This document shows, piece after piece, positions 1 to 64,000 of a stretch of 64,000 nt of DNA. The DNA comes from Orbicella franksi (lineage: Eukaryota): the NCBI GenBank assembly GCA_964199315.1, contig OZ116710.1, positions 1,984,001 through 2,048,000 of the forward strand, read 5' to 3'. Under the pieces are notes generated by a model. It did no database searches, was not told the DNA's origin, and saw only the letters and a program-made list of their open reading frames with translations. The position numbers were made by a program, and so were the translations under genes. Position 1 is the first letter of the stretch. Each line of letters begins with the position of its first letter.

Positions 1-345
1 TGATATTTCATGCCGACGGCAATTTAAAATCTCTCAAGCAGGCTCTCAAAATTTGCTGTGTTTTGAATCTCCAAATCTAAACTTTTAGCGCAAATTCCTT
101 GGCCTGCCTTCAAGACAACCACTTTTTGATGTTTTTAAAAAACCCCTTAAGCTTACCAAATTTTTCAGTTCTAATTCTCGATAACACAACTGGACGTTCT
201 CATGTAGATAAATGCGCTTACTGTTTTATTCTAGTCCTAACAGTTGTTTCGAGACAATTACAATCGGGAAGTGTCTCCGCCTCTAGTTATCTCTAGTTGA
301 CTGGAGCAAATGTCCAGACGGATACTTTTCTCCTACCCAGTCAGT

Positions 346-480
346 ATTTAACAATTATTCCACGAGCACGGTGAGCCATTATACCATGTAGAGCGTGGTA
401 TAATGGCTCATATACCATGATACCTTATCAATGAAAACTCTTGAACTGCATTATCCAATGACATAGTTTTATTTTATAAA
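346..480. repeat. Interspersed repeat fragment containing a 15-bp perfect hairpin
   Basis: TGAGCCATTATACCA (372-386) is the reverse complement of TGGTATAATGGCTCA (396-410). A related copy (gtagagcgtggtataatggctcata...gaaaactct...attgcattat) lies at about 18525-18610. Confidence 0.55.
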
Positions 481-804
481 ACGTAATACCGTAAACTGCC
501 GCTTATAAGCCCCTCCACTGATAAGCTCCCCCTGGTTATACGGCAGATCTATTCAAACCACAAAATACATCGGGTTATAAACCCCCCCCACCACCCCGGG
601 ATACAAGCCCCCGTCTAGCTTTCCTTGTTTTGATTCGTTTTATTATGATGTTTTATAGCTCAATTACCAGTAAATGAAAAACCTATTTCGATCAACTTGT
701 GTAGCTACAACTCGTTTAGAAACGGTTTTATTTTTATTCCGGATATAAGCCCCCTCGGATATAAGCCCCTCCGTTTATAAGCTCATCTAAAAGCCCTTAA
801 TAAG

Positions 805-806
<2 letters not shown>

Positions 807-862
<56 letters not shown>
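807..862. repeat. (CAAT)14 microsatellite, the tail of the LINE
   Basis: 14 perfect CAAT units read directly. Confidence 0.95.
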
Positions 863-863
<1 letters not shown>

Positions 864-1650
864 TTTATTTGCACTCACGCTTGCCGCTCAAAATGCGAAA
901 TTACAACAATGAAAATATTAAAAGTAAAAATTAGAGTACTAGCTGCCTGGAATAACCATAGGGGCTAGCGGAGCCAGGCAACCAGTTAACATCAGCATTA
1001 AATAGAAATAAAATACAGGTCAGCAAGAAAACTGAAGCACAAATGCACACAAGAAGAAAAAAAGAAGAGGAAAAACGCTATTTCTACCGCGTCTATGAAG
1101 GAAGTCTAAATTAGTTAAATTTGTATATGAATACAAAACATTAATATAAGAAGAGCACATAATAGCTATGGCAACTAATAACAGCTATATATTTAACTAT
1201 AAAAGAAAGACTTGGAAAGGTGAAAGAAATCAACAGAAGATTGATTTACAGGTAAATTGGGAAACAACACAACTGCTAATAAAATAACAAGTAACTAATA
1301 ATCTTTGACAAGATCGCTTTTTACTGATTCCTTAAAGTTTGAAATATAGAGAAGGTTTTCAAATTTTCACTAATTGAAATCCATACTTTGGGGCCCTTAA
1401 ATCTTATGTTGAATATTCCATAATTTGCTCTCACTTTAGGTAAAGTATAGAATATATTCGAAGCACTTCTTGTATTATAGTTATGTCTTTTATTGACTTG
1501 TGTGAAGAAAGTATCAAACACAGATGTTAGACGTCTATTGTGAAATTTACACACTGAAGACTGCAATATTAAGAAAGACAAGGTCAGTAAGTTTAACAAT
1601 ATTTAAGTGTTTGAAAATTGAATTAAGATGCTCATGAAATTTAGAGTTGT
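807..1650 (-). mobile_element. 3' fragment of a CR1/L2-type LINE (RT C-terminal remnant, 3' UTR, microsatellite tail)
   Basis: ORF 1321-1599 contains HNYNTRS...LPKVRANYGIFNIRFKGPKVW, typical of the CR1/L2 ORF2 end. On the minus strand it ends in AATAAAG followed by (ATTG)n. Confidence 0.8.
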
Positions 1651-1789
1651 TTAAGCCCAGGGCTTATAAGCGGCAGTTTACGGATCGATGCCCATGTGCT
1701 GCTGAACTCGCAATATTCTCTTACCGTCACTCTTCTATTTTATGTTTTAATTCTGAATTTATCTTAGCGAATATAGTAATTGTAAGTAG

Positions 1790-1908
1790 TAATGTTATTG
1801 TAAATAGTCGTGGATTTTTGTCATGAGCCCCGGCTCGGGAGATTGGGCAACCACTACATACGTTTACGACTTAAAATAAAGTTACTTTACTTTGCTTTAC
1901 CTTACTTT
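1790..1908 (+). mobile_element. Short LINE/SINE 3' end (L2-like) with (TTTAC)n tail
   Basis: gagccccggctcgggagattgggcaaccact...AATAAA followed by a degenerate TTTAC repeat tail. Confidence 0.45.
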
Positions 1909-1977
1909 CTGGTAACGGTGACTTGTGAAGTGTACGTTTTATTAATTTTAGTTTCATCGTAGTTTGCGGTTTGTTCC

Positions 1978-2245
1978 GCCCAGGGGGACTCCCAGGTGAA
2001 AAGGTCTGGGATGTTGGTCGTATCCTTTAGGCATGTGATTAATCACGGATTTTGGTCCCAGGGTATTCAGGACGAAACGCCACAATTTTTTACTATAAAG
2101 GTATCCTTTAGGGTTGCAATAAAGAAATAATAAATAACGCTGTCATGTCCGTTTTAAGGTGGTGCATGGTACCTATAAAGCTCGAACCACACCCAGTTGG
2201 TCTCCTTTAGGGATTTAACTCAAATTTTACGACGAGCATCCCGGC
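1978..2245. mobile_element. Degenerate MITE
   Basis: Imperfect subterminal inverted pair GGGATGTTGGTCGTA / TACGACGAGCATCCC; non-coding. Confidence 0.45.
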
Positions 2246-2604
2246 TCGGCTATAATAAGAATGCTCATGTAAACTTAATTCCAAAAGCATAGATACTTAC
2301 CCCCCTCAGTAAAAAAGAGATAGAGATGAAAGGAAAAAGAAAAATATAAAGTAACAAAACCTCGCACTCAAACTTTCCGCCCGACCTCTTTCTCGTTTTA
2401 CCTGGGGTTCACTACGTGTGAAGAAATTAAACTTAGACTTTTGAAACTAAAATAATCAACTTTACAAGCTTAAATAGGCACTGTATTTTATCTGAGTCCT
2501 GGAAGAAGCTTACCCTTCTCCCAAGAGCTTTCCTTTCTTCCCTCTTCAACAGAGGAAAGCCGCCAGGTTAGGAGCGAACAGTAGGGGTGGGCTGGTCAAG
2601 ATTT

Positions 2605-2667
2605 GTCAATCACGTGACTGGAAGCCATGTTTGGTAGAAAGTTTGGTGGCCGCTTCCAAGATGGCGG
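2605..2667 (+). promoter_or_regulatory. PPP4R1 core promoter motifs: E-box (TCACGTGAC) and YY1-type CAAGATGGCGG overlapping the start codon
   Basis: TCACGTGAC at 2610-2618. CAAGATGGCGG at 2657-2667 contains the ATG at 2661. Confidence 0.5.
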
Positions 2668-5600
2668 GTAGGTCGTGAATTCCGATGAGGTATTCGTCCC
2701 GTTTCATTACTTATTGTCTATCTCCTTTCAGATATACGATTCCATATAGAAAGCAATGATGGCCCAGAAGAGGAAGACCAAGAAGATGGTATGTTCATTT
2801 GTCTAACTTGCATTCTGTGGATGCCGGACATAGCGTTTTGATCAACGCATCACTTCCCACGGTCTTTCTACTTCAACGGTTACCTATTACCCAATATCTT
2901 GATTTCACAGAGGGGTACGAGATGGATCAGGACGAGTCTTCACTGCAAAGTTATGCATCTGCTGAAGAACCTCTGAGCCCCATCATCAGGATGGAGAGAT
3001 TTATGCTGAGCGACATCATTGTCAATCGGTGAGTTTCGCGAAAGTTCAGCACGTGTGAGCTGAGACTGTGTCTTCTTTCTGCGAGTTCGTTCGTTTTTTC
3101 GTTGCTGTCGTAAATTCACAATGTGACTTTCAATGATCTATTCATAGGCAAATGGCTGCTAGATGTTGTCAGGACGCTCTTAGGGCGAGTAAGACCAAAG
3201 AGGAAGTTTACCATGTATTAAGACTCATGGTTCGCCTTTCGGATGACATCGGTAAGCTGCAGTTGATCGAGTTTTGCGTAATCATAACTCAATATGGGTA
3301 CTTCAAGTATCCAGAAACTACCCGCCAGATTGTTAATTAAACCTATTTGATGCTTTAAAAATCAACGCTATCCAGTTATTTTAAGTTCAAAGTCTGTATT
3401 TTGCGGTGTAAAATTTGAACTGGAACTTGCATGATATCTAAATTTTTTATATCAAAGTTCGATCGGCGCGTTAAAAGATCACACGTTTGCCAGAATTGAA
3501 ATACATTCCTTAGATAATAGTTTTCTTTATTCACCTTGCATTTTAAGTTTATTTAATTGCAAACCATTTATTTACTAGAAGGTCGATGAAATAGCTTCTT
3601 GAACTAACGATATTGCCCTACATGTAGCTCATAAATGTCTGACGTCGTTTGATATTTTGCAACTGGACAAGCTGGCTGTGTTTATGTTAACCACCTCCAA
3701 TAAATTATTATGTTATTTCTTCAAAAGATGCAGTCGATAAAATATTAGAACAGCAGTTTCCTAAAACCATGGGCTATTTCTAGATAAAGTTGAAACGATC
3801 TTTTCAGGATCAAGATTTTTTTGATCTGATGTGCAGTTTGTGTATATGCACAAGTACTACTGCGGAATAGTTTCATACTTAAAGAAGGAAAATAAACAAG
3901 TGAAAATTCTCTACAAGGTATATGAAAAATTAACCGAGACATTTTATAATATTGATCTGTCAGAAAACTTTACACTCATTTGTGATGTGCATTAGCATGT
4001 GCAAATAAATACACTGTATTGCTAATGTTGAAGTTCACACAAATTTCACTATGTTTGTTTTTTGTAACTGAGCAATAGTGTTATAAAGGGTATGGTTTCC
4101 GCAACTTGGTTTGGAAATTTGCTGCACTGTTATGGGGCAAGTTTAAAACTCATTGCAAGTTGTTTACAGTGGGCACTCTTAAAAGAAAGCTGTTGCAATT
4201 TGCATGATTATTTATTGTCATGAAAAGTGGAAGCTTGACAATGGTGGTGTTTTCTGTAACTTTTCTTGCAACAAAATTGTGAAACAAAATGCACTCTGAC
4301 GCTACCTTTTGTAAATACATAGCATGCCTTTCTTTACAGTAGTATAAAGGTGCAAGTTTAGTTACAAAATATTGAATTACTTTGCCTATATTCTGGTTTT
4401 ATGTGTTGGGCCTTACCTGTGACACGATTGAACATGTCACTAGTGTAACCCTATAACTGATTTTGTTTGTAATATTGATAATAATGTATTTATTGGAATA
4501 TTTTTTAGAACCATCTGTTAGAGTTGAGCTTATGGAACAGGTTCCCCATGTAGCAGTGTACTGTTATGAACATCATTCGATGATGGAAGCTGTGCCGCAA
4601 TATATTTTATTTATTGTACTCCGATTTTTAACCGATTCCAATAATCAGGTACAGTTGTAAGGACTAACATTAAAGTTCAATTCAAGGCTTATTATTGTTA
4701 CTGTTTAGTTTGTTTAGTGAGCATTCGACCAGTAAGATGGATACTGGGCAAGGAAATCTATTTGGCTTTGTGGCAGTTCATTTCATGTATTAGTGTCGTA
4801 AATGTCAGGGCTAGCAGGTTTATAGAGTTGTCAGCTTGGAAGCAATTGATTCAACCTAAGAGATGACTCAACCAGCTAGTAAATATTAGGGTTAAATGAC
4901 CTGTAATAAGGTCAGTAATAGTCAAGTTAGGACATATTTCCCAGCTTTGATTTGAATATCTACGTGGTGATGTCAGGACTGAAGATTTGCAAAGTTAAGC
5001 TCAAAAATATCTTTTCCTACTTAAATCAGGACATAAGAGTGCAAATGTGGGTTAATCACAACTAAGATGAAATGCTGTTGACTATGGCGATCATTCATGT
5101 ACTCTACCATCACACATTTACATGCAGTTTATAAAATGCTAGCCTGTAATCAATCCTTTCGAAGTTGCATGTAAACAGACACTGAATTCAACTAAGTAGA
5201 ACTACAACTACTACTACTAAGTAGATCGGAATGTATTAGTTTGGACAATTTCAATTTCTTCGACTCGAAGCTTACTGTATGATTTGTTTGTGTTGGTTAG
5301 GTTCGTAAAACAAGTCAAGCTGCCCTGTTAGTTCTGTTGGAACAGGAAGTTGTTGAAAGAGGTGAAACTGAAGTTACTTGCACATAGTTTGTCTATTTTT
5401 AGAAATGTTGCTTTTGTCTGTAAACATTAGCAAACCCTGGAGCCACTTTCACTTTCTGAAATAACAATACATTAAATTGACTTTTGAGTGCTGTATGTAT
5501 GTAGAACACACAATAAGAAATTTTGAGAAAAGGAAAAATGTGAACTTGTAGTCCATCTCGCAATTTGAAACATGCATGCATTTCCAGTACTCCCCTCACG

Positions 5601-8600
5601 TTCTTTTCACTGGAAAATGTTTGGCAATATGAAAAAAACATACCTTCCAAATAGTTATCTGATTATGATGTTCATCCATTGGTGTCAATGATGACCTTGG
5701 CTTCACTGATTGGCAGAATGTTTACAAAGGTGGCTGATTAATCCAATCTGGGCGTGGGACTGTCTGCTAGAGATTGTGCACTGTCTAGGGCTACAGTAGT
5801 TTTAAAAGCAGGAAGTTTTGGAGCAACTCTGTGATGTTTTTAAAGTAATCTTGTGTTAACATTTTATGTGATTTTAGTAAAGTAGTCTTGTGATAACATT
5901 TTATGTTGACTTCCTGCCTTTAGAGGATGTTGAAGACCAGGTGTGTCCTGTCTTGCTTCAGCTAACAGCAGGAGAGAGTAATGATGACTACAGATCTGAA
6001 GCAGTTGCAGTAAGTCCTAAAATTGTTATTTGCAGCTAGAGTAATGAATTAATTATATTGTAAAATAGAAATAATCCTCCATAGAAGGTACCTACTCAAC
6101 CCCTTCCTCTCCATCCTAGATACAAATACTCTACATGTAAATCATCTCATTAATCTTGTTTGCCAATGTAGATTTTTGTACATCTAAGAGTACCACTGAT
6201 CTCATAATTGGCAGTCTTTCACAATGTTATGTTTCTGCTACTTGTACGGAAGTTGTACTTGTTATATTTATATATATTTATGATATTTTATTTTAGTTAA
6301 TGAGTAAGATGGCTCCGCTTGTTGGACGTGATATCACAGAGCGGTACTTTTTACCGAGGTTTGAGGTTCTGTGCTCTGATCCTTTGTTTCATGTCAGAAA
6401 GGTCAGTAACATGCTCGGTCAAATACTAACGTACAGAACTGTGCACCCCAATTAGAAAAAAAAAAGAAAATAATTCAAGTTGCAGATCTTCTTGGGGCTG
6501 ATTTAGATGGTATAACTTTTGCAACTGGCAGCAAACTTATGACAAGTGTCTAGAAGCATGATTCATGTTTTCTCAGTAAAGCCTACAATACATTGTTTCT
6601 TTCTTGCACTTTTTGTGTATGACGAAAACAAATATTGTGGGATTTTTGAGGTTTGAGACCATACAACAATGTTCGCATCAAACGTATTTAAAGTTGTACA
6701 TTCCATGTGTCTAAAGTTGTATTATTTTGCATGGCTTGCCCAGTCTGTGGCACAAAACCCACAAAAAGCAAAGTTTTACTGTCTAAATTAGTCCTTAGAG
6801 TGTTTTTCAAATGACTGACTTGTAAAACCTCAAGCACAGTTCTTAATGTTAGCTGGCCAATCACAACAAACACATGTACATGTACCATAACAAACCAATC
6901 AGAACTTGTGACCTGTGCCAAGTACAGGAATGCGTTGAGTTCCCCTTTTTTATAGTTTTCCTCCTGATTGGGATTGTGTTTGTCATAGTCAGAGAACATT
7001 TACATGGCATACATGAACATGCGGCTCTTTGTAGCCAACTACAGATCTTGGTCACATTTGATTAGGATGATAATTTCATTTCTATTCACTTTAGGTCTGT
7101 GCTTCCAACTTTGGTGAGATGTGCAGTGTTCTTGGACCTGAATTAACAAGTGAAAGAATGGTTAGTACCATTTTATACAATGACAGAGTGTTTATTTCTT
7201 CTCAGCTACAGGTGTAAATATGTTCCTCCTCCAGTTGTCCCTCGATAAATTTAGCATTATTTTGTTTACATTGCAGCTTCCAGTTTTCTTCAAGTTGTGT
7301 CAAGATGGAGTGTGGGGTGTGCGAAAGGTGTGGTCATTTTAATTTTGATACTATACATCTGTCCAAATTTGAAATAAAGGAATTGTAAGATTTTCATTGC
7401 ATGAGTGACCAGTGCTAAATAACTTTGTTGGCGTGTCAGAAGTTTTGTTTCCTTGTTAGTTTCATTCTGAATATTAATATTATTATAGTGAATTAACTGG
7501 CACACTGTAATGAGTTAATTTTCTTTTCTTTAAGTTGCTGTAAACAATGCAATTGATGTAAGAAGTGTGAACTGTAAATGATTGTATTGTAACTAGTTTT
7601 TGTGTGTTGCATAAAAGAATGTCAAAAGTAGACAATATCCTCATTTTATTTTTTTTCCTAAAACGGCCACCTAGTATGTGTTCATGTAGCTATGATTTAT
7701 TGTACATGTACATGTAAGCAGAAGCAAAATTGCTATGATAGCATTTTAGGAGTGGAGTAGGGTGTCTGAAATTCAAACTGTTTGTTTGAAACTTTTTAAC
7801 TACATGTATCCTTGGACAAGTAAATATCAAGTCATTATTTGAGTTACTACTTTGTTGCTTGTTTGAATCTCATCTTACATGTATATGTACAGCGACTAAA
7901 ATCTTTTTTTTTTTCAGTACAACCACTTTCTTTTGGTCATGCTTAGTCGTAATTGAACTGAATTTAATTCTTGTATCAACCTAGGCTTGTGCTGAATGTT
8001 TTATGAGTGTGTCCACGGCAAGTCCTACTATGATGAGAAAGAATGAGCTGTCTCAGTGCTTTGTCAGCTTGTTGTGTGACAAGTCAAGATGGGTATGTAC
8101 TCAAAAGCAGCTTCATTTTTGTGTCTTTTCCTAGTCAAGGGATTGGCGCTCAATTCTAGTGACTACTCTCCTGTGCTAGGTGGCTACTATCTATATTTTG
8201 TAGTCCATCATGAGCTGAATCCCAGTCAGAAGCTCATCAGGTTACCAAAACAATTCTGTACCCATTTATACTCACGTGAGTCCTGGGTGGAGAGAGTCAC
8301 TCTGAGATTAGATTGCTTTTCCCAAGAACACTTACCCAGTGACATTGGTCCCACTCAAACCTAGACTTGAATGTTTAAGATTTAGTGGATTAGACCTCCC
8401 TTCTTTGTAATTTGAAGCACTGCAATTAAAAAAGCATGTTAAATTGTATTTCAGGTTCAGATGGCTGCCTACCAAAGCCTTGGTCCTTTCATTTCCACTT
8501 TTGCAGACCCAGGAGAGAGTGGTTTTTATATAAATGAGGAAGGGATTTTGTGTGCACTGCCTCAGAGAGAACTGGAAACTCCTTCATCCCCAATACAAAC

Positions 8601-11600
8601 AGAGGCAGAAGCATCGGCAAGTCAAATCACAACTGAAGATTCTACTTCTGAAGAGTAAGCAGTAGTTAGTGCTCTTTTCCTCTCCTCACGTTTCGTTGTT
8701 GTTGTCCTCCACCAGTTCTTTCATTCGTTAATTTGAGGTTCACTATGCCTAACAATTTTGCCACAAAGAAGAGTGAGAGAAAAAAATACTAGCCTTGTGG
8801 TACACATGTGCACATAAATTCAAATCCTGCTTTATAGACACCCATTTTATGTGGGACCTCCTGTTTACACCTGTACAACATTAACATTTGATGCCATGAA
8901 TATACATGTACATAATATAGGCAATGGATTTAAACAGTTACATGTACACACTCTCTGTGTTCCCTGTTGAACACACACAAGCTGCTGTTTGACATTAATC
9001 ATTAATCATTAATCATTAGCTTGACATATATTTTCTGTGGATTGTTTATAACTGTATGTGATTGTTTTCAGTGCTTCTCATGAAGAAAACAGGCAGACTG
9101 AACGACAGCCCTCACCTGAGGCTCGTACCACAGACTCTGGTTACATTTCACCACCAGAGATCATATCAAATGAACCAGATGTACAAAAGCAGTCACAAGA
9201 AAGCAAAAGCAGACATGTTCTTGATCATGCATGTTCAAAAGAGTCAGGAAATTGCCATAAGTACATGACTACGGATCTTGACGAGGTTGATGATAAGTAC
9301 TTTGATTCATTTCTGTATTGGAGGACGCCTTTACCTCAAGTTGAACTAGATGCAGAAGATCTTGCAAGTGTTGAAAAAGTTAAAACTACAAGTAATAAGT
9401 TGGAATTAACACCCAAATCAAGTGCATTAGGTGAAGGAGAAACAAGTAGATCCTCAGATATACATCGCCATAGCGATGCTATACCTCAACATCATCACCA
9501 TCATCACCATCCAAAGCTATCGTTTATGCACGGTGATGATGATAGTGACGAGGAAGATGGCATTCCTCTGTATTCTCTTACTGATGAATTTCATTCTCAT
9601 GTGGATGGTATTGGTCGTTTTGATTATGATGACTACAGGAAGCTTAATTTAGCTCATACGTCTTCATTTGACGAGGATCTTCTCATTGCAGATCACATAA
9701 CAGCCCCTCCTGTGCAGGTACACTATTACTGTAACCCTTCTGGTGCAAAGCACAAACTGTTATGTTAATTATGTAATTCCTTTTTCTGATTTCTGCACAA
9801 CATCTTCTTAATAAATGTTTACATGACATGCTGAGAGTTCCATTTTCTTGGTGGTGTACAACATGACAAACGAAATTGCACCATTCAAGCAGACACATGA
9901 ATTTATAACCTATGCGATATGTTAAGGAGTGAGAGAGGACAATTTGACAATTTGTTATCGTAATAAACAAATTGATGTCAGTTTTTAACACGTCTGTCCT
10001 GTTATTGACAATGAATTTCGTCATAGCATTGTCAAAGTAGTCTTCGGATCCAGTGGTGAATGTTATGATGAAATTCATGATCAATAACAGGACAGATGCA
10101 TGAAAAACTGACATCAATTTGTTAAATAGACAACAGTTTCAACTGGTACAATTAATTACTAGCTGACCTTTCATTTCAGAATGTCATTCCTCAAACCCTA
10201 CTTGACCACTATATCTCAATGACGGAACCTGCTAAAGCACAGACCATTGACACTGAAATTGTACGGCATTGTGCCTTCAGTTTACCTGCCGTGACTTTAA
10301 CATTAGGTCGTAAAAACTGGCCCTGTTTGAGAGACACATATGAACTGCTTATTGCTGATATGCAGGTATGATTTTGCATTTTAGACATCATTTTATATAA
10401 TTTATTAATATTTACCATATTTGTTATTTGATGTGGGATAAAGATAATGTACTCTCTTGCTACTCTTGACCTTAGTCTAGTGAATGTGCCAGACTGTACA
10501 ATGTACCCCTGTATTGTTATTCAGTCTTCCTTGAGAGACTAGACATCCTTTCCCAGTATTAGCTCTTTTTCAGTGGCTGTTACAGCAACCTATTAGGCAG
10601 ACAGGCTTTCAGTATTCTATGATTACTGGACTTAATTGAGAAAGTCACGGAATTGTATACAATTGTATTCCAATTCAAAAATACTCTTAATTAAATGCTT
10701 ACTGCTAAACCAGATCAACCTTTTCTGTCCAAAATGAACTACAGTACATTGCAGTTAGTGAATTCATGAACAGAAAAAGACGACTTGAAGAGTTCAGTGA
10801 AATCTGATTACCCAGGAGTAAGTTACAGTGCATGTGTTAACTTGTGGAATCATTTTTTTCTTTCAGTGGAAAGTTCGCAGAACATTAGCATTCTCTATAC
10901 ATGAACTTGCATTAGTTCTTGGAAGTGAAATTACAAGAATTGAATTGGTACCAACTTTTAATAGCTTTCTTAAAGACCTAGATGAGGTAAGAGGAAACGA
11001 GAACATTGAGAATTACACTTGCAGGTGTAATATATTTTTCCCTTTAATGGGTAATAATTTACTGTAATTAATTTCCTTACTGTTTTCTGTTTCTGTAACT
11101 TTTTCTGCTTTCATAAATGTTTCTTTTCCATGTGGACAGCAAAATGTCCAAATTTAATGAAATAATCTTAGTTTGTAATTTCATGTATGAATGTTTCTCA
11201 CTGGTATATGAATGTATTTTAAATGTAATGGGTCTTATTTTCATAATGACTTTAGGTGAGAATAGGAGTTTTGAAGCATTTAGCAGATTTCATCAAGGTA
11301 AGAGATACATGCACATACAACCTCCATTCTTTGTCAATGGAAGTGAGTTGGTTATTCGCACCCTAGTAAGCTCTTGTCAAATTTGCAGAATGACGTGCTT
11401 GTACTCTACAGGTAGAGGTTTGATATGCATGTGAAGATACTATCCCCTCATGTTTGGAGACAACTTTGTTATACACGCCATATTCTTATCACCCATGTGT
11501 CTGGCTTGCACAAATATCTATTGTTAATTATAATCCATCAAATATTTTCGCTCGCACGCGATTGGTCTAAATGCATCATGTGACTGCATATTCCTCAGCT

Positions 11601-14536
11601 AAAACTGGGGGAATATCCGAGAATATTCCCCAATTTTCAAGACTGTTCGTGTTGCGAAAAATATTTGAAGGTTAAAAAACATGATAGCCTCCACTAGGCA
11701 CGAAATATGCTTGGATATTTGTCCTTGGACATTATCTGTTCCTCAAAGCTCACAGTTTTCCTTGAGCTTTGCTCTCAGAAAACTGTTCACTTCCGGGAAC
11801 AGATAATGTCCGTGAACAAATATCCGAGCATACAATGTATTTCTGTGCCAAAAGGAGGCTATTGTTTACTTTTTCCAGTATGAAAGAAAGTCTCATCCAG
11901 GAGGCAGTGGATTGTGCCATCAGGATAATGAATTCTATCCTTTGCCAGTGAAGCTCTTTGGGAAAAGTTTCTTAGATAAAAAATTTCAAATTACAGAATT
12001 TCTGTAGAAGATGAAATTATGTTAGTATTAGTTCAATTTGAAATTAATTGATTAGGTAAGTTTTTCCTGGTGCACATTGGGTCAGTGGGGGGTTGGAGGA
12101 GTAGTACAGATGCCATTCAGGCTAGCACATTGTTACCACTTGTGTTCTCTAACACTGATTGATGATTTTATTTCAAAGCTTCTTCCATGTGATATAAGAG
12201 GTGACTACCTTCCCATGTTAACAGACTTCCTAACAACAGACAATAATAGGAATTGGAGGTTCCGTTTTGAGCTGGCGGAGTAAGTTTTTTTCCCTTCCTT
12301 ACAATAGTTGTTTTGTTTACTGTTTTGAAGCTATTCTTGTCTCTTGGAGCTTCCAAAATTTCTGTCTGGAATTATGGTTTTTCTATAGGCAATATAAATG
12401 TAACACCGTGCCAACTTGGTAATTTTATTTCCGGTTTCAGACAGCTGATGGCACTCTGTGAGCTTTATGAACCCAAGCAAGTTCTTCTGTTTATCTGTCC
12501 TATTGCCATTTCACTTGCAACTGACAGAGTGGCTGATGTCAGAACAATAGCATTTAAACTGGTCAGTATTGTTACTAACAAGACATCTGTCAACTTATTA
12601 ACATACATGTACTTATTTTGTTTGTTGTAAATTACGTCAAGTGAAAAATTATTATTTTTTGCCCGCTCTACACAACACTGTCACTTGTACATGCATATCG
12701 TGTAGGTCTTATGATTTCAAATCAACAAATTTAAATTAATTTTTCATGTAGTTTAAGGATCTATTGTGTATATAAATTGATGTAATTGTTCTCCATTGCT
12801 TTTTTTTAGTAACTGCATCGTTTAAATTTTCCTACTTGTACTTTAGATTGGCGTTTTACTGCAAAGGCTTCACAGCTGTCCTGAAGAGGGACCAGCACAT
12901 AAATATGTCTGTGATATCATCAATAAGTTTGCTCACAGTCCACAGTGGACCAGGCGACAAGCGTAAGTTTCTTTCTTTAAGTTAGTATGTATTGTACATG
13001 TACTTCACATATTGCATTATGAGTATATACATGTATTGTTTAAATAGTAGTTTTTATAGTGTGATAAGCTGGTTGAGGGAAGGACTCTGTTTTGCAAACC
13101 TGAGAAAAAGTCATGTTGAGAGTGACTTTTTTTTATAGGTTGTCACAGCTTCAACCATACATCCTTAGTTTACTTGTGTAGCAGCATGATAGTAAACCTT
13201 GTATCCCACAGTTACAGTTGGTCTAGGCTTTATGGATACCCAAACAACATAGGACCCTAATGGACACACTCTCGACTTTCACCAAATTCTCACAACTTAA
13301 ATGTATAACAAGTGTAATCTTTTTGCTGGACAGAGGCTTGCTTTTCTTCAAACAGAACTGTCAGGGCCATAACCTGTCACACCTGTGACAGCTGAGTATG
13401 TGTGGTGGGCCCTTGATGTTACGAGTGAAATTGTTTCTTGTTGGTACATGTAAAATTCACCCACAAGGTAACAGTGTGAAGATCACAGCAACAGTTTACT
13501 CAAAGCATGACAGCCTAGTCAAAGATCTTAACACTTTTTTTTTTATTCATAGGTATGCACAGCTCTGCCAAAATCTATTGGAAGAGAATGTTGAATCTGG
13601 AGAACAGTTTAGCAAAGAGTTTTTACCAAGCCTGTTATTTCTTCTCTCTGATCCTGTTCCAAATGTGAGACTTAGTCTAGCCAGGACTTTGTCACAAGGT
13701 GTCTTATTATCAGGTACATTTCATTTCAAACACAGCATATCATTTGGGAGGTTCTCTCTCTCTCCTCTGCAGAGACTCCATAGGGGACAGGGAGGTCCCC
13801 TCTCAGCTTTGAAACTTCCAGCCTACATGGTCAAGGCAACACAAAAGAGGCCTTTGCAGAGGAGAGAGAAAAGTTAATAGATAACTTGGTGCCTTCCTTT
13901 GTTCTAAGGTTGACCTGCATGTGTGATGGCAACGTCTAACAATATTGCTTTCACTTTGTCCTAACATAGCACATAGTTATCTCTTTACTTTCTTCCTGTT
14001 GTGCAGATTACTTTAAAGAAACAGATAGTGAAGGAAAAGATGCTGTTCACTCTGCTATACAAAGGCTTCAACGGGACCCAGACAGGGACGTTCGGTACTT
14101 TGCAGGTGTTGAGGAAGATGCATTAGATTTAACATATGAAGGCCATGTCACGTCTTTACATACAGCACAGGACCACTATCAAGATATGAGCTATGACCCA
14201 GAGGAAGATTTAGAACTTGACAATCAAACACCAGGTGATGGAGAGAACAGAGTGGAAGACTTAAATGAAACATGTGGTGATAACCTAGAGAGTAGAACTG
14301 AAACAACTGAACAACTAGATGATTTTGATCAGACTGTCACAGAAGAGGTGTCATCCATTGGCGCTCTTGTTGATACAGATTTGGAAAGTACAACACAAGA
14401 ATTTGAAGAAAATGAAAGGAGGGTAGATTTAGAATCTCAAGGCGACAGTGATCAAGAACAGATAGGTGGTGAGAATTCTGATGATGGAACAAGATCTACT
14501 GAGGAAACAGAACAACAAGAAAATGAGGTACAGTAA
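2661..14536 (+). CDS. PPP4R1: Serine/threonine-protein phosphatase 4 regulatory subunit 1 (HEAT-repeat), 21 exons, about 1041 aa
   Basis: Exons: 2661-2667, 2732-2788, 2911-3028, 3148-3251, 4509-4648, 5301-5361, 5924-6009, 6297-6401, 7095-7160, 7277-7327, 7985-8092, 8455-8654, 9072-9717, 10180-10365, 10867-10986, 11256-11297, 12179-12279, 12441-12561, 12847-12962, 13553-13713, 14007-14536. All introns are GT-AG and phases are consistent (3126 nt). PP4R1 motifs: EPSVRVELMEQVPH, VRKTSQAALL, VWGVRKACAECF, YQSLGPFISTFA, WRTPLP, HCAFSLPAVTLTLGRKNW, WKVRRTLAFSIHELA, NWRFRFELAEQL, DPDRDVRYFA. Confidence 0.93.
8195..8375 (-). mobile_element. Degenerate tRNA-derived SINE body in a PPP4R1 intron
   Basis: tacccatttatactc...ctgggtggagagagtcactctgaga...cccaagaacac matches the SINE body also seen at about 63370-63545. 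Confidence 0.5.
11515..11850. mobile_element. Palindromic MITE-like repeat in a PPP4R1 intron
   Basis: Imperfect inverted repeat atatgcttggatatttgtccttggacattatctgttcc (about 11706-11743) versus ggaacagataatgtccgtgaacaaatatccgagcata (about 11796-11832). Confidence 0.6.
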
Positions 14537-14570
14537 TTTGACACTTAAGCCACTCTACCCTGTCTAAATA

Positions 14571-14982
14571 CAGTAAAAACCTGCATGTAAGAACATATAT
14601 TTTTTGAAGTCTGGCAAGATAGGTTCTTATAATTTGGGGTAGTTATTGGTAATTTAGGCTAAGTAGGTTCTTAATTTCTCTGAAGGAGATATTGTTGTTG
14701 ATTACCAGAAAAATAAATGAACTTGGGTTTGGTCCTGAAATATACGGTATTTAGCCACAATTGTATAATGTACACATATTTCCTTGTAGTATAAATTTGC
14801 AGTGTCAAAGTCACACTCCATGGTTAAAATGTTTATCATAATTTAGCTGTAATCCATATAATAATAAGAACCTGCTTGATCTTGCTTGGCTAAACAGGTT
14901 CTTCTATTTTTGGGTAATAACATGGCAAACTTTTGCCAGCAGGTTCTTAAACCACTAGGTTCTTACATATGGGTTTTCACTA
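14571..14982. mobile_element. Pogo/Tc1-like MITE with TA flanks
   Basis: Degenerate TIRs CAGTAAAAACCTGCATGTAAGAAC / GTTCTTACATATGGGTTTTCACTA, flanked by TA. Internal GGTTCTTA repeats. Confidence 0.6.
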
Positions 14983-15030
14983 TAACTTGCCTTAATTGTG
15001 TGGAATTTACATTTTGACAGTGATGAACAA

Positions 15031-15225
15031 GTACAGTGGAACCCAGCCTAATGGCCACTGTGTTAATATGGCCACCTTGTTATTACGGCCACGTTATTCT
15101 GGCCTGAACAAAAGTTCAGTCAGTCATTTTCTCATTTAGAGAACCCCTTTAATGCAGACACGCAGTTAATATGGCCAGATTTTTAGGGCCCACTGGTGAC
15201 CAGATTAACAGGGTTGTATAATTGT
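15031..15225. mobile_element. Degenerate TA-CAGTG MITE
   Basis: Begins tacagtggaaccc; repeated (a)atggccac / acggccac units; ends in taacagggttgtata. Confidence 0.4.
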
Positions 15226-15611
15226 TTCTTGTCTTAAGTGTTGCAGCAGTATTTACTAGAAGAAAATGAACAAAGTTTTAGAAAGGCTCACCCCTGGGTT
15301 GTATTTCTGCAACGATTTTCTCATTCTATCCCAAACTTCCACTCATGTTTTTAAAAAAACAGAAAATGTTATTCCCCTTGAATTTTGGATTGCCGAGGAT
15401 TACATGAGCAACTTCGTGTACACTGCACATGTAACTGCTTTGAGCATGAAAACAACAGGCATGACCTTGGCCATCAAGGGTAAAACATGTGGTTTTCATC
15501 TGTTGTTCAAGGGAAGGACACTTGTACCTTGTTTCATATGTAATAAATATAATGTTGATAAAACAATTGTATATCTACTAAACATTCTCTATTCTGTATT
15601 TTGACATGCAG

Positions 15612-15665
15612 GAACTACCAGAATCATCTGACCCACTGCAAGAATTAGTGTGGCAGAACTCTTGA
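15612..15665 (+). CDS. PPP4R1: Candidate alternative terminal coding exon of PPP4R1 (ELPESSDPLQELVWQNS*)
   Basis: Phase-0 donor GAG|GTACAG at 14527/14528 and acceptor ATGCAG at 15611 join in frame. The intervening sequence contains two MITEs, as an intron might. Confidence 0.45.
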   Translation, partial: ELPESSDPLQELVWQNS

Positions 15666-18600
15666 GTTTCTCTCCAATTAACAAGTGGCTTCCCAACTTA
15701 ATCAAATGTACATTTTCTGAGATATTCAGCTGGCATAGCAACCAAATTCCTGTACATGAATGCATCTCAGAATTAATTTAATGCCCCGGGTTGCTTTGTT
15801 TTAAATGGGGTCTGTGAACTTTATATCGCTGAGTAGCAAGCAATTGAGTGATTCCCAGGGAGTTATTTTAATTAAACTAATTATTAGACTAGGTGTTAAA
15901 TAATTTATAAAAATGGTAGCAGTTAATTGTGGAAAGCATATATGAGACCATTTTTGTGAGAAATTTGAAGTTGTATTGTACAGTTGGATTTCATTGTGTA
16001 TATTTCATTTTGATTGTGTTGTCATTAAATTAAGAGTTCAGTGCTGTGTAAAACCTATTGCATGCACATTCTGCTATCAGAAATTTTATAATGTTGATTT
16101 GATACTGACATCTTTAATTTAAGTATATTTTGAACATGATACATACTATGACTGTATATGCAGAGTTTCTGAACTGAGTTTGGATTTTGATTTATTCAAG
16201 AGTTTCTTTAAAACTAACTAAAAAATATTATTGTACCGTTTTTAATGGGAATAATCTATTTTCTGGGAAATATCAGTGGAAATGAACTAAAACAGTCTAT
16301 ATTCTTTTAATACAAACAGAATAGTTATAGGGCAATCCTTTCTGTGACAATCTGACCAAGGAATACAACTGCAAACTCAATCAACAGAAGCATGATTTTT
16401 TTCTTTTATTTTAAAGTGGCAAGGAATTTTAGCACAGTGACTAAGTTTGTTTCATTCCAACAGAAAGTGGATGTTAAGAGAAAAACTGTGTTCAAGCCAA
16501 TGATTAGGGGGTGCGATAAATCACATGAGACACACATTATTAGTTTTTGGCACTTAAGGGATGACTGCAATACACCAATTAAATGTAGATCACACATCAA
16601 CGATGTCATTTAAATCTGTACCTTTGTCTATTTACTCTCCATTTACAGTGTGACTGTGATCTTATGTGTTGACAGGCACAATGAGGATTACCAAGTTACA
16701 GTGTGACTTCTGCAACCAACGACACCTGACAAAATTCTTATTAAACATTATTGTGAAAAGCTGTTGGTCAATTTGCAAAGAATTTGCCTGGATGGCTTTG
16801 GTTGGAGTTGCCTTGCTGTAAGTTATCATTCCTCACTGGGGATGTACACGCACAAGGCTCTTGTCACCTTGGTGATAATCAAATATCTGTCACGCAGAGT
16901 AACTATTCTTGACTCCTTATCTATCATCTGGCTTTTAGATTTATTGCGATCACGCATCAAAAGTCATTACTATAAATTTGAACTTCAAGAGTATTTTCTT
17001 TATACTTGTCAACAGTACGCTCACTATATTTACAATTTGTATAATTTTCAGACGTACTTTCTACTCTAGTATATTAATTATTTTTGGAATGAATAGTTAG
17101 TGTTCATGTCTCTGAAACAAGGAATTCAACAAAATGTTCATACTTCTCAAACCATATTTCAATGTTTACACCCATTAATATCAGATTCTTTTTGTTAGTC
17201 TAATTTGCCAACAGTCACAAGCTTCCTGTTTGGCACATACAGTAAATGACATCAACTGTCATGAGACTGATCTGCAATACAAAGGAACACTATAATTCCA
17301 GCTGCTGAATATGTAATATTATGACCAAATTTATTTGGTTCTTATTGTTTGCCAATTTGTATACATTGTGTTAATAATGAGTACATGTGGTTGAATAAAA
17401 ATTTCCAGAAATTATAATTGTGCTGTCAGATCTTGATTCCTTGGTCCTTTTGAGCTTAAACAGACATCATGTTCCTTCTGGTAAGAAAAACAGTGGGGTG
17501 AAAAGGACACTTGTTTCCCAGGTCTGAGAAAAATCTAAATTCTTAATTTGAATTCAGCCAGGTAAATTTCCAATATTTATTAATATTAACATTATTTATT
17601 TTTTCAAACAAACTGCAGGTCGTTGCTTGTGTTACTTTCAGTACACTTGTTTCCTCCAAAAGAAACTATACCATTTACAATAACCAGATTATAAGCTTTC
17701 AAATTCTATTCAACAATTAGATTAGACTATGAGCTTTAGATTTCTGTCACGTGATAGTTGGTGAGAGGTCAGCCTGAGTCAACTATCAAGCATAGAAATC
17801 AAGTTTTAGAATAGATCTGACTACTAGTTGTTTAAAACGTTATCTAAATACTCTTCACAGACCCTTTGAAAATGCAAAGAAGTGGCCACCGGTTTGTTAA
17901 CAACTGCACACTGCTGTGCCACTCTCTACCATCAACAGAATAGAAGTGAGATAGTGTAGCCAATCAGAGAGCCCTAGTAGATTTATACTAAGAGGTGATT
18001 GCTACTATTGCCTCACAGAAATTGAGCAAATAATCTAATAGTTATTGTTTCAGTAATTCTAACTGAAATGTACTAAGGTTTCCACTTATTTCACCACATA
18101 GTTTTAACATTCATACTTTCAAAGACACTCTGGATTTGCAGTCATGTTTGTGAACTGTCTTTTTTTTTTTTCACAATTTAAGTTTTTGAAGTCATGAAAC
18201 TGAATGTCCTTCTATTAACCTTGTCAGGATTTAATCATCCATTTTTTTTTAAACATTCCTGCAAAGGTTTGGGAAAATGGAAAAAAAATAGACATTCCAT
18301 AGACAGCTTACAGCCACTGCACAATTCACAATTGTTTCACTGGCGAGTGTTGGATATGAAAATGGTAGATAGTCAACAAGGTGCATGGTGCCAAGTTGGC
18401 TATAATCATCTTGTATCCAATAGGCAGGAGTGGAATAATTGTTTTATTTAAACAAAATACCCAAAATATAGAAAACTGAAATAAAAATAAACAGCCCAGG
18501 AAATCACGCACACGCTTACCATATTTGTAGAGCGTGGTATAATGGCTCATAACCCATGATGGCTAAGCCAATGAAAACTCTCAAATTGCATTATTCAATG

Positions 18601-20252
18601 ATCCAGGGTTTAATATCAGATGATAGCTCAGCCAATCACATTGCAATATTTGCATTGTATACTACTGGTAGGCTTCTACAAACACCCTGTGAGAAAGTGC
18701 ATGCTAAAAGGGGTACTTCTTTAACTCAATAAGACACAAGCCATTGTCATCATGGCACACTCAAAGAGAATTAACATTTTATAACCAAAAATGAAAAAGA
18801 GATTTCCCTTTCTTGTCCTCTGTTTTCTGGAAGAAACAAAGTGTTTTCTCCATGTTTTAACACTCATGAAAGTTTGGGAGGACTTGAAAAAGGTTCACAG
18901 AGCATGTGGTTCATGTTACTGCAGCATTTCTCACTGCTCCCAAATCTTTACTCCTGTTTCCATTACTCAGTAGAACCATGAAGAAAATAAAATTTTGGCT
19001 TAACTTTGAGTTGAGCAGTCAGTTTCTGGTCAGTGAACAGTCTGAGATTTTTTTGTTTTGCAAGAGGCAACAACTCTACTTGATGCTGTTTTGGGATGAA
19101 AGCAACTCTTGGCAGGGAGTCAAAGAGAACTACTGAAAATTACAAGACTTGAATTAGTCAGTCTACTGACAGAGGAACAACCATCATCACAAATGATGTC
19201 AAAATTTGGTAAGAACATCAATCAATGACAAACCCGCCTAAAGGCTTGTGTGCCACATTTTTGTTTTAGCAACATCTTGATGTAATCTGTGATCTATTAG
19301 ATAGATCACAGATTACAGCAATAACTAGAAATAGCATTAGAAATAGATAGAAATAGCACTATATAAATAAAGTAATATTAGTATCATTATTACTGAACAG
19401 ATGCGTGGATACCTGGAAAGAGCCTGCACATGAAGCAAGTGAAAATAACAGAAATCAATGAAAGCTGGGAGCATTTTTGCTTATCACTTCAACTGAACTG
19501 TCAGTTACCCCCACTAAATTTGAGGAGGCAAGCCAAAATTTCAACACCCCAAAAGAAGAAAGATCAAATTGTTGATCAAATGCACCTCGGAAATAACCCA
19601 ATCTTTCTTTAACCCCTCGAGAAAAGTTAAATTTTCAACACCAGAAAATATCTTGAAAAAATCAGGCAATGTTGATGGAGCAGCCTTCTCAGAAATGGAG
19701 TTTGTAGCCCCTTTAGAAACTGGGACAGCAGGTGAAATTGCCATTAAAATATGCACCCCCCCCCCTCCCCTCCATCTCCACCGAAAAATGTGAATAATCA
19801 AATACCGCATTAAGGTAGGTAAAACCACTCAACACAACTATTTAAACATTGAACATTGCATTTATAAAGTCATAAAAATAACATCAATGTCCCTGATCGA
19901 TACTGCAGAGATAAACGGAATTTTCCCTCACTTCTGTCCTCTGAAATGTTCAGACAAACCGTGAGATGTTCAAACAAAGTGCTCGGTTAACTGAATTGAC
20001 AAATTATCCACAATTCAAGCAAAAGAAAAACAAAAAGCTTATTTTCTTATAGTTTATCTGTAACTCGATATTGAAATTCATAGCGTGCGAACGCTAGTTC
20101 TTAAAATGTCTTGCATTAAGTCTTAATTATTTACTGTCTCAAGCTGTACAAGTCGATAGCAATGAAATAGCAATGAAGTTCTTTCCCTTGAAGATTTTGC
20201 GAACTCAACGGCCGGGTTGGGAAACTTATGAACTTAAGTTTAAATTCGAATT

Positions 20253-20639
20253 CTAGTGCGCGGCCTTGCTTCCTTTCTCAGATTTTTTAGGTAACAACAC
20301 AGCCTGAATGTTTGGCAGCACGCCTCCCTGAGCAATTGTGACACCAGCCAACAACTTGTTCAGTTCCTCGTCGTTTCGAACAGCCAGCTGAAGATGACGG
20401 GGAATGATTCTTGACTTTTTGTTGTCTCTAGCAGCATTCCCAGCCAGTTCTAGTATTTCTGCCGACAGGTATTCTAATACGGCGGCCATGTAAACGGGAG
20501 CTCCAGCGCCAACTCGTTCTGCGTAATTTCCCTTTCGTAGCAAACGGTGAATTCTGCCGACGGGAAACTGCAAACCAGCTCTTGAAGAACGTGTTTTCGA
20601 CTTACTTCCCTTCGCTTTGCCTTTACCGCGTCCAGACAT
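20253..20639 (-). CDS. H2A: Histone H2A, intronless, 128 aa
   Basis: [11 protein letters not shown]...[30 protein letters not shown]...[20 protein letters not shown]. No SQ(E/D)Y H2A.X tail and no H2A.Z signature. Confidence 0.98.
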
Positions 20640-21026
20640 GTCTAGTTTGGTTTATTTTCACTCTGACACGTACACGATGGAGTAAGACGTAAGACGTAAT
20701 ACAGTTGAAAGTACGAACTTGTGGTGATATGATGAATATTTCATCTATGTTTACATCGGAGGATCGACTGCTACGATTTCTATCCAATCAAATCACGCGA
20801 AGTAAAGGGAAGTCAAAAGGGCAACATCGCTTCTTGTTTCCTCAGAGGTCCGTAGGTTAAAACAACCAATCACATTGTAGAATTTTCGATCCTGGGACAT
20901 GTCGATCTCAGGGCAACGAAATATAAATAACAGAACGGTTGCCATTGCCCGTGTTTCTATGAATAATAACTACTGCATTTAGTCGATAGTTCTGGGCATA
21001 TTCACCGACGAGGGAAGTTTATTCAA
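20640..21026. promoter_or_regulatory. Bidirectional H2A/H2B promoter
   Basis: 387 bp between divergent ATGs. CCAAT at 20784-20788 and 20866-20870; TATAAATA at 20922-20929; GATCC motifs on both strands (20888-20892 plus, 20761-20765 minus). Confidence 0.6.
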
Positions 21027-21398
21027 ATGCCTCCAAAAGGGAGCGGTAAAAAAAGCGAGAAGAGCCCAGGGAAAAAGCCAGCTCTTCCAGGCGAGAAGAA
21101 AGTCAGACACAAGAAGCGACGGGAGAGCTACGCGACATACATTTACAAAGTCCTCAAACAAGTTCACCCAGACACTGGTATATCGACCAAAGCTATGAGC
21201 ATCATGAACTCGTTTGTAAATGATATTTTTGAGAGAATAGCAGCGGAAGCCTCTCGTCTGGCTCACTACAATAAAAAGTCGACCATTTCTTCACGTGAAA
21301 TCCAAACAGCTGTTCGCTTGTTGTTACCCGGCGAGTTGGCCAAGCATGCTGTCAGTGAGGGGACAAAAGCCGTCACAAAATACACCAGCAGCAAGTAA
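21027..21398 (+). CDS. H2B: Histone H2B, intronless, 123 aa, divergent N-terminal tail
   Basis: [93 protein letters not shown]. Confidence 0.98.
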
Positions 21399-21568
21399 AC
21401 GAACCGTGTCAATTTCGCTTGGTAGATGTTCTCTTAGATATAAAAGTTTCTGTCGGAACTTTGCCTTCGGCAAGTAAGTTGAAGTACGTTCGGGTCTCAG
21501 TCATGGGAAACGGCAAGCGCTAGAAGCGTTGCGTGACATACAATTATTTGTAACGCAGTTCAAAAACA

Positions 21569-21880
21569 GTTGTATGAAATAGGACCTCAGTTTTACTTAT
21601 TTGCGAGCAGTGTTTTTGGTAGGGATTTTTTGTTTGTGGTTGTGTCGTAACTGCGACTTGAACAACATTGTTTTGTTGGTAACATAGCCCCCTCTCGTAC
21701 TAATAGATGGGGTGTGGTCGCTTCAAGGGTTGTATGAAGAAGAACTTCATGTGTACTTATTTGCGAGCGATGTTTTTGGTATGTTTTTTTTTTGTTTGTG
21801 GTTGTGTCATAACTGCAACTTGAACAACATTGTTTTGTTGTTAACATGTCCCCCACTCGTACTCGTAGATGGGGTGTGGT
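21569..21880. repeat. About 160-bp tandem duplication (2 copies)
   Basis: gttgtatgaa at 21569 and 21729; tacttatttgcgagc at 21594 and 21754; ggggtgtggt at 21709 and 21871. Confidence 0.85.
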
Positions 21881-22036
21881 AGATTTAATTTTGTACAAAT
21901 TTGCTGTGCCTCGAAAGTTAGACGGCATGTTATAAAATAAATCTTCAGAAGTGATCATTTGATCGGCAATAAACAAATTGGGCGGGCAATGAAGAAAAAG
22001 CTTTCTTCTCGTGAGGCCCCACTAAGGCTCCGTTAA

Positions 22037-22235
22037 GGGGGTCTAAGTATTCCAAATCCCCTTAATTTTTGGCCTAAATATCTCATATCCCATTACACTT
22101 AATTCAAGATGCAGAAATTGGGCGTTTTTCCCGCTGAATAATCCCGCTTTATCTGACCAAGATATCCCATATTCCATTAATTTTTCCTTAAAATATCCTG
22201 TATCTCGTTATTTTTTTCCTAAATATCCTGTGTCT
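22037..22235. mobile_element. MITE with ATATCCC-type internal repeats (second copy at about 57500-57657)
   Basis: Both loci contain repeated aaatatccc/atatctcatatccc units and end in aaac(t/g)cctaata(t/g)gg. Confidence 0.45.
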
Positions 22236-24244
22236 CAAAACTCCTAATATGGGTGACGAAGTTGTTTTACATGTAACTCTACTTACTATTTTGGTAAGTT
22301 ATGAAAATTGTCTGATAAATCTTCAAAATAGATTTCAGGAGGATGCATCAGACATTAACATTGTACCGAAGTCTTGCTTCAAAAATGTGGAACGTCTAAA
22401 AAGATTCAAAATACAAACACATTCAATGTTACGTACATGGCGACTGTACTGCCACCTCTCGACATGCGATGTAACCTGGCCTACGTCAAAAATGTAAGCA
22501 CAACTGAGACTCTACTTTTAGTCATGAAAGATGGATTTATTTGACATCAAACTAAGGTTGGGAGTATCAAGAAAACACTGTGAGAGGTAAAGTGACTGTT
22601 TTGAATGCTTCTATCTTTCGAATATTAACTGAGCGGTTGCGGCGTAATTCTACCGGAAGTCCCCATTGAGAGCCGATCGACTAGACCAAAAATCGTTTGA
22701 ATTACCCCGTAAATTAGGAAACATACAAAGTCCACAATCTTCTTCATTCATTTGAGGTCAGTAATTATCATTTATTTGTCATTTGTTCCGCTAATAACCG
22801 AAAAGAATCGCCAGTTTTACAGTAAAACGGTCTTTCAGTCGTTCACGTATCATGTCGAAAGATGTCGCCTATGCACGTAACACTGAAAGAGGGTGTAGTA
22901 CTCGAAGAATCACCGCCCACGATTACTTGAAAAAAAAGCGCCGCCCCTGAGCATCTCTGTTAAAATGTAGAGCATGCGTATTCTTTCGGCACCGCTCTGC
23001 CTGTCAATATCCTTACTTTTGGGCAACCTCAAGTTCTCTGGCCTGCACAACCATTGCTTGGCTAGATGATATTATGACTTGACCAGGCCGGAGCCTGGGT
23101 CATGGGCTCCTGACTTGACTCGAACTACGCTGAGCAGGATTAGAGGGACGGAAAAGCTTGAGTAGGGCCTAGAGAATAGTTTTCTGATACTCCTGCCCAG
23201 TGCTATTTCAGCTTGCGTATAAACTGGTATGAAAAGAAGACAAATCACCCGTGAGCCAGGGGAGCGTTGAAAAACCGATAAGAGTATGAGATCCAACATG
23301 TAATTGCGAAGGCAAGATTCCTATTTGAGAAGAAAACCAAGTGTAGTCTAGGCCACAATTGGGTCAGAAAAAAAAATGTCTGAACACCTCAGGGAGTTGT
23401 CTTTCACTTTTTAACAAAGAATACGATCGAAACCGTATACAAAGTTTTGTATCGACTGCCCCATAGAGGCGTCAGCTGGTATTCAAGTAAACTTCGTGAT
23501 CAGTGGAAAAGTCAGTGCTTAACTGAAAAAAAAAGAAAATCAAAAAAGATCAAGTACCTGAGACGAATGCTGAACTGACCCAAACTGGAGATCCGCATGT
23601 GTTCTCCTGTTAATAGCCTGCCACTAATCCGCCTGTTCTGCAGGCTATCTGCCAAAGGTTGGCTTCTATATAAACCGCTACGATCGCTACCGGAACCTTT
23701 CTCATAGCGATCGATCATGACGATGATATGTAAGCCATATCAATGCAAAAAGTATATTAAAGGATTCCGGCGACATCAAAATTTTACCCTAGCGCTTTTC
23801 TGAACGGAAGTATTAAAGACTGTCGAAATGAAGTCTGTGACATGTCTTCAGCTTTTCAGGTGACTTTTATTTTAGCCTTCTTGCTGGTGGAAAAATTATG
23901 GTAATGTTAGTGTAAAACATATTTTGTAGGGTGACCGTATTTGCTAAGCAGCGGCGGCTAATTGTCCTGTTCATGTATATTGTGTTGCTAATTTTAAGTT
24001 TCGTCAATGCTTCATGACTTTTTCAAAAGTAGAAATTTCTTCGCTGTATAACTCGCTTTATAAATCTCAAAATGACGAACTAAAACCTTGATCCCAGGTT
24101 CTTCTATATTTTGAGAAAGGGTTTCACCTGGCTTGTACCTGTTGCGAAAATAAAGCGCTTCGATTTGAATCGGCTTTTCGCCCTCACAACACGTGGACGG
24201 ACCTTCGTCAAACCGCCTTCAGTTGAAGAAACTATTTTGCTACA

Positions 24245-24290
24245 CTAGCCAATAGGAGCACGCTACCAGGAGCCTTATCCAATCAGCGAT
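24245..24290 (+). promoter_or_regulatory. Paired CCAAT boxes upstream of CSRNP
   Basis: GCCAATAG (CCAAT 24249-24253) and TCCAATCAG (CCAAT 24279-24283), 30 bp apart, about 220-250 bp before the ATG. Confidence 0.4.
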
Positions 24291-24505
24291 GAATAATGAA
24301 TGAGAGTCATCAGCCGTTCTATTCATTGACGGCACGGCCAAACACAATACATTCACCGTCCAATAGTATTTTACCCTTCAATGGTGCACCTACACCTGTT
24401 CGCGAAACTGTCAATTCGCATAGCAAATAAGTTGCCACTGTGAATTTTCGATCGTTTTGATAATTTTCCTCTGGGCTGAACCATAACCAACCGGGGAAAT
24501 AGAAA

Positions 24506-25222
24506 ATGTCGAAGAGGAAACTCGACGAAGAAGATTCGCTGAGTACAGCTAGTTCTGACAGCGCCGACAGCTTGGGAAACGTAGAAGACTATCAGAGGGC
24601 CAAACGAAATCGACGAGTCCGGTTTAGCGAGAGGACGGTGTTCCACTTTCCTCGTACCCAAGGTTATACGTGTGTGCCTTCAAACGGAGGAACAACGCTT
24701 GGCATGAAACATAAACACGCTTTCGTCGAAAGAGCGCTTATATCGGACGAAGATCTAAGCGAAAGCGACACCGAGGATTCTTACGATAGCGCTGACAGCG
24801 AAGACAGCCATTGCTTCATGCCAATTCCACAAAAAGATCGCAAGGACATTTTGAAAGCGGCCGGCGTTAAGAAAATCAACAAACAAGAAGCAATTGAGTG
24901 TATGCAAATTAGATATTCGCGACAAATTTGCGGATGTTCTTGCAAGGAGTTCTGCGAGCCGGAATCATGTAGCTGTCAACTGAATGGAATAAACTGTCAA
25001 GTTGATCGAGATAGTTTTCCCTGTGGCTGTACTCGCCAAGGATGTCAAAACCCAAACGGACGCCACGAATACGACCCGATTACCGTACGCCGTCATTTCA
25101 TTGAAACATTGTTGAAATTACGAGGAGAGAAATATCTATGGCATGAAAATACAGCCGATCAAGAACATTCGCCCGATCTGCAGGATCCTGACCAGGTTAT
25201 AAGCTTTACCACAATTTCATAG
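24506..25222 (+). CDS. CSRNP: Cysteine/serine-rich nuclear protein (CSRNP/Axud1 family), single exon, 238 aa
   Basis: Serine-rich N-terminus, basic KRNRRVRF, then FPRTQGYTCVPSNGGTTLGM, and the Cys cluster RQICGCSCKEFCEPESCSCQLNGINCQVDRDSFPCGCTRQGCQNPNGRHEY...VRRHFIETL. Confidence 0.92.
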   Translation: MSKRKLDEEDSLSTASSDSADSLGNVEDYQRAKRNRRVRFSERTVFHFPRTQGYTCVPSNGGTTLGMKHKHAFVERALISDEDLSESDTEDSYDSADSEDSHCFMPIPQKDRKDILKAAGVKKINKQEAIECMQIRYSRQICGCSCKEFCEPESCSCQLNGINCQVDRDSFPCGCTRQGCQNPNGRHEYDPITVRRHFIETLLKLRGEKYLWHENTADQEHSPDLQDPDQVISFTTIS

Positions 25223-26994
25223 CACGCGGAGCATTTGTGAAGTTTACTCCCTACCTCTAGACAGACGATAACAGGATCGACTGTTAGTGCTGTGTTAGCG
25301 GTAATTTACTGTGTTGTACAGTGAAAACAGAATTACGAAAAGACTTAAAGCGTGCAGAAGTGGTGGTTTATTGGAATATTGTGATTTATAATTATATAAC
25401 CAAACGTGTGCAAATCTGGCGAAGAATAAAACTTATATATATTTTGTATTGCGAGTGGAATCACTAAACCTTTGTGTTGCACTTCTCGCATATCGGCGAC
25501 GCTGTTTCGAAGTAACTGCGTTTGGTCAGACGACAAAAAAAGTACCTTATGTGTAACATTTCTGAACAATAGTGTCGCTTTTTTACTTAAGTGTAAATGA
25601 ATTCTACGGCGGCCGAAAACTCGAAGTCGATCGTGAAAATTGACCGGCGTCAAAGCAATCATTGCCGATATTAAGCGTAGTCGCGAGTTTAATTTATCAT
25701 CTTTATTTGTACGGAGTATGTTGTGCTACAAAGCCAGAAATATTCTTTACATGATCTATAATTTGTTCAATTAACTATATTGCCGCGGTAGAAATTTCGG
25801 ACCAATATTCAAACTTACGGTGATTTTTATCACACGCGACCTGTTAAAGTCGCTATGAATGATCTTGTGATAGTAATAATTGCTTCACGGTGACTTTTAC
25901 TTTACCACAGGACGCTTTTTTAGTGTATCAAGGACTCAATTTCGAGACTGGTTTCAAATCGAAACAACATCAATCACTTCACATTTTTCTAAAAAAACCG
26001 TGTTTTGGTGTTATAAATGTTTGACTAGGACTCCCGTTGGCTAAAACAATAAGAAAGAACGCGTGCAAAACAGTAAAATACAAATGAACATATGATTCTG
26101 AATATGAAAGGAAACAAAATACATATTAAGGCAGCGTGAATTTCCGGTCGCCGCCTGAGATCCAAGGGAGGTAAAAGAATTTGAAGTCCAGGAGCCTTAC
26201 AATAACTAGACAACGAGCTGCTTTTAGATATTAGCTAAGAAGGGTACATATGTCTCCTTCCGTTTTATCGCCCCCATTTTGCCCTTCATGTTAACCATCA
26301 AATTCATTTTCAACTGCGCCCAATACATTGGTCTAGTACAAGCTGAGATAATTTTGTTCTGTATCCCGACAGTTCGTCCGGCAGGTTATCATATAACGAT
26401 TTTCTGTATTCTCAAAACGCAATTTGTTAAAAGTTTCTAATTAACCACAGAGTCGATAGAGTTGCTCTCGGTTACATTTTGCGCGTCGAGCAACTCTTAC
26501 GCTTCGCTCGTGCTCTCCAAACTTCCCAGGTGCATCCGTAACTCGATATACGCACGCTAAGCATGAACCAATTATTCATTAGCCGCCCAACATTCGGACT
26601 GTTATCAAATAAAATTCGTTATTTTAGTGTTTCGTAATTCTGGTCAGAGTTGAATGATATTTTCGTCAAATTGTATGTGTAGTTTTACTTGCGGACTTTG
26701 CAACCTTGACCGTCCTTGTCATACGAACGACACAGATTATTTCTCAACAATGCCCAGTATAGCGACAACTTCCTTTGTTTTACCAAAATGTCGAGACTAC
26801 CACCAAGATTTGATTTGTCTAGGTCAATAGTGAAATGCAAGCAGAAGATTCTGTTCAACTATTTTAAGGACATTCAAAACTTTGAATTACTCTCTGTTTC
26901 TCTTCACTTGGCTGAGCAACGCTAAGGTAGCCTCATTAGAGGTAGTGTAGTCGTGTTCCAAAGAACACAATAGATAAGTAAAGAGCGTGGATGG

Positions 26995-27600
26995 GTAATG
27001 CCTCTTCCACACTACGCTGGAAGAGTTTGAAATCGGAGGTTTCGTCCTGAAAACGCATCAAATGTTTTTCATCCACACTACGCTGGAGGAATTTGAAAAC
27101 GCAACAATCACCGGTCATTTTGGATTTGTGTTTGAGGAAAACTCGTTCAGTGAACTCAACGCCTTGCTCGTCATTTCCTCCACTCCTTTTAGTTTCGAAA
27201 TATGTGTTACGACTTCCACCATTATATAATATTGTAATTTTATTTTTATAATTTAGTAACATCTAAACCTGAAGAAGGCTGGTCTTGCCAGCTGAAATAT
27301 TGATACGACGTTGTGTCAGCCTTGCAGTAGTCTTTGACTTCTCATCGTTTTAGTTTGATTAGATCTCCTGTGAGATCCAACGTTTGGCAGGATCTTCGTT
27401 CACGGCTTTGCACTTTATTTAATGTGTTTTCAAAACTTTCTGTCCATTCGAGAACCGGTGAAAAGCCGGCGTTTTTAAATCCCTCCGGTTTGAAGAGCGT
27501 TGTCGAAAAGCTCCGTTTTCGTGACAGATTAGCGTGGACGGTAGGCTTAATTAACCGTAGAATTCAAATTCCTTCGGCGTAGTGTGAACGGGGCCTGAGA
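26995..27600. mobile_element. TIR MITE (CCACACTACGC termini) carrying a nested insertion; paralogous copy at about 34410-35020
   Basis: Left ccacactacgctggaagagtttgaaa versus right attccttcggcgtagtgtgaacggggcc. Both copies carry the same roughly 260-bp internal insert. Confidence 0.6.
27265..27305 (+). ncRNA. Degenerate minimal hammerhead ribozyme motif
   Basis: CUGAAGA (27269-27275), A, stem II GGCUGG-ucuug-CCAGCU, GAAA (27294-27297), palindromic AAUAUU. Confidence 0.5.
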
Positions 27601-28943
27601 AACTCCTTCCGTTAACCACACCTTCTAAGGAATGTCTTTCAGTTGCCATGGAGTGTGTAGGCAGCCTGTCCAAAAGTGTGCTCGCCCCGCAGAAAGCCCT
27701 TCTATATAAAAGTAATACAGTACACAAATCGAAATTTATTTAAACGCCTTTATTTAAATCATGTGCAACATTTTAAAATTATATTTTCACTGCAACCTCC
27801 TGACTGTTATTAATTTCTGTGTGATTATTTAAACCTACATTCTCTACTAAATTTTGCCTTTACGATCACTACCCTTATGACTATAAACTTGATGAAGCGG
27901 CTATTTTCACGTATACATTAATTGACAGAAAGCCTATCCGGCAAGCAAATGATACCACCATACTGTAAGGTACATGAATCTATTACACATGGCTCTGCAT
28001 AGTATTTTAAAATGTTTACCAGCATTGAAGTACATAGCTCTGCATAGCATTTTGATTGTTTTCACATGTACATTATTGAAATACTCTGACAGTAGCTGAA
28101 TTCTTTCTGACTAGCAGGTATGTCTCTGGACGAATCTATTTTACAGAGATAAGTGATCTAGCGTACAAAGGATCACAATTCCACACCTTTTGCAAAACCC
28201 TGGAAGTTTATGTCGCGATTATACCGAGTAAATTCGTTATCTTCTGGAAAAACTCCTGGTATAAATCAAGATGTTGTTTATAAGAAGTGGAATTCGTTAT
28301 TTTACTGTTTTGTAATTGTGACTAAGCCAGAGTTGAACGACTGGTTTGTTAAATTGTATGTTTAGTTCACAATGCGAATTTATTTAGTCAGTATCCTTGA
28401 TCATGCTTGATACAGGCGGGTATATTAAAATTAATGCCAGTAGCAATTGATATTTTGAGACAAGGTCTCTGAGCTCAAATTCGGCGCAGAAATAAATTAA
28501 CACTGAGAGATTCCTTAATCGACCTTAACCCGATGAAAATCTTCGGACTGTTTTTTATTTTTTTCAATTTTCCTTGAAATAAATTGGTTTTACGCATTCT
28601 TTGAAGATCAGTTACGTTCCTTTATTCTAGAGTACATTGTAAACATCTCTCGAGGTTCTGTTCACCATAGTTTGTGATTTTTCCGCGTTTTCTCTCTACT
28701 AACTGAAGACAGTGCATGCGGTGAGTGGTCGGTCGATTGGGGTAAGCTTGCTATCTAACCAATGGTATCATTTAGAATTCAGTGCTTAGTTTTTAAATTT
28801 AAGTAGAGCATATTACAATCCGAATTAAACAATTTTAAAATATCCTTATCTTCAATTGTAAAGTAATTTACAGTTATACGTCTTATACCACACCTTCGCT
28901 TGGTTTTGACAAAAGCCTCTTAAGAAAAGCAAAACATGAAAGT

Positions 28944-31900
28944 TCAGAAATTCACTGGTCTTATTTTCATCTCGGTCCTCTTCAGGGAGTAATTTCCTGC
29001 CTTCCAGGTTTTCCAGTTCACACCATCCGATATGCGAGAGGGATTTTCGTGACGATAGATACCATTCAGGTTAGATTTGTGACACCTCTTGTACCACCAG
29101 GCTCCGTGACGAATACTGGCACAGTTTTTGTCCTCATGGTTATCATTATCTTGATCACGAGTTGTAAACGGTTGACCGCGATGATAAAAAAGAGAGTTAC
29201 CAGCAGTTCCTAAAACATTACAGAAAGAAATGATTAACTATCATGCGGAAGAAAAAGGTAATAACGAAAGAAATCAGTTGTCCCAGCAATCTTTGCTACA
29301 CCTGTAAGTTGTCGAGAGTGGGGATGGTGGTCCGGGGAGTCTCCCCCCCCCCGGGATGGATTCTCTTCCAAACTTTCAGTAGTTCTAACTGTTATTTTAG
29401 CCACAAGATTTTGTATGCATAACTGAATGAATTTACAAAGGTGTTGTTTCTACAACTTAGCGAATAGAAACGAAGCGAATCACCTGAGTAAGAGCCGAGG
29501 ATCAACTTGTACTTGTCATTCTCACTCATAACACCAAACTTGTTATACTCGGCATAAGCAGTATTCCCTTCAAAGTCTTCCAAGTCCACACGCAGCATGC
29601 TGTTATTATCAGAGGTCAGGCGGTGGATTTTGTCCAGCCCGAGCCAAAATTCACCATTCAGATCACCAAAACCAACTTTGTAATCGCTCCAGTTAAGGAA
29701 AAAATCAACAGAACCGTCCAGTCTCTTCTGGAACACTGTCCACCCTCCACCGGCTGTTGTTTGGTCACAAAAGACATCAAAGGCAGGCAAGTTGTCAGGT
29801 TTGATGGTGTAAACACCGTCTTTTCTTTCACCAGATTTGTAGATTTCGCCGCAGTTTCTATAAGCTGAAAAAGAAAAGAAATGATAGAAATTTTGATATG
29901 GCGTAAGTTCTACCTGAAATAATATTTCCATTCGCGGAGGCAGCGTAAGTGCACTTTATGGTTTGAGTGCCAGACGAAACGGCGACGCAAACGCAGTCAC
30001 GAGCAGGTATTCCAGTTTTGCAGGTTGGAGGTTGAAATATCGCCATTAAAGTTCAAGTGAGTTTCCTAAGAATCAAGAGACCATGTAGTCTCTTGTCAGC
30101 ACTTTGATTAGCCTGAATGGCACTCCGGTAAGCCTAAAGTAGTCTAGGCTACTTGCGGTTAGGCTTTACATTGGGCTTAATCGATTTCACCTCGAATAAA
30201 CAAGTCCTTCCAACCAGCATAAAATACGTGCTGCTAAGTCACACAAATATGGTGATACAAACTTGTCTTTGTGTGGGCTTCGTGTCCAAGCACGAGATCG
30301 ACCCTGAGCCAGCTGCCCGCCGCTTGGGCAGAATAATAATTAAGGTTTCTCTCTGCCTTGTCAGGAAGCAGTGTTCATCATATACATAAAGCTGTTTGGA
30401 TTTGGCCCGGTAATACTCTGTCTCTATGGGCTTCTCGTTTCCTCTCTTACTGTTTGGCGCTGTTTGCTCGCCTATTCGACTTTGTCTCCTCCCCACAAAC
30501 TGTTTCTGGGTCTCCGGGGATTGAACTTTTTAAACTTTTCGTAACTGATATGCGTAAATTATCAGTGGCGGATCCAGACCTAGAGCCAAGGGGAAGGGGG
30601 CCCGGGTTTTGTTTTGCTTGCCCTGCCGACTTTTCTTCCCTCTGTGATTTCTCATTTTTACCCAGAATAAGGAGGGGGGCGGGCCTCCCGGGCCCCTCCC
30701 CTAGATCCGCCACTCATTATCATTATACATTACTTTCATTGCAAGTTGTTCCAGTGAATCCAGGGCGACAAAGACAACGAAAACCTTTACTGGTGAATCC
30801 AGCTTGACATGTGCCATTGTTCAAACATGGGCTGCTACTACAGGAATTCTGTTACGAGGGAAAAAGAAACGAGAGAAGCAAATTAATGATTTTTTTGTTA
30901 TTCACATATAAATACAACACTTATCATGATATATTTTCTAATCAGGATAGAAAGAAATATCAATGAATAACTATAATTGTTATATTTTTAGTCTGAGCTT
31001 TCTTGCCTTGTGTAACAACGAAATGTCATCTGTATCGCTGAAAATATTCAGCATACTTCTTTTCAATGATTAAAGACTATATTACATTACCTCAATTGCA
31101 AGATAGGTGAAAGATGGCTCATCAGCAAGGAAGATGGTCAATTGGTTTTCATCGGTTGCATTATTCAAATCGCACTTGTGTTTTCCTCCATCTGAAGGTC
31201 CCAAATTAATGGACACACAATTAGGCTCCATATAACACAACAGTCGACAGGTCCCTTCATTAGGGACCTCCTCACTCCTAATCACGTGATTCTTCATTGC
31301 TCTGTTTGCAACTGGCTCCTTGAATATAATGTTGCGGCATTCGTCGTCTGTGTGAATAAACAAAAATAAAATATCAAAATGACTTACTCTGATAAAACGT
31401 ATTTGCCTCCTGCTCACACGGTTTGATCGTTTTTATTTGTCGATATTTCCAAGCCACTCTTTTTCAATTGGGGAAAGAATATCCGTAAGTGCTGGTATCA
31501 TAAGGGAGAAGGGAGAGGAAGACTGTTAACGTTTATCAGTATTTTTTTCAGTACATTTCCCGTTACACAAATTATTACTCTGATAAAACGTTTTTGTGTC
31601 CTGCTCACATGGGCAGATCGTTTGTATCGCCATCCCAGAGTTTTTGGAATGTATAAAAGAATATCCACAAGGGCTGTTATCAGAAGAAGCAAAAACAGAA
31701 TGATGCGAATTCTTGCGGAAGTTTTAAAAGGGAATGGTAAAGTGTTCTATCTGTATTTTTTATACAGTCCATCAGGGCTTTCAAAGACAGTAAATCTTCC
31801 TAATATGATTAAAATTACCAAACGTTATATCCATGGTGAAGATCGGATCTGGAAAAAATACCTTAGAAACGTTTTCCCAGCTCGGTTAAGTTTGAATGAA

Positions 31901-32263
31901 AAATTATAAATTCTTTCCCTGCAAAATGTTATTTGTCTGAGTGAAAACGCCAGTTCAAAGATCTCCCCGTACGAACGAGTAAAATAAGCCGGTTTGCCTG
32001 CGTTTACATGTGTTCCACATCTGATATGCTAAAAGGAAGAAATAACACAACTTGGATTTTCGACTAAAGCGATATAATGTCTCGGAAACAAAATCAATTT
32101 GGCAGAAATATTAGAACCTTTGTAGAGCGCAAACTAAGAAACTGTGCCAATTAAGAGAGGAACACTTACCAAAGCAACCACAACATAATAGGAAAATGTT
32201 TCCAAACGAGATACAAAGGCAAAAGATGGTAGAAATGTCATGCTGAATCTCCAAAGGAGCCAT
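28944..32263 (-). CDS. FReD-1 (type I): signal peptide - PAN/apple - EGF - fibrinogen C-terminal domain, secreted lectin-like protein, about 370 aa, intact
   Basis: Exons 32263-32170 (MAPLEIQHDISTIFCLCISFGNIFLLCCGCF), 31347-31091 (PAN, CRLLCYMEPNCVSIN), 30848-30734 (EGF), 29864-29484 ([17 protein letters not shown]...GEFWLGLDKIH), 29209-28944 (GAWWYKRCHKSNLNG...TEMKIRP). All GT-AG; 1113 nt in frame. Confidence 0.88.
30563..30715. mobile_element. 153-bp CAGTGGCGGATC MITE with 5-bp TSD (ATTAT)
   Basis: TIRs CAGTGGCGGATC / GATCCGCCACTC. ATTAT at 30558-30562 and 30716-30720. The paralogous intron in FReD-3 (about 48810-48835) is the empty site. Confidence 0.85.
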
Positions 32264-32299
32264 TCTTCCGAATTCGGAGAGAAGTGTGCAAAGCGAACG

Positions 32300-34370
32300 C
32301 TTGTGAGCTGGGTCAGCCTGTACGCATTTTCACTTTCGACGGGGAGAAGTTATAATTAGAGCGGAGGTTCCTGTTTTGACCAATTTGATGGAATGTTTAT
32401 GATTAGGTTAATAGAATGCCTTATATTGTCAAATTAAGGCAATGTTTACTTTAGTGAATAAGTAATTTATGCTAACTTCAGAGTTTACACCTCTGTAGAT
32501 CGGAACACCGAGGGTAACGGAATTGGTTTGGATTGTTTGTAATAAAAGATAGACAAGCTTCGTGACGGTTTCTGTTGAATATTTTCTCAATTCCACTGTA
32601 ATCCTACAATGGTCTCTGAAACTTAAAAGGTGTTTAGTTTCCCCGGAGGCCATGTTGATGTCATGACTACCGGCTGCAAAATCGACCTTGAATTTCAATT
32701 TAACTATATTTAAAAGTTCCAGTAGAGTCAACTATTATCTTATGATCTTGGGTTTCTATTGAAAACCATTTATTGTGATACCGTCCTGGGAAGTAACATC
32801 GCCTTCAATAGGATTCTGCCAGTTTTTGTTAATGAATATTTGCCACCTGTTGGGGCAGATGAGAATAAACAGTCGGACAGAATAAAAATAAGTTAAACAA
32901 AGTTTGATGCGTTAATAACCCAAGTCCTAGTTATTCACTGGCATAGGTTTTTTATGATTAATGATTTCTTCATACGTTTCGAGAATTTTTAAAATTACTA
33001 GCGCGCATCATATTGATTGCAAGATATTGATTGCATTTTTCTTGTTCGCTGCCGCGCACCAACTATTATAAAAGTAATTCCATTGTCCATTGAAAATAGC
33101 TTTAGCTATTGAGGCGCCATTCTTTGGAACAGCCATCCTCTCGACTGAACGGAAACAGAGTCCCTGAGGCAATTTAAACGCCTACTCAAAGGAGATGTAT
33201 AAGGAACGGCATTCGTGGAAAGCAGCTTTTTTATTTAATTATTTTTTATTATATTAGACATTAGGCATTAAATGTATTCCGTAGTTTTAAGCTGACGAAA
33301 TTTTCACCGTGCTTAAATAAAGATTATGTATGTATGTATGTAATCGTAAAAAATGGGGATGCCTTCTGCGTCAGGTAGATATAACCTGGAAAAGGGAATT
33401 TTGTTCCCAACGAGATTAAAAAACACCGATGCATTGAAACGCAGCAGGAAACACAGTCGTAAACTTGTAAACGTCTTGTTGTTGACTTCCCAGTATTTAC
33501 ATGTATCACATTCGGATTATTTTTTCACCTAATTACCACCTGCAAATGTTATGCAATCAGCCTAAAGGAAAAAGTGTGCTTTCATTTAGCTCAACATCTT
33601 CTTCAATCATTATTGAATACGCGAGAATTACAGCACAATCTTTGTAAGTCCGTTCAAATCTTGTTTTAGAAATTGTTACCCATCCAGTCTTTGGTTTCTT
33701 TTGGAAAAAAATAGAAAAAAAAAAAAAAAACTTATTTGGCCTAATCTCGAGATCAAACATCATTGGTTAAAGCAGAATTGCACAACGGAATGTTTTATGA
33801 AAATAGACTGCGTTAATTTGGCTAAACAGCTCTATTTGAGCCCTCCTTGACTCCATTAGTTCTTTGCAAAATTCGACTTCCTCAAAATCCTACACACCCC
33901 TACATCGCGCCCTTCGCATTCCGGTTTTGAGCTAAGCGGAAATTATTCTCTTTTCGGGTTGTGCTTTCGCAAATTGGCTTGCGGGCAAGTCTATTGCATG
34001 GCCTTAATGTTTAGTTTCAGTTATTTACTCCAAAGCTGGTTAAAAAACCCAGTAAATTGTGTGTATTTCTTCTTGCATTGAGTCCTTCGTTAAAAAACGT
34101 TATTTAACACTGCAACTTAATTTGTCGAAACTTAATATTTAATACATTTGCTCCTAGAGGGCACAATTTTGCATCTGTCTACAGTAAACTTTTAACTAAC
34201 TAGCAGCAGTCCTAATTGCAAAATCCTAAAATATAGATAATTAAGACCCAACAGACAGATAATGCGAAAGGTAATCATTCCAAATTTAACTTACTAAATT
34301 TTTAATTGAAGTGGAAGTTGCCGCATGCAAAACGTCAGGCTGTGATGTACAACCATATTTACAAGATCAA
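32300..34370. repeat. Segmental duplication, paralogous to about 43300-45420 (upstream/promoter block)
   Basis: Shared blocks such as tattgtcaa(a/g)ttaaggcaatgtt, aaacttaaaaggtgtttagtttc, ccgtcctgggaagtaaca, cagcacaatctttgtaagt and taactagcagcagtc...caggctgtga. Confidence 0.8.
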
Positions 34371-34670
34371 AGAGAAGTAATGTTAGTCATTCTTCATCGG
34401 CGTGGATGGGTAATGCCCCGTCCACACTACGCTGGAAGAGTTTGAAAACGGAGCTTTCACTCTGAAAACGCATCAAATGTTTGCCATCCACTCTACGCCG
34501 GAGGAATTTGAAAACGCAACAATCAACGATCATTTTGGATTTGTGTTTAAGGAAAACTCGGTCAGTGAACCGTTCTTCTTTTCCGCCACTTCTTTTAGTT
34601 TCGAAACATGTGTTACGACATCCACCATTATATAATATTGCAACTTCATTTTTATAATTTAGTAGCATCT

Positions 34671-34711
34671 AAACCTGAAGAACGCTTGTCTGGCCAGCCG
34701 AAATATTGTTT
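34671..34711 (+). ncRNA. Degenerate minimal hammerhead motif (paralog of 27265-27305)
   Basis: aaac-CUGAAGA (34675-34681)...cagcc-GAAA (34700-34703)-UAUU-guuu. Stem I aaac/guuu pairs; stem II is damaged. Confidence 0.4.
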
Positions 34712-36473
34712 TGAATAAACGACCTTGTGTCGGCCTTGCAGTAGTCTTTGACTTCTCATCGTTTTACTTTGATTAGATCTCCTGTGAGATCCAACGTTTG
34801 GCAGGATCTTCGTTCATGGCTTTGCAGTTTATTAAGTGTGTTTTCAAAACTTTTTCCATCCACACGAGAACGAAAAGCCGGCGTTTTTAAATTCTTCTGA
34901 TTTGAAGAACGTTTTTGAAAAGCTCCGTTTTCGTGACGGATTAGTGTGGACGGTAGGCCTAACCGTAAAAAGAAACCTCCGTTTTTAAATTCCTTCGGCG
35001 TAGTGCAGACGGGGCCTGAGGAACTCCTTCCGTTAACCACACCTTCTAAGGAATGTCTTTCAGTTGCCATGGAGTGTGTAAGCAGCCTGTCCAAAAATGT
35101 GCTCACCCCGCAGAAAACCCTTCTATACAAAAATAATACAGTACACAACTCGAAATTTATTTAAACGCCTTTATTTAAATTATGTACCACATTTTAAATC
35201 ATTTTTTCACTGCAAAATCTTGACTGTAAGTAATTTCTGTGTGATTATTTAAACCTACATCCTCTACTAAATTTTGCTATACAATCACTACCCTTATGAC
35301 TATAAACTTGATAAAGGTATTTTCAGTAGTTAAACAATGGTGCATTTTGATATTTTTTCTTTTACACGTATACATTAATTGACAGAAAGCCTATCCGGCA
35401 AGCAAACGATACCACCATACTGTAAGGTACATGAATCTATTACACATGGCTCTGCATAATATTTTAAAATGTTTACCAGCAAATTGAAATACTTTGAGAT
35501 TAAGCTCAATATTTCTCGGCCAACCGTGCGGTTGACTCGACAGTATACATGCATAGCTCTGCATAGCATTTTGATTTTTTTCATATGAACATTATTGAAA
35601 TACTCTGACAGTAGTTGAATTCTTTCAAACTAGCAGTTAGTCGACTTTACTTAAGCTGAACGAATCTATTTTACAGAAATAAGTGATCTAGCGTACAAAA
35701 GATCACAATTCCACTCTTTTTGCAAAAACCTTGGAATCTGAAGTCGCAATTATGCCGAGCAATTTCGTTATCTTCTGAAAAACCTCCTGGTATAAATCAA
35801 CACGTTGTTTATAAGAAGTGGAATTCGTTATTTTACTGTTTTGTAAGCGTCATTAATCCAGAGTTGAACGACTTGCTTGTTAAATTGTACGTTTAGTTCA
35901 CATTGGGAGTTTTACTCAGTACCCTCAATCGCGCTTGATACAGGCGGGTACATTAAAAAAATGCCAGTACTGAACAATTGATATTTTGAGGCAGCCTCCT
36001 TAATTCCTTTAGAAAAGAAGCTAAGCTCAAATTCGGTGCAGGAATATAATCAGCCTTAATCCGATGAAAAAAACTTTTTTGACTATTTTCATATTTTTTC
36101 AATTTTCCTTAAAATGAGTTGGTTTTAAACATTCCTTGAAGATCAGTTACGTTCCTTTATACTAGGGAGCATTGTAAACTTCTCTCGAGGTTCTGTTTAT
36201 AATAGCTTCTATTTTTTTGGGTCTTTTCTAACTGAAAACAGTGCGTATGGTGAGTAATAGACGGTCAATCATAGCATGCTGTCCACTCAACGACATCATT
36301 TTAATTTCAGTGCTCGGGTTTTAAATTCAAGCGCAGTATATTACAATTCAAATTAAACAATTTTTAAATATCCCCATCTTCAACTGTAAAGTTAGTTACA
36401 GTTATTTCTCACCCCAGCTCTCTTGGTTTTGACAAATGCTTCTTAAGAAAAGCAAAACATGCAATATGAAAGT

Positions 36474-36533
36474 TCAGAAATCCACTTGTCTTATTTTCAT
36501 CTCGGTCCTCTTCAGGGAGTAGTATCTCCCCTT
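36474..36533 (-). pseudogene. Relic of a fifth FReD terminal exon (KGRYYSLKRTEMKIRQVDF*)
   Basis: Only the last roughly 19 codons and stop remain, fused to the 3' flank of FReD-2. It is followed by its own diverged 3' flank at about 36220-36470. Confidence 0.8.
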
Positions 36534-37321
36534 TCCGCGTTTTCTCTCTACTAACTGAAGACAGTGCATGCGGTGAGTGGTAGACGGTCGATTGGGGTAA
36601 GCTTGCTATCTAACCAATGGTATCATTCAGAATTCAGTGCTCAGTTTTCAAATTTAAGTAGGGCATATAACAATCCGAACTAACCAATTTTAAAATATCC
36701 CCATTTTCAGCTGCAAAGTAATTTACAGTTATACGTCTTATACCACACCCTCTCTTTGTTTTTGACAAAAGCCTCTTAGAAAAGCAAAACATGAAAGTTC
36801 AGAAATTCACTGGTCTTATTTTCATCTCGGTCCTCTTCAGGGAGTAGAAGTTTCCCTTCCAGTGCTTCCAGTTCACACTATCGGAATCGGGCGAGGGATT
36901 TTCGTGACGATAGATGCCATTCAGGTTAGATTTGTGACAGTTGTTGTACCACCAGCCTCCGTGAAAAACCCTGGCACAGTTGCGGTTCCAGCTGTTATCA
37001 TTATCTTGATGGCGAGTTGTGAATGGTTGACCGCGATGATAAAAAAGAGAGTCACCAGCAGTTCCTAAAACATTACAGAAAAAAATGATTAACTATCATG
37101 CGCAAGACAAAGATGATGACGAAACGAAATCAGTTGTTCGAGCGATCAATTGTTGAAGGTGCGTGTTGTCGAGAGTGGCGGGGATGGTAACGATAGAGCA
37201 GAATGACTGGACAAGGAAACAAACGACAAGTATGAGGGTAACTATGACCACCTGTAAATAACGGATTATGATAATAAAGTGTATTATCGTTTGTCTCACG
37301 ATGTAGTCACTTGAGATGTAG

Positions 37322-37365
37322 ATCGCGACGTTTCGACTGCTTACTGCTAGTCTTCTTCAGGCGAT
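37322..37365 (-). ncRNA. Inverted copy of the same hammerhead (sense in the FReD-2 pre-mRNA)
   Basis: Exact reverse complement of 37588-37631. Confidence 0.7.
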
Positions 37366-37587
37366 AAGGTCGACTTCACCCTAACAACATCAACAGGGAC
37401 AGTGGAATTGAAATTCCTGAAGCATGGATACCCACGATCAAGAAACACAACAACAGGAGAACGGTACAACAGCGGACCACTGAGGGAACAGCTACTCGCC
37501 GGAACAATGGAACAATAGGAGGATCGAAATACACCAATCACAGCCGACCTTTGTGATATAAATGATACTGTGCAATTAGTCGACCTT

Positions 37588-37631
37588 ATCGCCTGAAGAA
37601 GACTAGCAGTAAGCAGTCGAAACGTCGCGAT
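37588..37631 (+). ncRNA. Minimal type I hammerhead ribozyme
   Basis: Stem I AUCGC/GCGAU, CUGAAGA (37593-37599), A, stem II GACU...AGUC, GAAAC, GUC cleavage triplet (37624-37626) within palindromic ACGU. Confidence 0.75.
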
Positions 37632-38529
37632 CTACATCTCAAGTGACTACATCGTGAGACAAACGATAATATACTTTATTATTGCATCTACCACGATGAA
37701 TAACAACAACCTTTTCCTCGACATTGAACGGATTATGATATAGAAAAAGAATGAAAAAAAAAAAACAACATAGAAAGCAAGAAATATGAATGCCTTATTT
37801 TGAAAAGGCAAGATCGCGGGTTAAGGGTTTCTATTTGTTGCTGGGGTTTTGTTGAAAAGTTCACTTTTCAAACTTTACTTTCAGCAGCCAAAGTTGTTGT
37901 TTTGAATCCCGGAATTTTATCCCGATAACTGTTGCGTAAAGGATACAGCTATGGCTTCAACAATCTGAGCTGACACGAAACGAAAAGTGGTTCACCTGAG
38001 TATGAACCGGGTTTCAGCTTGTACTTGTGATTCTCACTCATAACCCTGAACTTATCGTACTCGGCATAAGAAGTATTCCCTTCAAAGTCTTCCAAGTCAA
38101 CACGCAGCATGCTGTTATCATCTGAGGTCAGGCGGTGAATTTTGTCCAGTCCGAGCCAAAATTCACCATTCAGGTCACCAAAACCAACTTTATAATCGCT
38201 CCAGTGAAGAAAAAAATCAACAGAACCGTTCAGTCTCTTCTGGAACACTGTCCATCCCCCACCGGCTGTTGTTTGGTCACAAAAGACATCAAAGGCAGGC
38301 AAGTTGTCAGGTTTGATGGTGTACACACCGTCTTTTCTTTGACCAGATTTGTAGATTTCACCACAGTTATAGGCTGCAAGAGAAACGCAATGATGAAAAT
38401 TTCGATATGGCGCTGAAGTTTTCACCTGGAAGAAATGTTTTAATTTGCGGAGACCCTGCAGGCGCAGTACAAATATGGCGATAGGAACTTACTTTTGTGT
38501 ACACTGATCCATATGCAATTACGATTGAC

Positions 38530-38975
38530 AATTTCCACTACGAGTGATATTTGAAAATTCTCCGAAAATTGTCCAAGCCATTATGAGAGTGCAAATATCT
38601 CGAGCTTTCTTACGACTACATGTACCCTGTTTCTATCGAGTTATAGACACACCAGTGGAAGTTTGGGAGAACAAGAAATGCTGTGGGAACACGAGCCGCA
38701 GGCGAGTTTTTCCCCAGCTTTTTCGAGTTCTCCCAAACTTTCGCGAGTGTTTCTATAACTCGATAGAAACACGGAAAACATGTTTTCTATTTCTTTTAGA
38801 AAACACCGCGACGAAAAAAGAAAAACAGCTTGTCTACTTTGATAATAGATGTAAATTCCCTTTGCTCGCACCATCACAACGTCAACAGCTCATGCTAGTT
38901 CTGTGTTTCCATCGAGTTATAGAAACATGATTTTTAACCAGTCAGCGCGCGTATTTTCATAGGACTGTTTTCTTA
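38530..38975. mobile_element. MITE-like repeat with internal hairpin in a FReD-2 intron
   Basis: tttctatcgagttataga...gaagtttgggagaac versus gttctcccaaacttt...tctataactcgatagaaa. It is absent from the paralogous FReD-4 intron. Confidence 0.6.
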
Positions 38976-38984
38976 ATGACTAAC

Positions 38985-41900
38985 ATATACGAGGGCACCT
39001 GCATTAGGTTGCACAGCATTGTAATAACTCTGAATTTGTCTACTTTCAGTTAATCACAGTGAAGTAATTTCTCCGTCATATAACAAAGTAATGATAGTTG
39101 GACTGAGTAGAGTTCAAATCGGTTTTGGCATCGACCCGGCTGTCAATTCTTTGTCTTAGAAACAACGGACGGCGCCTGATGATTCCAATAATGTAGTCAA
39201 ACGAACCACTTCCCAAGAAGGGTATTTCGTAAGCGAGATACTATAGGAGAATCTTTGTTGATGTCATTGTTTACATTTTTCCTCATTAACATACGACTTT
39301 GTGCAGAGAAGGCATCACGGTAGACACGAATTGACTACAAACATCTAAAGAGCTTGTCACACTTAGTAATTGGTGAAATTCTTGGCTCTTTGGTTGAAAT
39401 ATTCGAGGGGAAATTGGCTTTACAAAACTGCAAAATTTTCTGGGTGGCAAAAGCGCTAATGAGCTCATATATTCTTTGTAAAATTTGGAGTTTCTAAACC
39501 CGCGTCGCACACGGAAAGTATTCGATACATCGGGCTCAAATTCCTTGGGACAGTAAATCATACTATGCCCTTTCAATGTTCAGAACACTTTCTGTAGCTC
39601 CATCAGAAACTGTACCGCTTATGCAATGAGGCAAATCTTATAAATAAAGATTATCCTATCCAAGAGATAGCAGACGTTTTACACGAAAAGATGAGTCAAC
39701 CTGAACATGAGCGACCATCTCCAGTAAATCCTTCCCTACAAGTACAGTTATGTCCGCCAACAGTGTTGGTGCAGTTTGCATTCACGTCACAGTCATGGTT
39801 GCCGGTGATACATTCATCGACATCTGCATTGCAAACGATTAAAAAAGAACTTTTCATTGTTATCAAGAAGATGAAAATGCTGTGATACTCATAGAGAAGT
39901 CCAGGAGTTTACTTCTATTTTAAACAGAGACGAAATCAACAAAATCAAAACCCAAGTCATACTAAAAACAACACTGAAATGGCATTAAAGTTGATTGTGA
40001 GTAACCTTTTAAGTCCATGTCACAATAAACCAAAACTGCCTTTCCATTCACAGTTGGATCCAGCCAGTACTTGCTGCTAATGGTGTCTATGCCTTCGCTT
40101 GCCTTTATTTCCTGACATGAATGCGCTGGGAGCTCCGGAATAGAACCCAGAGGAGCTTGGATCAAAAAAAAAGACAGGAAAAAAAATACAAATTTACCAA
40201 TTATACTGGTTGCTATTATGATAAATACAGTGTTTCTGTCGATCGAGGCTGATAGCTGTCCACAGAAATCTTGATTTTAATAAATAATAAAAACTGGGAA
40301 AAAGTCATCATTTCATCGAGATACGCCGACATAGAAATAAAATAAGTAATTACTTTCAGGGAACCATTACCCAGAAGACTTTCAGGGATGAAATTTGCGA
40401 AAATTTTGCAAATGGGCCCAATTAAAATTTGGCACTAGTTAGAAATTCCTCTCGAAGGAAAAAGCCCTTCAAGAGCATTAAAGAGCATTAAATTTTCGGG
40501 AAAACAACGTTTCATTATTTCGGGAAAATTTTAGGCATTAATAGAAATCGTAAGCACAGACACTTTTAAAACAATGACAGAAAATGGAAGTTTTATATTC
40601 TTCCTTTGGCGATAGCATTGGACTTCCGGTTGATATTCGAATCTGAGTTTAAACTTTCTTATTTTTTTCGCACATACCCCGGTTGCTCAAGCGTCTTTTG
40701 TAAAACCGTGCCGGATCTGAGCGGAAATGTTCGGGCCTTGCCTCCTTGGTGCGGTTATTTAGTTCGCACGACTTTTCTCCTAAGACGTAGTTATAGCTTT
40801 GACAGGTGATTTCTGTTTCACAGCTTATATCACACTCGTGAAGAGCTCTAGCGAAGAACTTTTTCAAGATGAACCCCTGTAGAGCCATCCCATTTATGCT
40901 CCGTTCCTCTCTGCATTGCTTGCCAGCAGATACCGATCCATACAGAAGCCGGCGAAGAGAAAAAAGCAGCGAACGGTCCACAGCATTTTCCGGGACTTTT
41001 AATTTGTAACTGTGGGGAGATTAACACAAACAAAACTACTAATTTTAGGAAAGACATTCACGAAACTCAAGGCATCGTTCAATTAATAGGCTCCACCAAA
41101 AAATCATTGGCTCTTTCTGGCTTGTCTTGGGTACTTGAAAGCCGGAGTTTTTTAAAGTCCTTGGTTGCACTAACCTTTCTGGCTCACGTTTTCTTCTTCC
41201 TCGATTTTTTATGGCAACGTAACAGAGAAATAAAATAGAAAATAGTATCATACAGTACGAGTATTATAAAAACATTTTTGCAACATACGTTGTGGGTGAG
41301 TTAAGTTTTGTAAATAGCAGAATTAACAACCAATATAAACTTACTGAAAGATAGCGGTTGGGCGAGATACTGTGATGGGGGTCTTGCAAAGCTCAGCCTG
41401 TTAATGAGCATAAGCAGCTTGCACACCAGCTGCAGCAAACTATTATGATGAAATGTAACTTTATATTTTATTCGAAAATTGAAGACCTCCGGGCAATGTT
41501 AGTAAGAACTACTTAATTTTCCTTTATTCAAATTTGAATTAATAGTGAAAAGCTTTCTTTTTTGTAAAACCAGCCCCAGGATGTCATTAATGTTTCTAAT
41601 TCTGTTTCTAATTCTTCCTTTTGTGTTCCCGCTACACCCTGCACTGATCTCGTAGCCGCGCTGTTTTGGGGAAAATAAATTGATGTTTTTAGAAAGGGCG
41701 TTTTGTTTATGTTCCTGTCTGCGTGTGAAATAATTTCAGACAATGCTTTCGACATTCACTAGTTGTTATGGTTTATTTGCAACACGCGGTGTTCCCTTTG
41801 TGGGAAATTATGTAAGAATTAAACCACAAAAAGAATATTTGAGGTGGCTGGTTATACTTTGATAGATCAATACTACCAATCTTTATCAAGTGATGTTGAT

Positions 41901-42010
41901 AGTGGTATCACAATCATGCCCAATTATTGGTGAACATATTTAGCTTATCTTTGTGACTTAATAGGCTACCATATAGGAGCAGTAAAACCTGCTAAAAAGT
42001 TAGGACCTTA
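38985..42010. repeat. Segmental duplication, paralogous to about 59580-62650 (type II 5' half with introns)
   Basis: Introns and exons are colinear at high identity, for example cattaggttgcacagcattg...aagttaggaccttatt in both blocks. Confidence 0.92.
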
Positions 42011-42859
42011 TTAATAAAGCAACGACTTGGCGACCCTTATATTTTGTTATCGAAATGTGACAAGCATGTAAAGATAAAACTCTTTGTAAAGTTTAAAATA
42101 TTCTGTTAAGGGGCTCATGTTAAATTTTCGACAATTCTAAAAAGGTGACTCTGAATTCACGAAAGGATTTTTTTCAACTTTGCAAAGGAGTTTTATCTTA
42201 AAATGCATATTACAATTCAATAATAAACAATGTGTTTCACCGAGTCGTTTTTGAATTATAAGTTCTTAAAGCTAACGGGTGCCTCGTTGCCATGGTGACC
42301 TTAATATCTGCCATAAAGATAAATGACTGGGCATTTGTGTGATAATAATATTCTAACCACCTTGACAATGCCCTAGCAAATGCTTTCCTTGGCAAAAACT
42401 TAAAATTATATGATGAAAAACTATCGAGGAAGTTTAAATCATTTGCTTTGAAATGGCCGTTCTCTTATAGTCACCGATAAAAGATGGGTTGAATTTCTTT
42501 TAGTTAATTTTAGTTTTGAAAGAACAACTCTTAATTTCGGGAAATTTTGAGAGCGGTATAAATCTCTTATGATCCAACAAATTGGGCGTCAAGACTCTGG
42601 GCTCTGAAGTGAGACTTTCCCAAGTTCGTTTAGCAAGAAACTTGGGTGTAAAGCAAAAACATTCAAGTTTGAATATTGAAGATTCAAATCTGAGTAAAGA
42701 AAAACTATTGCTGGGATTGTGTTAGCTAGGGATTTTTCGTGGTGCGTGTAGTTATACAACAGTTTAGTGTAGGCAATAACCTGTAATCTTTATCGTTCCA
42801 TACCTGTTTAATTACGTTTAGAGAAAGATATTGAACGTCATGAGAACTATAAAGAGGAG

Positions 42860-43010
42860 TGTCTAACACAGGTTTGGATGCGGGATACGGGATGCGGGAT
42901 GACAGAAATTTTAATGGTGGGATGCAGGATAAAACACTTGGCGGGAGAAGGATTTGTTCATTTTGACGGGTAAGATGCGGGAAATTATGGCGGGATGATA
43001 AACAGAAAAT
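42860..43010. mobile_element. GCGGGAT-repeat MITE fragment
   Basis: Repeated gatgcgggat / ggcgggat units. Confidence 0.4.
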
Positions 43011-44242
43011 CACATGTACTCCCTTCGTAAAATGTCTAAAGATCTCAAAATTGGATGGCATCAGTGGATGGTGCAACTACTTACCTCGGCGTTCTCTGAG
43101 ACGGCCACCACAGCAGCCAAAGGTAATTTTAACTGTTGCCATTTATTACGAGAGAGCAGTGGTCGGCCACAGTCATCTCCAAAAAGAGAAAGTTCTGGCC
43201 GTTATACTAAAGGCATGTAAATTCCTTACAAAGATTCACGAAAACGTCAGGTTAGTTTATGCGAGTTCTTGAATAGCTAGTGGATAAGAAAAAAAAAAAA
43301 ATTCGGCCTTCTATTCGTCCCGCGAGGAACGGAAGTTTTTCTCACTTTTGACGAGGATAAGTTAAACTAGAGGAAAAGTTTTAATTTTGACGAATTTGAT
43401 AGGGAATGTTTAATGGCTTCCTAATATTGTCAAGTTAAGGCAATGTTTTACTTTCATGAATAAGTTATAATCTCTTGGTTATGGTGACTCAGGGTTTACT
43501 CCTTTCCAGATCGGAATACCAAGAGTTGCACAAATTGATTTGGTTTCTTCGAGGTAAAAAAATAAACAAACTATATGACCGTTGTTGCTCAATATTCCCT
43601 GAATTCCACCGTGATTCCGCGATGACTTTTTCAAAACTTAAAAGGTGTTTAGTTTCAGGCTAGAGGCTAAATTGATATCATGACTAGCGCCTGTCCAATC
43701 GCCGTAAATATAACTATATATTGTGAAAACATTTTTGTCACCTATTATCTTATGATTTCTACGGTTTCTCTTGAAAACTATTTCGTGTAAAACCGTCCTG
43801 GGAAGTAACAACGTTTTGACATAAACAGGGAAGGGGGATGCCTGCTGCACAGATTAGATATAACCTGGGGTAAAGGGATTTTGAACGGGAAACGTAGTCG
43901 CCATCTTGTAATCATTCTGGGCACGAAATAAAGATTGTTGTTGTTTGTTGTTGTTGGGGACATTGCGGGGTTGTGAACACCGCAATACCGCAAAAAAAAA
44001 AAATTCATCACCTTGTTGTTGACTTCCCACTATTTACATCACAGGCGGATTATTTATTTTCTTTCACCTCATTATCACCGACAAATATCATGCTATCAGT
44101 CTTAAGCGAAGAGGTGTGCTTGAATTCAGCTCAACATTTTCTTAGTAACAAACTTGCCGTTTTATTATAATGTTTAAAATGTCTTTCAGTTCAAATCGCG
44201 GAGACAACGCTTGCCATCTGTGCCTCTTGTCAGCGAAATATA

Positions 44243-44378
44243 TAGCCTTACAGCTTTTAGAAGACATGAAAAACACACCATCATGCTAGATCAACACTAG
44301 GGTCTCTAGAGGCCATAGTGTTGATCTAGCATGATTGTGGTAGATCAACACTATGGCCTCTAGAGACCATGGAGGCTA
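44243..44378. repeat. Overlapping double inverted repeat (TAGCCT...AGGCTA-type MITE derivative)
   Basis: 20-bp arms at 44280-44299 and 44316-44335; 28-bp arms at 44301-44328 and 44341-44368. Confidence 0.8.
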
Positions 44379-44384
44379 AGTATA

Positions 44385-44710
44385 ATTGTTATACCTCCCA
44401 ACTCAAATACGTTTTCCGATTGGAGGAGAACGTGTCACGTGCCGTTGGTCAAAACTCACTGACTCCCTAGGGAAACAGCAACTTGAACTTTTGACTCGCA
44501 CGTGATCCGGTCGTGCTCCTTGAAACCGCGGCAGATTTGTGTGTCAGCCGGCGTCAAGCAGACAATTTTTCGCAGTTGTTTTTCTATTTTGGAGTTGGGA
44601 GATATAACGAAACACTTAGTGACTGGCTCCGCGGAAAACATCGAGTTTTGTTTCCCTTTTGGGCCAGTCATTAAGTGCTTATTGTCATCCCCCGTACAAG
44701 ATCTGAAGTA
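44385..44710. mobile_element. MITE-like insertion absent from the paralogous block near 33610
   Basis: The paralog reads continuously tcaacatcttcttcaatcattattgaatac. Here about 570 bp separate tcaacattttc (44130) from attattgaatac (44713). Confidence 0.55.
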
Positions 44711-45099
44711 ATTATTATTGAATACACGAGGATTCCAGCACAATCTTTGTAAGTTTGTTCAAATCTTTTTTCGGTCCTGTTACGTATCCAGTATTTGGTT
44801 TGTTTTGGAAAAAAAAAATGAGAAAAAAATATTTGGCCTTATCTCCAGACCAAGCATCATTAAAGCAGAATTGTACAATAATTTTTTTTAATGAGGATAC
44901 AGTAAACGGTGGGATAAAATAACAAATAATGATGTGATAATTTGGCTATACAGCTCCAGATGAACCTTGATCAACGTTTGACTCCACTAGTTCTTCGTTA
45001 AACTCTTCTTTCTGAAAATGTTACGCCCCTCTACATGACGCCCTTTACATTCGTGTTTTTATAGTTATGGAATGTCTCTTTTCGAGCTCGGCTTTTGCA

Positions 45100-45250
45100 A
45101 ATTGTTAGCCTTCGAACACGTGCAGCGTAGCCGCGAGCGCGAAATCGAGCGGCGAAGCGGCGAAGCAGGCGAAGAGGCGAAGACTCCTTCCTGCCGGATC
45201 GCTGTGCTCTTCGCCGCTTGCACGCATGACCCAAAGGTGAGCCTGCTTAC
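45100..45250. mobile_element. GC-rich TAGCCT-type MITE
   Basis: Starts tagccttcgaaca, has GCGAAG repeats, ends aaggtgagcctgct. Not present at the paralogous site near 33975. Confidence 0.45.
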
Positions 45251-46291
45251 TAACTAGCAGCAGTCATAATTGCGAAAGTCATAAAATAGAGATAATCAAC
45301 TCCAACAGACACATACTGCGACAGGTAATCTCCTCGACAAATTTAACTTACTTAATTTTAATTCATGTGGTAGTTGTCGCATTATGAGCCTCCCAAAACG
45401 TCAGGCTGTGACGTGCAACCATAGTAAACGATAAGTCTGATATTTATTGTAAAGAATTGAAACGCAAGAATCTTGTAGGAATAAAATTTGCTCTGTCAGC
45501 ATATACAACAGTTGTCTGAACTCAGTAGTTTGCTGCGCGTTCTCAGCGCCTCTCAGCAACATTATAAGCCTCCAATCATATTCATGAGTCTCCCAGCAAA
45601 ATTATGAGCCTCCCAGTATAATAATGAAGCCCACGGCATGATTGCGAACCCCTTAGAATGGCAGAGAATAATTTCATTTATTTTACATGTTTTTAATGGT
45701 GGAAACTGCACAAAAAAATTGCAGTCACAAGTTCTTCGATTAAATGAGGCAAAGCTGTCTTTGAGTTACACATATGACAATTATTAATTAAAAAACTGTA
45801 AGTGTTTTAACGCTTAAGAGTTTATTGACATTTTCAGGCACGTTTTAAACTGCATAACATTAGCAAAAGACCATCATGGCTTCTTGACATAAACTTAGAG
45901 CATTACCACTAATATTCCACTGTATTTACATAAAGTATTATTATTACTCATCAAAACTAATTGGATCACCCTGCCTTAATTACCTTCACCTCATGAAGAC
46001 AAACACATTAGTTTTACCGGCAATGTTACTGAAACTCATGGCTAGGTTCAAGTTTTATGGAATCTTGAAATTTTTCTTCCAGTATCTAACCCTGATTCGA
46101 CAAGCTTTCCCAGCTTTGAAGAAAAAGATGATTGAATTTTTAATGAAGTAATACTAATAAATTGGTCGCGCAACACACACACAGCTTACAATTCAAACTA
46201 TATTGACAACTGAGGTGGACTTCCTTCAAGCCTGTTGGTCTCCCCGCCCTCTCTATGGTATGTAAGAATACTTCCTTTTTAAGGCAAACAA

Positions 46292-46350
46292 ACGACGACG
46301 ACGACGACGATGATAATGATAGTGGTATGATGATGATGATGATGATGATG
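46292..46350. repeat. Compound (ACG)n(ATG)n trinucleotide repeat
   Basis: Read directly. Confidence 0.9.
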
Positions 46351-47104
46351 AATCTTAAAGCTGCTTCATTACAGTAACACTTCGCTACTTAAAACGTTAG
46401 ATGCTCTCATGATTTAGTAATTTGAAGACTACTAAGGTTTGGTTACTACATACCGACATCGTATCAATTAAGGTTTTTTGGAAAAACTCCAGGAACTATC
46501 AACTGGTTCTGCTAGTCATTGCCATGGTCATCTGAGCAAATGACAAACAGAAAAAATTTGACATCTTCAATTTAAAGATGAATTCGAGAACGTACGTGCG
46601 GTCGGGAATCCTTCTGCGATAGAGGGCCAGACTGCTAAAATCTTGAATTTACAAACGGGTCTTTGAGCGCGATGCTCAACGAGTTTGCTGTTCAATTCTG
46701 AAAGGTCTCTGAAGAGTCTCTTGGCCGAGACGAAACGCCGCGTCAGACTCTCCACGAACTATGTCTTCACAAGTATATGTCAATTCCGAATTCAAGATCG
46801 CGAGGAGAATCGACTTTTCAAGTTGTTTGTTTTACGTGCCATCTTCAGTGACCAGTTTTGTTTGAATATGGCATAATTAATGATTTAGTTTCAGCTCATT
46901 TTGTCGCATGTGGAATATATTTTTTTCTCGGTCAACCTTTGATTTTTTATGTCTGTCTCTGATTAAACTAACAATTTCTTCATAGGTTTAAATTAATGTT
47001 TGCTCGAACGCGCGTTCTTATCAGTGGCTTGCATATATCATGATATGCAAACTCAAGTTTGTCATTTTAGGTGTGTTTAGAACAGCTAAACTGAAGAGAA
47101 ATGT

Positions 47105-50061
47105 TTAGAAATCCAATGGTCTCATTTTCATCTCGGTCATCTTCAGTGAGTAGGATGCTCCCCTGAAGCCCCTCCAGTTCACACCACCACCAAAGGGCGA
47201 GGGATTTTTGTGGTGATAGATGCCATTCAGGTTGGATTGGTGACAGTTATTGTACCACCAGGCTCCGTGAAACCTCTTAATAATAATAAATAAAACGCTT
47301 TAATAGCTGACACAAATTACTGGTAACCCAGTAGTTTACATTGTGGGCTAAAAAAAAAAAAATTATTTAGTTAAAAAATGTTAAAATATTGAAGAAGTTA
47401 AAATATAATACAGCATGCACATAAAATGTATTCGAATATATTACAAGACATTTTGAAAACGTTCTAGAGACGGTAAAGTCATCATTATCTTGATCTTGAG
47501 TTGAAAATGGTTTACGGCGATGATAAGAGAAAGAGTCACCAACAGTTCCTGAGACATTGGATTAAAAAATGAAGCTAATATGAGCAAGGCAAAGTTGACA
47601 ATGAGAAGAAATTGTCCGAGTGAACGTTGTTTACACGTGTGTGTTCGGGAGAGTGGGAATGGTGATAATACAGTGTTCTATGACGATCATGTCATTCTAA
47701 AAAGCAGAATGACTAGACACATCCCTTGATCACGAGGAACGAAGCGATAAATATGAATGTGATTACATTGTTAAGAAGCTAATTGTAATTAAATGCTAAC
47801 GGATTGTGAAGTTAAAAAATAATCAATGTGAATACAGAGCGTCATTTTAGAAAGCAAAGAACGAGAGAAAACCCTTTTACAAAAGCTGAAGGCTTTCATT
47901 TTTCTCCAAGGGGTTGCCAAATTCGCTTTTCAAATTTTCATTTGTCCTTGTTGTTTTGTCCAGATTTTGTATCTACAAGAGTAGCTAAAAATTTATAAAG
48001 CTGTTCTTTCAACAAACTTAGAGCACTTGAGTAATAGTCAAGGATCAGTTTGTACTTGTCAGTCTCACTCATAAACCAAACTTGTTATACTCGGCATAAG
48101 CAGTATGTTCTTCAAAGTCTTCTAAGTCCACACGCAGCATGCTGTTATCATCTAGACTTGCCATCTGATGTCAGGCGGTGGATTTTGTTCAGTCCGAGCC
48201 AAAATTCACCATTCAGATCACCGAAACCAGCCTTGTAATCGCTCCAGTCAAGGAAAAAATCAACAGAACCGTCCAGTCTCTTCTGGAACATTGTCCACCC
48301 CCCACCGGCTGTTGTTTGGTCAGGTTTGATGGTGTACACACCGTCTTTTCTTCCGCCAGATTTGTAGATTTCTCCACAGTTTTTGTAAGCTGCCGAATCT
48401 GCAAGAGAAAAGAAATGATTGAAATTTTGAGATGGAGCGATTTTGTACCTGAAACAAATCGCGGAGACCCAGCAGGCGCTATTTATGGGGAGTGGAAAGT
48501 CGAAACGGCGAAGAAAAAAGTCACTCAAACATTGCAATACGTACTTGCCTTTGAGTGGGCTCTGAATTCACAGACGAGAGGAACTTTGCTCTGATGCTCA
48601 CCGATTAAGAAGAATAATCCAACGAATTTTTTCTGCCTTGTCAGGAGAGCTGCAAGGCCCAGTGTGACTCTCTCCCCAGGGCAACTCGCTTTCTTTTAGC
48701 TTCTACTTTTCGCGGCCATTTTTTTCCTTCGCCGTGTCGTCTTTTCTTGGTCTCCATCAACTGTTCCTGGGTCTCCGACGATTGAATATTTTGAACTTTC
48801 AGAAATTGATATGCATAAATTATCAGTATACATTACTTTCGTTACAAGTTGTTCTAGTGAATCCAGGGCGACAAAGACAACGAAAACCTTTACTGGTGAA
48901 TCCAGCTTGACGTGTGCCATTGTTCAGACATGGGCTGCTACTACAGGGATTCTGTTCAGAGAGAGAAAAAAACGATGGAAGCAAATAAATGACTAGACGT
49001 TATGGATTGTATATATTGTACTGAAATATTTCTAGATCAGGAGGAAAAAAAAATTGAATGATTTACAATTTCTTATGTATGTTTACTCTTAGCTTTCTAG
49101 TCTTGTGATTTATTTAACAAATGCATGTGTCGCCGAAAATATTCAGCATAACTCTGTATAACTAGTTAAGACTGTTTTACATTACCTCAATGGCCAGATA
49201 TGTGTAACTTGGTTCATTGTCAAGAAAGGTGATAAACTGGTTTTCATCCGTAGCATTTTTCAACTCGCATTTATGTGTTCCTCTCTTTAAAGGTCCCAAA
49301 TTGATGGACACACAATTGGGCTCCATATAACACAACAGTCGACAGGACCCCTCGTTAGAGACCGCCTCACTCCTGATCACGTGATTCTTCATTGCTCTGT
49401 TTGCAACTGGTTCCTTGAATATGATGTTGCGGCATTCGTTGTCTGTGAGAAACAAACAAACAAAAAATATCTAAATGGCTTCCTCTGATAAAAATATTTA
49501 CCTTCTGCTCACACCGGCAGATCGTTTCTATCGCCGTGCTGTTATCAGAAGGGAGAAGGGAGGGTTACAATGCTTCATGATCTGTGTTTTTTCCAGTATA
49601 TATCTTTCACAGACATTGAATCTTTCTGTGATACAAATTATCCAACGTTTTCCATAATGAAGATAAGATCTTGAAAGAAAATCGAAAAGTTTTTCTAGGT
49701 TGTGTAAGTTTGCGAAAAGGGAAAATGTTATTTTTCTGGGTGAAAAGGCTTTCACGAAGATCCTGTGCGACCAGACAATGAGTAAAATAAGTCGGTTTGC
49801 ATGCGTGTATTCCTGAGATGTGGAAATGAAGAGATTGTAGAACTTAAACTTTTAACTAAAGCAGATTTAATGTTTTGGCGACAAAATGAATTTAGCAGAG
49901 ATATGAAAAAGTCTTGGTTAGCGCAAACTAACAGACTGAGAAAACTACAAGAAACTGAAACACTTACCAAAGCAACCAAGACATAATGGGAATATGTTCC
50001 TAAACGAGATGCAAAGGCAAGAGATAGTAGCAATGTTATGCTGAATCTCCAAAGAAACCAT
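47105..50061 (-). pseudogene. FReD-3 (type I) pseudogene: signal - PAN - EGF - fibrinogen
   Basis: Exons 50061-49968, 49442-49186, 48951-48837, about 48398-48027, and 47548-47105. Lesions: EGF Cys to Arg, 30-nt deletion (NLPAFDVFCD), 13-nt insertion giving a premature stop at 48148-48150, further frameshift, and a roughly 200-bp insertion in the last exon. Confidence 0.88.
47274..47480 (-). mobile_element. AT-rich retroelement 3' end inserted into the last exon of FReD-3
   Basis: It replaces about 30 nt between gtgaaa and atcattatc of the paralogous exon. The minus strand ends attaaagcgtttt(att)n. Confidence 0.55.
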
Positions 50062-50170
50062 TCTTCTGTTTGTGGAGAGAAGCGTGCGAAGTGAACGCTC
50101 GTGAGTTTCAGCCTCCACGGTCTGTTTATTTTTTTCACTTTTGAGGAGAAGAAGTTTAACTAGAGCAGGA
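48590..50170. repeat. Segmental duplication, paralogous to about 30340-32350 (type I 5' half)
   Basis: Signal, PAN and EGF exons of equal length (94, 257, 115 nt) with alignable introns. Confidence 0.85.
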
Positions 50171-51369
50171 GCTCCTGACGGTTTTGGCGAATTTAATAGA
50201 ATGCATGTTTATATCTCAGACATGAAACGATAATTTAATTTTGATTTAATCATTTTTCGGAAGAAACCTCTCCATCCCTTTTTCAGTGTAAATATAACAA
50301 TAGAGGTAAATTGTATAGAAATAACTGGTACATACTAACGAGTGCGTATACAAAATTTAAAAATGCGTGCGGATTACAGAGATGGCTTAAATTGAAGTGT
50401 AAAGTTGTTGATTAAGGGTTGAGTTCACTATTCTATTCAATTTGCATCTTCTGTAATATTTGCATTGATGAAGGTAGAAGTTTCTGCCAAAACATGTTTG
50501 TAAAATTTATTGTCGTTTTTATCTGAAATTGGTTGTGACTTTCCTGCGGTCCAGACTTTTTGGTAAAGTTTATATTGGTTTAATGGATTGCCTGATATAT
50601 TGTTTTATTTATATAACTGAGACAATTACTTCCATTTGATTGGCTGAGAGTAGGCAAATCTATAGTTAATTTTTAATTTGCACTGCAGTGCAAATACGCG
50701 CGCGCTTTCGTGATTTTCCCAGTCATATAATAAATGAGTAATCGTATAAAGGCTCGCCGAGCAATTAAGGATCTAAACTACTTGTTAGTGTTTGAAAATT
50801 CTTTCCAATTGCACTCGCCTAAAGGTTCGTGCAATTTTGGAGGAATTTTCAAATATCGCTCGTAGTGTAAATCCCTTAATTGCACACGCATTCATACGAC
50901 TACCTATACAAATTTTCACTTTCATGGATAATTACGCTATGTCAACCCAGGACATATGGCGGTGTTCCGTACGTAATAGTTGCTGTGTGTTCTCAGTATA
51001 ATCATGAGCCTCCCAACATAATTATGAGCCGCTCGGCATAATTATTTCCGCTAGTGTTAAAAGCAACCACGCAGGATAGAATAGTTTCCATTTCGTTTAT
51101 TTTAACTGTTTTTTTTTCTAATGTGAAAACTACAGAAAAATTACAGTCACAAGAACTGTTTCATGAGGCAAATCAAAACAAAAACAGAGGAAACTTTCCC
51201 AGAGACGATCTCTCTCTTTTATTTTCTGGTAATTTGGTAATTATCTGTCATTAATTAAAATCCGGCTTCAATACTTTGCCTCCCTTTGATAGTTTAAAGT
51301 TACATTTTGATGTCATTGCTGGCTTTGATATATACTGAATATAATTTAGAATAAATATACAGGAATAAT

Positions 51370-51792
51370 AATAATCATAACAATTATAATTTTCTCAAAC
51401 GTGATTGCTGCATAAACTGGTGTATTTTGCTCTAATTAATCTGCAAAGTTGTAATCGGACAGTGTAATCGGACAGTTGGCTGTAATCGGACAGTTACATG
51501 AGCCAATCATTTTAAGTCCTCTCCACTAAATCCATCAATAACAACATCGATTACAGTCAGTATAGTAACCAATACAACAGACTGACTTTGTAACATTGTG
51601 AAGGTTTAGTTTACAGTGACTGTTTTGAAAGAAACGTAACAGCCATTGTGCGAGCTATTCCCATATTCTTAATTATGATATTTAAAAATGACTATTAAAA
51701 GCTATTTTTCAAATAGTGTGAGATTGTAATGGTTTTGATTAATTGGTAACAGGACATCGGGTCGTCCAATTCAGTCTGTAATCATACTCATG
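51370..51792. repeat. Left part of an interspersed repeat split by the hAT element (continues at 55147-55210)
   Basis: Three GTAATCGGACAGT units at 51451-51494. ...gtctgtaatcatactcatg continues as attaacaatgggactcccgcttcgcggtcg after the insertion. Confidence 0.6.
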
Positions 51793-52963
51793 CAGTGCCG
51801 TAGCACGGGGAGCCCCCCCGCTCCCCCCCCCCCCCAAAGAAAACTTTGACTAGCACGTAATAAAAATATTCGAAAGCAGAAAAGTAATAATGTTGGGATA
51901 CTGTTGGATTCTCTTAGCGTAATTAACACTCTGGTTAACTCTAATTTTTCTTTATAACGTTTTACAACAAATGTCCAGCACATTTTTTCTTCAAATTCTT
52001 ACAAAGTTTAAAGCAGCGAAACCCGAAAGTGGTATTGGATTTTTGTGTTTGACCGCTGTAAACTGAGCCAATAATCTTGATAGGCACGTTCGGTCAGCGG
52101 CCACGTTCCTCCTGCTTGTTTCCAAAACCATTCAACATTCGGTTCGATAAAGCATGAAATTTTATGGCTTCGACAGGGAAAAATCAAGAGGGTTTTAAGC
52201 AAAGCACAATCCTCAAATGGGTGAGAGCTGATCGTGAGCCATCGAAGCCATCAAAGAATGAAAACCGTGAAGAACAGGCTCGTTTAGAAGAAAAATCTTA
52301 AGCTGGAACATCTGGCCCACAGGCAGCAGGAACTTCAAGAACTTTGAATTCAAGCATAATCCCCACAAGCCAAGAACCTGATTTACTGGCACCAGGTCTG
52401 GTATCAGTGTTACAAGGCCCCAATCAACCCAAGAGCTGAACAACGGCCATGGTTACATTACGACGAGAAAACTGATATTGTGTTTTGTTTCATTTGTATG
52501 AAAGCCATCCAAAATAATATGCTTTCCTCGGCAAAGGCTGATACGAAATTTACGCGGATTGGCTAAGGGAACTGGAAAAATGCAATAGCTAAAAAGAATA
52601 AGTTTCAAAAACACATGTCGTCTGAATCTCACAGGGAAGCAGTAGCCAGATATGTTACAACCTCAGCAAAGACAGTCGGCGATGTCGGAGAGTTGTTGTC
52701 TGACAAGCATGTAAAGGAAAAAGCAATAAACAGAAGAATTCTACTCACGATCCTTTGAAACGTTCGTTATTTAGCTCGACAGGCTCAACCACTTCGAGGA
52801 AATTGGGACACCCACAGTGAGGGTGAGATTAACTGAAACTTCTATCAACTGCTGAAACTGCGATCTGAAGAAAACCCAAGAATAATTGAGTGGTTAGATC
52901 GCAGAACTGAGAAATACACATCCACGATTTTTCAAAACGAGATCCTCGATGTTCTTGGTCTAG

Positions 52964-53221
52964 ATAAGAAACTTAGTAGAGATGCATGAAGAAGTAGAAA
53001 AGGGGAACTGCGAATCACAAACAAAAAACAATGAAAATAGGTAGTCTGGAAAGATGGGATTTGGGCAAAATTTGGACTGGGAAATGGGATTTGTAGCCCC
53101 CATTCACAACCTTCTTAGTAATATCCATTACTGGGCGAAAATATATATTAAAAACGTAAAAATCCATACGTTTCGAGGCTGCTGGCTCTTCATCAGTGGT
53201 GAAAATGCAAATGAAACTATC
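52964..53221 (-). mobile_element. Small Penelope-type pLTR insertion inside the hAT transposase, 12-bp TSD
   Basis: TTCTTG(G/C)TCTAG at 52952-52963 and 53222-53233. Removing the insert restores EILDVLALGMLRE in frame. It contains a hammerhead core. Confidence 0.7.
53165..53199 (-). ncRNA. Minimal hammerhead ribozyme motif
   Basis: Minus strand cca-CUGAUGA-A-GAGC..GCCUC-GAAAC-GUA-ugg. Stem I cca/ugg; GUA cleavage triplet. Confidence 0.6.
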
Positions 53222-55572
53222 TTCTTGCTCTAGGTATGCTGCGGGAAATATCAGAGAATATTCAGAATGCTAAGATCTTTACAATAATGGCCGATGAGAC
53301 AGCAGATGTGTCTGTCAAGGAGCAACTAGTTGTGTGCATTCGTTGGGTTAACGACAAGTTTATTATTCATGAAGACTTCATGGGGATGTTGCCATTGCCG
53401 AGAACCACTGGTGATCAGATCGTAGAAACACTAAGGGACGCACTGCAGCAAATGAATCTCAATATTCAGAATGCTCGTAATCAATGCTATGATGGTGCTG
53501 TAACAATGGCCGGTGAGAAAACTGGAGTGGCAACAAAGATTAAATCTGTCAATGCAAAGTGTTTGTATACACACTGTTAGGGCCGTGCCTTGAACTTGGC
53601 TGTTGCTGATGCCATAAAATCAGTGAAATGTATGAGTGATGCACTTGATACAATCAGAGAAACTGGAAAGGTGGTGAAAAACACACAATTAGATAAAACT
53701 AAGGAAGAAACCGCAAATGAATCTCGCGGAGTTCATGCTCTTTGCCCCACGCGATGGACTGTTTCGTGGCGAAGCATTAGCATTGGTGCTAAACAACCAT
53801 GGTGAACTCGATCATGGAGCTTTGGGATTGGTCACTTGAGGTATTGAAAGACACAAAAATGAAATCGAGAATCACTGGTGTGAAAAGTGTAATGACACAG
53901 TTTAGTTTTTTCTTTGATTGTTGCTTAGGCGAGAAAATTTTGCGACAAACCGACAACTTGAGCCGTGCTTTGCAGAGTTCTTCAATTTCAGCAGCTCAAG
54001 GAAAAATACTGGCTCGGGATGTGGTTAAAACCTTCTTACCAGATCGAAGCGATGAGTCATTTGATCTGTTTTGGCATCGCATCTTACAGAGAAAAGACAA
54101 GGAAATCAAGTTTATTGAAGACCCCGTGCCTCCGAGAAAGAGAAAAGCACCGGAAAGATTCGAGCTTGGAAACCAAGAAATTCATCATTTTCCTCAAACC
54201 GACAAGGAACACTACAAACGAGTTTATTTTGAAGCCATTGATTTTGCAACTACCGCCGTCACATCAAGATTTGACCAGAAGGACTTTACAGTGTACACAA
54301 ACCTCCAGGAGCTCCTTTTGAAGGCTACTACCAAAGAAGTGTATGATGCTGAACTGGCCGAAGTTTTGAAAGTTTATGGTAAAGATTTAGATGCCTACCA
54401 ACTTGCATTGAAGGCCAGCTGTTACTCCTCCCACAAGTCGCTGCCTCAATGGGGTTTGACACGTCAAGATTCAACATTGATGACCTAATATCATTTTTTC
54501 AGTCAATTGATGATTCCCACAAATTGCTCCTGTCTGAGATTTGCACACTGGGCAAGTTATTGTTGGTAATGCAGCGATGAATGCCGCAAGTGAGCGGTCA
54601 TTTTACGCTTTAAAGTGCGTAAAGACATATCTCCGTTCAACAACTGGAGACGCAAGGTTGAACCATCTCATGATGCTTCACATCCACAGGGACAAGACTG
54701 ACACGACTGACCTGGTAGCTGCAGCCAACCAGTTTGTTGGCAAACAGGAGAACAGAAAACAGTTGTTCGGGACATTTACCCCAAATGATTTGCCACGAAA
54801 ACTGTCTTTCCTCTCGCATGCAACCCAAACATCCGAATGAAATGAAATGGTTCGTGGGGTCTATGTAATAGGTAAGTAATTTATTTATTACACAACACTG
54901 TCAATTTGTATAATAAACCTGTTCAATTAGGAGAGTACAACGTTCATGTAACATATCCGATCAATGACTTTAGTCAGTTAAACATTGTTGTAAACTGCTC
55001 TCAGAAGGCTGGAAAGGCTATTTTACAGAGCCCAGATTTCAAAATCTCCCGGGGGGTGGGGGGCATGCTCCCGGACCCCCCTAGAAGCTCTTGCCTTCGG
55101 CACTCGGTCGGGTGCCCCCAATAGATTTTACCCTGCTACGACACTGTCATGATTAACAATGGGACTCCCGCTTCGCGGTCGTTCAATTTTGTTAATCAGT
55201 CGTATGATATCCCTGCCTCTAGGATATTTTCACTTTGCAACATTTTTTTTACAGTTTTATTTATTTGCAATACAAATTACAATTTACCATGACAACTTAC
55301 ACTACCCGCGTATAAAGCGTAGGCTAATCGAGACGGGCAGCTTAACACATGATAATATCATAAGACTATAGTAAGTTTTGATTATTGCATAGAGAGATCT
55401 TAACAATAAAAGTTTTTTACATGTTGTTTATTATAGACTTTCCTCTTTCGTTTGCCTTTTACGGCATTAAGCGAAACAGTTTCTCCCTAGATTAAACTCC
55501 ATGTTTGCCTGAGCATGCGCGTACTCGTCGTTGAATTGCAATTTTCATGATCTGTATATATCTATCTTTATG

Positions 55573-55680
55573 TCTATGTCTGTCTGTGTGTGTCTGTGTC
55601 TGTGTCTGTGTCTGTCTGTGTCTGTCTGTGTGTGTGTCTATGTCTGTGTCTGCGTCTATGTCTACTGCTATTTCCATGTC
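55573..55680. repeat. Compound TGTC/TG/TCTATG microsatellite just 3' of the FReD-4 stop
   Basis: Read directly. It explains the low-complexity ORFs 55574-55873 and 55590-55949. Confidence 0.9.
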
Positions 55681-55716
55681 TATTCTGCGTAAGATTGTTG
55701 CATGTCTTTACAAAGC

Positions 55717-58700
55717 TTAGAAATCCTCTGGTCTTGTTTTCATCTCGGTCTTCCTCAGGGAGTATTTCCTTCCCTTCCAATTCTTCCAGTTCACACCAAC
55801 ACCAAAGGGCGAGGGATTTGTCTGATGATACTTGCCATTCAGGTTGGATCGGTGACACGGGGAACTGTACCACCAGGCCCCGTGAAACGTGCTCGCACAG
55901 TGTACCTCTCCTTGCTCGTTCGTATGTTGATCATTATCTTGATCTTTAGTGGAAAATGGTTGATCGCCATGATGAGAAAGAGAGTCGCTAGCATTACCTG
56001 AATATCAAATTAAGGTCTAGATAACAGCAGACATGTAAATATTTTAAGGAAAACGACCAATTTTTTAAGTTTGCAAGACATGTTTCGACAGAGCTTCTGT
56101 CATCTTCAGTTGAATGAATGATTACAAAGCAAGTTGAATAATAAGTAGGCAGAAATGCTAATTAAGACAAATAGTAACAACAGAACGTGAAAAGGTGTCA
56201 GTTAAAAGGATAATTTTAGATTTACATGGTGTAATTGCTGATTGAGGGAAGGTAGTTCTTTTTGAATATGAATAGCCTCCTTTATCTTGAGTTGAAAGCT
56301 GGTAGTGGCGTGATCTAAAATATGAAAGCAGTCTATTGAACACAATGAGCGACAACGTTCAGAATTCTGAAGATGTTTGAAGATGTGAGAGGCCCTATCA
56401 ACGGCTAAGTGCTCACGTACGCGTGTGGAAAAATGTCGGGAGGTTTCGCCGACATAACAGGCATTACAGCCCGCACATGTAAACTTATAAACCACACGTG
56501 AACGAAGCCCGTCGGGGATAGGGTCTTTCACACCAAAAAGGTTACCTATCTTGAAGGAAGAAAAAACTAATTTGATGTCTAAATCATTACAATAGCGCTT
56601 GATTAAGTGTCGAATCTTCTTCTGAGTGATGACAGAAAAATGGCCTATGTATGGCAGCTTAAAGTAAAACGTGGGCGAGGTGGTAAGGGGGTAGCCCCGG
56701 GGACAATGATTGCTATGGGTCCCAGTGATGTAACGGTTAACCACTTTTTCAATTAAATGGGCAGGGAAAAGGTTCTTTTTGAGAATTTCAGTAAGCTTGG
56801 TTATATCCTCGTGTAACCCCAACCAAGTGTTGTTGATCTTGTAGGCCCTGTCAACAAGAGTCCTAATGAGACCTACTTTGTATGAGTGCGAGGTGAAGCT
56901 AAAATAATTAGTTAATAACCCAGTAAAGGTTTTCTTACGGTTTTCTTCCTTCAAGATAGGTAACCTTTTTGGTGTGAAAGACCCTATCTCCGACGGGCTT
57001 CGTTCACGTGTGGTTTATAAGTTTACATGTGCGGGCTGTAATGCCTGTTATGTCGGCGAAACCTCCCGACATTTTTCCACACGCGTACGTGAGCACTTAG
57101 CCGTTGATAGGGCCTCTCACATCTTCAAACATCTTCAGAATTCTGAACGTTGTCGCTCATTGTGTTCAATAGACTGCTTTCATATTTTAGATCACGCCAC
57201 TACCAGCTTTCAACTCAAGATAAAGGAGGCTATTCATATTCAAAAAGAACTACCTTCCCTCAATCAGCAATTACACCATGTAAATCTAAAATTATCCTTT
57301 TAACTGACACCTTTTCACGTTCTGTTGTTACTATTTGTCTTAATTAGCATTTCTGCCTACTTATTATTCAACTTGCTTTGTAATCATTCATTCAACTGAA
57401 GATGACAGAAGCTCTGTCGAAACATGTCTTGCAAACTTAAAAAATTGGTCGTTTTCCTTAAAATATATCAAATTAAAAAATGAATAACTGTCATGCGAGA
57501 CCGAGGTATTCCATATTCCGTTAAATTGTTCAATATTTTTCGAAAATTAGCCTGTTCTAAATGCCCCATATCCCATTATTCATGTTTCCCCTAAATATCT
57601 CATATCCCGATTTATTTTTACTAATATCCCATATCCCAGAAACGCCTAATAGGGCCACCATTTGGTTGGTTTACGATACGCCTGGGGTGGGGAGGAGGGG
57701 GGTACGTCCGTAAATTTCGGATGTGTCCCAGGGGTCTTCAACTTTGACCCTATTTAAGGATGAAGCAAACGCCACCCTATCACGGGGAAAAACAAAAACC
57801 AAGAATAGCGTGAACGGTTCAACTAAATTTCGTTTCATTGGAAATTACAAATAGTTAAGTCTTAACAGATTTGTTTAGCTGGGCTACCCTACAGTAAAGA
57901 ATCACACCGGGAATACAATGCCAACGGGGGCAAAAATAACACACTATTTAAGGATCGACAACGTTAAAAACCATACCCTATCCCGCGGCATATATGCATA
58001 GCTATATAGTCCATATATGGGAGTACCCCTCCCGGGACGATACGATTACATTGTAGAACGTTGGACCGTTGAAAGTTAATCCTTTTGATATTCCCTGACG
58101 TCACTTTCGAATTCCTTATAAGGAAAATTTAACAAGTACAATATTTGCGTGTTATACAGTAGATTGTTGTGTTTCCATGGTTTCACTTCAGAGGGCCCGA
58201 ATTGAATAGTGGGTTACTTACTATTTACATGGGAAAACCGGAAATTCCAGTTGGAAAATCAAATATTTCGCGCCATTCCGTTAGGAAAGCTCCAGAAAAT
58301 ATGGGCTGTGATTTAGGGTGATGCTATTGTTCTGCTCTTTTAAGTCTCTCTAGTTGATGTGGATATACTTTATAGCGATTCCCTCTCCCGCAACGTCGCA
58401 TTTAATTTTTTAATGTTTAAGCCTGAAATTTCCAACCGGATGGTTTTTGTAAATGGTAAGCACCCCTGGAATACCATTCAAAAAGCAAATTGCTTACTCT
58501 GGGTTTTATCGGTGATAGGTATGGACATTTTATTGATAGATTGTGTCTTTTCATGGTCAGTCGTCTTACGACTTTCGTGACATCCTCTCCTATCCCATCC
58601 CATCCCGTCCTGGATTGGTTTTTCAGCCCTTATGGTGATTAAACCCCCCTTTCAACCTTGTAAGTCACTCATCACTAACTCTTAGCTTCCGTTTACAACA

Positions 58701-61613
58701 TTTTATGTGCAAAATAATGGTCAAATTTTAGGCTGTTTGAGAGTTGAAGATTAACCTTTGTAACTCTCGGTGAGAGTTGACAAAACTGTTTTTCAACTTC
58801 GAAAGTCCTCGCTGTTGCTTTTACCTACAGGATTTCGTATCTACAGCCGTGTACACGAAAAAGGACAAAATTATACGTTTAAAGGCCGAGACAACTGATC
58901 TTTTTTAAATTAAGTCACCTGAGTATGAACCGAGTTTCAGCTTGTACTTGTCATTCTCACTCATAACACCAAACTTGTTATACTCGGCATAAGCAGTATT
59001 CCCCTCAAAGTCTTCCAAGTCCACACGCAGCATGCTGTTATTATCTGAGGTCAGGCGGTGAACTTTGTCCAGTCCGAGCCAAAATTCACCATTCAGGTCA
59101 CCAAAACCAACTTTGTAATCGCTCCAGTTAAGGAAAAAATCAACAGAACCGTCCAGTCTCTTCTGGAACACTGTCCATCCCCCACCGGCTGTTGTTTGTT
59201 CACAAAACACATCAAAGGCAGGCAGGTTGTCAGGTTTGATAGTGTACACACCGTCTTTTCTTCCGCCAGATTTATAAATTTCTCCACAGTTTTTGTAAGC
59301 TGCCGAAGCTGCGACTTGCTGTTCTGATCATATACAATATCAACCATCAGTGCCCAACCTCAAAAATGTTTTAATGGAAAAATGGCACTTGATACAAAAT
59401 CAGCCTTCTCTACGGCAAATTTTCAAAGAGCCACCACTAATATCGTATAAAAGAGGTAAATCCCTAAAAGACATACTCGTAAGAGCAAAACTATAAAGGG
59501 GTCATATCATGTAAGTTACATGGTACAAAAGTTTCCATTGTTAGAAGTTGTGCAGGCCTGTCACTCCTTGCTAATTCCTACATTAGGTTGCACAGCATTG
59601 TAATTACTCTGAATTTGTCTGCTTTCAGGCAATCACAGTGAAGTAATTTCTCCGTCATATAATAAAGTGATGATAGTTGGACTGAGTAGAGTTCAAATCG
59701 GTTTTGGCATCGACCCGGCTGTCAATTCTTTGTCTTAGAAACAACGGACGGCGCCTGATGATTCTAATAATGTAGTCAAACGAACCACTTCCCAAGAAGG
59801 GTATTTCCTCAGCGAGGTACTATAGGAGAATCTTTGTTGATGTCATTGTTTACATTTTTCTTCATTAACATACGACTTTGTGCAGAGCAGGCATCACGCT
59901 AGACACGAATTGACTACAAACATTTAAAGAGCTTGTCACATTTAGTAATTGGTGAAATTCTTGGCTCTTTGGTTGAAATATTCGAGGAGAAATTGGCTTT
60001 ACAAAACTGCAAAATTTTCTGGGTGGCAAAAGCGCTAATGAGCTTACACATTCTTTGTAAAATTTGGAGTTTCTAAACCCGCGTCGCACACGGAAAGTAT
60101 TCGATACATCAGGCTCAAATTCCTTGGGACAGTAAATCATACTATGCCCTTTCAATATTCAGAACACTTTCTGTAGCTCCATCAGAAACTGTATCGCTTA
60201 TGCAATGAGGCAAATATTATAAATAAAGATTATCCTATCCAAGAGATAGCAGACGTTTTACACTGTTATTACAGCTTGCCCAAGTTTTACACGAAAAGAA
60301 GAGTCTACCTGAACACGAGCGACCATCTCCGGTAAATCCTTCCTTACAAGTGCAGTTATGTCCGCCAACAGTGTTGGTGCAGTTTGCATTCACGTCACAG
60401 TCATGGTTGCCGGTGATACATTCATCGACATCTATAGTGCAAACGATTAAAAAAGAACTTTTCAGTGTTATAAAGAAGATGAAAATGCTGTGATACTCAT
60501 GGAGAAGTCCAAGAGTTTACTTCTATTTTAAACAGAGACGAAATCAACAAAATCAAAACTCAAGTCATGCTAAAAACAACACAGAGAGGACATGAAAGCT
60601 GATCCTCAGTAACCTCCTAAGTCCATGTCACAATAAACCAAAACTGCCTCTCCATTCGCAGTTGGATCCAGCCAGTACTTGCTGCTAATGGTGTCTTTGC
60701 CTTCGCTTGCCTTTATTTCCTGACATGAATGCGCTGGGAGCTCCGGAATAGAACCCAGAGGAGCTTGGATCAAAAAAAGGGAGGAAAAAAAAATACAAAT
60801 TTACCAATTATACTGTGGTTTCTGTTATGATAAATACAGTGTTTCTGTCGATCGAGGCTGAGAGCTGCCCACAGAAATCTTGATTTTAATAAAATATTAA
60901 AAACTTGGAAAAAGTCATCATTTCATCGAGATACGCTGATATGGAAAAAAAAAATAAGTAACTACTTTCAGGGAGCCATTACCCAGAAAACTTCCAGGGA
61001 TGAAATTTGCGAAAATTTTGCAAATGGGCACAATTAAACTTTGGCACTAGTTAGAAATTCCTCTTGAAGGAAAAGCCCTTCAAGAGCATTAAAGAGCATT
61101 AAATTTTCGGGAAAACAGCGTTTCATTACTCCGGGTAAAATTTTAGGCATTAATAGAAATCGTAAGCACAGACACTTTTAAAACAATGACGGAAAATGGG
61201 AGTTTTATATTCTTCCTTTAACGATAACATTGAACTCCCGGTTGATGTTCGCCTCTCAAACTGGCGTCTGTGTTTAAGCTTTCTTATTTTTTTTCGCACA
61301 TACCCCGGTTGCTCAAGCGTCTTTTGTAAAACCGTGCCGGATCTGAGCGGAAATGCTCGGGCCTTGCCTCCTTGGTGCGGTTATTTAGTTCGCAGGACTT
61401 TTCTCCTAAGACGTAGTTATAGCTTTGACAGGTGATTTCTGTTTCACAGCTGATATCACACTCGTGAAGAGCTCTAACGAAGAACTTTTTCAAGATGAAT
61501 CCCTGTAAAGCCATCCCATTTATGCTCCGTTCCTCTCTGCATTGCTTGCCAGCAGATACGCGATCCATACAGAAGCCGGCGAAGAGAAAAAAGCAGCGAA
61601 CGGTCCACAACAT
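55717..61613 (-). CDS. FReD-4 (type II): signal+PAN - 50-aa module - EGF-Ca - fibrinogen domain, about 414 aa, reading frame intact
   Basis: Exons 61613-61304 (MLWTVRCFFLFAGFCMDRVSAGKQC...CQSYNY...CELN), 60763-60614, 60431-60309, 59299-58919, 55997-55717. GT-AG; 1245 nt. Both fibrinogen-exon acceptors have retroelements immediately upstream. Confidence 0.78.
56074..56112 (-). ncRNA. Inverted copy of the hammerhead (sense in the FReD-4 pre-mRNA)
   Basis: Reverse complement of 57393-57431, about 80 nt upstream of the terminal-exon acceptor. Confidence 0.72.
57393..57431 (+). ncRNA. Minimal hammerhead ribozyme in the pLTR
   Basis: caa-CUGAAGA (57396-57402)-U-GACAGA-agc-UCUGUC-GAAAC-AU-GUC (57426-57428)-uug. 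Perfect 6-bp stem II; palindromic ACAUGU stem III. Confidence 0.75.
57685..58470. mobile_element. Two adjacent MITE-like elements in the FReD-4 fibrinogen intron
   Basis: About 57685-58037: ggggggtacgtcc...gggagtacccctcccggg termini. About 58220-58466: gggttacttactatttac...gtaaatggtaagcaccc imperfect TIRs. Confidence 0.55.
59330..59575 (+). mobile_element. 3' fragment of a Penelope-like element whose ORF stops before any GIY-YIG domain
   Basis: Translates IQYQPSVPNLKNVLMEKWHLIQNQPSLRQIFKEPPLISYKRGKSLKDILVRAKL* (stop near 59495). Not present in the FReD-2 paralog intron. Confidence 0.7.
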
Positions 61614-63369
61614 TTTCCAGGACTTTTAATTTGTAACTGTGGGGAGATTAACACAAACAAAACTACTAATTTTAGGAAAGACATTCACGAAACTCAAGGC
61701 ATCGTTCAATTAATAGGCTCCACCAAAAAATCATTGGCTTTTTCTGGCTTGTCTTGGGTACTTGAAAGCCGGAGCTTTTTAAAGTTCTTAGTTGCACTAA
61801 CCTTTCTGGCTCACGTTTTCTTCTTCTGCGATTTTTTACGGCAACGCAACAGAGAAATTGTCGACTCCGGCGTAATAAAATGGAAAATAGTATCAGACAG
61901 TACGAGAATTATAAAGATTTTTTTCCAACACACGTTGTGGATGAGTTAATTTTTGTGATAGCAGAATTAACAACCAATATAAACTTACTGAAAGATAGCG
62001 GTTGGGCGAGATACTGTGATGGGGGTCTTACAAAGCTCACCCTGTTAATGAGCATAAGCAGCTTGCACACCAGCTGCAGTAAACTATGACGTTGAAATGT
62101 AAGTTTATATGTTATTGGAAAATTGAAGACCTCCGGGCAATGTTAGTAAGAACTACTTAATTTTCCTTTATTCAAATTTGAATTAATAGTGAAAAGCTTT
62201 CTTTTTTGTAAAACCAGCCGCAGGATGTCATTAATTTTTGTAATTCTGTTTCTAGTTCTTCCTTTTGTGTTCCCGCTACACCCTGCACTGATCTCGTAAC
62301 CGCGCTGTTTTGGGGAAAATAAATTGATGTTTTTAGAATGGGCGTTTTGTTTATGTTCCTGTCTGCCTGTGAAATAATTTCAGATAATGCTTTCGACATT
62401 CACTAGTTGTTATGGTTTATTTGCAACACGCGGTGTTCCCTTTGTGGGAAAATATGTAAAATTAAACCACGAAAAGAATATTTAAGGTGGCTGGTTATAC
62501 TTTGATAGATCAATACTACCAATCTTTATCAAGTGATGTTGATAGTAGTATCACAATAATGCCCAATCATTGGTGAACACATTTTGGTTCTCTTTGTCAC
62601 ATAATAGGCTACCATAGCAGCAGTAAAACCTGTTAAAAAGTTAGGACCTTATTACTCCATCGTCGTCTTTGAAAAACAAAACAAAGCATAAAATTTATTA
62701 ACTTCATGCTTATACAAAAGCTGATTTTTTTTATAGGTCTGCAAGCGGAGTTTAAAAGTTTATATATAGCGTGTCATTAAGCGCTGCTAAAAGAGGAAGC
62801 AAAACTAAAGCCCAAATTAATTGCGGACGTTTTAGAGAGCAGGTGATAAAAAATATGCTGTATATCTCTTTTACTGGTGGCAGATCATTCCATTAGCAGC
62901 AATACCGAATTCAAAGTACATATTAATTATTGAAACAAACTTTTGTCTGAATCACCAACGTAAAAGTTATTCGAAACGCAGCAAAAATGTGTGTCAGGGA
63001 AACTTTTCGGGGTTATAGTCTCCGAGGTAAAGAACAAGTCAATACGCACGGTTGATATCAGTTGAATCTCGCTATTTCTAATCGAACTCTCAGGGGAAAC
63101 GGAAAATAGTTCTGAAATTACGGGGTCCAACTTTGTCTGACATGTCAGAGCAGGCGATAATGCAGAGAATTTAACTAGAGTAGATCTAATTATTTACATG
63201 CAAAATCAAGAGATGTGGAAAACCTACTAAAATTAAGAAAAATAGGGTAGGTGTAGAGTTAATGGTTCACGCTGGTGGAAAAGTGGAACAGTACACGGCA
63301 CCGCGGCGGGCTCAGGTGTTTGGAGGATGTAGTTCATGGTGTGAGTGTCGATAGTGCCTTACGATGAAG

Positions 63370-63545
63370 TGCATTAACTCAGCATTTTATCAGGTTCCTT
63401 TAGTAATTCACCAATCGCCGGGGCTGAGACAGTTAAGAGAGTAGAGTGGCTTCCCAGGAAAAGCAACACTGGCCAGAGCTAAAACCCCGAATTGTTCGAT
63501 CCGGACCTGAGACAACCTCACTAGCATTCGGGTTACCGCACCTCC
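63370..63545 (-). mobile_element. Degenerate tRNA-derived SINE
   Basis: The minus strand begins GGAGGTGCGGTAACCCGAATGCTAG...CCGGATCGAAC (tRNA-like head), followed by the SINE body. Confidence 0.55.
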
Positions 63546-63598
63546 TTTGGAGAATATTCTTGTGATTCTGCACGTTACACATTAAGAAATGTACTTAC

Positions 63599-63698
63599 CA
63601 GAGCAACCAAAACATAGTGGGTATATGACTCCAAGCGAAACAGTCAGGATACATACAATAGTTGCGATTTTACACTCGGAAATCTGAAAAGAAGCCAT
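63599..63698 (-). CDS. Orphan type I-like signal-peptide exon (MASFQISECKIATIVCILTVSLGVIYPLCFGCS|G), phase-1 donor GTAAGT
   Basis: Similar pattern to the first exons of FReD-1 and FReD-3 (ends LCxGCx + G|GTAAGT). No type I PAN exon follows before FReD-4. Confidence 0.6.
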
Positions 63699-64000
63699 CC
63701 TTTTGGATGTTTGTGGCGAGTCGTACGAAAAGTGATTGCTCGTGAGTTTAAGCAAGAAAATATCACTCACTTTGGACAGGAAGGCAAACTTAAACAGGTT
63801 GTCATTTGTCACAAACTTAATGACATAGTCATAAATTTTCATGAGTCCAACATTGTTGAGTCGTGGGTTTGTTTTAATTAATGCATCACACAAGACGAGA
63901 GAACCTATGGTAAGAATTTACTTCTCTTATACAAGCTAATTACCTAGCACAGATATAGCTGATAGTTGGACAAACTCTGAGCTGAGAAATGACTGATGCG

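Follow-up and report, generated by a model that had tools for sequence, protein, structure and literature searches.

The FReD genes in a 64,000-nucleotide stretch of the coral Orbicella franksi genome (GCA_964199315.1, contig OZ116710.1, positions 1,984,001 to 2,048,000; hereafter the window) raise the question of whether all parts of a single gene share one ancestry and, if not, whether their mixing is the work of a dedicated system. An earlier note, made from the letters alone, had read three segments of these genes as giving three different trees and proposed that their independent re-assortment would be a germline combinatorial system for diversifying a secreted immune lectin.

Genes of the window and the surrounding array

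The minus strand carries four FReD genes, which we confirmed between positions 28944 and 62000 (Table 1). Type I genes encode a signal peptide followed by PAN, EGF and FReD modules, and type II genes a signal peptide followed by PAN, COLFI-like, cbEGF and FReD modules; Pfam matches across the four genes correspond to Fibrinogen_C, PAN_1, EGF/EGF_CA and, weakly, COLFI. Genes 1-4 of the window are also referred to as g1-g4, whereas copies such as g6 and g12 lie outside it. Of the four, genes 1 and 4 alone are intact. Gene 1 contains a complete ORF with exclusively GT-AG introns and Pfam matches to PAN_1, EGF (7.5e-9) and Fibrinogen_C. Its introns 31348-32169 and 29865-30733 are given by the joints of RNA contigs, which come from a coral sample and are spliced at type I exon junctions that are not specific to gene 1. 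Gene 4 also has a complete ORF and GT-AG introns. The intron preceding its last exon harbours a fold-back insertion (56002-57476), located a few bases from the acceptor and built of an inverted repeat (56039-56564 and 56941-57466, 99.8% identical), which is not found in the duplicate of this gene, g10.

The remaining two genes are disabled. In gene 2, a 1-nt deletion between 40933 and 40934 shifts the frame at codon 18-19 and leads to a stop after 30 codons, whereas all of the other type II copies (12 of 12) have one extra base at this site. This frameshift was read from this assembly alone, and a 62-base k-mer query across it, with only two words sampled, listed no run. Gene 3, as judged from translations and alignments, is a decayed pseudogene with multiple lesions.

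Table 1. Coordinates of the genes, exons, modules and patches (all on the minus strand).
Feature	Position	Description
Gene 1	28944-32263	type I, intact, 370 aa
Gene 1 5′ exons	32170-32263; 31091-31347; 30734-30848	signal peptide; PAN; EGF
Gene 1 FReD exons	29484-29864; 28944-29209	exon A; last exon including stop
Gene 1 3′ module	26985-29328	flank, last exon, part of intron
Gene 2	36799-40986	type II, frameshifted
Gene 2 5′ exons	40678-40986; 40006-40155; 39701-39823	signal peptide and PAN; COLFI-like; cbEGF
Gene 2 FReD exons	37996-38373; 36799-37064	exon A; last exon
Gene 2 5′ module	37992-42013	exon A through PAN exon and upstream
Gene 2 breakpoint interval	37188-37992	mostly gene 2-specific inserted sequence
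Gene 3	47105-50061	type I pseudogene
Gene 3 5′ exons (approximate)	49969-50061; 49186-49442; about 48838-48951	signal peptide; PAN; EGF
Gene 3 exon A (approximate)	48027-48389	30-nt deletion, frameshifts, stops
Gene 3 last exon (approximate)	47105-47548	interrupted by about 180 bp
Gene 4	55717-61613	type II, coding exons intact, 414 aa
Gene 4 exons	61304-61613; 60614-60763; 60309-60431; 58919-59299; 55717-55997	
Converted patch, 5′ end of gene 4 exon A	59207-59310	identical to pseudogene lineage g9/g7/g13
Divergent patch, gene 4 last exon and proximal 3′ UTR	55400-55920	relative to duplicate g10

The window corresponds to the edge of a tandem array of at least 14 genes spaced by ~10 kb, of which it holds the first four members. 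A second, inverted array of eight genes is located 260 kb away, and further copies of the family were found at 3.7-4.0 Mb. Along the array the types follow the order I, II, I, II, II, II, I, I, I, II, II, II, I, I; the alternation of types described earlier thus holds within the window and is lost past its end, and its regularity is a sampling accident of the window. The array includes a higher-order repeat of 58.5 kb and six genes, the duplicates of which are 99.59% identical over 35.4 kb and 97.7% over 7.7 kb; an insertion of 1.45 kb and a deletion of 1.57 kb distinguish one duplicate from the other. The 99.6% repeat could represent two haplotypes placed in tandem, in which case g4 and g10 would be alleles and the number of independent genes would be lower; even so, the patches in gene 4 described below would still indicate conversion from paralogues. 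The first fibrinogen exon (exon A) is broken in 7 of 22 copies and the last exon is missing in 5, while an orphan second last exon is present at b7. Overall, the locus is a tandem multigene family with higher-order repeats.

Two incongruent histories

The 5′ halves pair gene 1 with gene 3 (81% over 720 bp) and gene 2 with gene 4 (92.9% over 3.1 kb), as the earlier note had it, and its pairing of genes 1 and 2 in the last exon held as well. In this exon, 12 quartet sites favour the 1-2/3-4 split, compared with 2 for 1-3/2-4 and 1 for 1-4/2-3; identity reaches 85% between genes 1 and 2 versus 75-77% for the other pairs, and the last 15 codons of these two genes are identical, as reported. The 3′ flanks of genes 1 and 2 are homologous over ~2.1 kb at 80%, but their proximal UTRs, previously called near-identical, are about 92% identical.

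Trees and AU tests were based on 18-21 copies. The 5′ module tree has the topology (g2,(g4,g10)), with support of 100/99. In the last-exon tree, g1 (type I) groups with the type II copies g2 and g6/g12, and g4 and g10 (type II) group with g8 and g14 (type I), each with support of 100/99, whereas b5 (type I) falls within the B clade (96/94). Type I and type II neighbours therefore have last-exon lineages in common, namely g8/g14 with g4/g10 and b5 with b1/b8. The per-segment trees that had been suggested as a check thus proved incongruent, with the AU test rejecting agreement between 5′ cassette and last exon in both directions. Holding type I together in the last exon cost 147 lnL (p = 3e-63) and holding g2 with g4/g10 cost 71 lnL (p = 0.0014); the reciprocal test on the 5′ module gave a cost of 128 lnL (p = 2.6e-5).

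The classes into which the non-coding introns and flanks sort are discrete and cut across the division between types I and II. Single-linkage classes of segments gave an overview, but their thresholds did not resolve the last exon and 3′ flank finely enough, and we relied there on the trees and on painting every 200 bp against all copies. For instance, g10 and g14 are unalignable upstream of exon A, 86-94% identical in exon A and the proximal intron, and 98-99% identical in the distal intron. The main breakpoints map to the one intron that precedes the last exon, with the scaffold exon, exon A, staying with the 5′ cassette.

Gene 2 illustrates this arrangement and is best explained as a chimera of a g4/g10-like front and a g1/g6-like last exon. 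Its 5′ module shares 93-98% identity with gene 4 (58915-62654) and with g10. The 3′ module of gene 1, in turn, is homologous to that of gene 2 (34400-37188) and to that of g6/g12 (80-87% by self-blastn). According to word-7 blastn of the introns, which sets the limits of the breakpoint, similarity to g10/g4 runs up to the donor site of exon A, and g1/g6-like sequence sets in ~120 nt before the last exon; 200-bp painting found no paralogue hits between 37100 and 37900. For g2 and g10, dS rises from 0.12 in exon A to 0.335 in the last exon. A search of the rest of the genome for a closer full-length relative of gene 1 found none, with matches confined to its separate pieces.

Exon A had been counted as a third history, pairing gene 1 with gene 4. 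The hand count behind this pairing is correct (5 amino acid differences for genes 1 and 4, 10 plus an indel for genes 1 and 2); however, informative sites in exon A number only 1 for 1-4/2-3, against 7 for 1-3/2-4 and 3 for 1-2/3-4, with all three of the latter located within the first 36 nt. The synonymous distance between genes 1 and 4 is the largest of the set (0.32, compared with 0.12 for g2-g10 and 0.095 for g4-g10) at a low dN of 0.019, and the small number of amino acid differences is therefore ascribed to purifying selection rather than kinship. In the ML tree of exon A, gene 2 joins g4/g10, just as it does in the 5′ half, while no grouping of gene 1 with another copy is supported. These three lines of evidence rule out exon A as a third history: the alignments and trees robustly support two, with exon A following the 5′ half, and the units predicted to re-assort independently come down from three to two.

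A recombination test, as had been proposed, was positive for exon A (PHI p <= 0.0005), although this exon is short and its tree backbone weak, so that breakpoints inside it are not placeable. PHI gave no signal in the last exon (p = 0.27), nor in that of the class-b genes g4, g8, g10 and g14, where only 9 sites were available (p = 0.11).

Further signs of exchange come from gene 4 and its duplicate g10, which elsewhere are about 99-100% identical. The patch at the 5′ end of gene 4 exon A carries 8 substitutions and a 3-nt indel relative to g10 and adjoins the 1.57-kb deletion. With cut points chosen post hoc, the two copies show 8/91 differences in exon A before the cut and 3/287 after it (Fisher 0.00075), and 26 differences in 320 bp of the last-exon patch, where 6.1 are expected (Poisson 1.6e-9). 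In the latter patch g4 groups with g14 and g10 with g8 (support for g8 and g10, 97/96).

Origin of the mosaic genes

Taken together, the AU incongruence, the PHI signal in exon A and the clustered g4/g10 differences show that recombination is real, in line with the non-allelic recombination or gene conversion suggested earlier; to judge from the end products, NAHR would be the mechanism. We consider it quite probable that the array evolved by birth-and-death, with unequal crossing-over and gene conversion joining fronts to foreign last exons. Its genes carry either a type I or a type II N-terminal cassette, two forms that diverged long ago, and segmental duplication, including that of the six-gene repeat, would grow the array. 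Unequal crossing-over would take place within or close to the conserved exon A and its following intron, and short-tract gene conversion would add patches. Since the introns flanking the FReD exons are all phase 1, exchange there would keep the frame, and any 5′ cassette with its scaffold exon could be joined to any last exon.

That duplication combined with unequal rates and selection merely mimics different trees is extremely unlikely: this explains the apparent 1-4 pairing in exon A, but the AU test rejects a common tree in both directions, intron and flank classes cross the type division, and the two halves of gene 2 differ three-fold in synonymous distance. An assembly artefact, in which mis-joined paralogues or haplotypes made the apparent chimeras, is also very unlikely. 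The 58.5-kb repeat is the type of region where haplotypes get stacked, and Logan short-read contigs break inside the repeated exon A (depth 380-900), so the 5′ and 3′ halves of gene 1 are not physically linked by independent data. However, zero-mismatch DNA contigs from other runs span the unique joints of gene 1 at 29214-29424 and 29818-30215, the divergence of the chimeric partners (4-25%) is far above what a mis-join of near-identical repeats would allow, the same kind of chimera occurs in three separate places with different sequences, and the duplicates of the higher-order repeat are told apart by their insertion and deletion.

A selected germline combinatorial system for an immune-lectin repertoire, with pseudogenes and orphan last exons as donor templates, would account for the phase-1 introns that keep any exchange in frame, for the higher omega of the last exon (0.4-0.97 versus 0.06-0.47 in exon A), and for a class-b last exon that is less conserved than its flanking intron. 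It would also fit the match of the patch in the intact gene 4 to a pseudogene lineage, the orphan exon at b7 and the concentration of variability in the segment aligned to the acetyl pocket. Nevertheless, we regard such a system as improbable. Disabled copies make up about one third of the total and include two of the four in the window, omega never exceeds 1 over a whole exon, two units re-assort rather than three, and the breakpoint alignments show no special sequence signal or enzyme. Neutral birth-and-death evolution predicts every one of the features that would fit the system too, and the mosaic pattern is what is expected of unequal crossing-over in any tandem family; nothing points to the dedicated or selected system envisaged by the earlier note. 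Equally doubtful is a reading that makes exon A and its following intron a recombination hinge, with the many pseudogene copies and the orphan last exons as a donor reservoir and with selection maintaining the diversity of pairings. If true, coral individuals and populations would carry many pairings of cassette and binding exon, amounting to germline, templated diversification of a cnidarian recognition lectin. New combinations may bring a benefit, but the array as it stands is an ordinary birth-and-death family, with half of its window copies dead.

Hybrid genes formed by unequal crossing-over are familiar from vertebrate tandem families, such as KIR, the opsins and the Lepore-type fusions of globins. 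In these, as in the coral array, exchange within a conserved segment or intron fuses the 5′ part of one paralogue to the 3′ part of another and lets the array expand or contract; they differ in protein family and phylum, and the coral hybrids are described here from one assembly. Duplication, unequal crossing-over and gene conversion are credited with the diversity of invertebrate immune families (PMC5103432, PMC8634487, PMC2935394), and Biomphalaria FREPs and sea-urchin Sp185/333 (SpTransformer) resemble the array in being clustered multigene FReD or immune families. FREPs, however, carry IgSF domains and have reported somatic diversification, whereas the array genes lack IgSF domains and are known here from germline structure alone, and Sp185/333 is unrelated to them in sequence. 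A published survey found gene conversion to be very rare among coral tandem duplicates (PMC10236652), and our literature search turned up no report of a PAN-EGF-FReD array in a coral; at this locus, gene conversion and the formation of chimeric genes are seen cleanly and with statistical support in a coral tandem array.

The encoded proteins and their relatives

The Fibrinogen_C domain (PF00147) is complete in these genes: of the 221 profile positions, exon A spans 2-137 (E = 6e-49) and the last exon 134-220 (E = 3e-28), which together gives 2-220. The last exon represents the P subdomain with its Ca2+ site and binding loops. The locus shows how FReD proteins with different N-terminal modules can swap the ligand-binding exon in frame. 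The hallmarks of this subdomain are present, with the DQDND motif, C...WWY..CH and NLNG.Y aligning with FIBCD1, ficolin-2 and tachylectin-5A. The Tyr-Ala pocket stretch is not conserved. In FIBCD1 and tachylectin-5A, the acetyl-pocket Tyr-Ala lies in the ‘SYADG’ stretch; in the array genes the segment aligned to it is replaced, differs in almost every paralogue and is the most variable part, and acetyl specificity therefore cannot be assumed.

The best PDB matches of both FReD exons (E = 4e-26 and 8e-39) were FReD lectins of solved structure that bind acetyl groups, namely human FIBCD1 (4m7f), ficolin-1/-2, tachylectin-5A (1jc9) and MFAP4, with which the array proteins share the acidic motif of the Ca2+ site, the Cys pair and the CH..NLNG.Y stretch. 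Ficolins have a collagen stalk, whereas the N-terminus of the array proteins consists of PAN and EGF modules; Pfam identified neither the Collagen repeat of a ficolin stalk nor the Ig domain of FREPs in the exon ORFs scanned. The transmembrane and coiled-coil regions of FIBCD1 are likewise absent from the array genes. The proteins are probably secreted, and homology suggests an immune or lectin role. If they prove to be lectins that recognise microbes or symbionts, the locus would be a good site for studying repertoire evolution in corals. The FReD family also has non-immune members, such as angiopoietins, tenascins and MFAP4.

A protein search with exon A returned mostly multi-FReD proteins as top matches and no full-length model of the array genes, but it pointed to stony corals as the taxon and supplied domain architectures. 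The first FReD exon is 73-76% identical to coral proteins annotated as ryncolin-2 or ficolin-2-like (Stylophora pistillata XP_022802252.1), FIBCD1-like (Porites lutea) and MFAP4-like (Oculina patagonica), annotations that do not mention an array or chimeric structure. Exaiptasia relatives combine Collagen and Ig domains, unlike the array genes, and the Oculina proteins share EGF and Fibrinogen_C with them. The Stylophora protein is composed of PAN, COLFI-like and Fibrinogen_C parts that match the exons of gene 2 one-to-one, in agreement with the exon layout of that gene, although the model lacks the cbEGF module.

Gene models and array organisation

The window lies within a 497-Mb genome and carries four genes on the minus strand. 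Pfam searches of their exon ORFs identified PAN_1 and a Fibrinogen_C domain (FReD) divided between two exons, with profile positions 2–137 in the first (exon A) and 134–220 in the last exon. Genes 2 and 4 additionally matched calcium-binding EGF (cbEGF) and, weakly and over its N-terminal part only, COLFI. Type I genes are composed of signal peptide, PAN, EGF, exon A and last exon, one exon each; type II genes comprise a joint signal peptide and PAN exon, followed by COLFI-like, cbEGF, exon A and last exon. The PAN domains of the two types share only ~34% identity over 47 residues, and phase 1 introns lie on either side of exon A in both. Aligned to gene 1, RNA contigs of a publicly available coral run showed splicing at the type I exon boundaries and exposed an extra 115-nt exon, identified as EGF by Pfam (E 7.5e-9). 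Some of these contigs differ from gene 1, so a paralogue or a different species may be their origin.

Complete ORFs with GT-AG introns were found in gene 1 (370 codons) and gene 4 (414 codons), and half of the window's genes (2/4) are disabled. The signal-peptide region of gene 2 is, in this assembly, one base short compared with 12/12 other type II copies, and its frame ends after 30 codons. In gene 3, exon A has lost 30 nt and contains frameshifts and stops, and the last exon is interrupted.

Contig OZ116710.1 (C13) contains at least 30 close copies of exon A. Our analysis took in, besides the window, 110 kb beyond its end and a second cluster. The array contains 14 minus-strand genes in all (g1–g14) at ~10-kb spacing, in the type order I,II,I,II,II,II,I,I,I,II,II,II,I,I. 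Because this order departs from alternation beyond the window, the I,II,I,II pattern of genes 1–4 is a product of the window end only. The second cluster, inverted and 260 kb distant, has eight genes (b1–b8), 1/8 being type I. Exon A is broken in 7/22 copies and the last exon is missing in 5/22 (g7, g9, g13, b4 and b6); orphan and absent last exons are consistent with breakpoints in the intron before them. Because ~92–100% identical copies of it occur in the g9–g10, g7–g8 and g13–g14 spacers, the ORF-rich stretch separating genes 3 and 4 belongs to the duplicated unit; its ORFs may represent a transposase-derived gene.

Features of the array and its surroundings (window positions, run on through C13:2048001-2158000, unless prefixed; L006 and L021 are stretches of C13, L023 and L024 of contig C4)
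Position	Strand	Feature
20256-21395	H2A -, H2B +	Divergent histone H2A/H2B ORF pair just upstream of array edge
24503-25219	+	239-aa acidic, serine-rich ORF between histones and array
28944 to ~62000	-	Genes 1–4
29214-29424; 29818-30215		Joints unique to gene 1
30584-30757		Short repeat of very high copy number in the gene 1 intron that separates the EGF exon from exon A; summed contig depth ~3900 vs ~30 in flanks
37100-37900		g2-specific insert with 99% internal repeats, in the intron equivalent to that of the gene 4 insertion; both lie in the intron holding module breakpoints
48319-56013 vs 106680-114393		Higher-order repeat block, 7.7 kb at 97.7%
52360-54837	+	Series of long ORFs in the gene 3–gene 4 spacer, the longest 231 aa
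55600-55920		Gene 4 last exon and proximal UTR
56002-57476		1.45-kb fold-back insertion in gene 4, few bases from last-exon acceptor; 526-bp arms, 99.8% identical; missing from g10
59300-59500		Gene 4 segment with three 99% matches in g10 intron
59315-94760 vs 117801-153231		Higher-order repeat block, 35.4 kb at 99.59%
C13:2100210-2101800 (L006)		g10 intron upstream of exon A
C13:2396146-2397440 (L021)		b7, then two last exons ~1 kb apart, one intact, one disrupted
C4:6.14-6.31 Mb (L023 4729-5360, L024 4516-5026)		PAN + EGF exon pairs, at least five copies
L023 7935-8776		ORFs following C4 PAN + EGF pairs

Two re-assorting segments

The array is genuine and has a mosaic structure, most probably the product of ordinary non-allelic recombination. 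The units that re-assort are two, not the three put forward in the earlier note, which had assigned a different pairing of genes 1–4 to the 5' half, to exon A, and to the last exon with the 3' flank. The proposed pairing of 5' halves was confirmed, with genes 1 and 3 sharing 81% identity over 720 bp and a further stretch of weaker similarity, and genes 2 and 4 sharing 92.9% over 3.1 kb including introns. The last exon likewise pairs genes 1 and 2, with 12 informative sites for 12|34, two for 13|24 and one for 14|23, 85% identity vs 75–77% for other pairs, and identical final 15 codons; their 3' flanks are homologous over ~2.1 kb at 80%, rising to ~92% near the stop.

For exon A, the amino-acid counts behind the proposed 1–4 pair were correct, but the kinship drawn from them fails. 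Only one informative site supports 14|23, compared with seven for 13|24 and three for 12|34, the latter three all within the first 36 nt. Synonymous distance is 0.32 for 1–4 and 0.30 for 1–2, with 0.12 for 2–10 and 0.095 for 4–10 (g10 being the duplicate of gene 4 outside the window); dN for genes 1–4 is only 0.019. Genes 1 and 4 both retained the conserved protein sequence, and replacements built up in the disabled genes 2 and 3. The maximum-likelihood tree of 21 exon A copies places gene 2 beside 4/10, matching its 5' half, and gene 1 without a supported partner; a 1+4+10 clade is missing, and its constraint was not rejected (p 0.19). Based on informative sites, dS and tree, only two segment histories are robust.

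Tests over all copies used constraint groups fixed from the other segment ahead of each test. The type II 5' module (1.36 kb) gives (g2,(g4,g10)) with support 100/99. The last-exon tree contains three well-supported clades, each mixing both types: g1 (I) with g2 and g6/g12 (II), support 100/99; g4 and g10 (II) with g8 and g14 (I), the class-b copies, support 100/99; and a second-cluster clade that includes b5 (I), support 96/94. Constraining the type I genes together in the last exon cost 147 lnL (p-AU 3e-63) and joining g2 with g4/g10 cost 71 lnL (AU, p 0.0014); constraining the 5' module reciprocally cost 128 lnL (p 2.6e-5). Our own implementation of the PHI test (2000 permutations) gave p <= 0.0005 for exon A, with 58 informative sites, and no significant signal in the last exon (p 0.27).

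Painting, in which each 200 bp of the window was compared with all copies, located the exchanges. Gene 1 resembles g2 and g6/g12 in its 3' flank and last exon, g6/g12 in the short intron, many copies in exon A (92–96%) and b5 in the PAN-EGF region (87–93%); the intron between exon A and the PAN-EGF region is unique. Gene 2 is like g10/g4 from its 5' end to the exon A donor (93–98%) and like g1/g6 from ~120 nt ahead of the last exon, separated by 800 bp of g2-specific sequence. The g10 (type II) and g14 (type I) copies do not align upstream of exon A, are 86–94% identical from exon A into the proximal intron, and reach 98–99% in the distal intron. The main breakpoints accordingly lie within or adjoining exon A and its following intron. 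Exon A is the sole stretch common to all copies (~90–96% identity), which likely explains this clustering.

Higher-order repeat, recent conversion patches in gene 4 and assembly

Genes 3–8 and 9–14, six genes each, form a 58.5-kb higher-order repeat. Its 99.6% block spans about g4 last exon to g8 last exon; it may reflect very recent duplication, homogenisation of a long tract or tandem assembly of haplotypes. Outside patches, g4 and g10 are ~99–100% identical. The first ~92 nt of g4 exon A match the pseudogene lineage g9/g7/g13 without a difference but are set apart from g10 by eight substitutions and a codon indel, vs three differences at the other 287 exon A sites (Fisher 0.00075, with the cut point picked post hoc). 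The patch adjoins a 1.57-kb deletion. The intron upstream of exon A is 1.57 kb longer in g10 and holds the matching g4 sequence three times; it therefore contains a tandem repeat that is collapsed or deleted in g4. The patch over g4 last exon and proximal UTR contains 26/76 g4–g10 differences over 4 kb (expected 6.1, Poisson 1.6e-9), and within it g4 goes with g14 and g10 with g8, contrary to the flanks. If the higher-order repeat is two haplotypes, these patches would be allelic differences derived from paralogues, and gene conversion all the same.

Assembly error is an unlikely source of the chimeras, given that their partners are 4–25% different, that three places show the pattern and that two further public DNA runs yielded contigs matching exactly the joints unique to gene 1. 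The two runs gave nearly identical results, and either may be the assembly's own sample. These contigs end within exon A, so that the halves of gene 1 are without independent physical linkage, and the 99.6% repeat is still a candidate for haplotype stacking.

Selection and comparison with known systems

Omega is 0.4–0.97 in the last exon vs 0.06–0.47 in exon A, and exceeds 1 over the whole of neither. In the class-b copies the last exon is less conserved than their own intron. Variability is greatest just after the Ca2+-site motif and in the segment that aligns with 'SYADG' in FIBCD1 and tachylectin-5A; this pattern fits relaxed or diversifying selection on a putative binding face. A combinatorial immune system of the kind envisaged in the earlier note, and maintained by selection, is possible but improbable.

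The FReD domain is a full PF00147 member; among solved structures, FIBCD1, ficolins, tachylectin-5A and MFAP4 are its nearest relatives. The nearest named homologues of exon A belong to the stony-coral genera Stylophora, Porites and Oculina (73–76% identity). The array genes have neither the collagen stalk of ficolins nor the IgSF domain of snail-type FREPs, and therefore belong to neither group. A Stylophora protein annotated ryncolin-2/ficolin-2-like (PAN, COLFI-like and FReD) matches gene 2 exon for exon but lacks EGF; databases thus already hold members of this architecture family. Clustered immune genes diversified by duplication, unequal crossing-over and conversion are well described in other systems, Sp185/333 (PMC5103432) and snail FREPs being examples. 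In coral tandem duplicates gene conversion is stated to be very rare (Noel et al, 2023; PMC10236652), to which this locus is a local counter-example. The PAN + EGF exon pairs on C4 have 76–84% protein identity to the type I cassette and are followed by ORFs without a Pfam match or FReD, which suggests that this cassette is common to another gene family.
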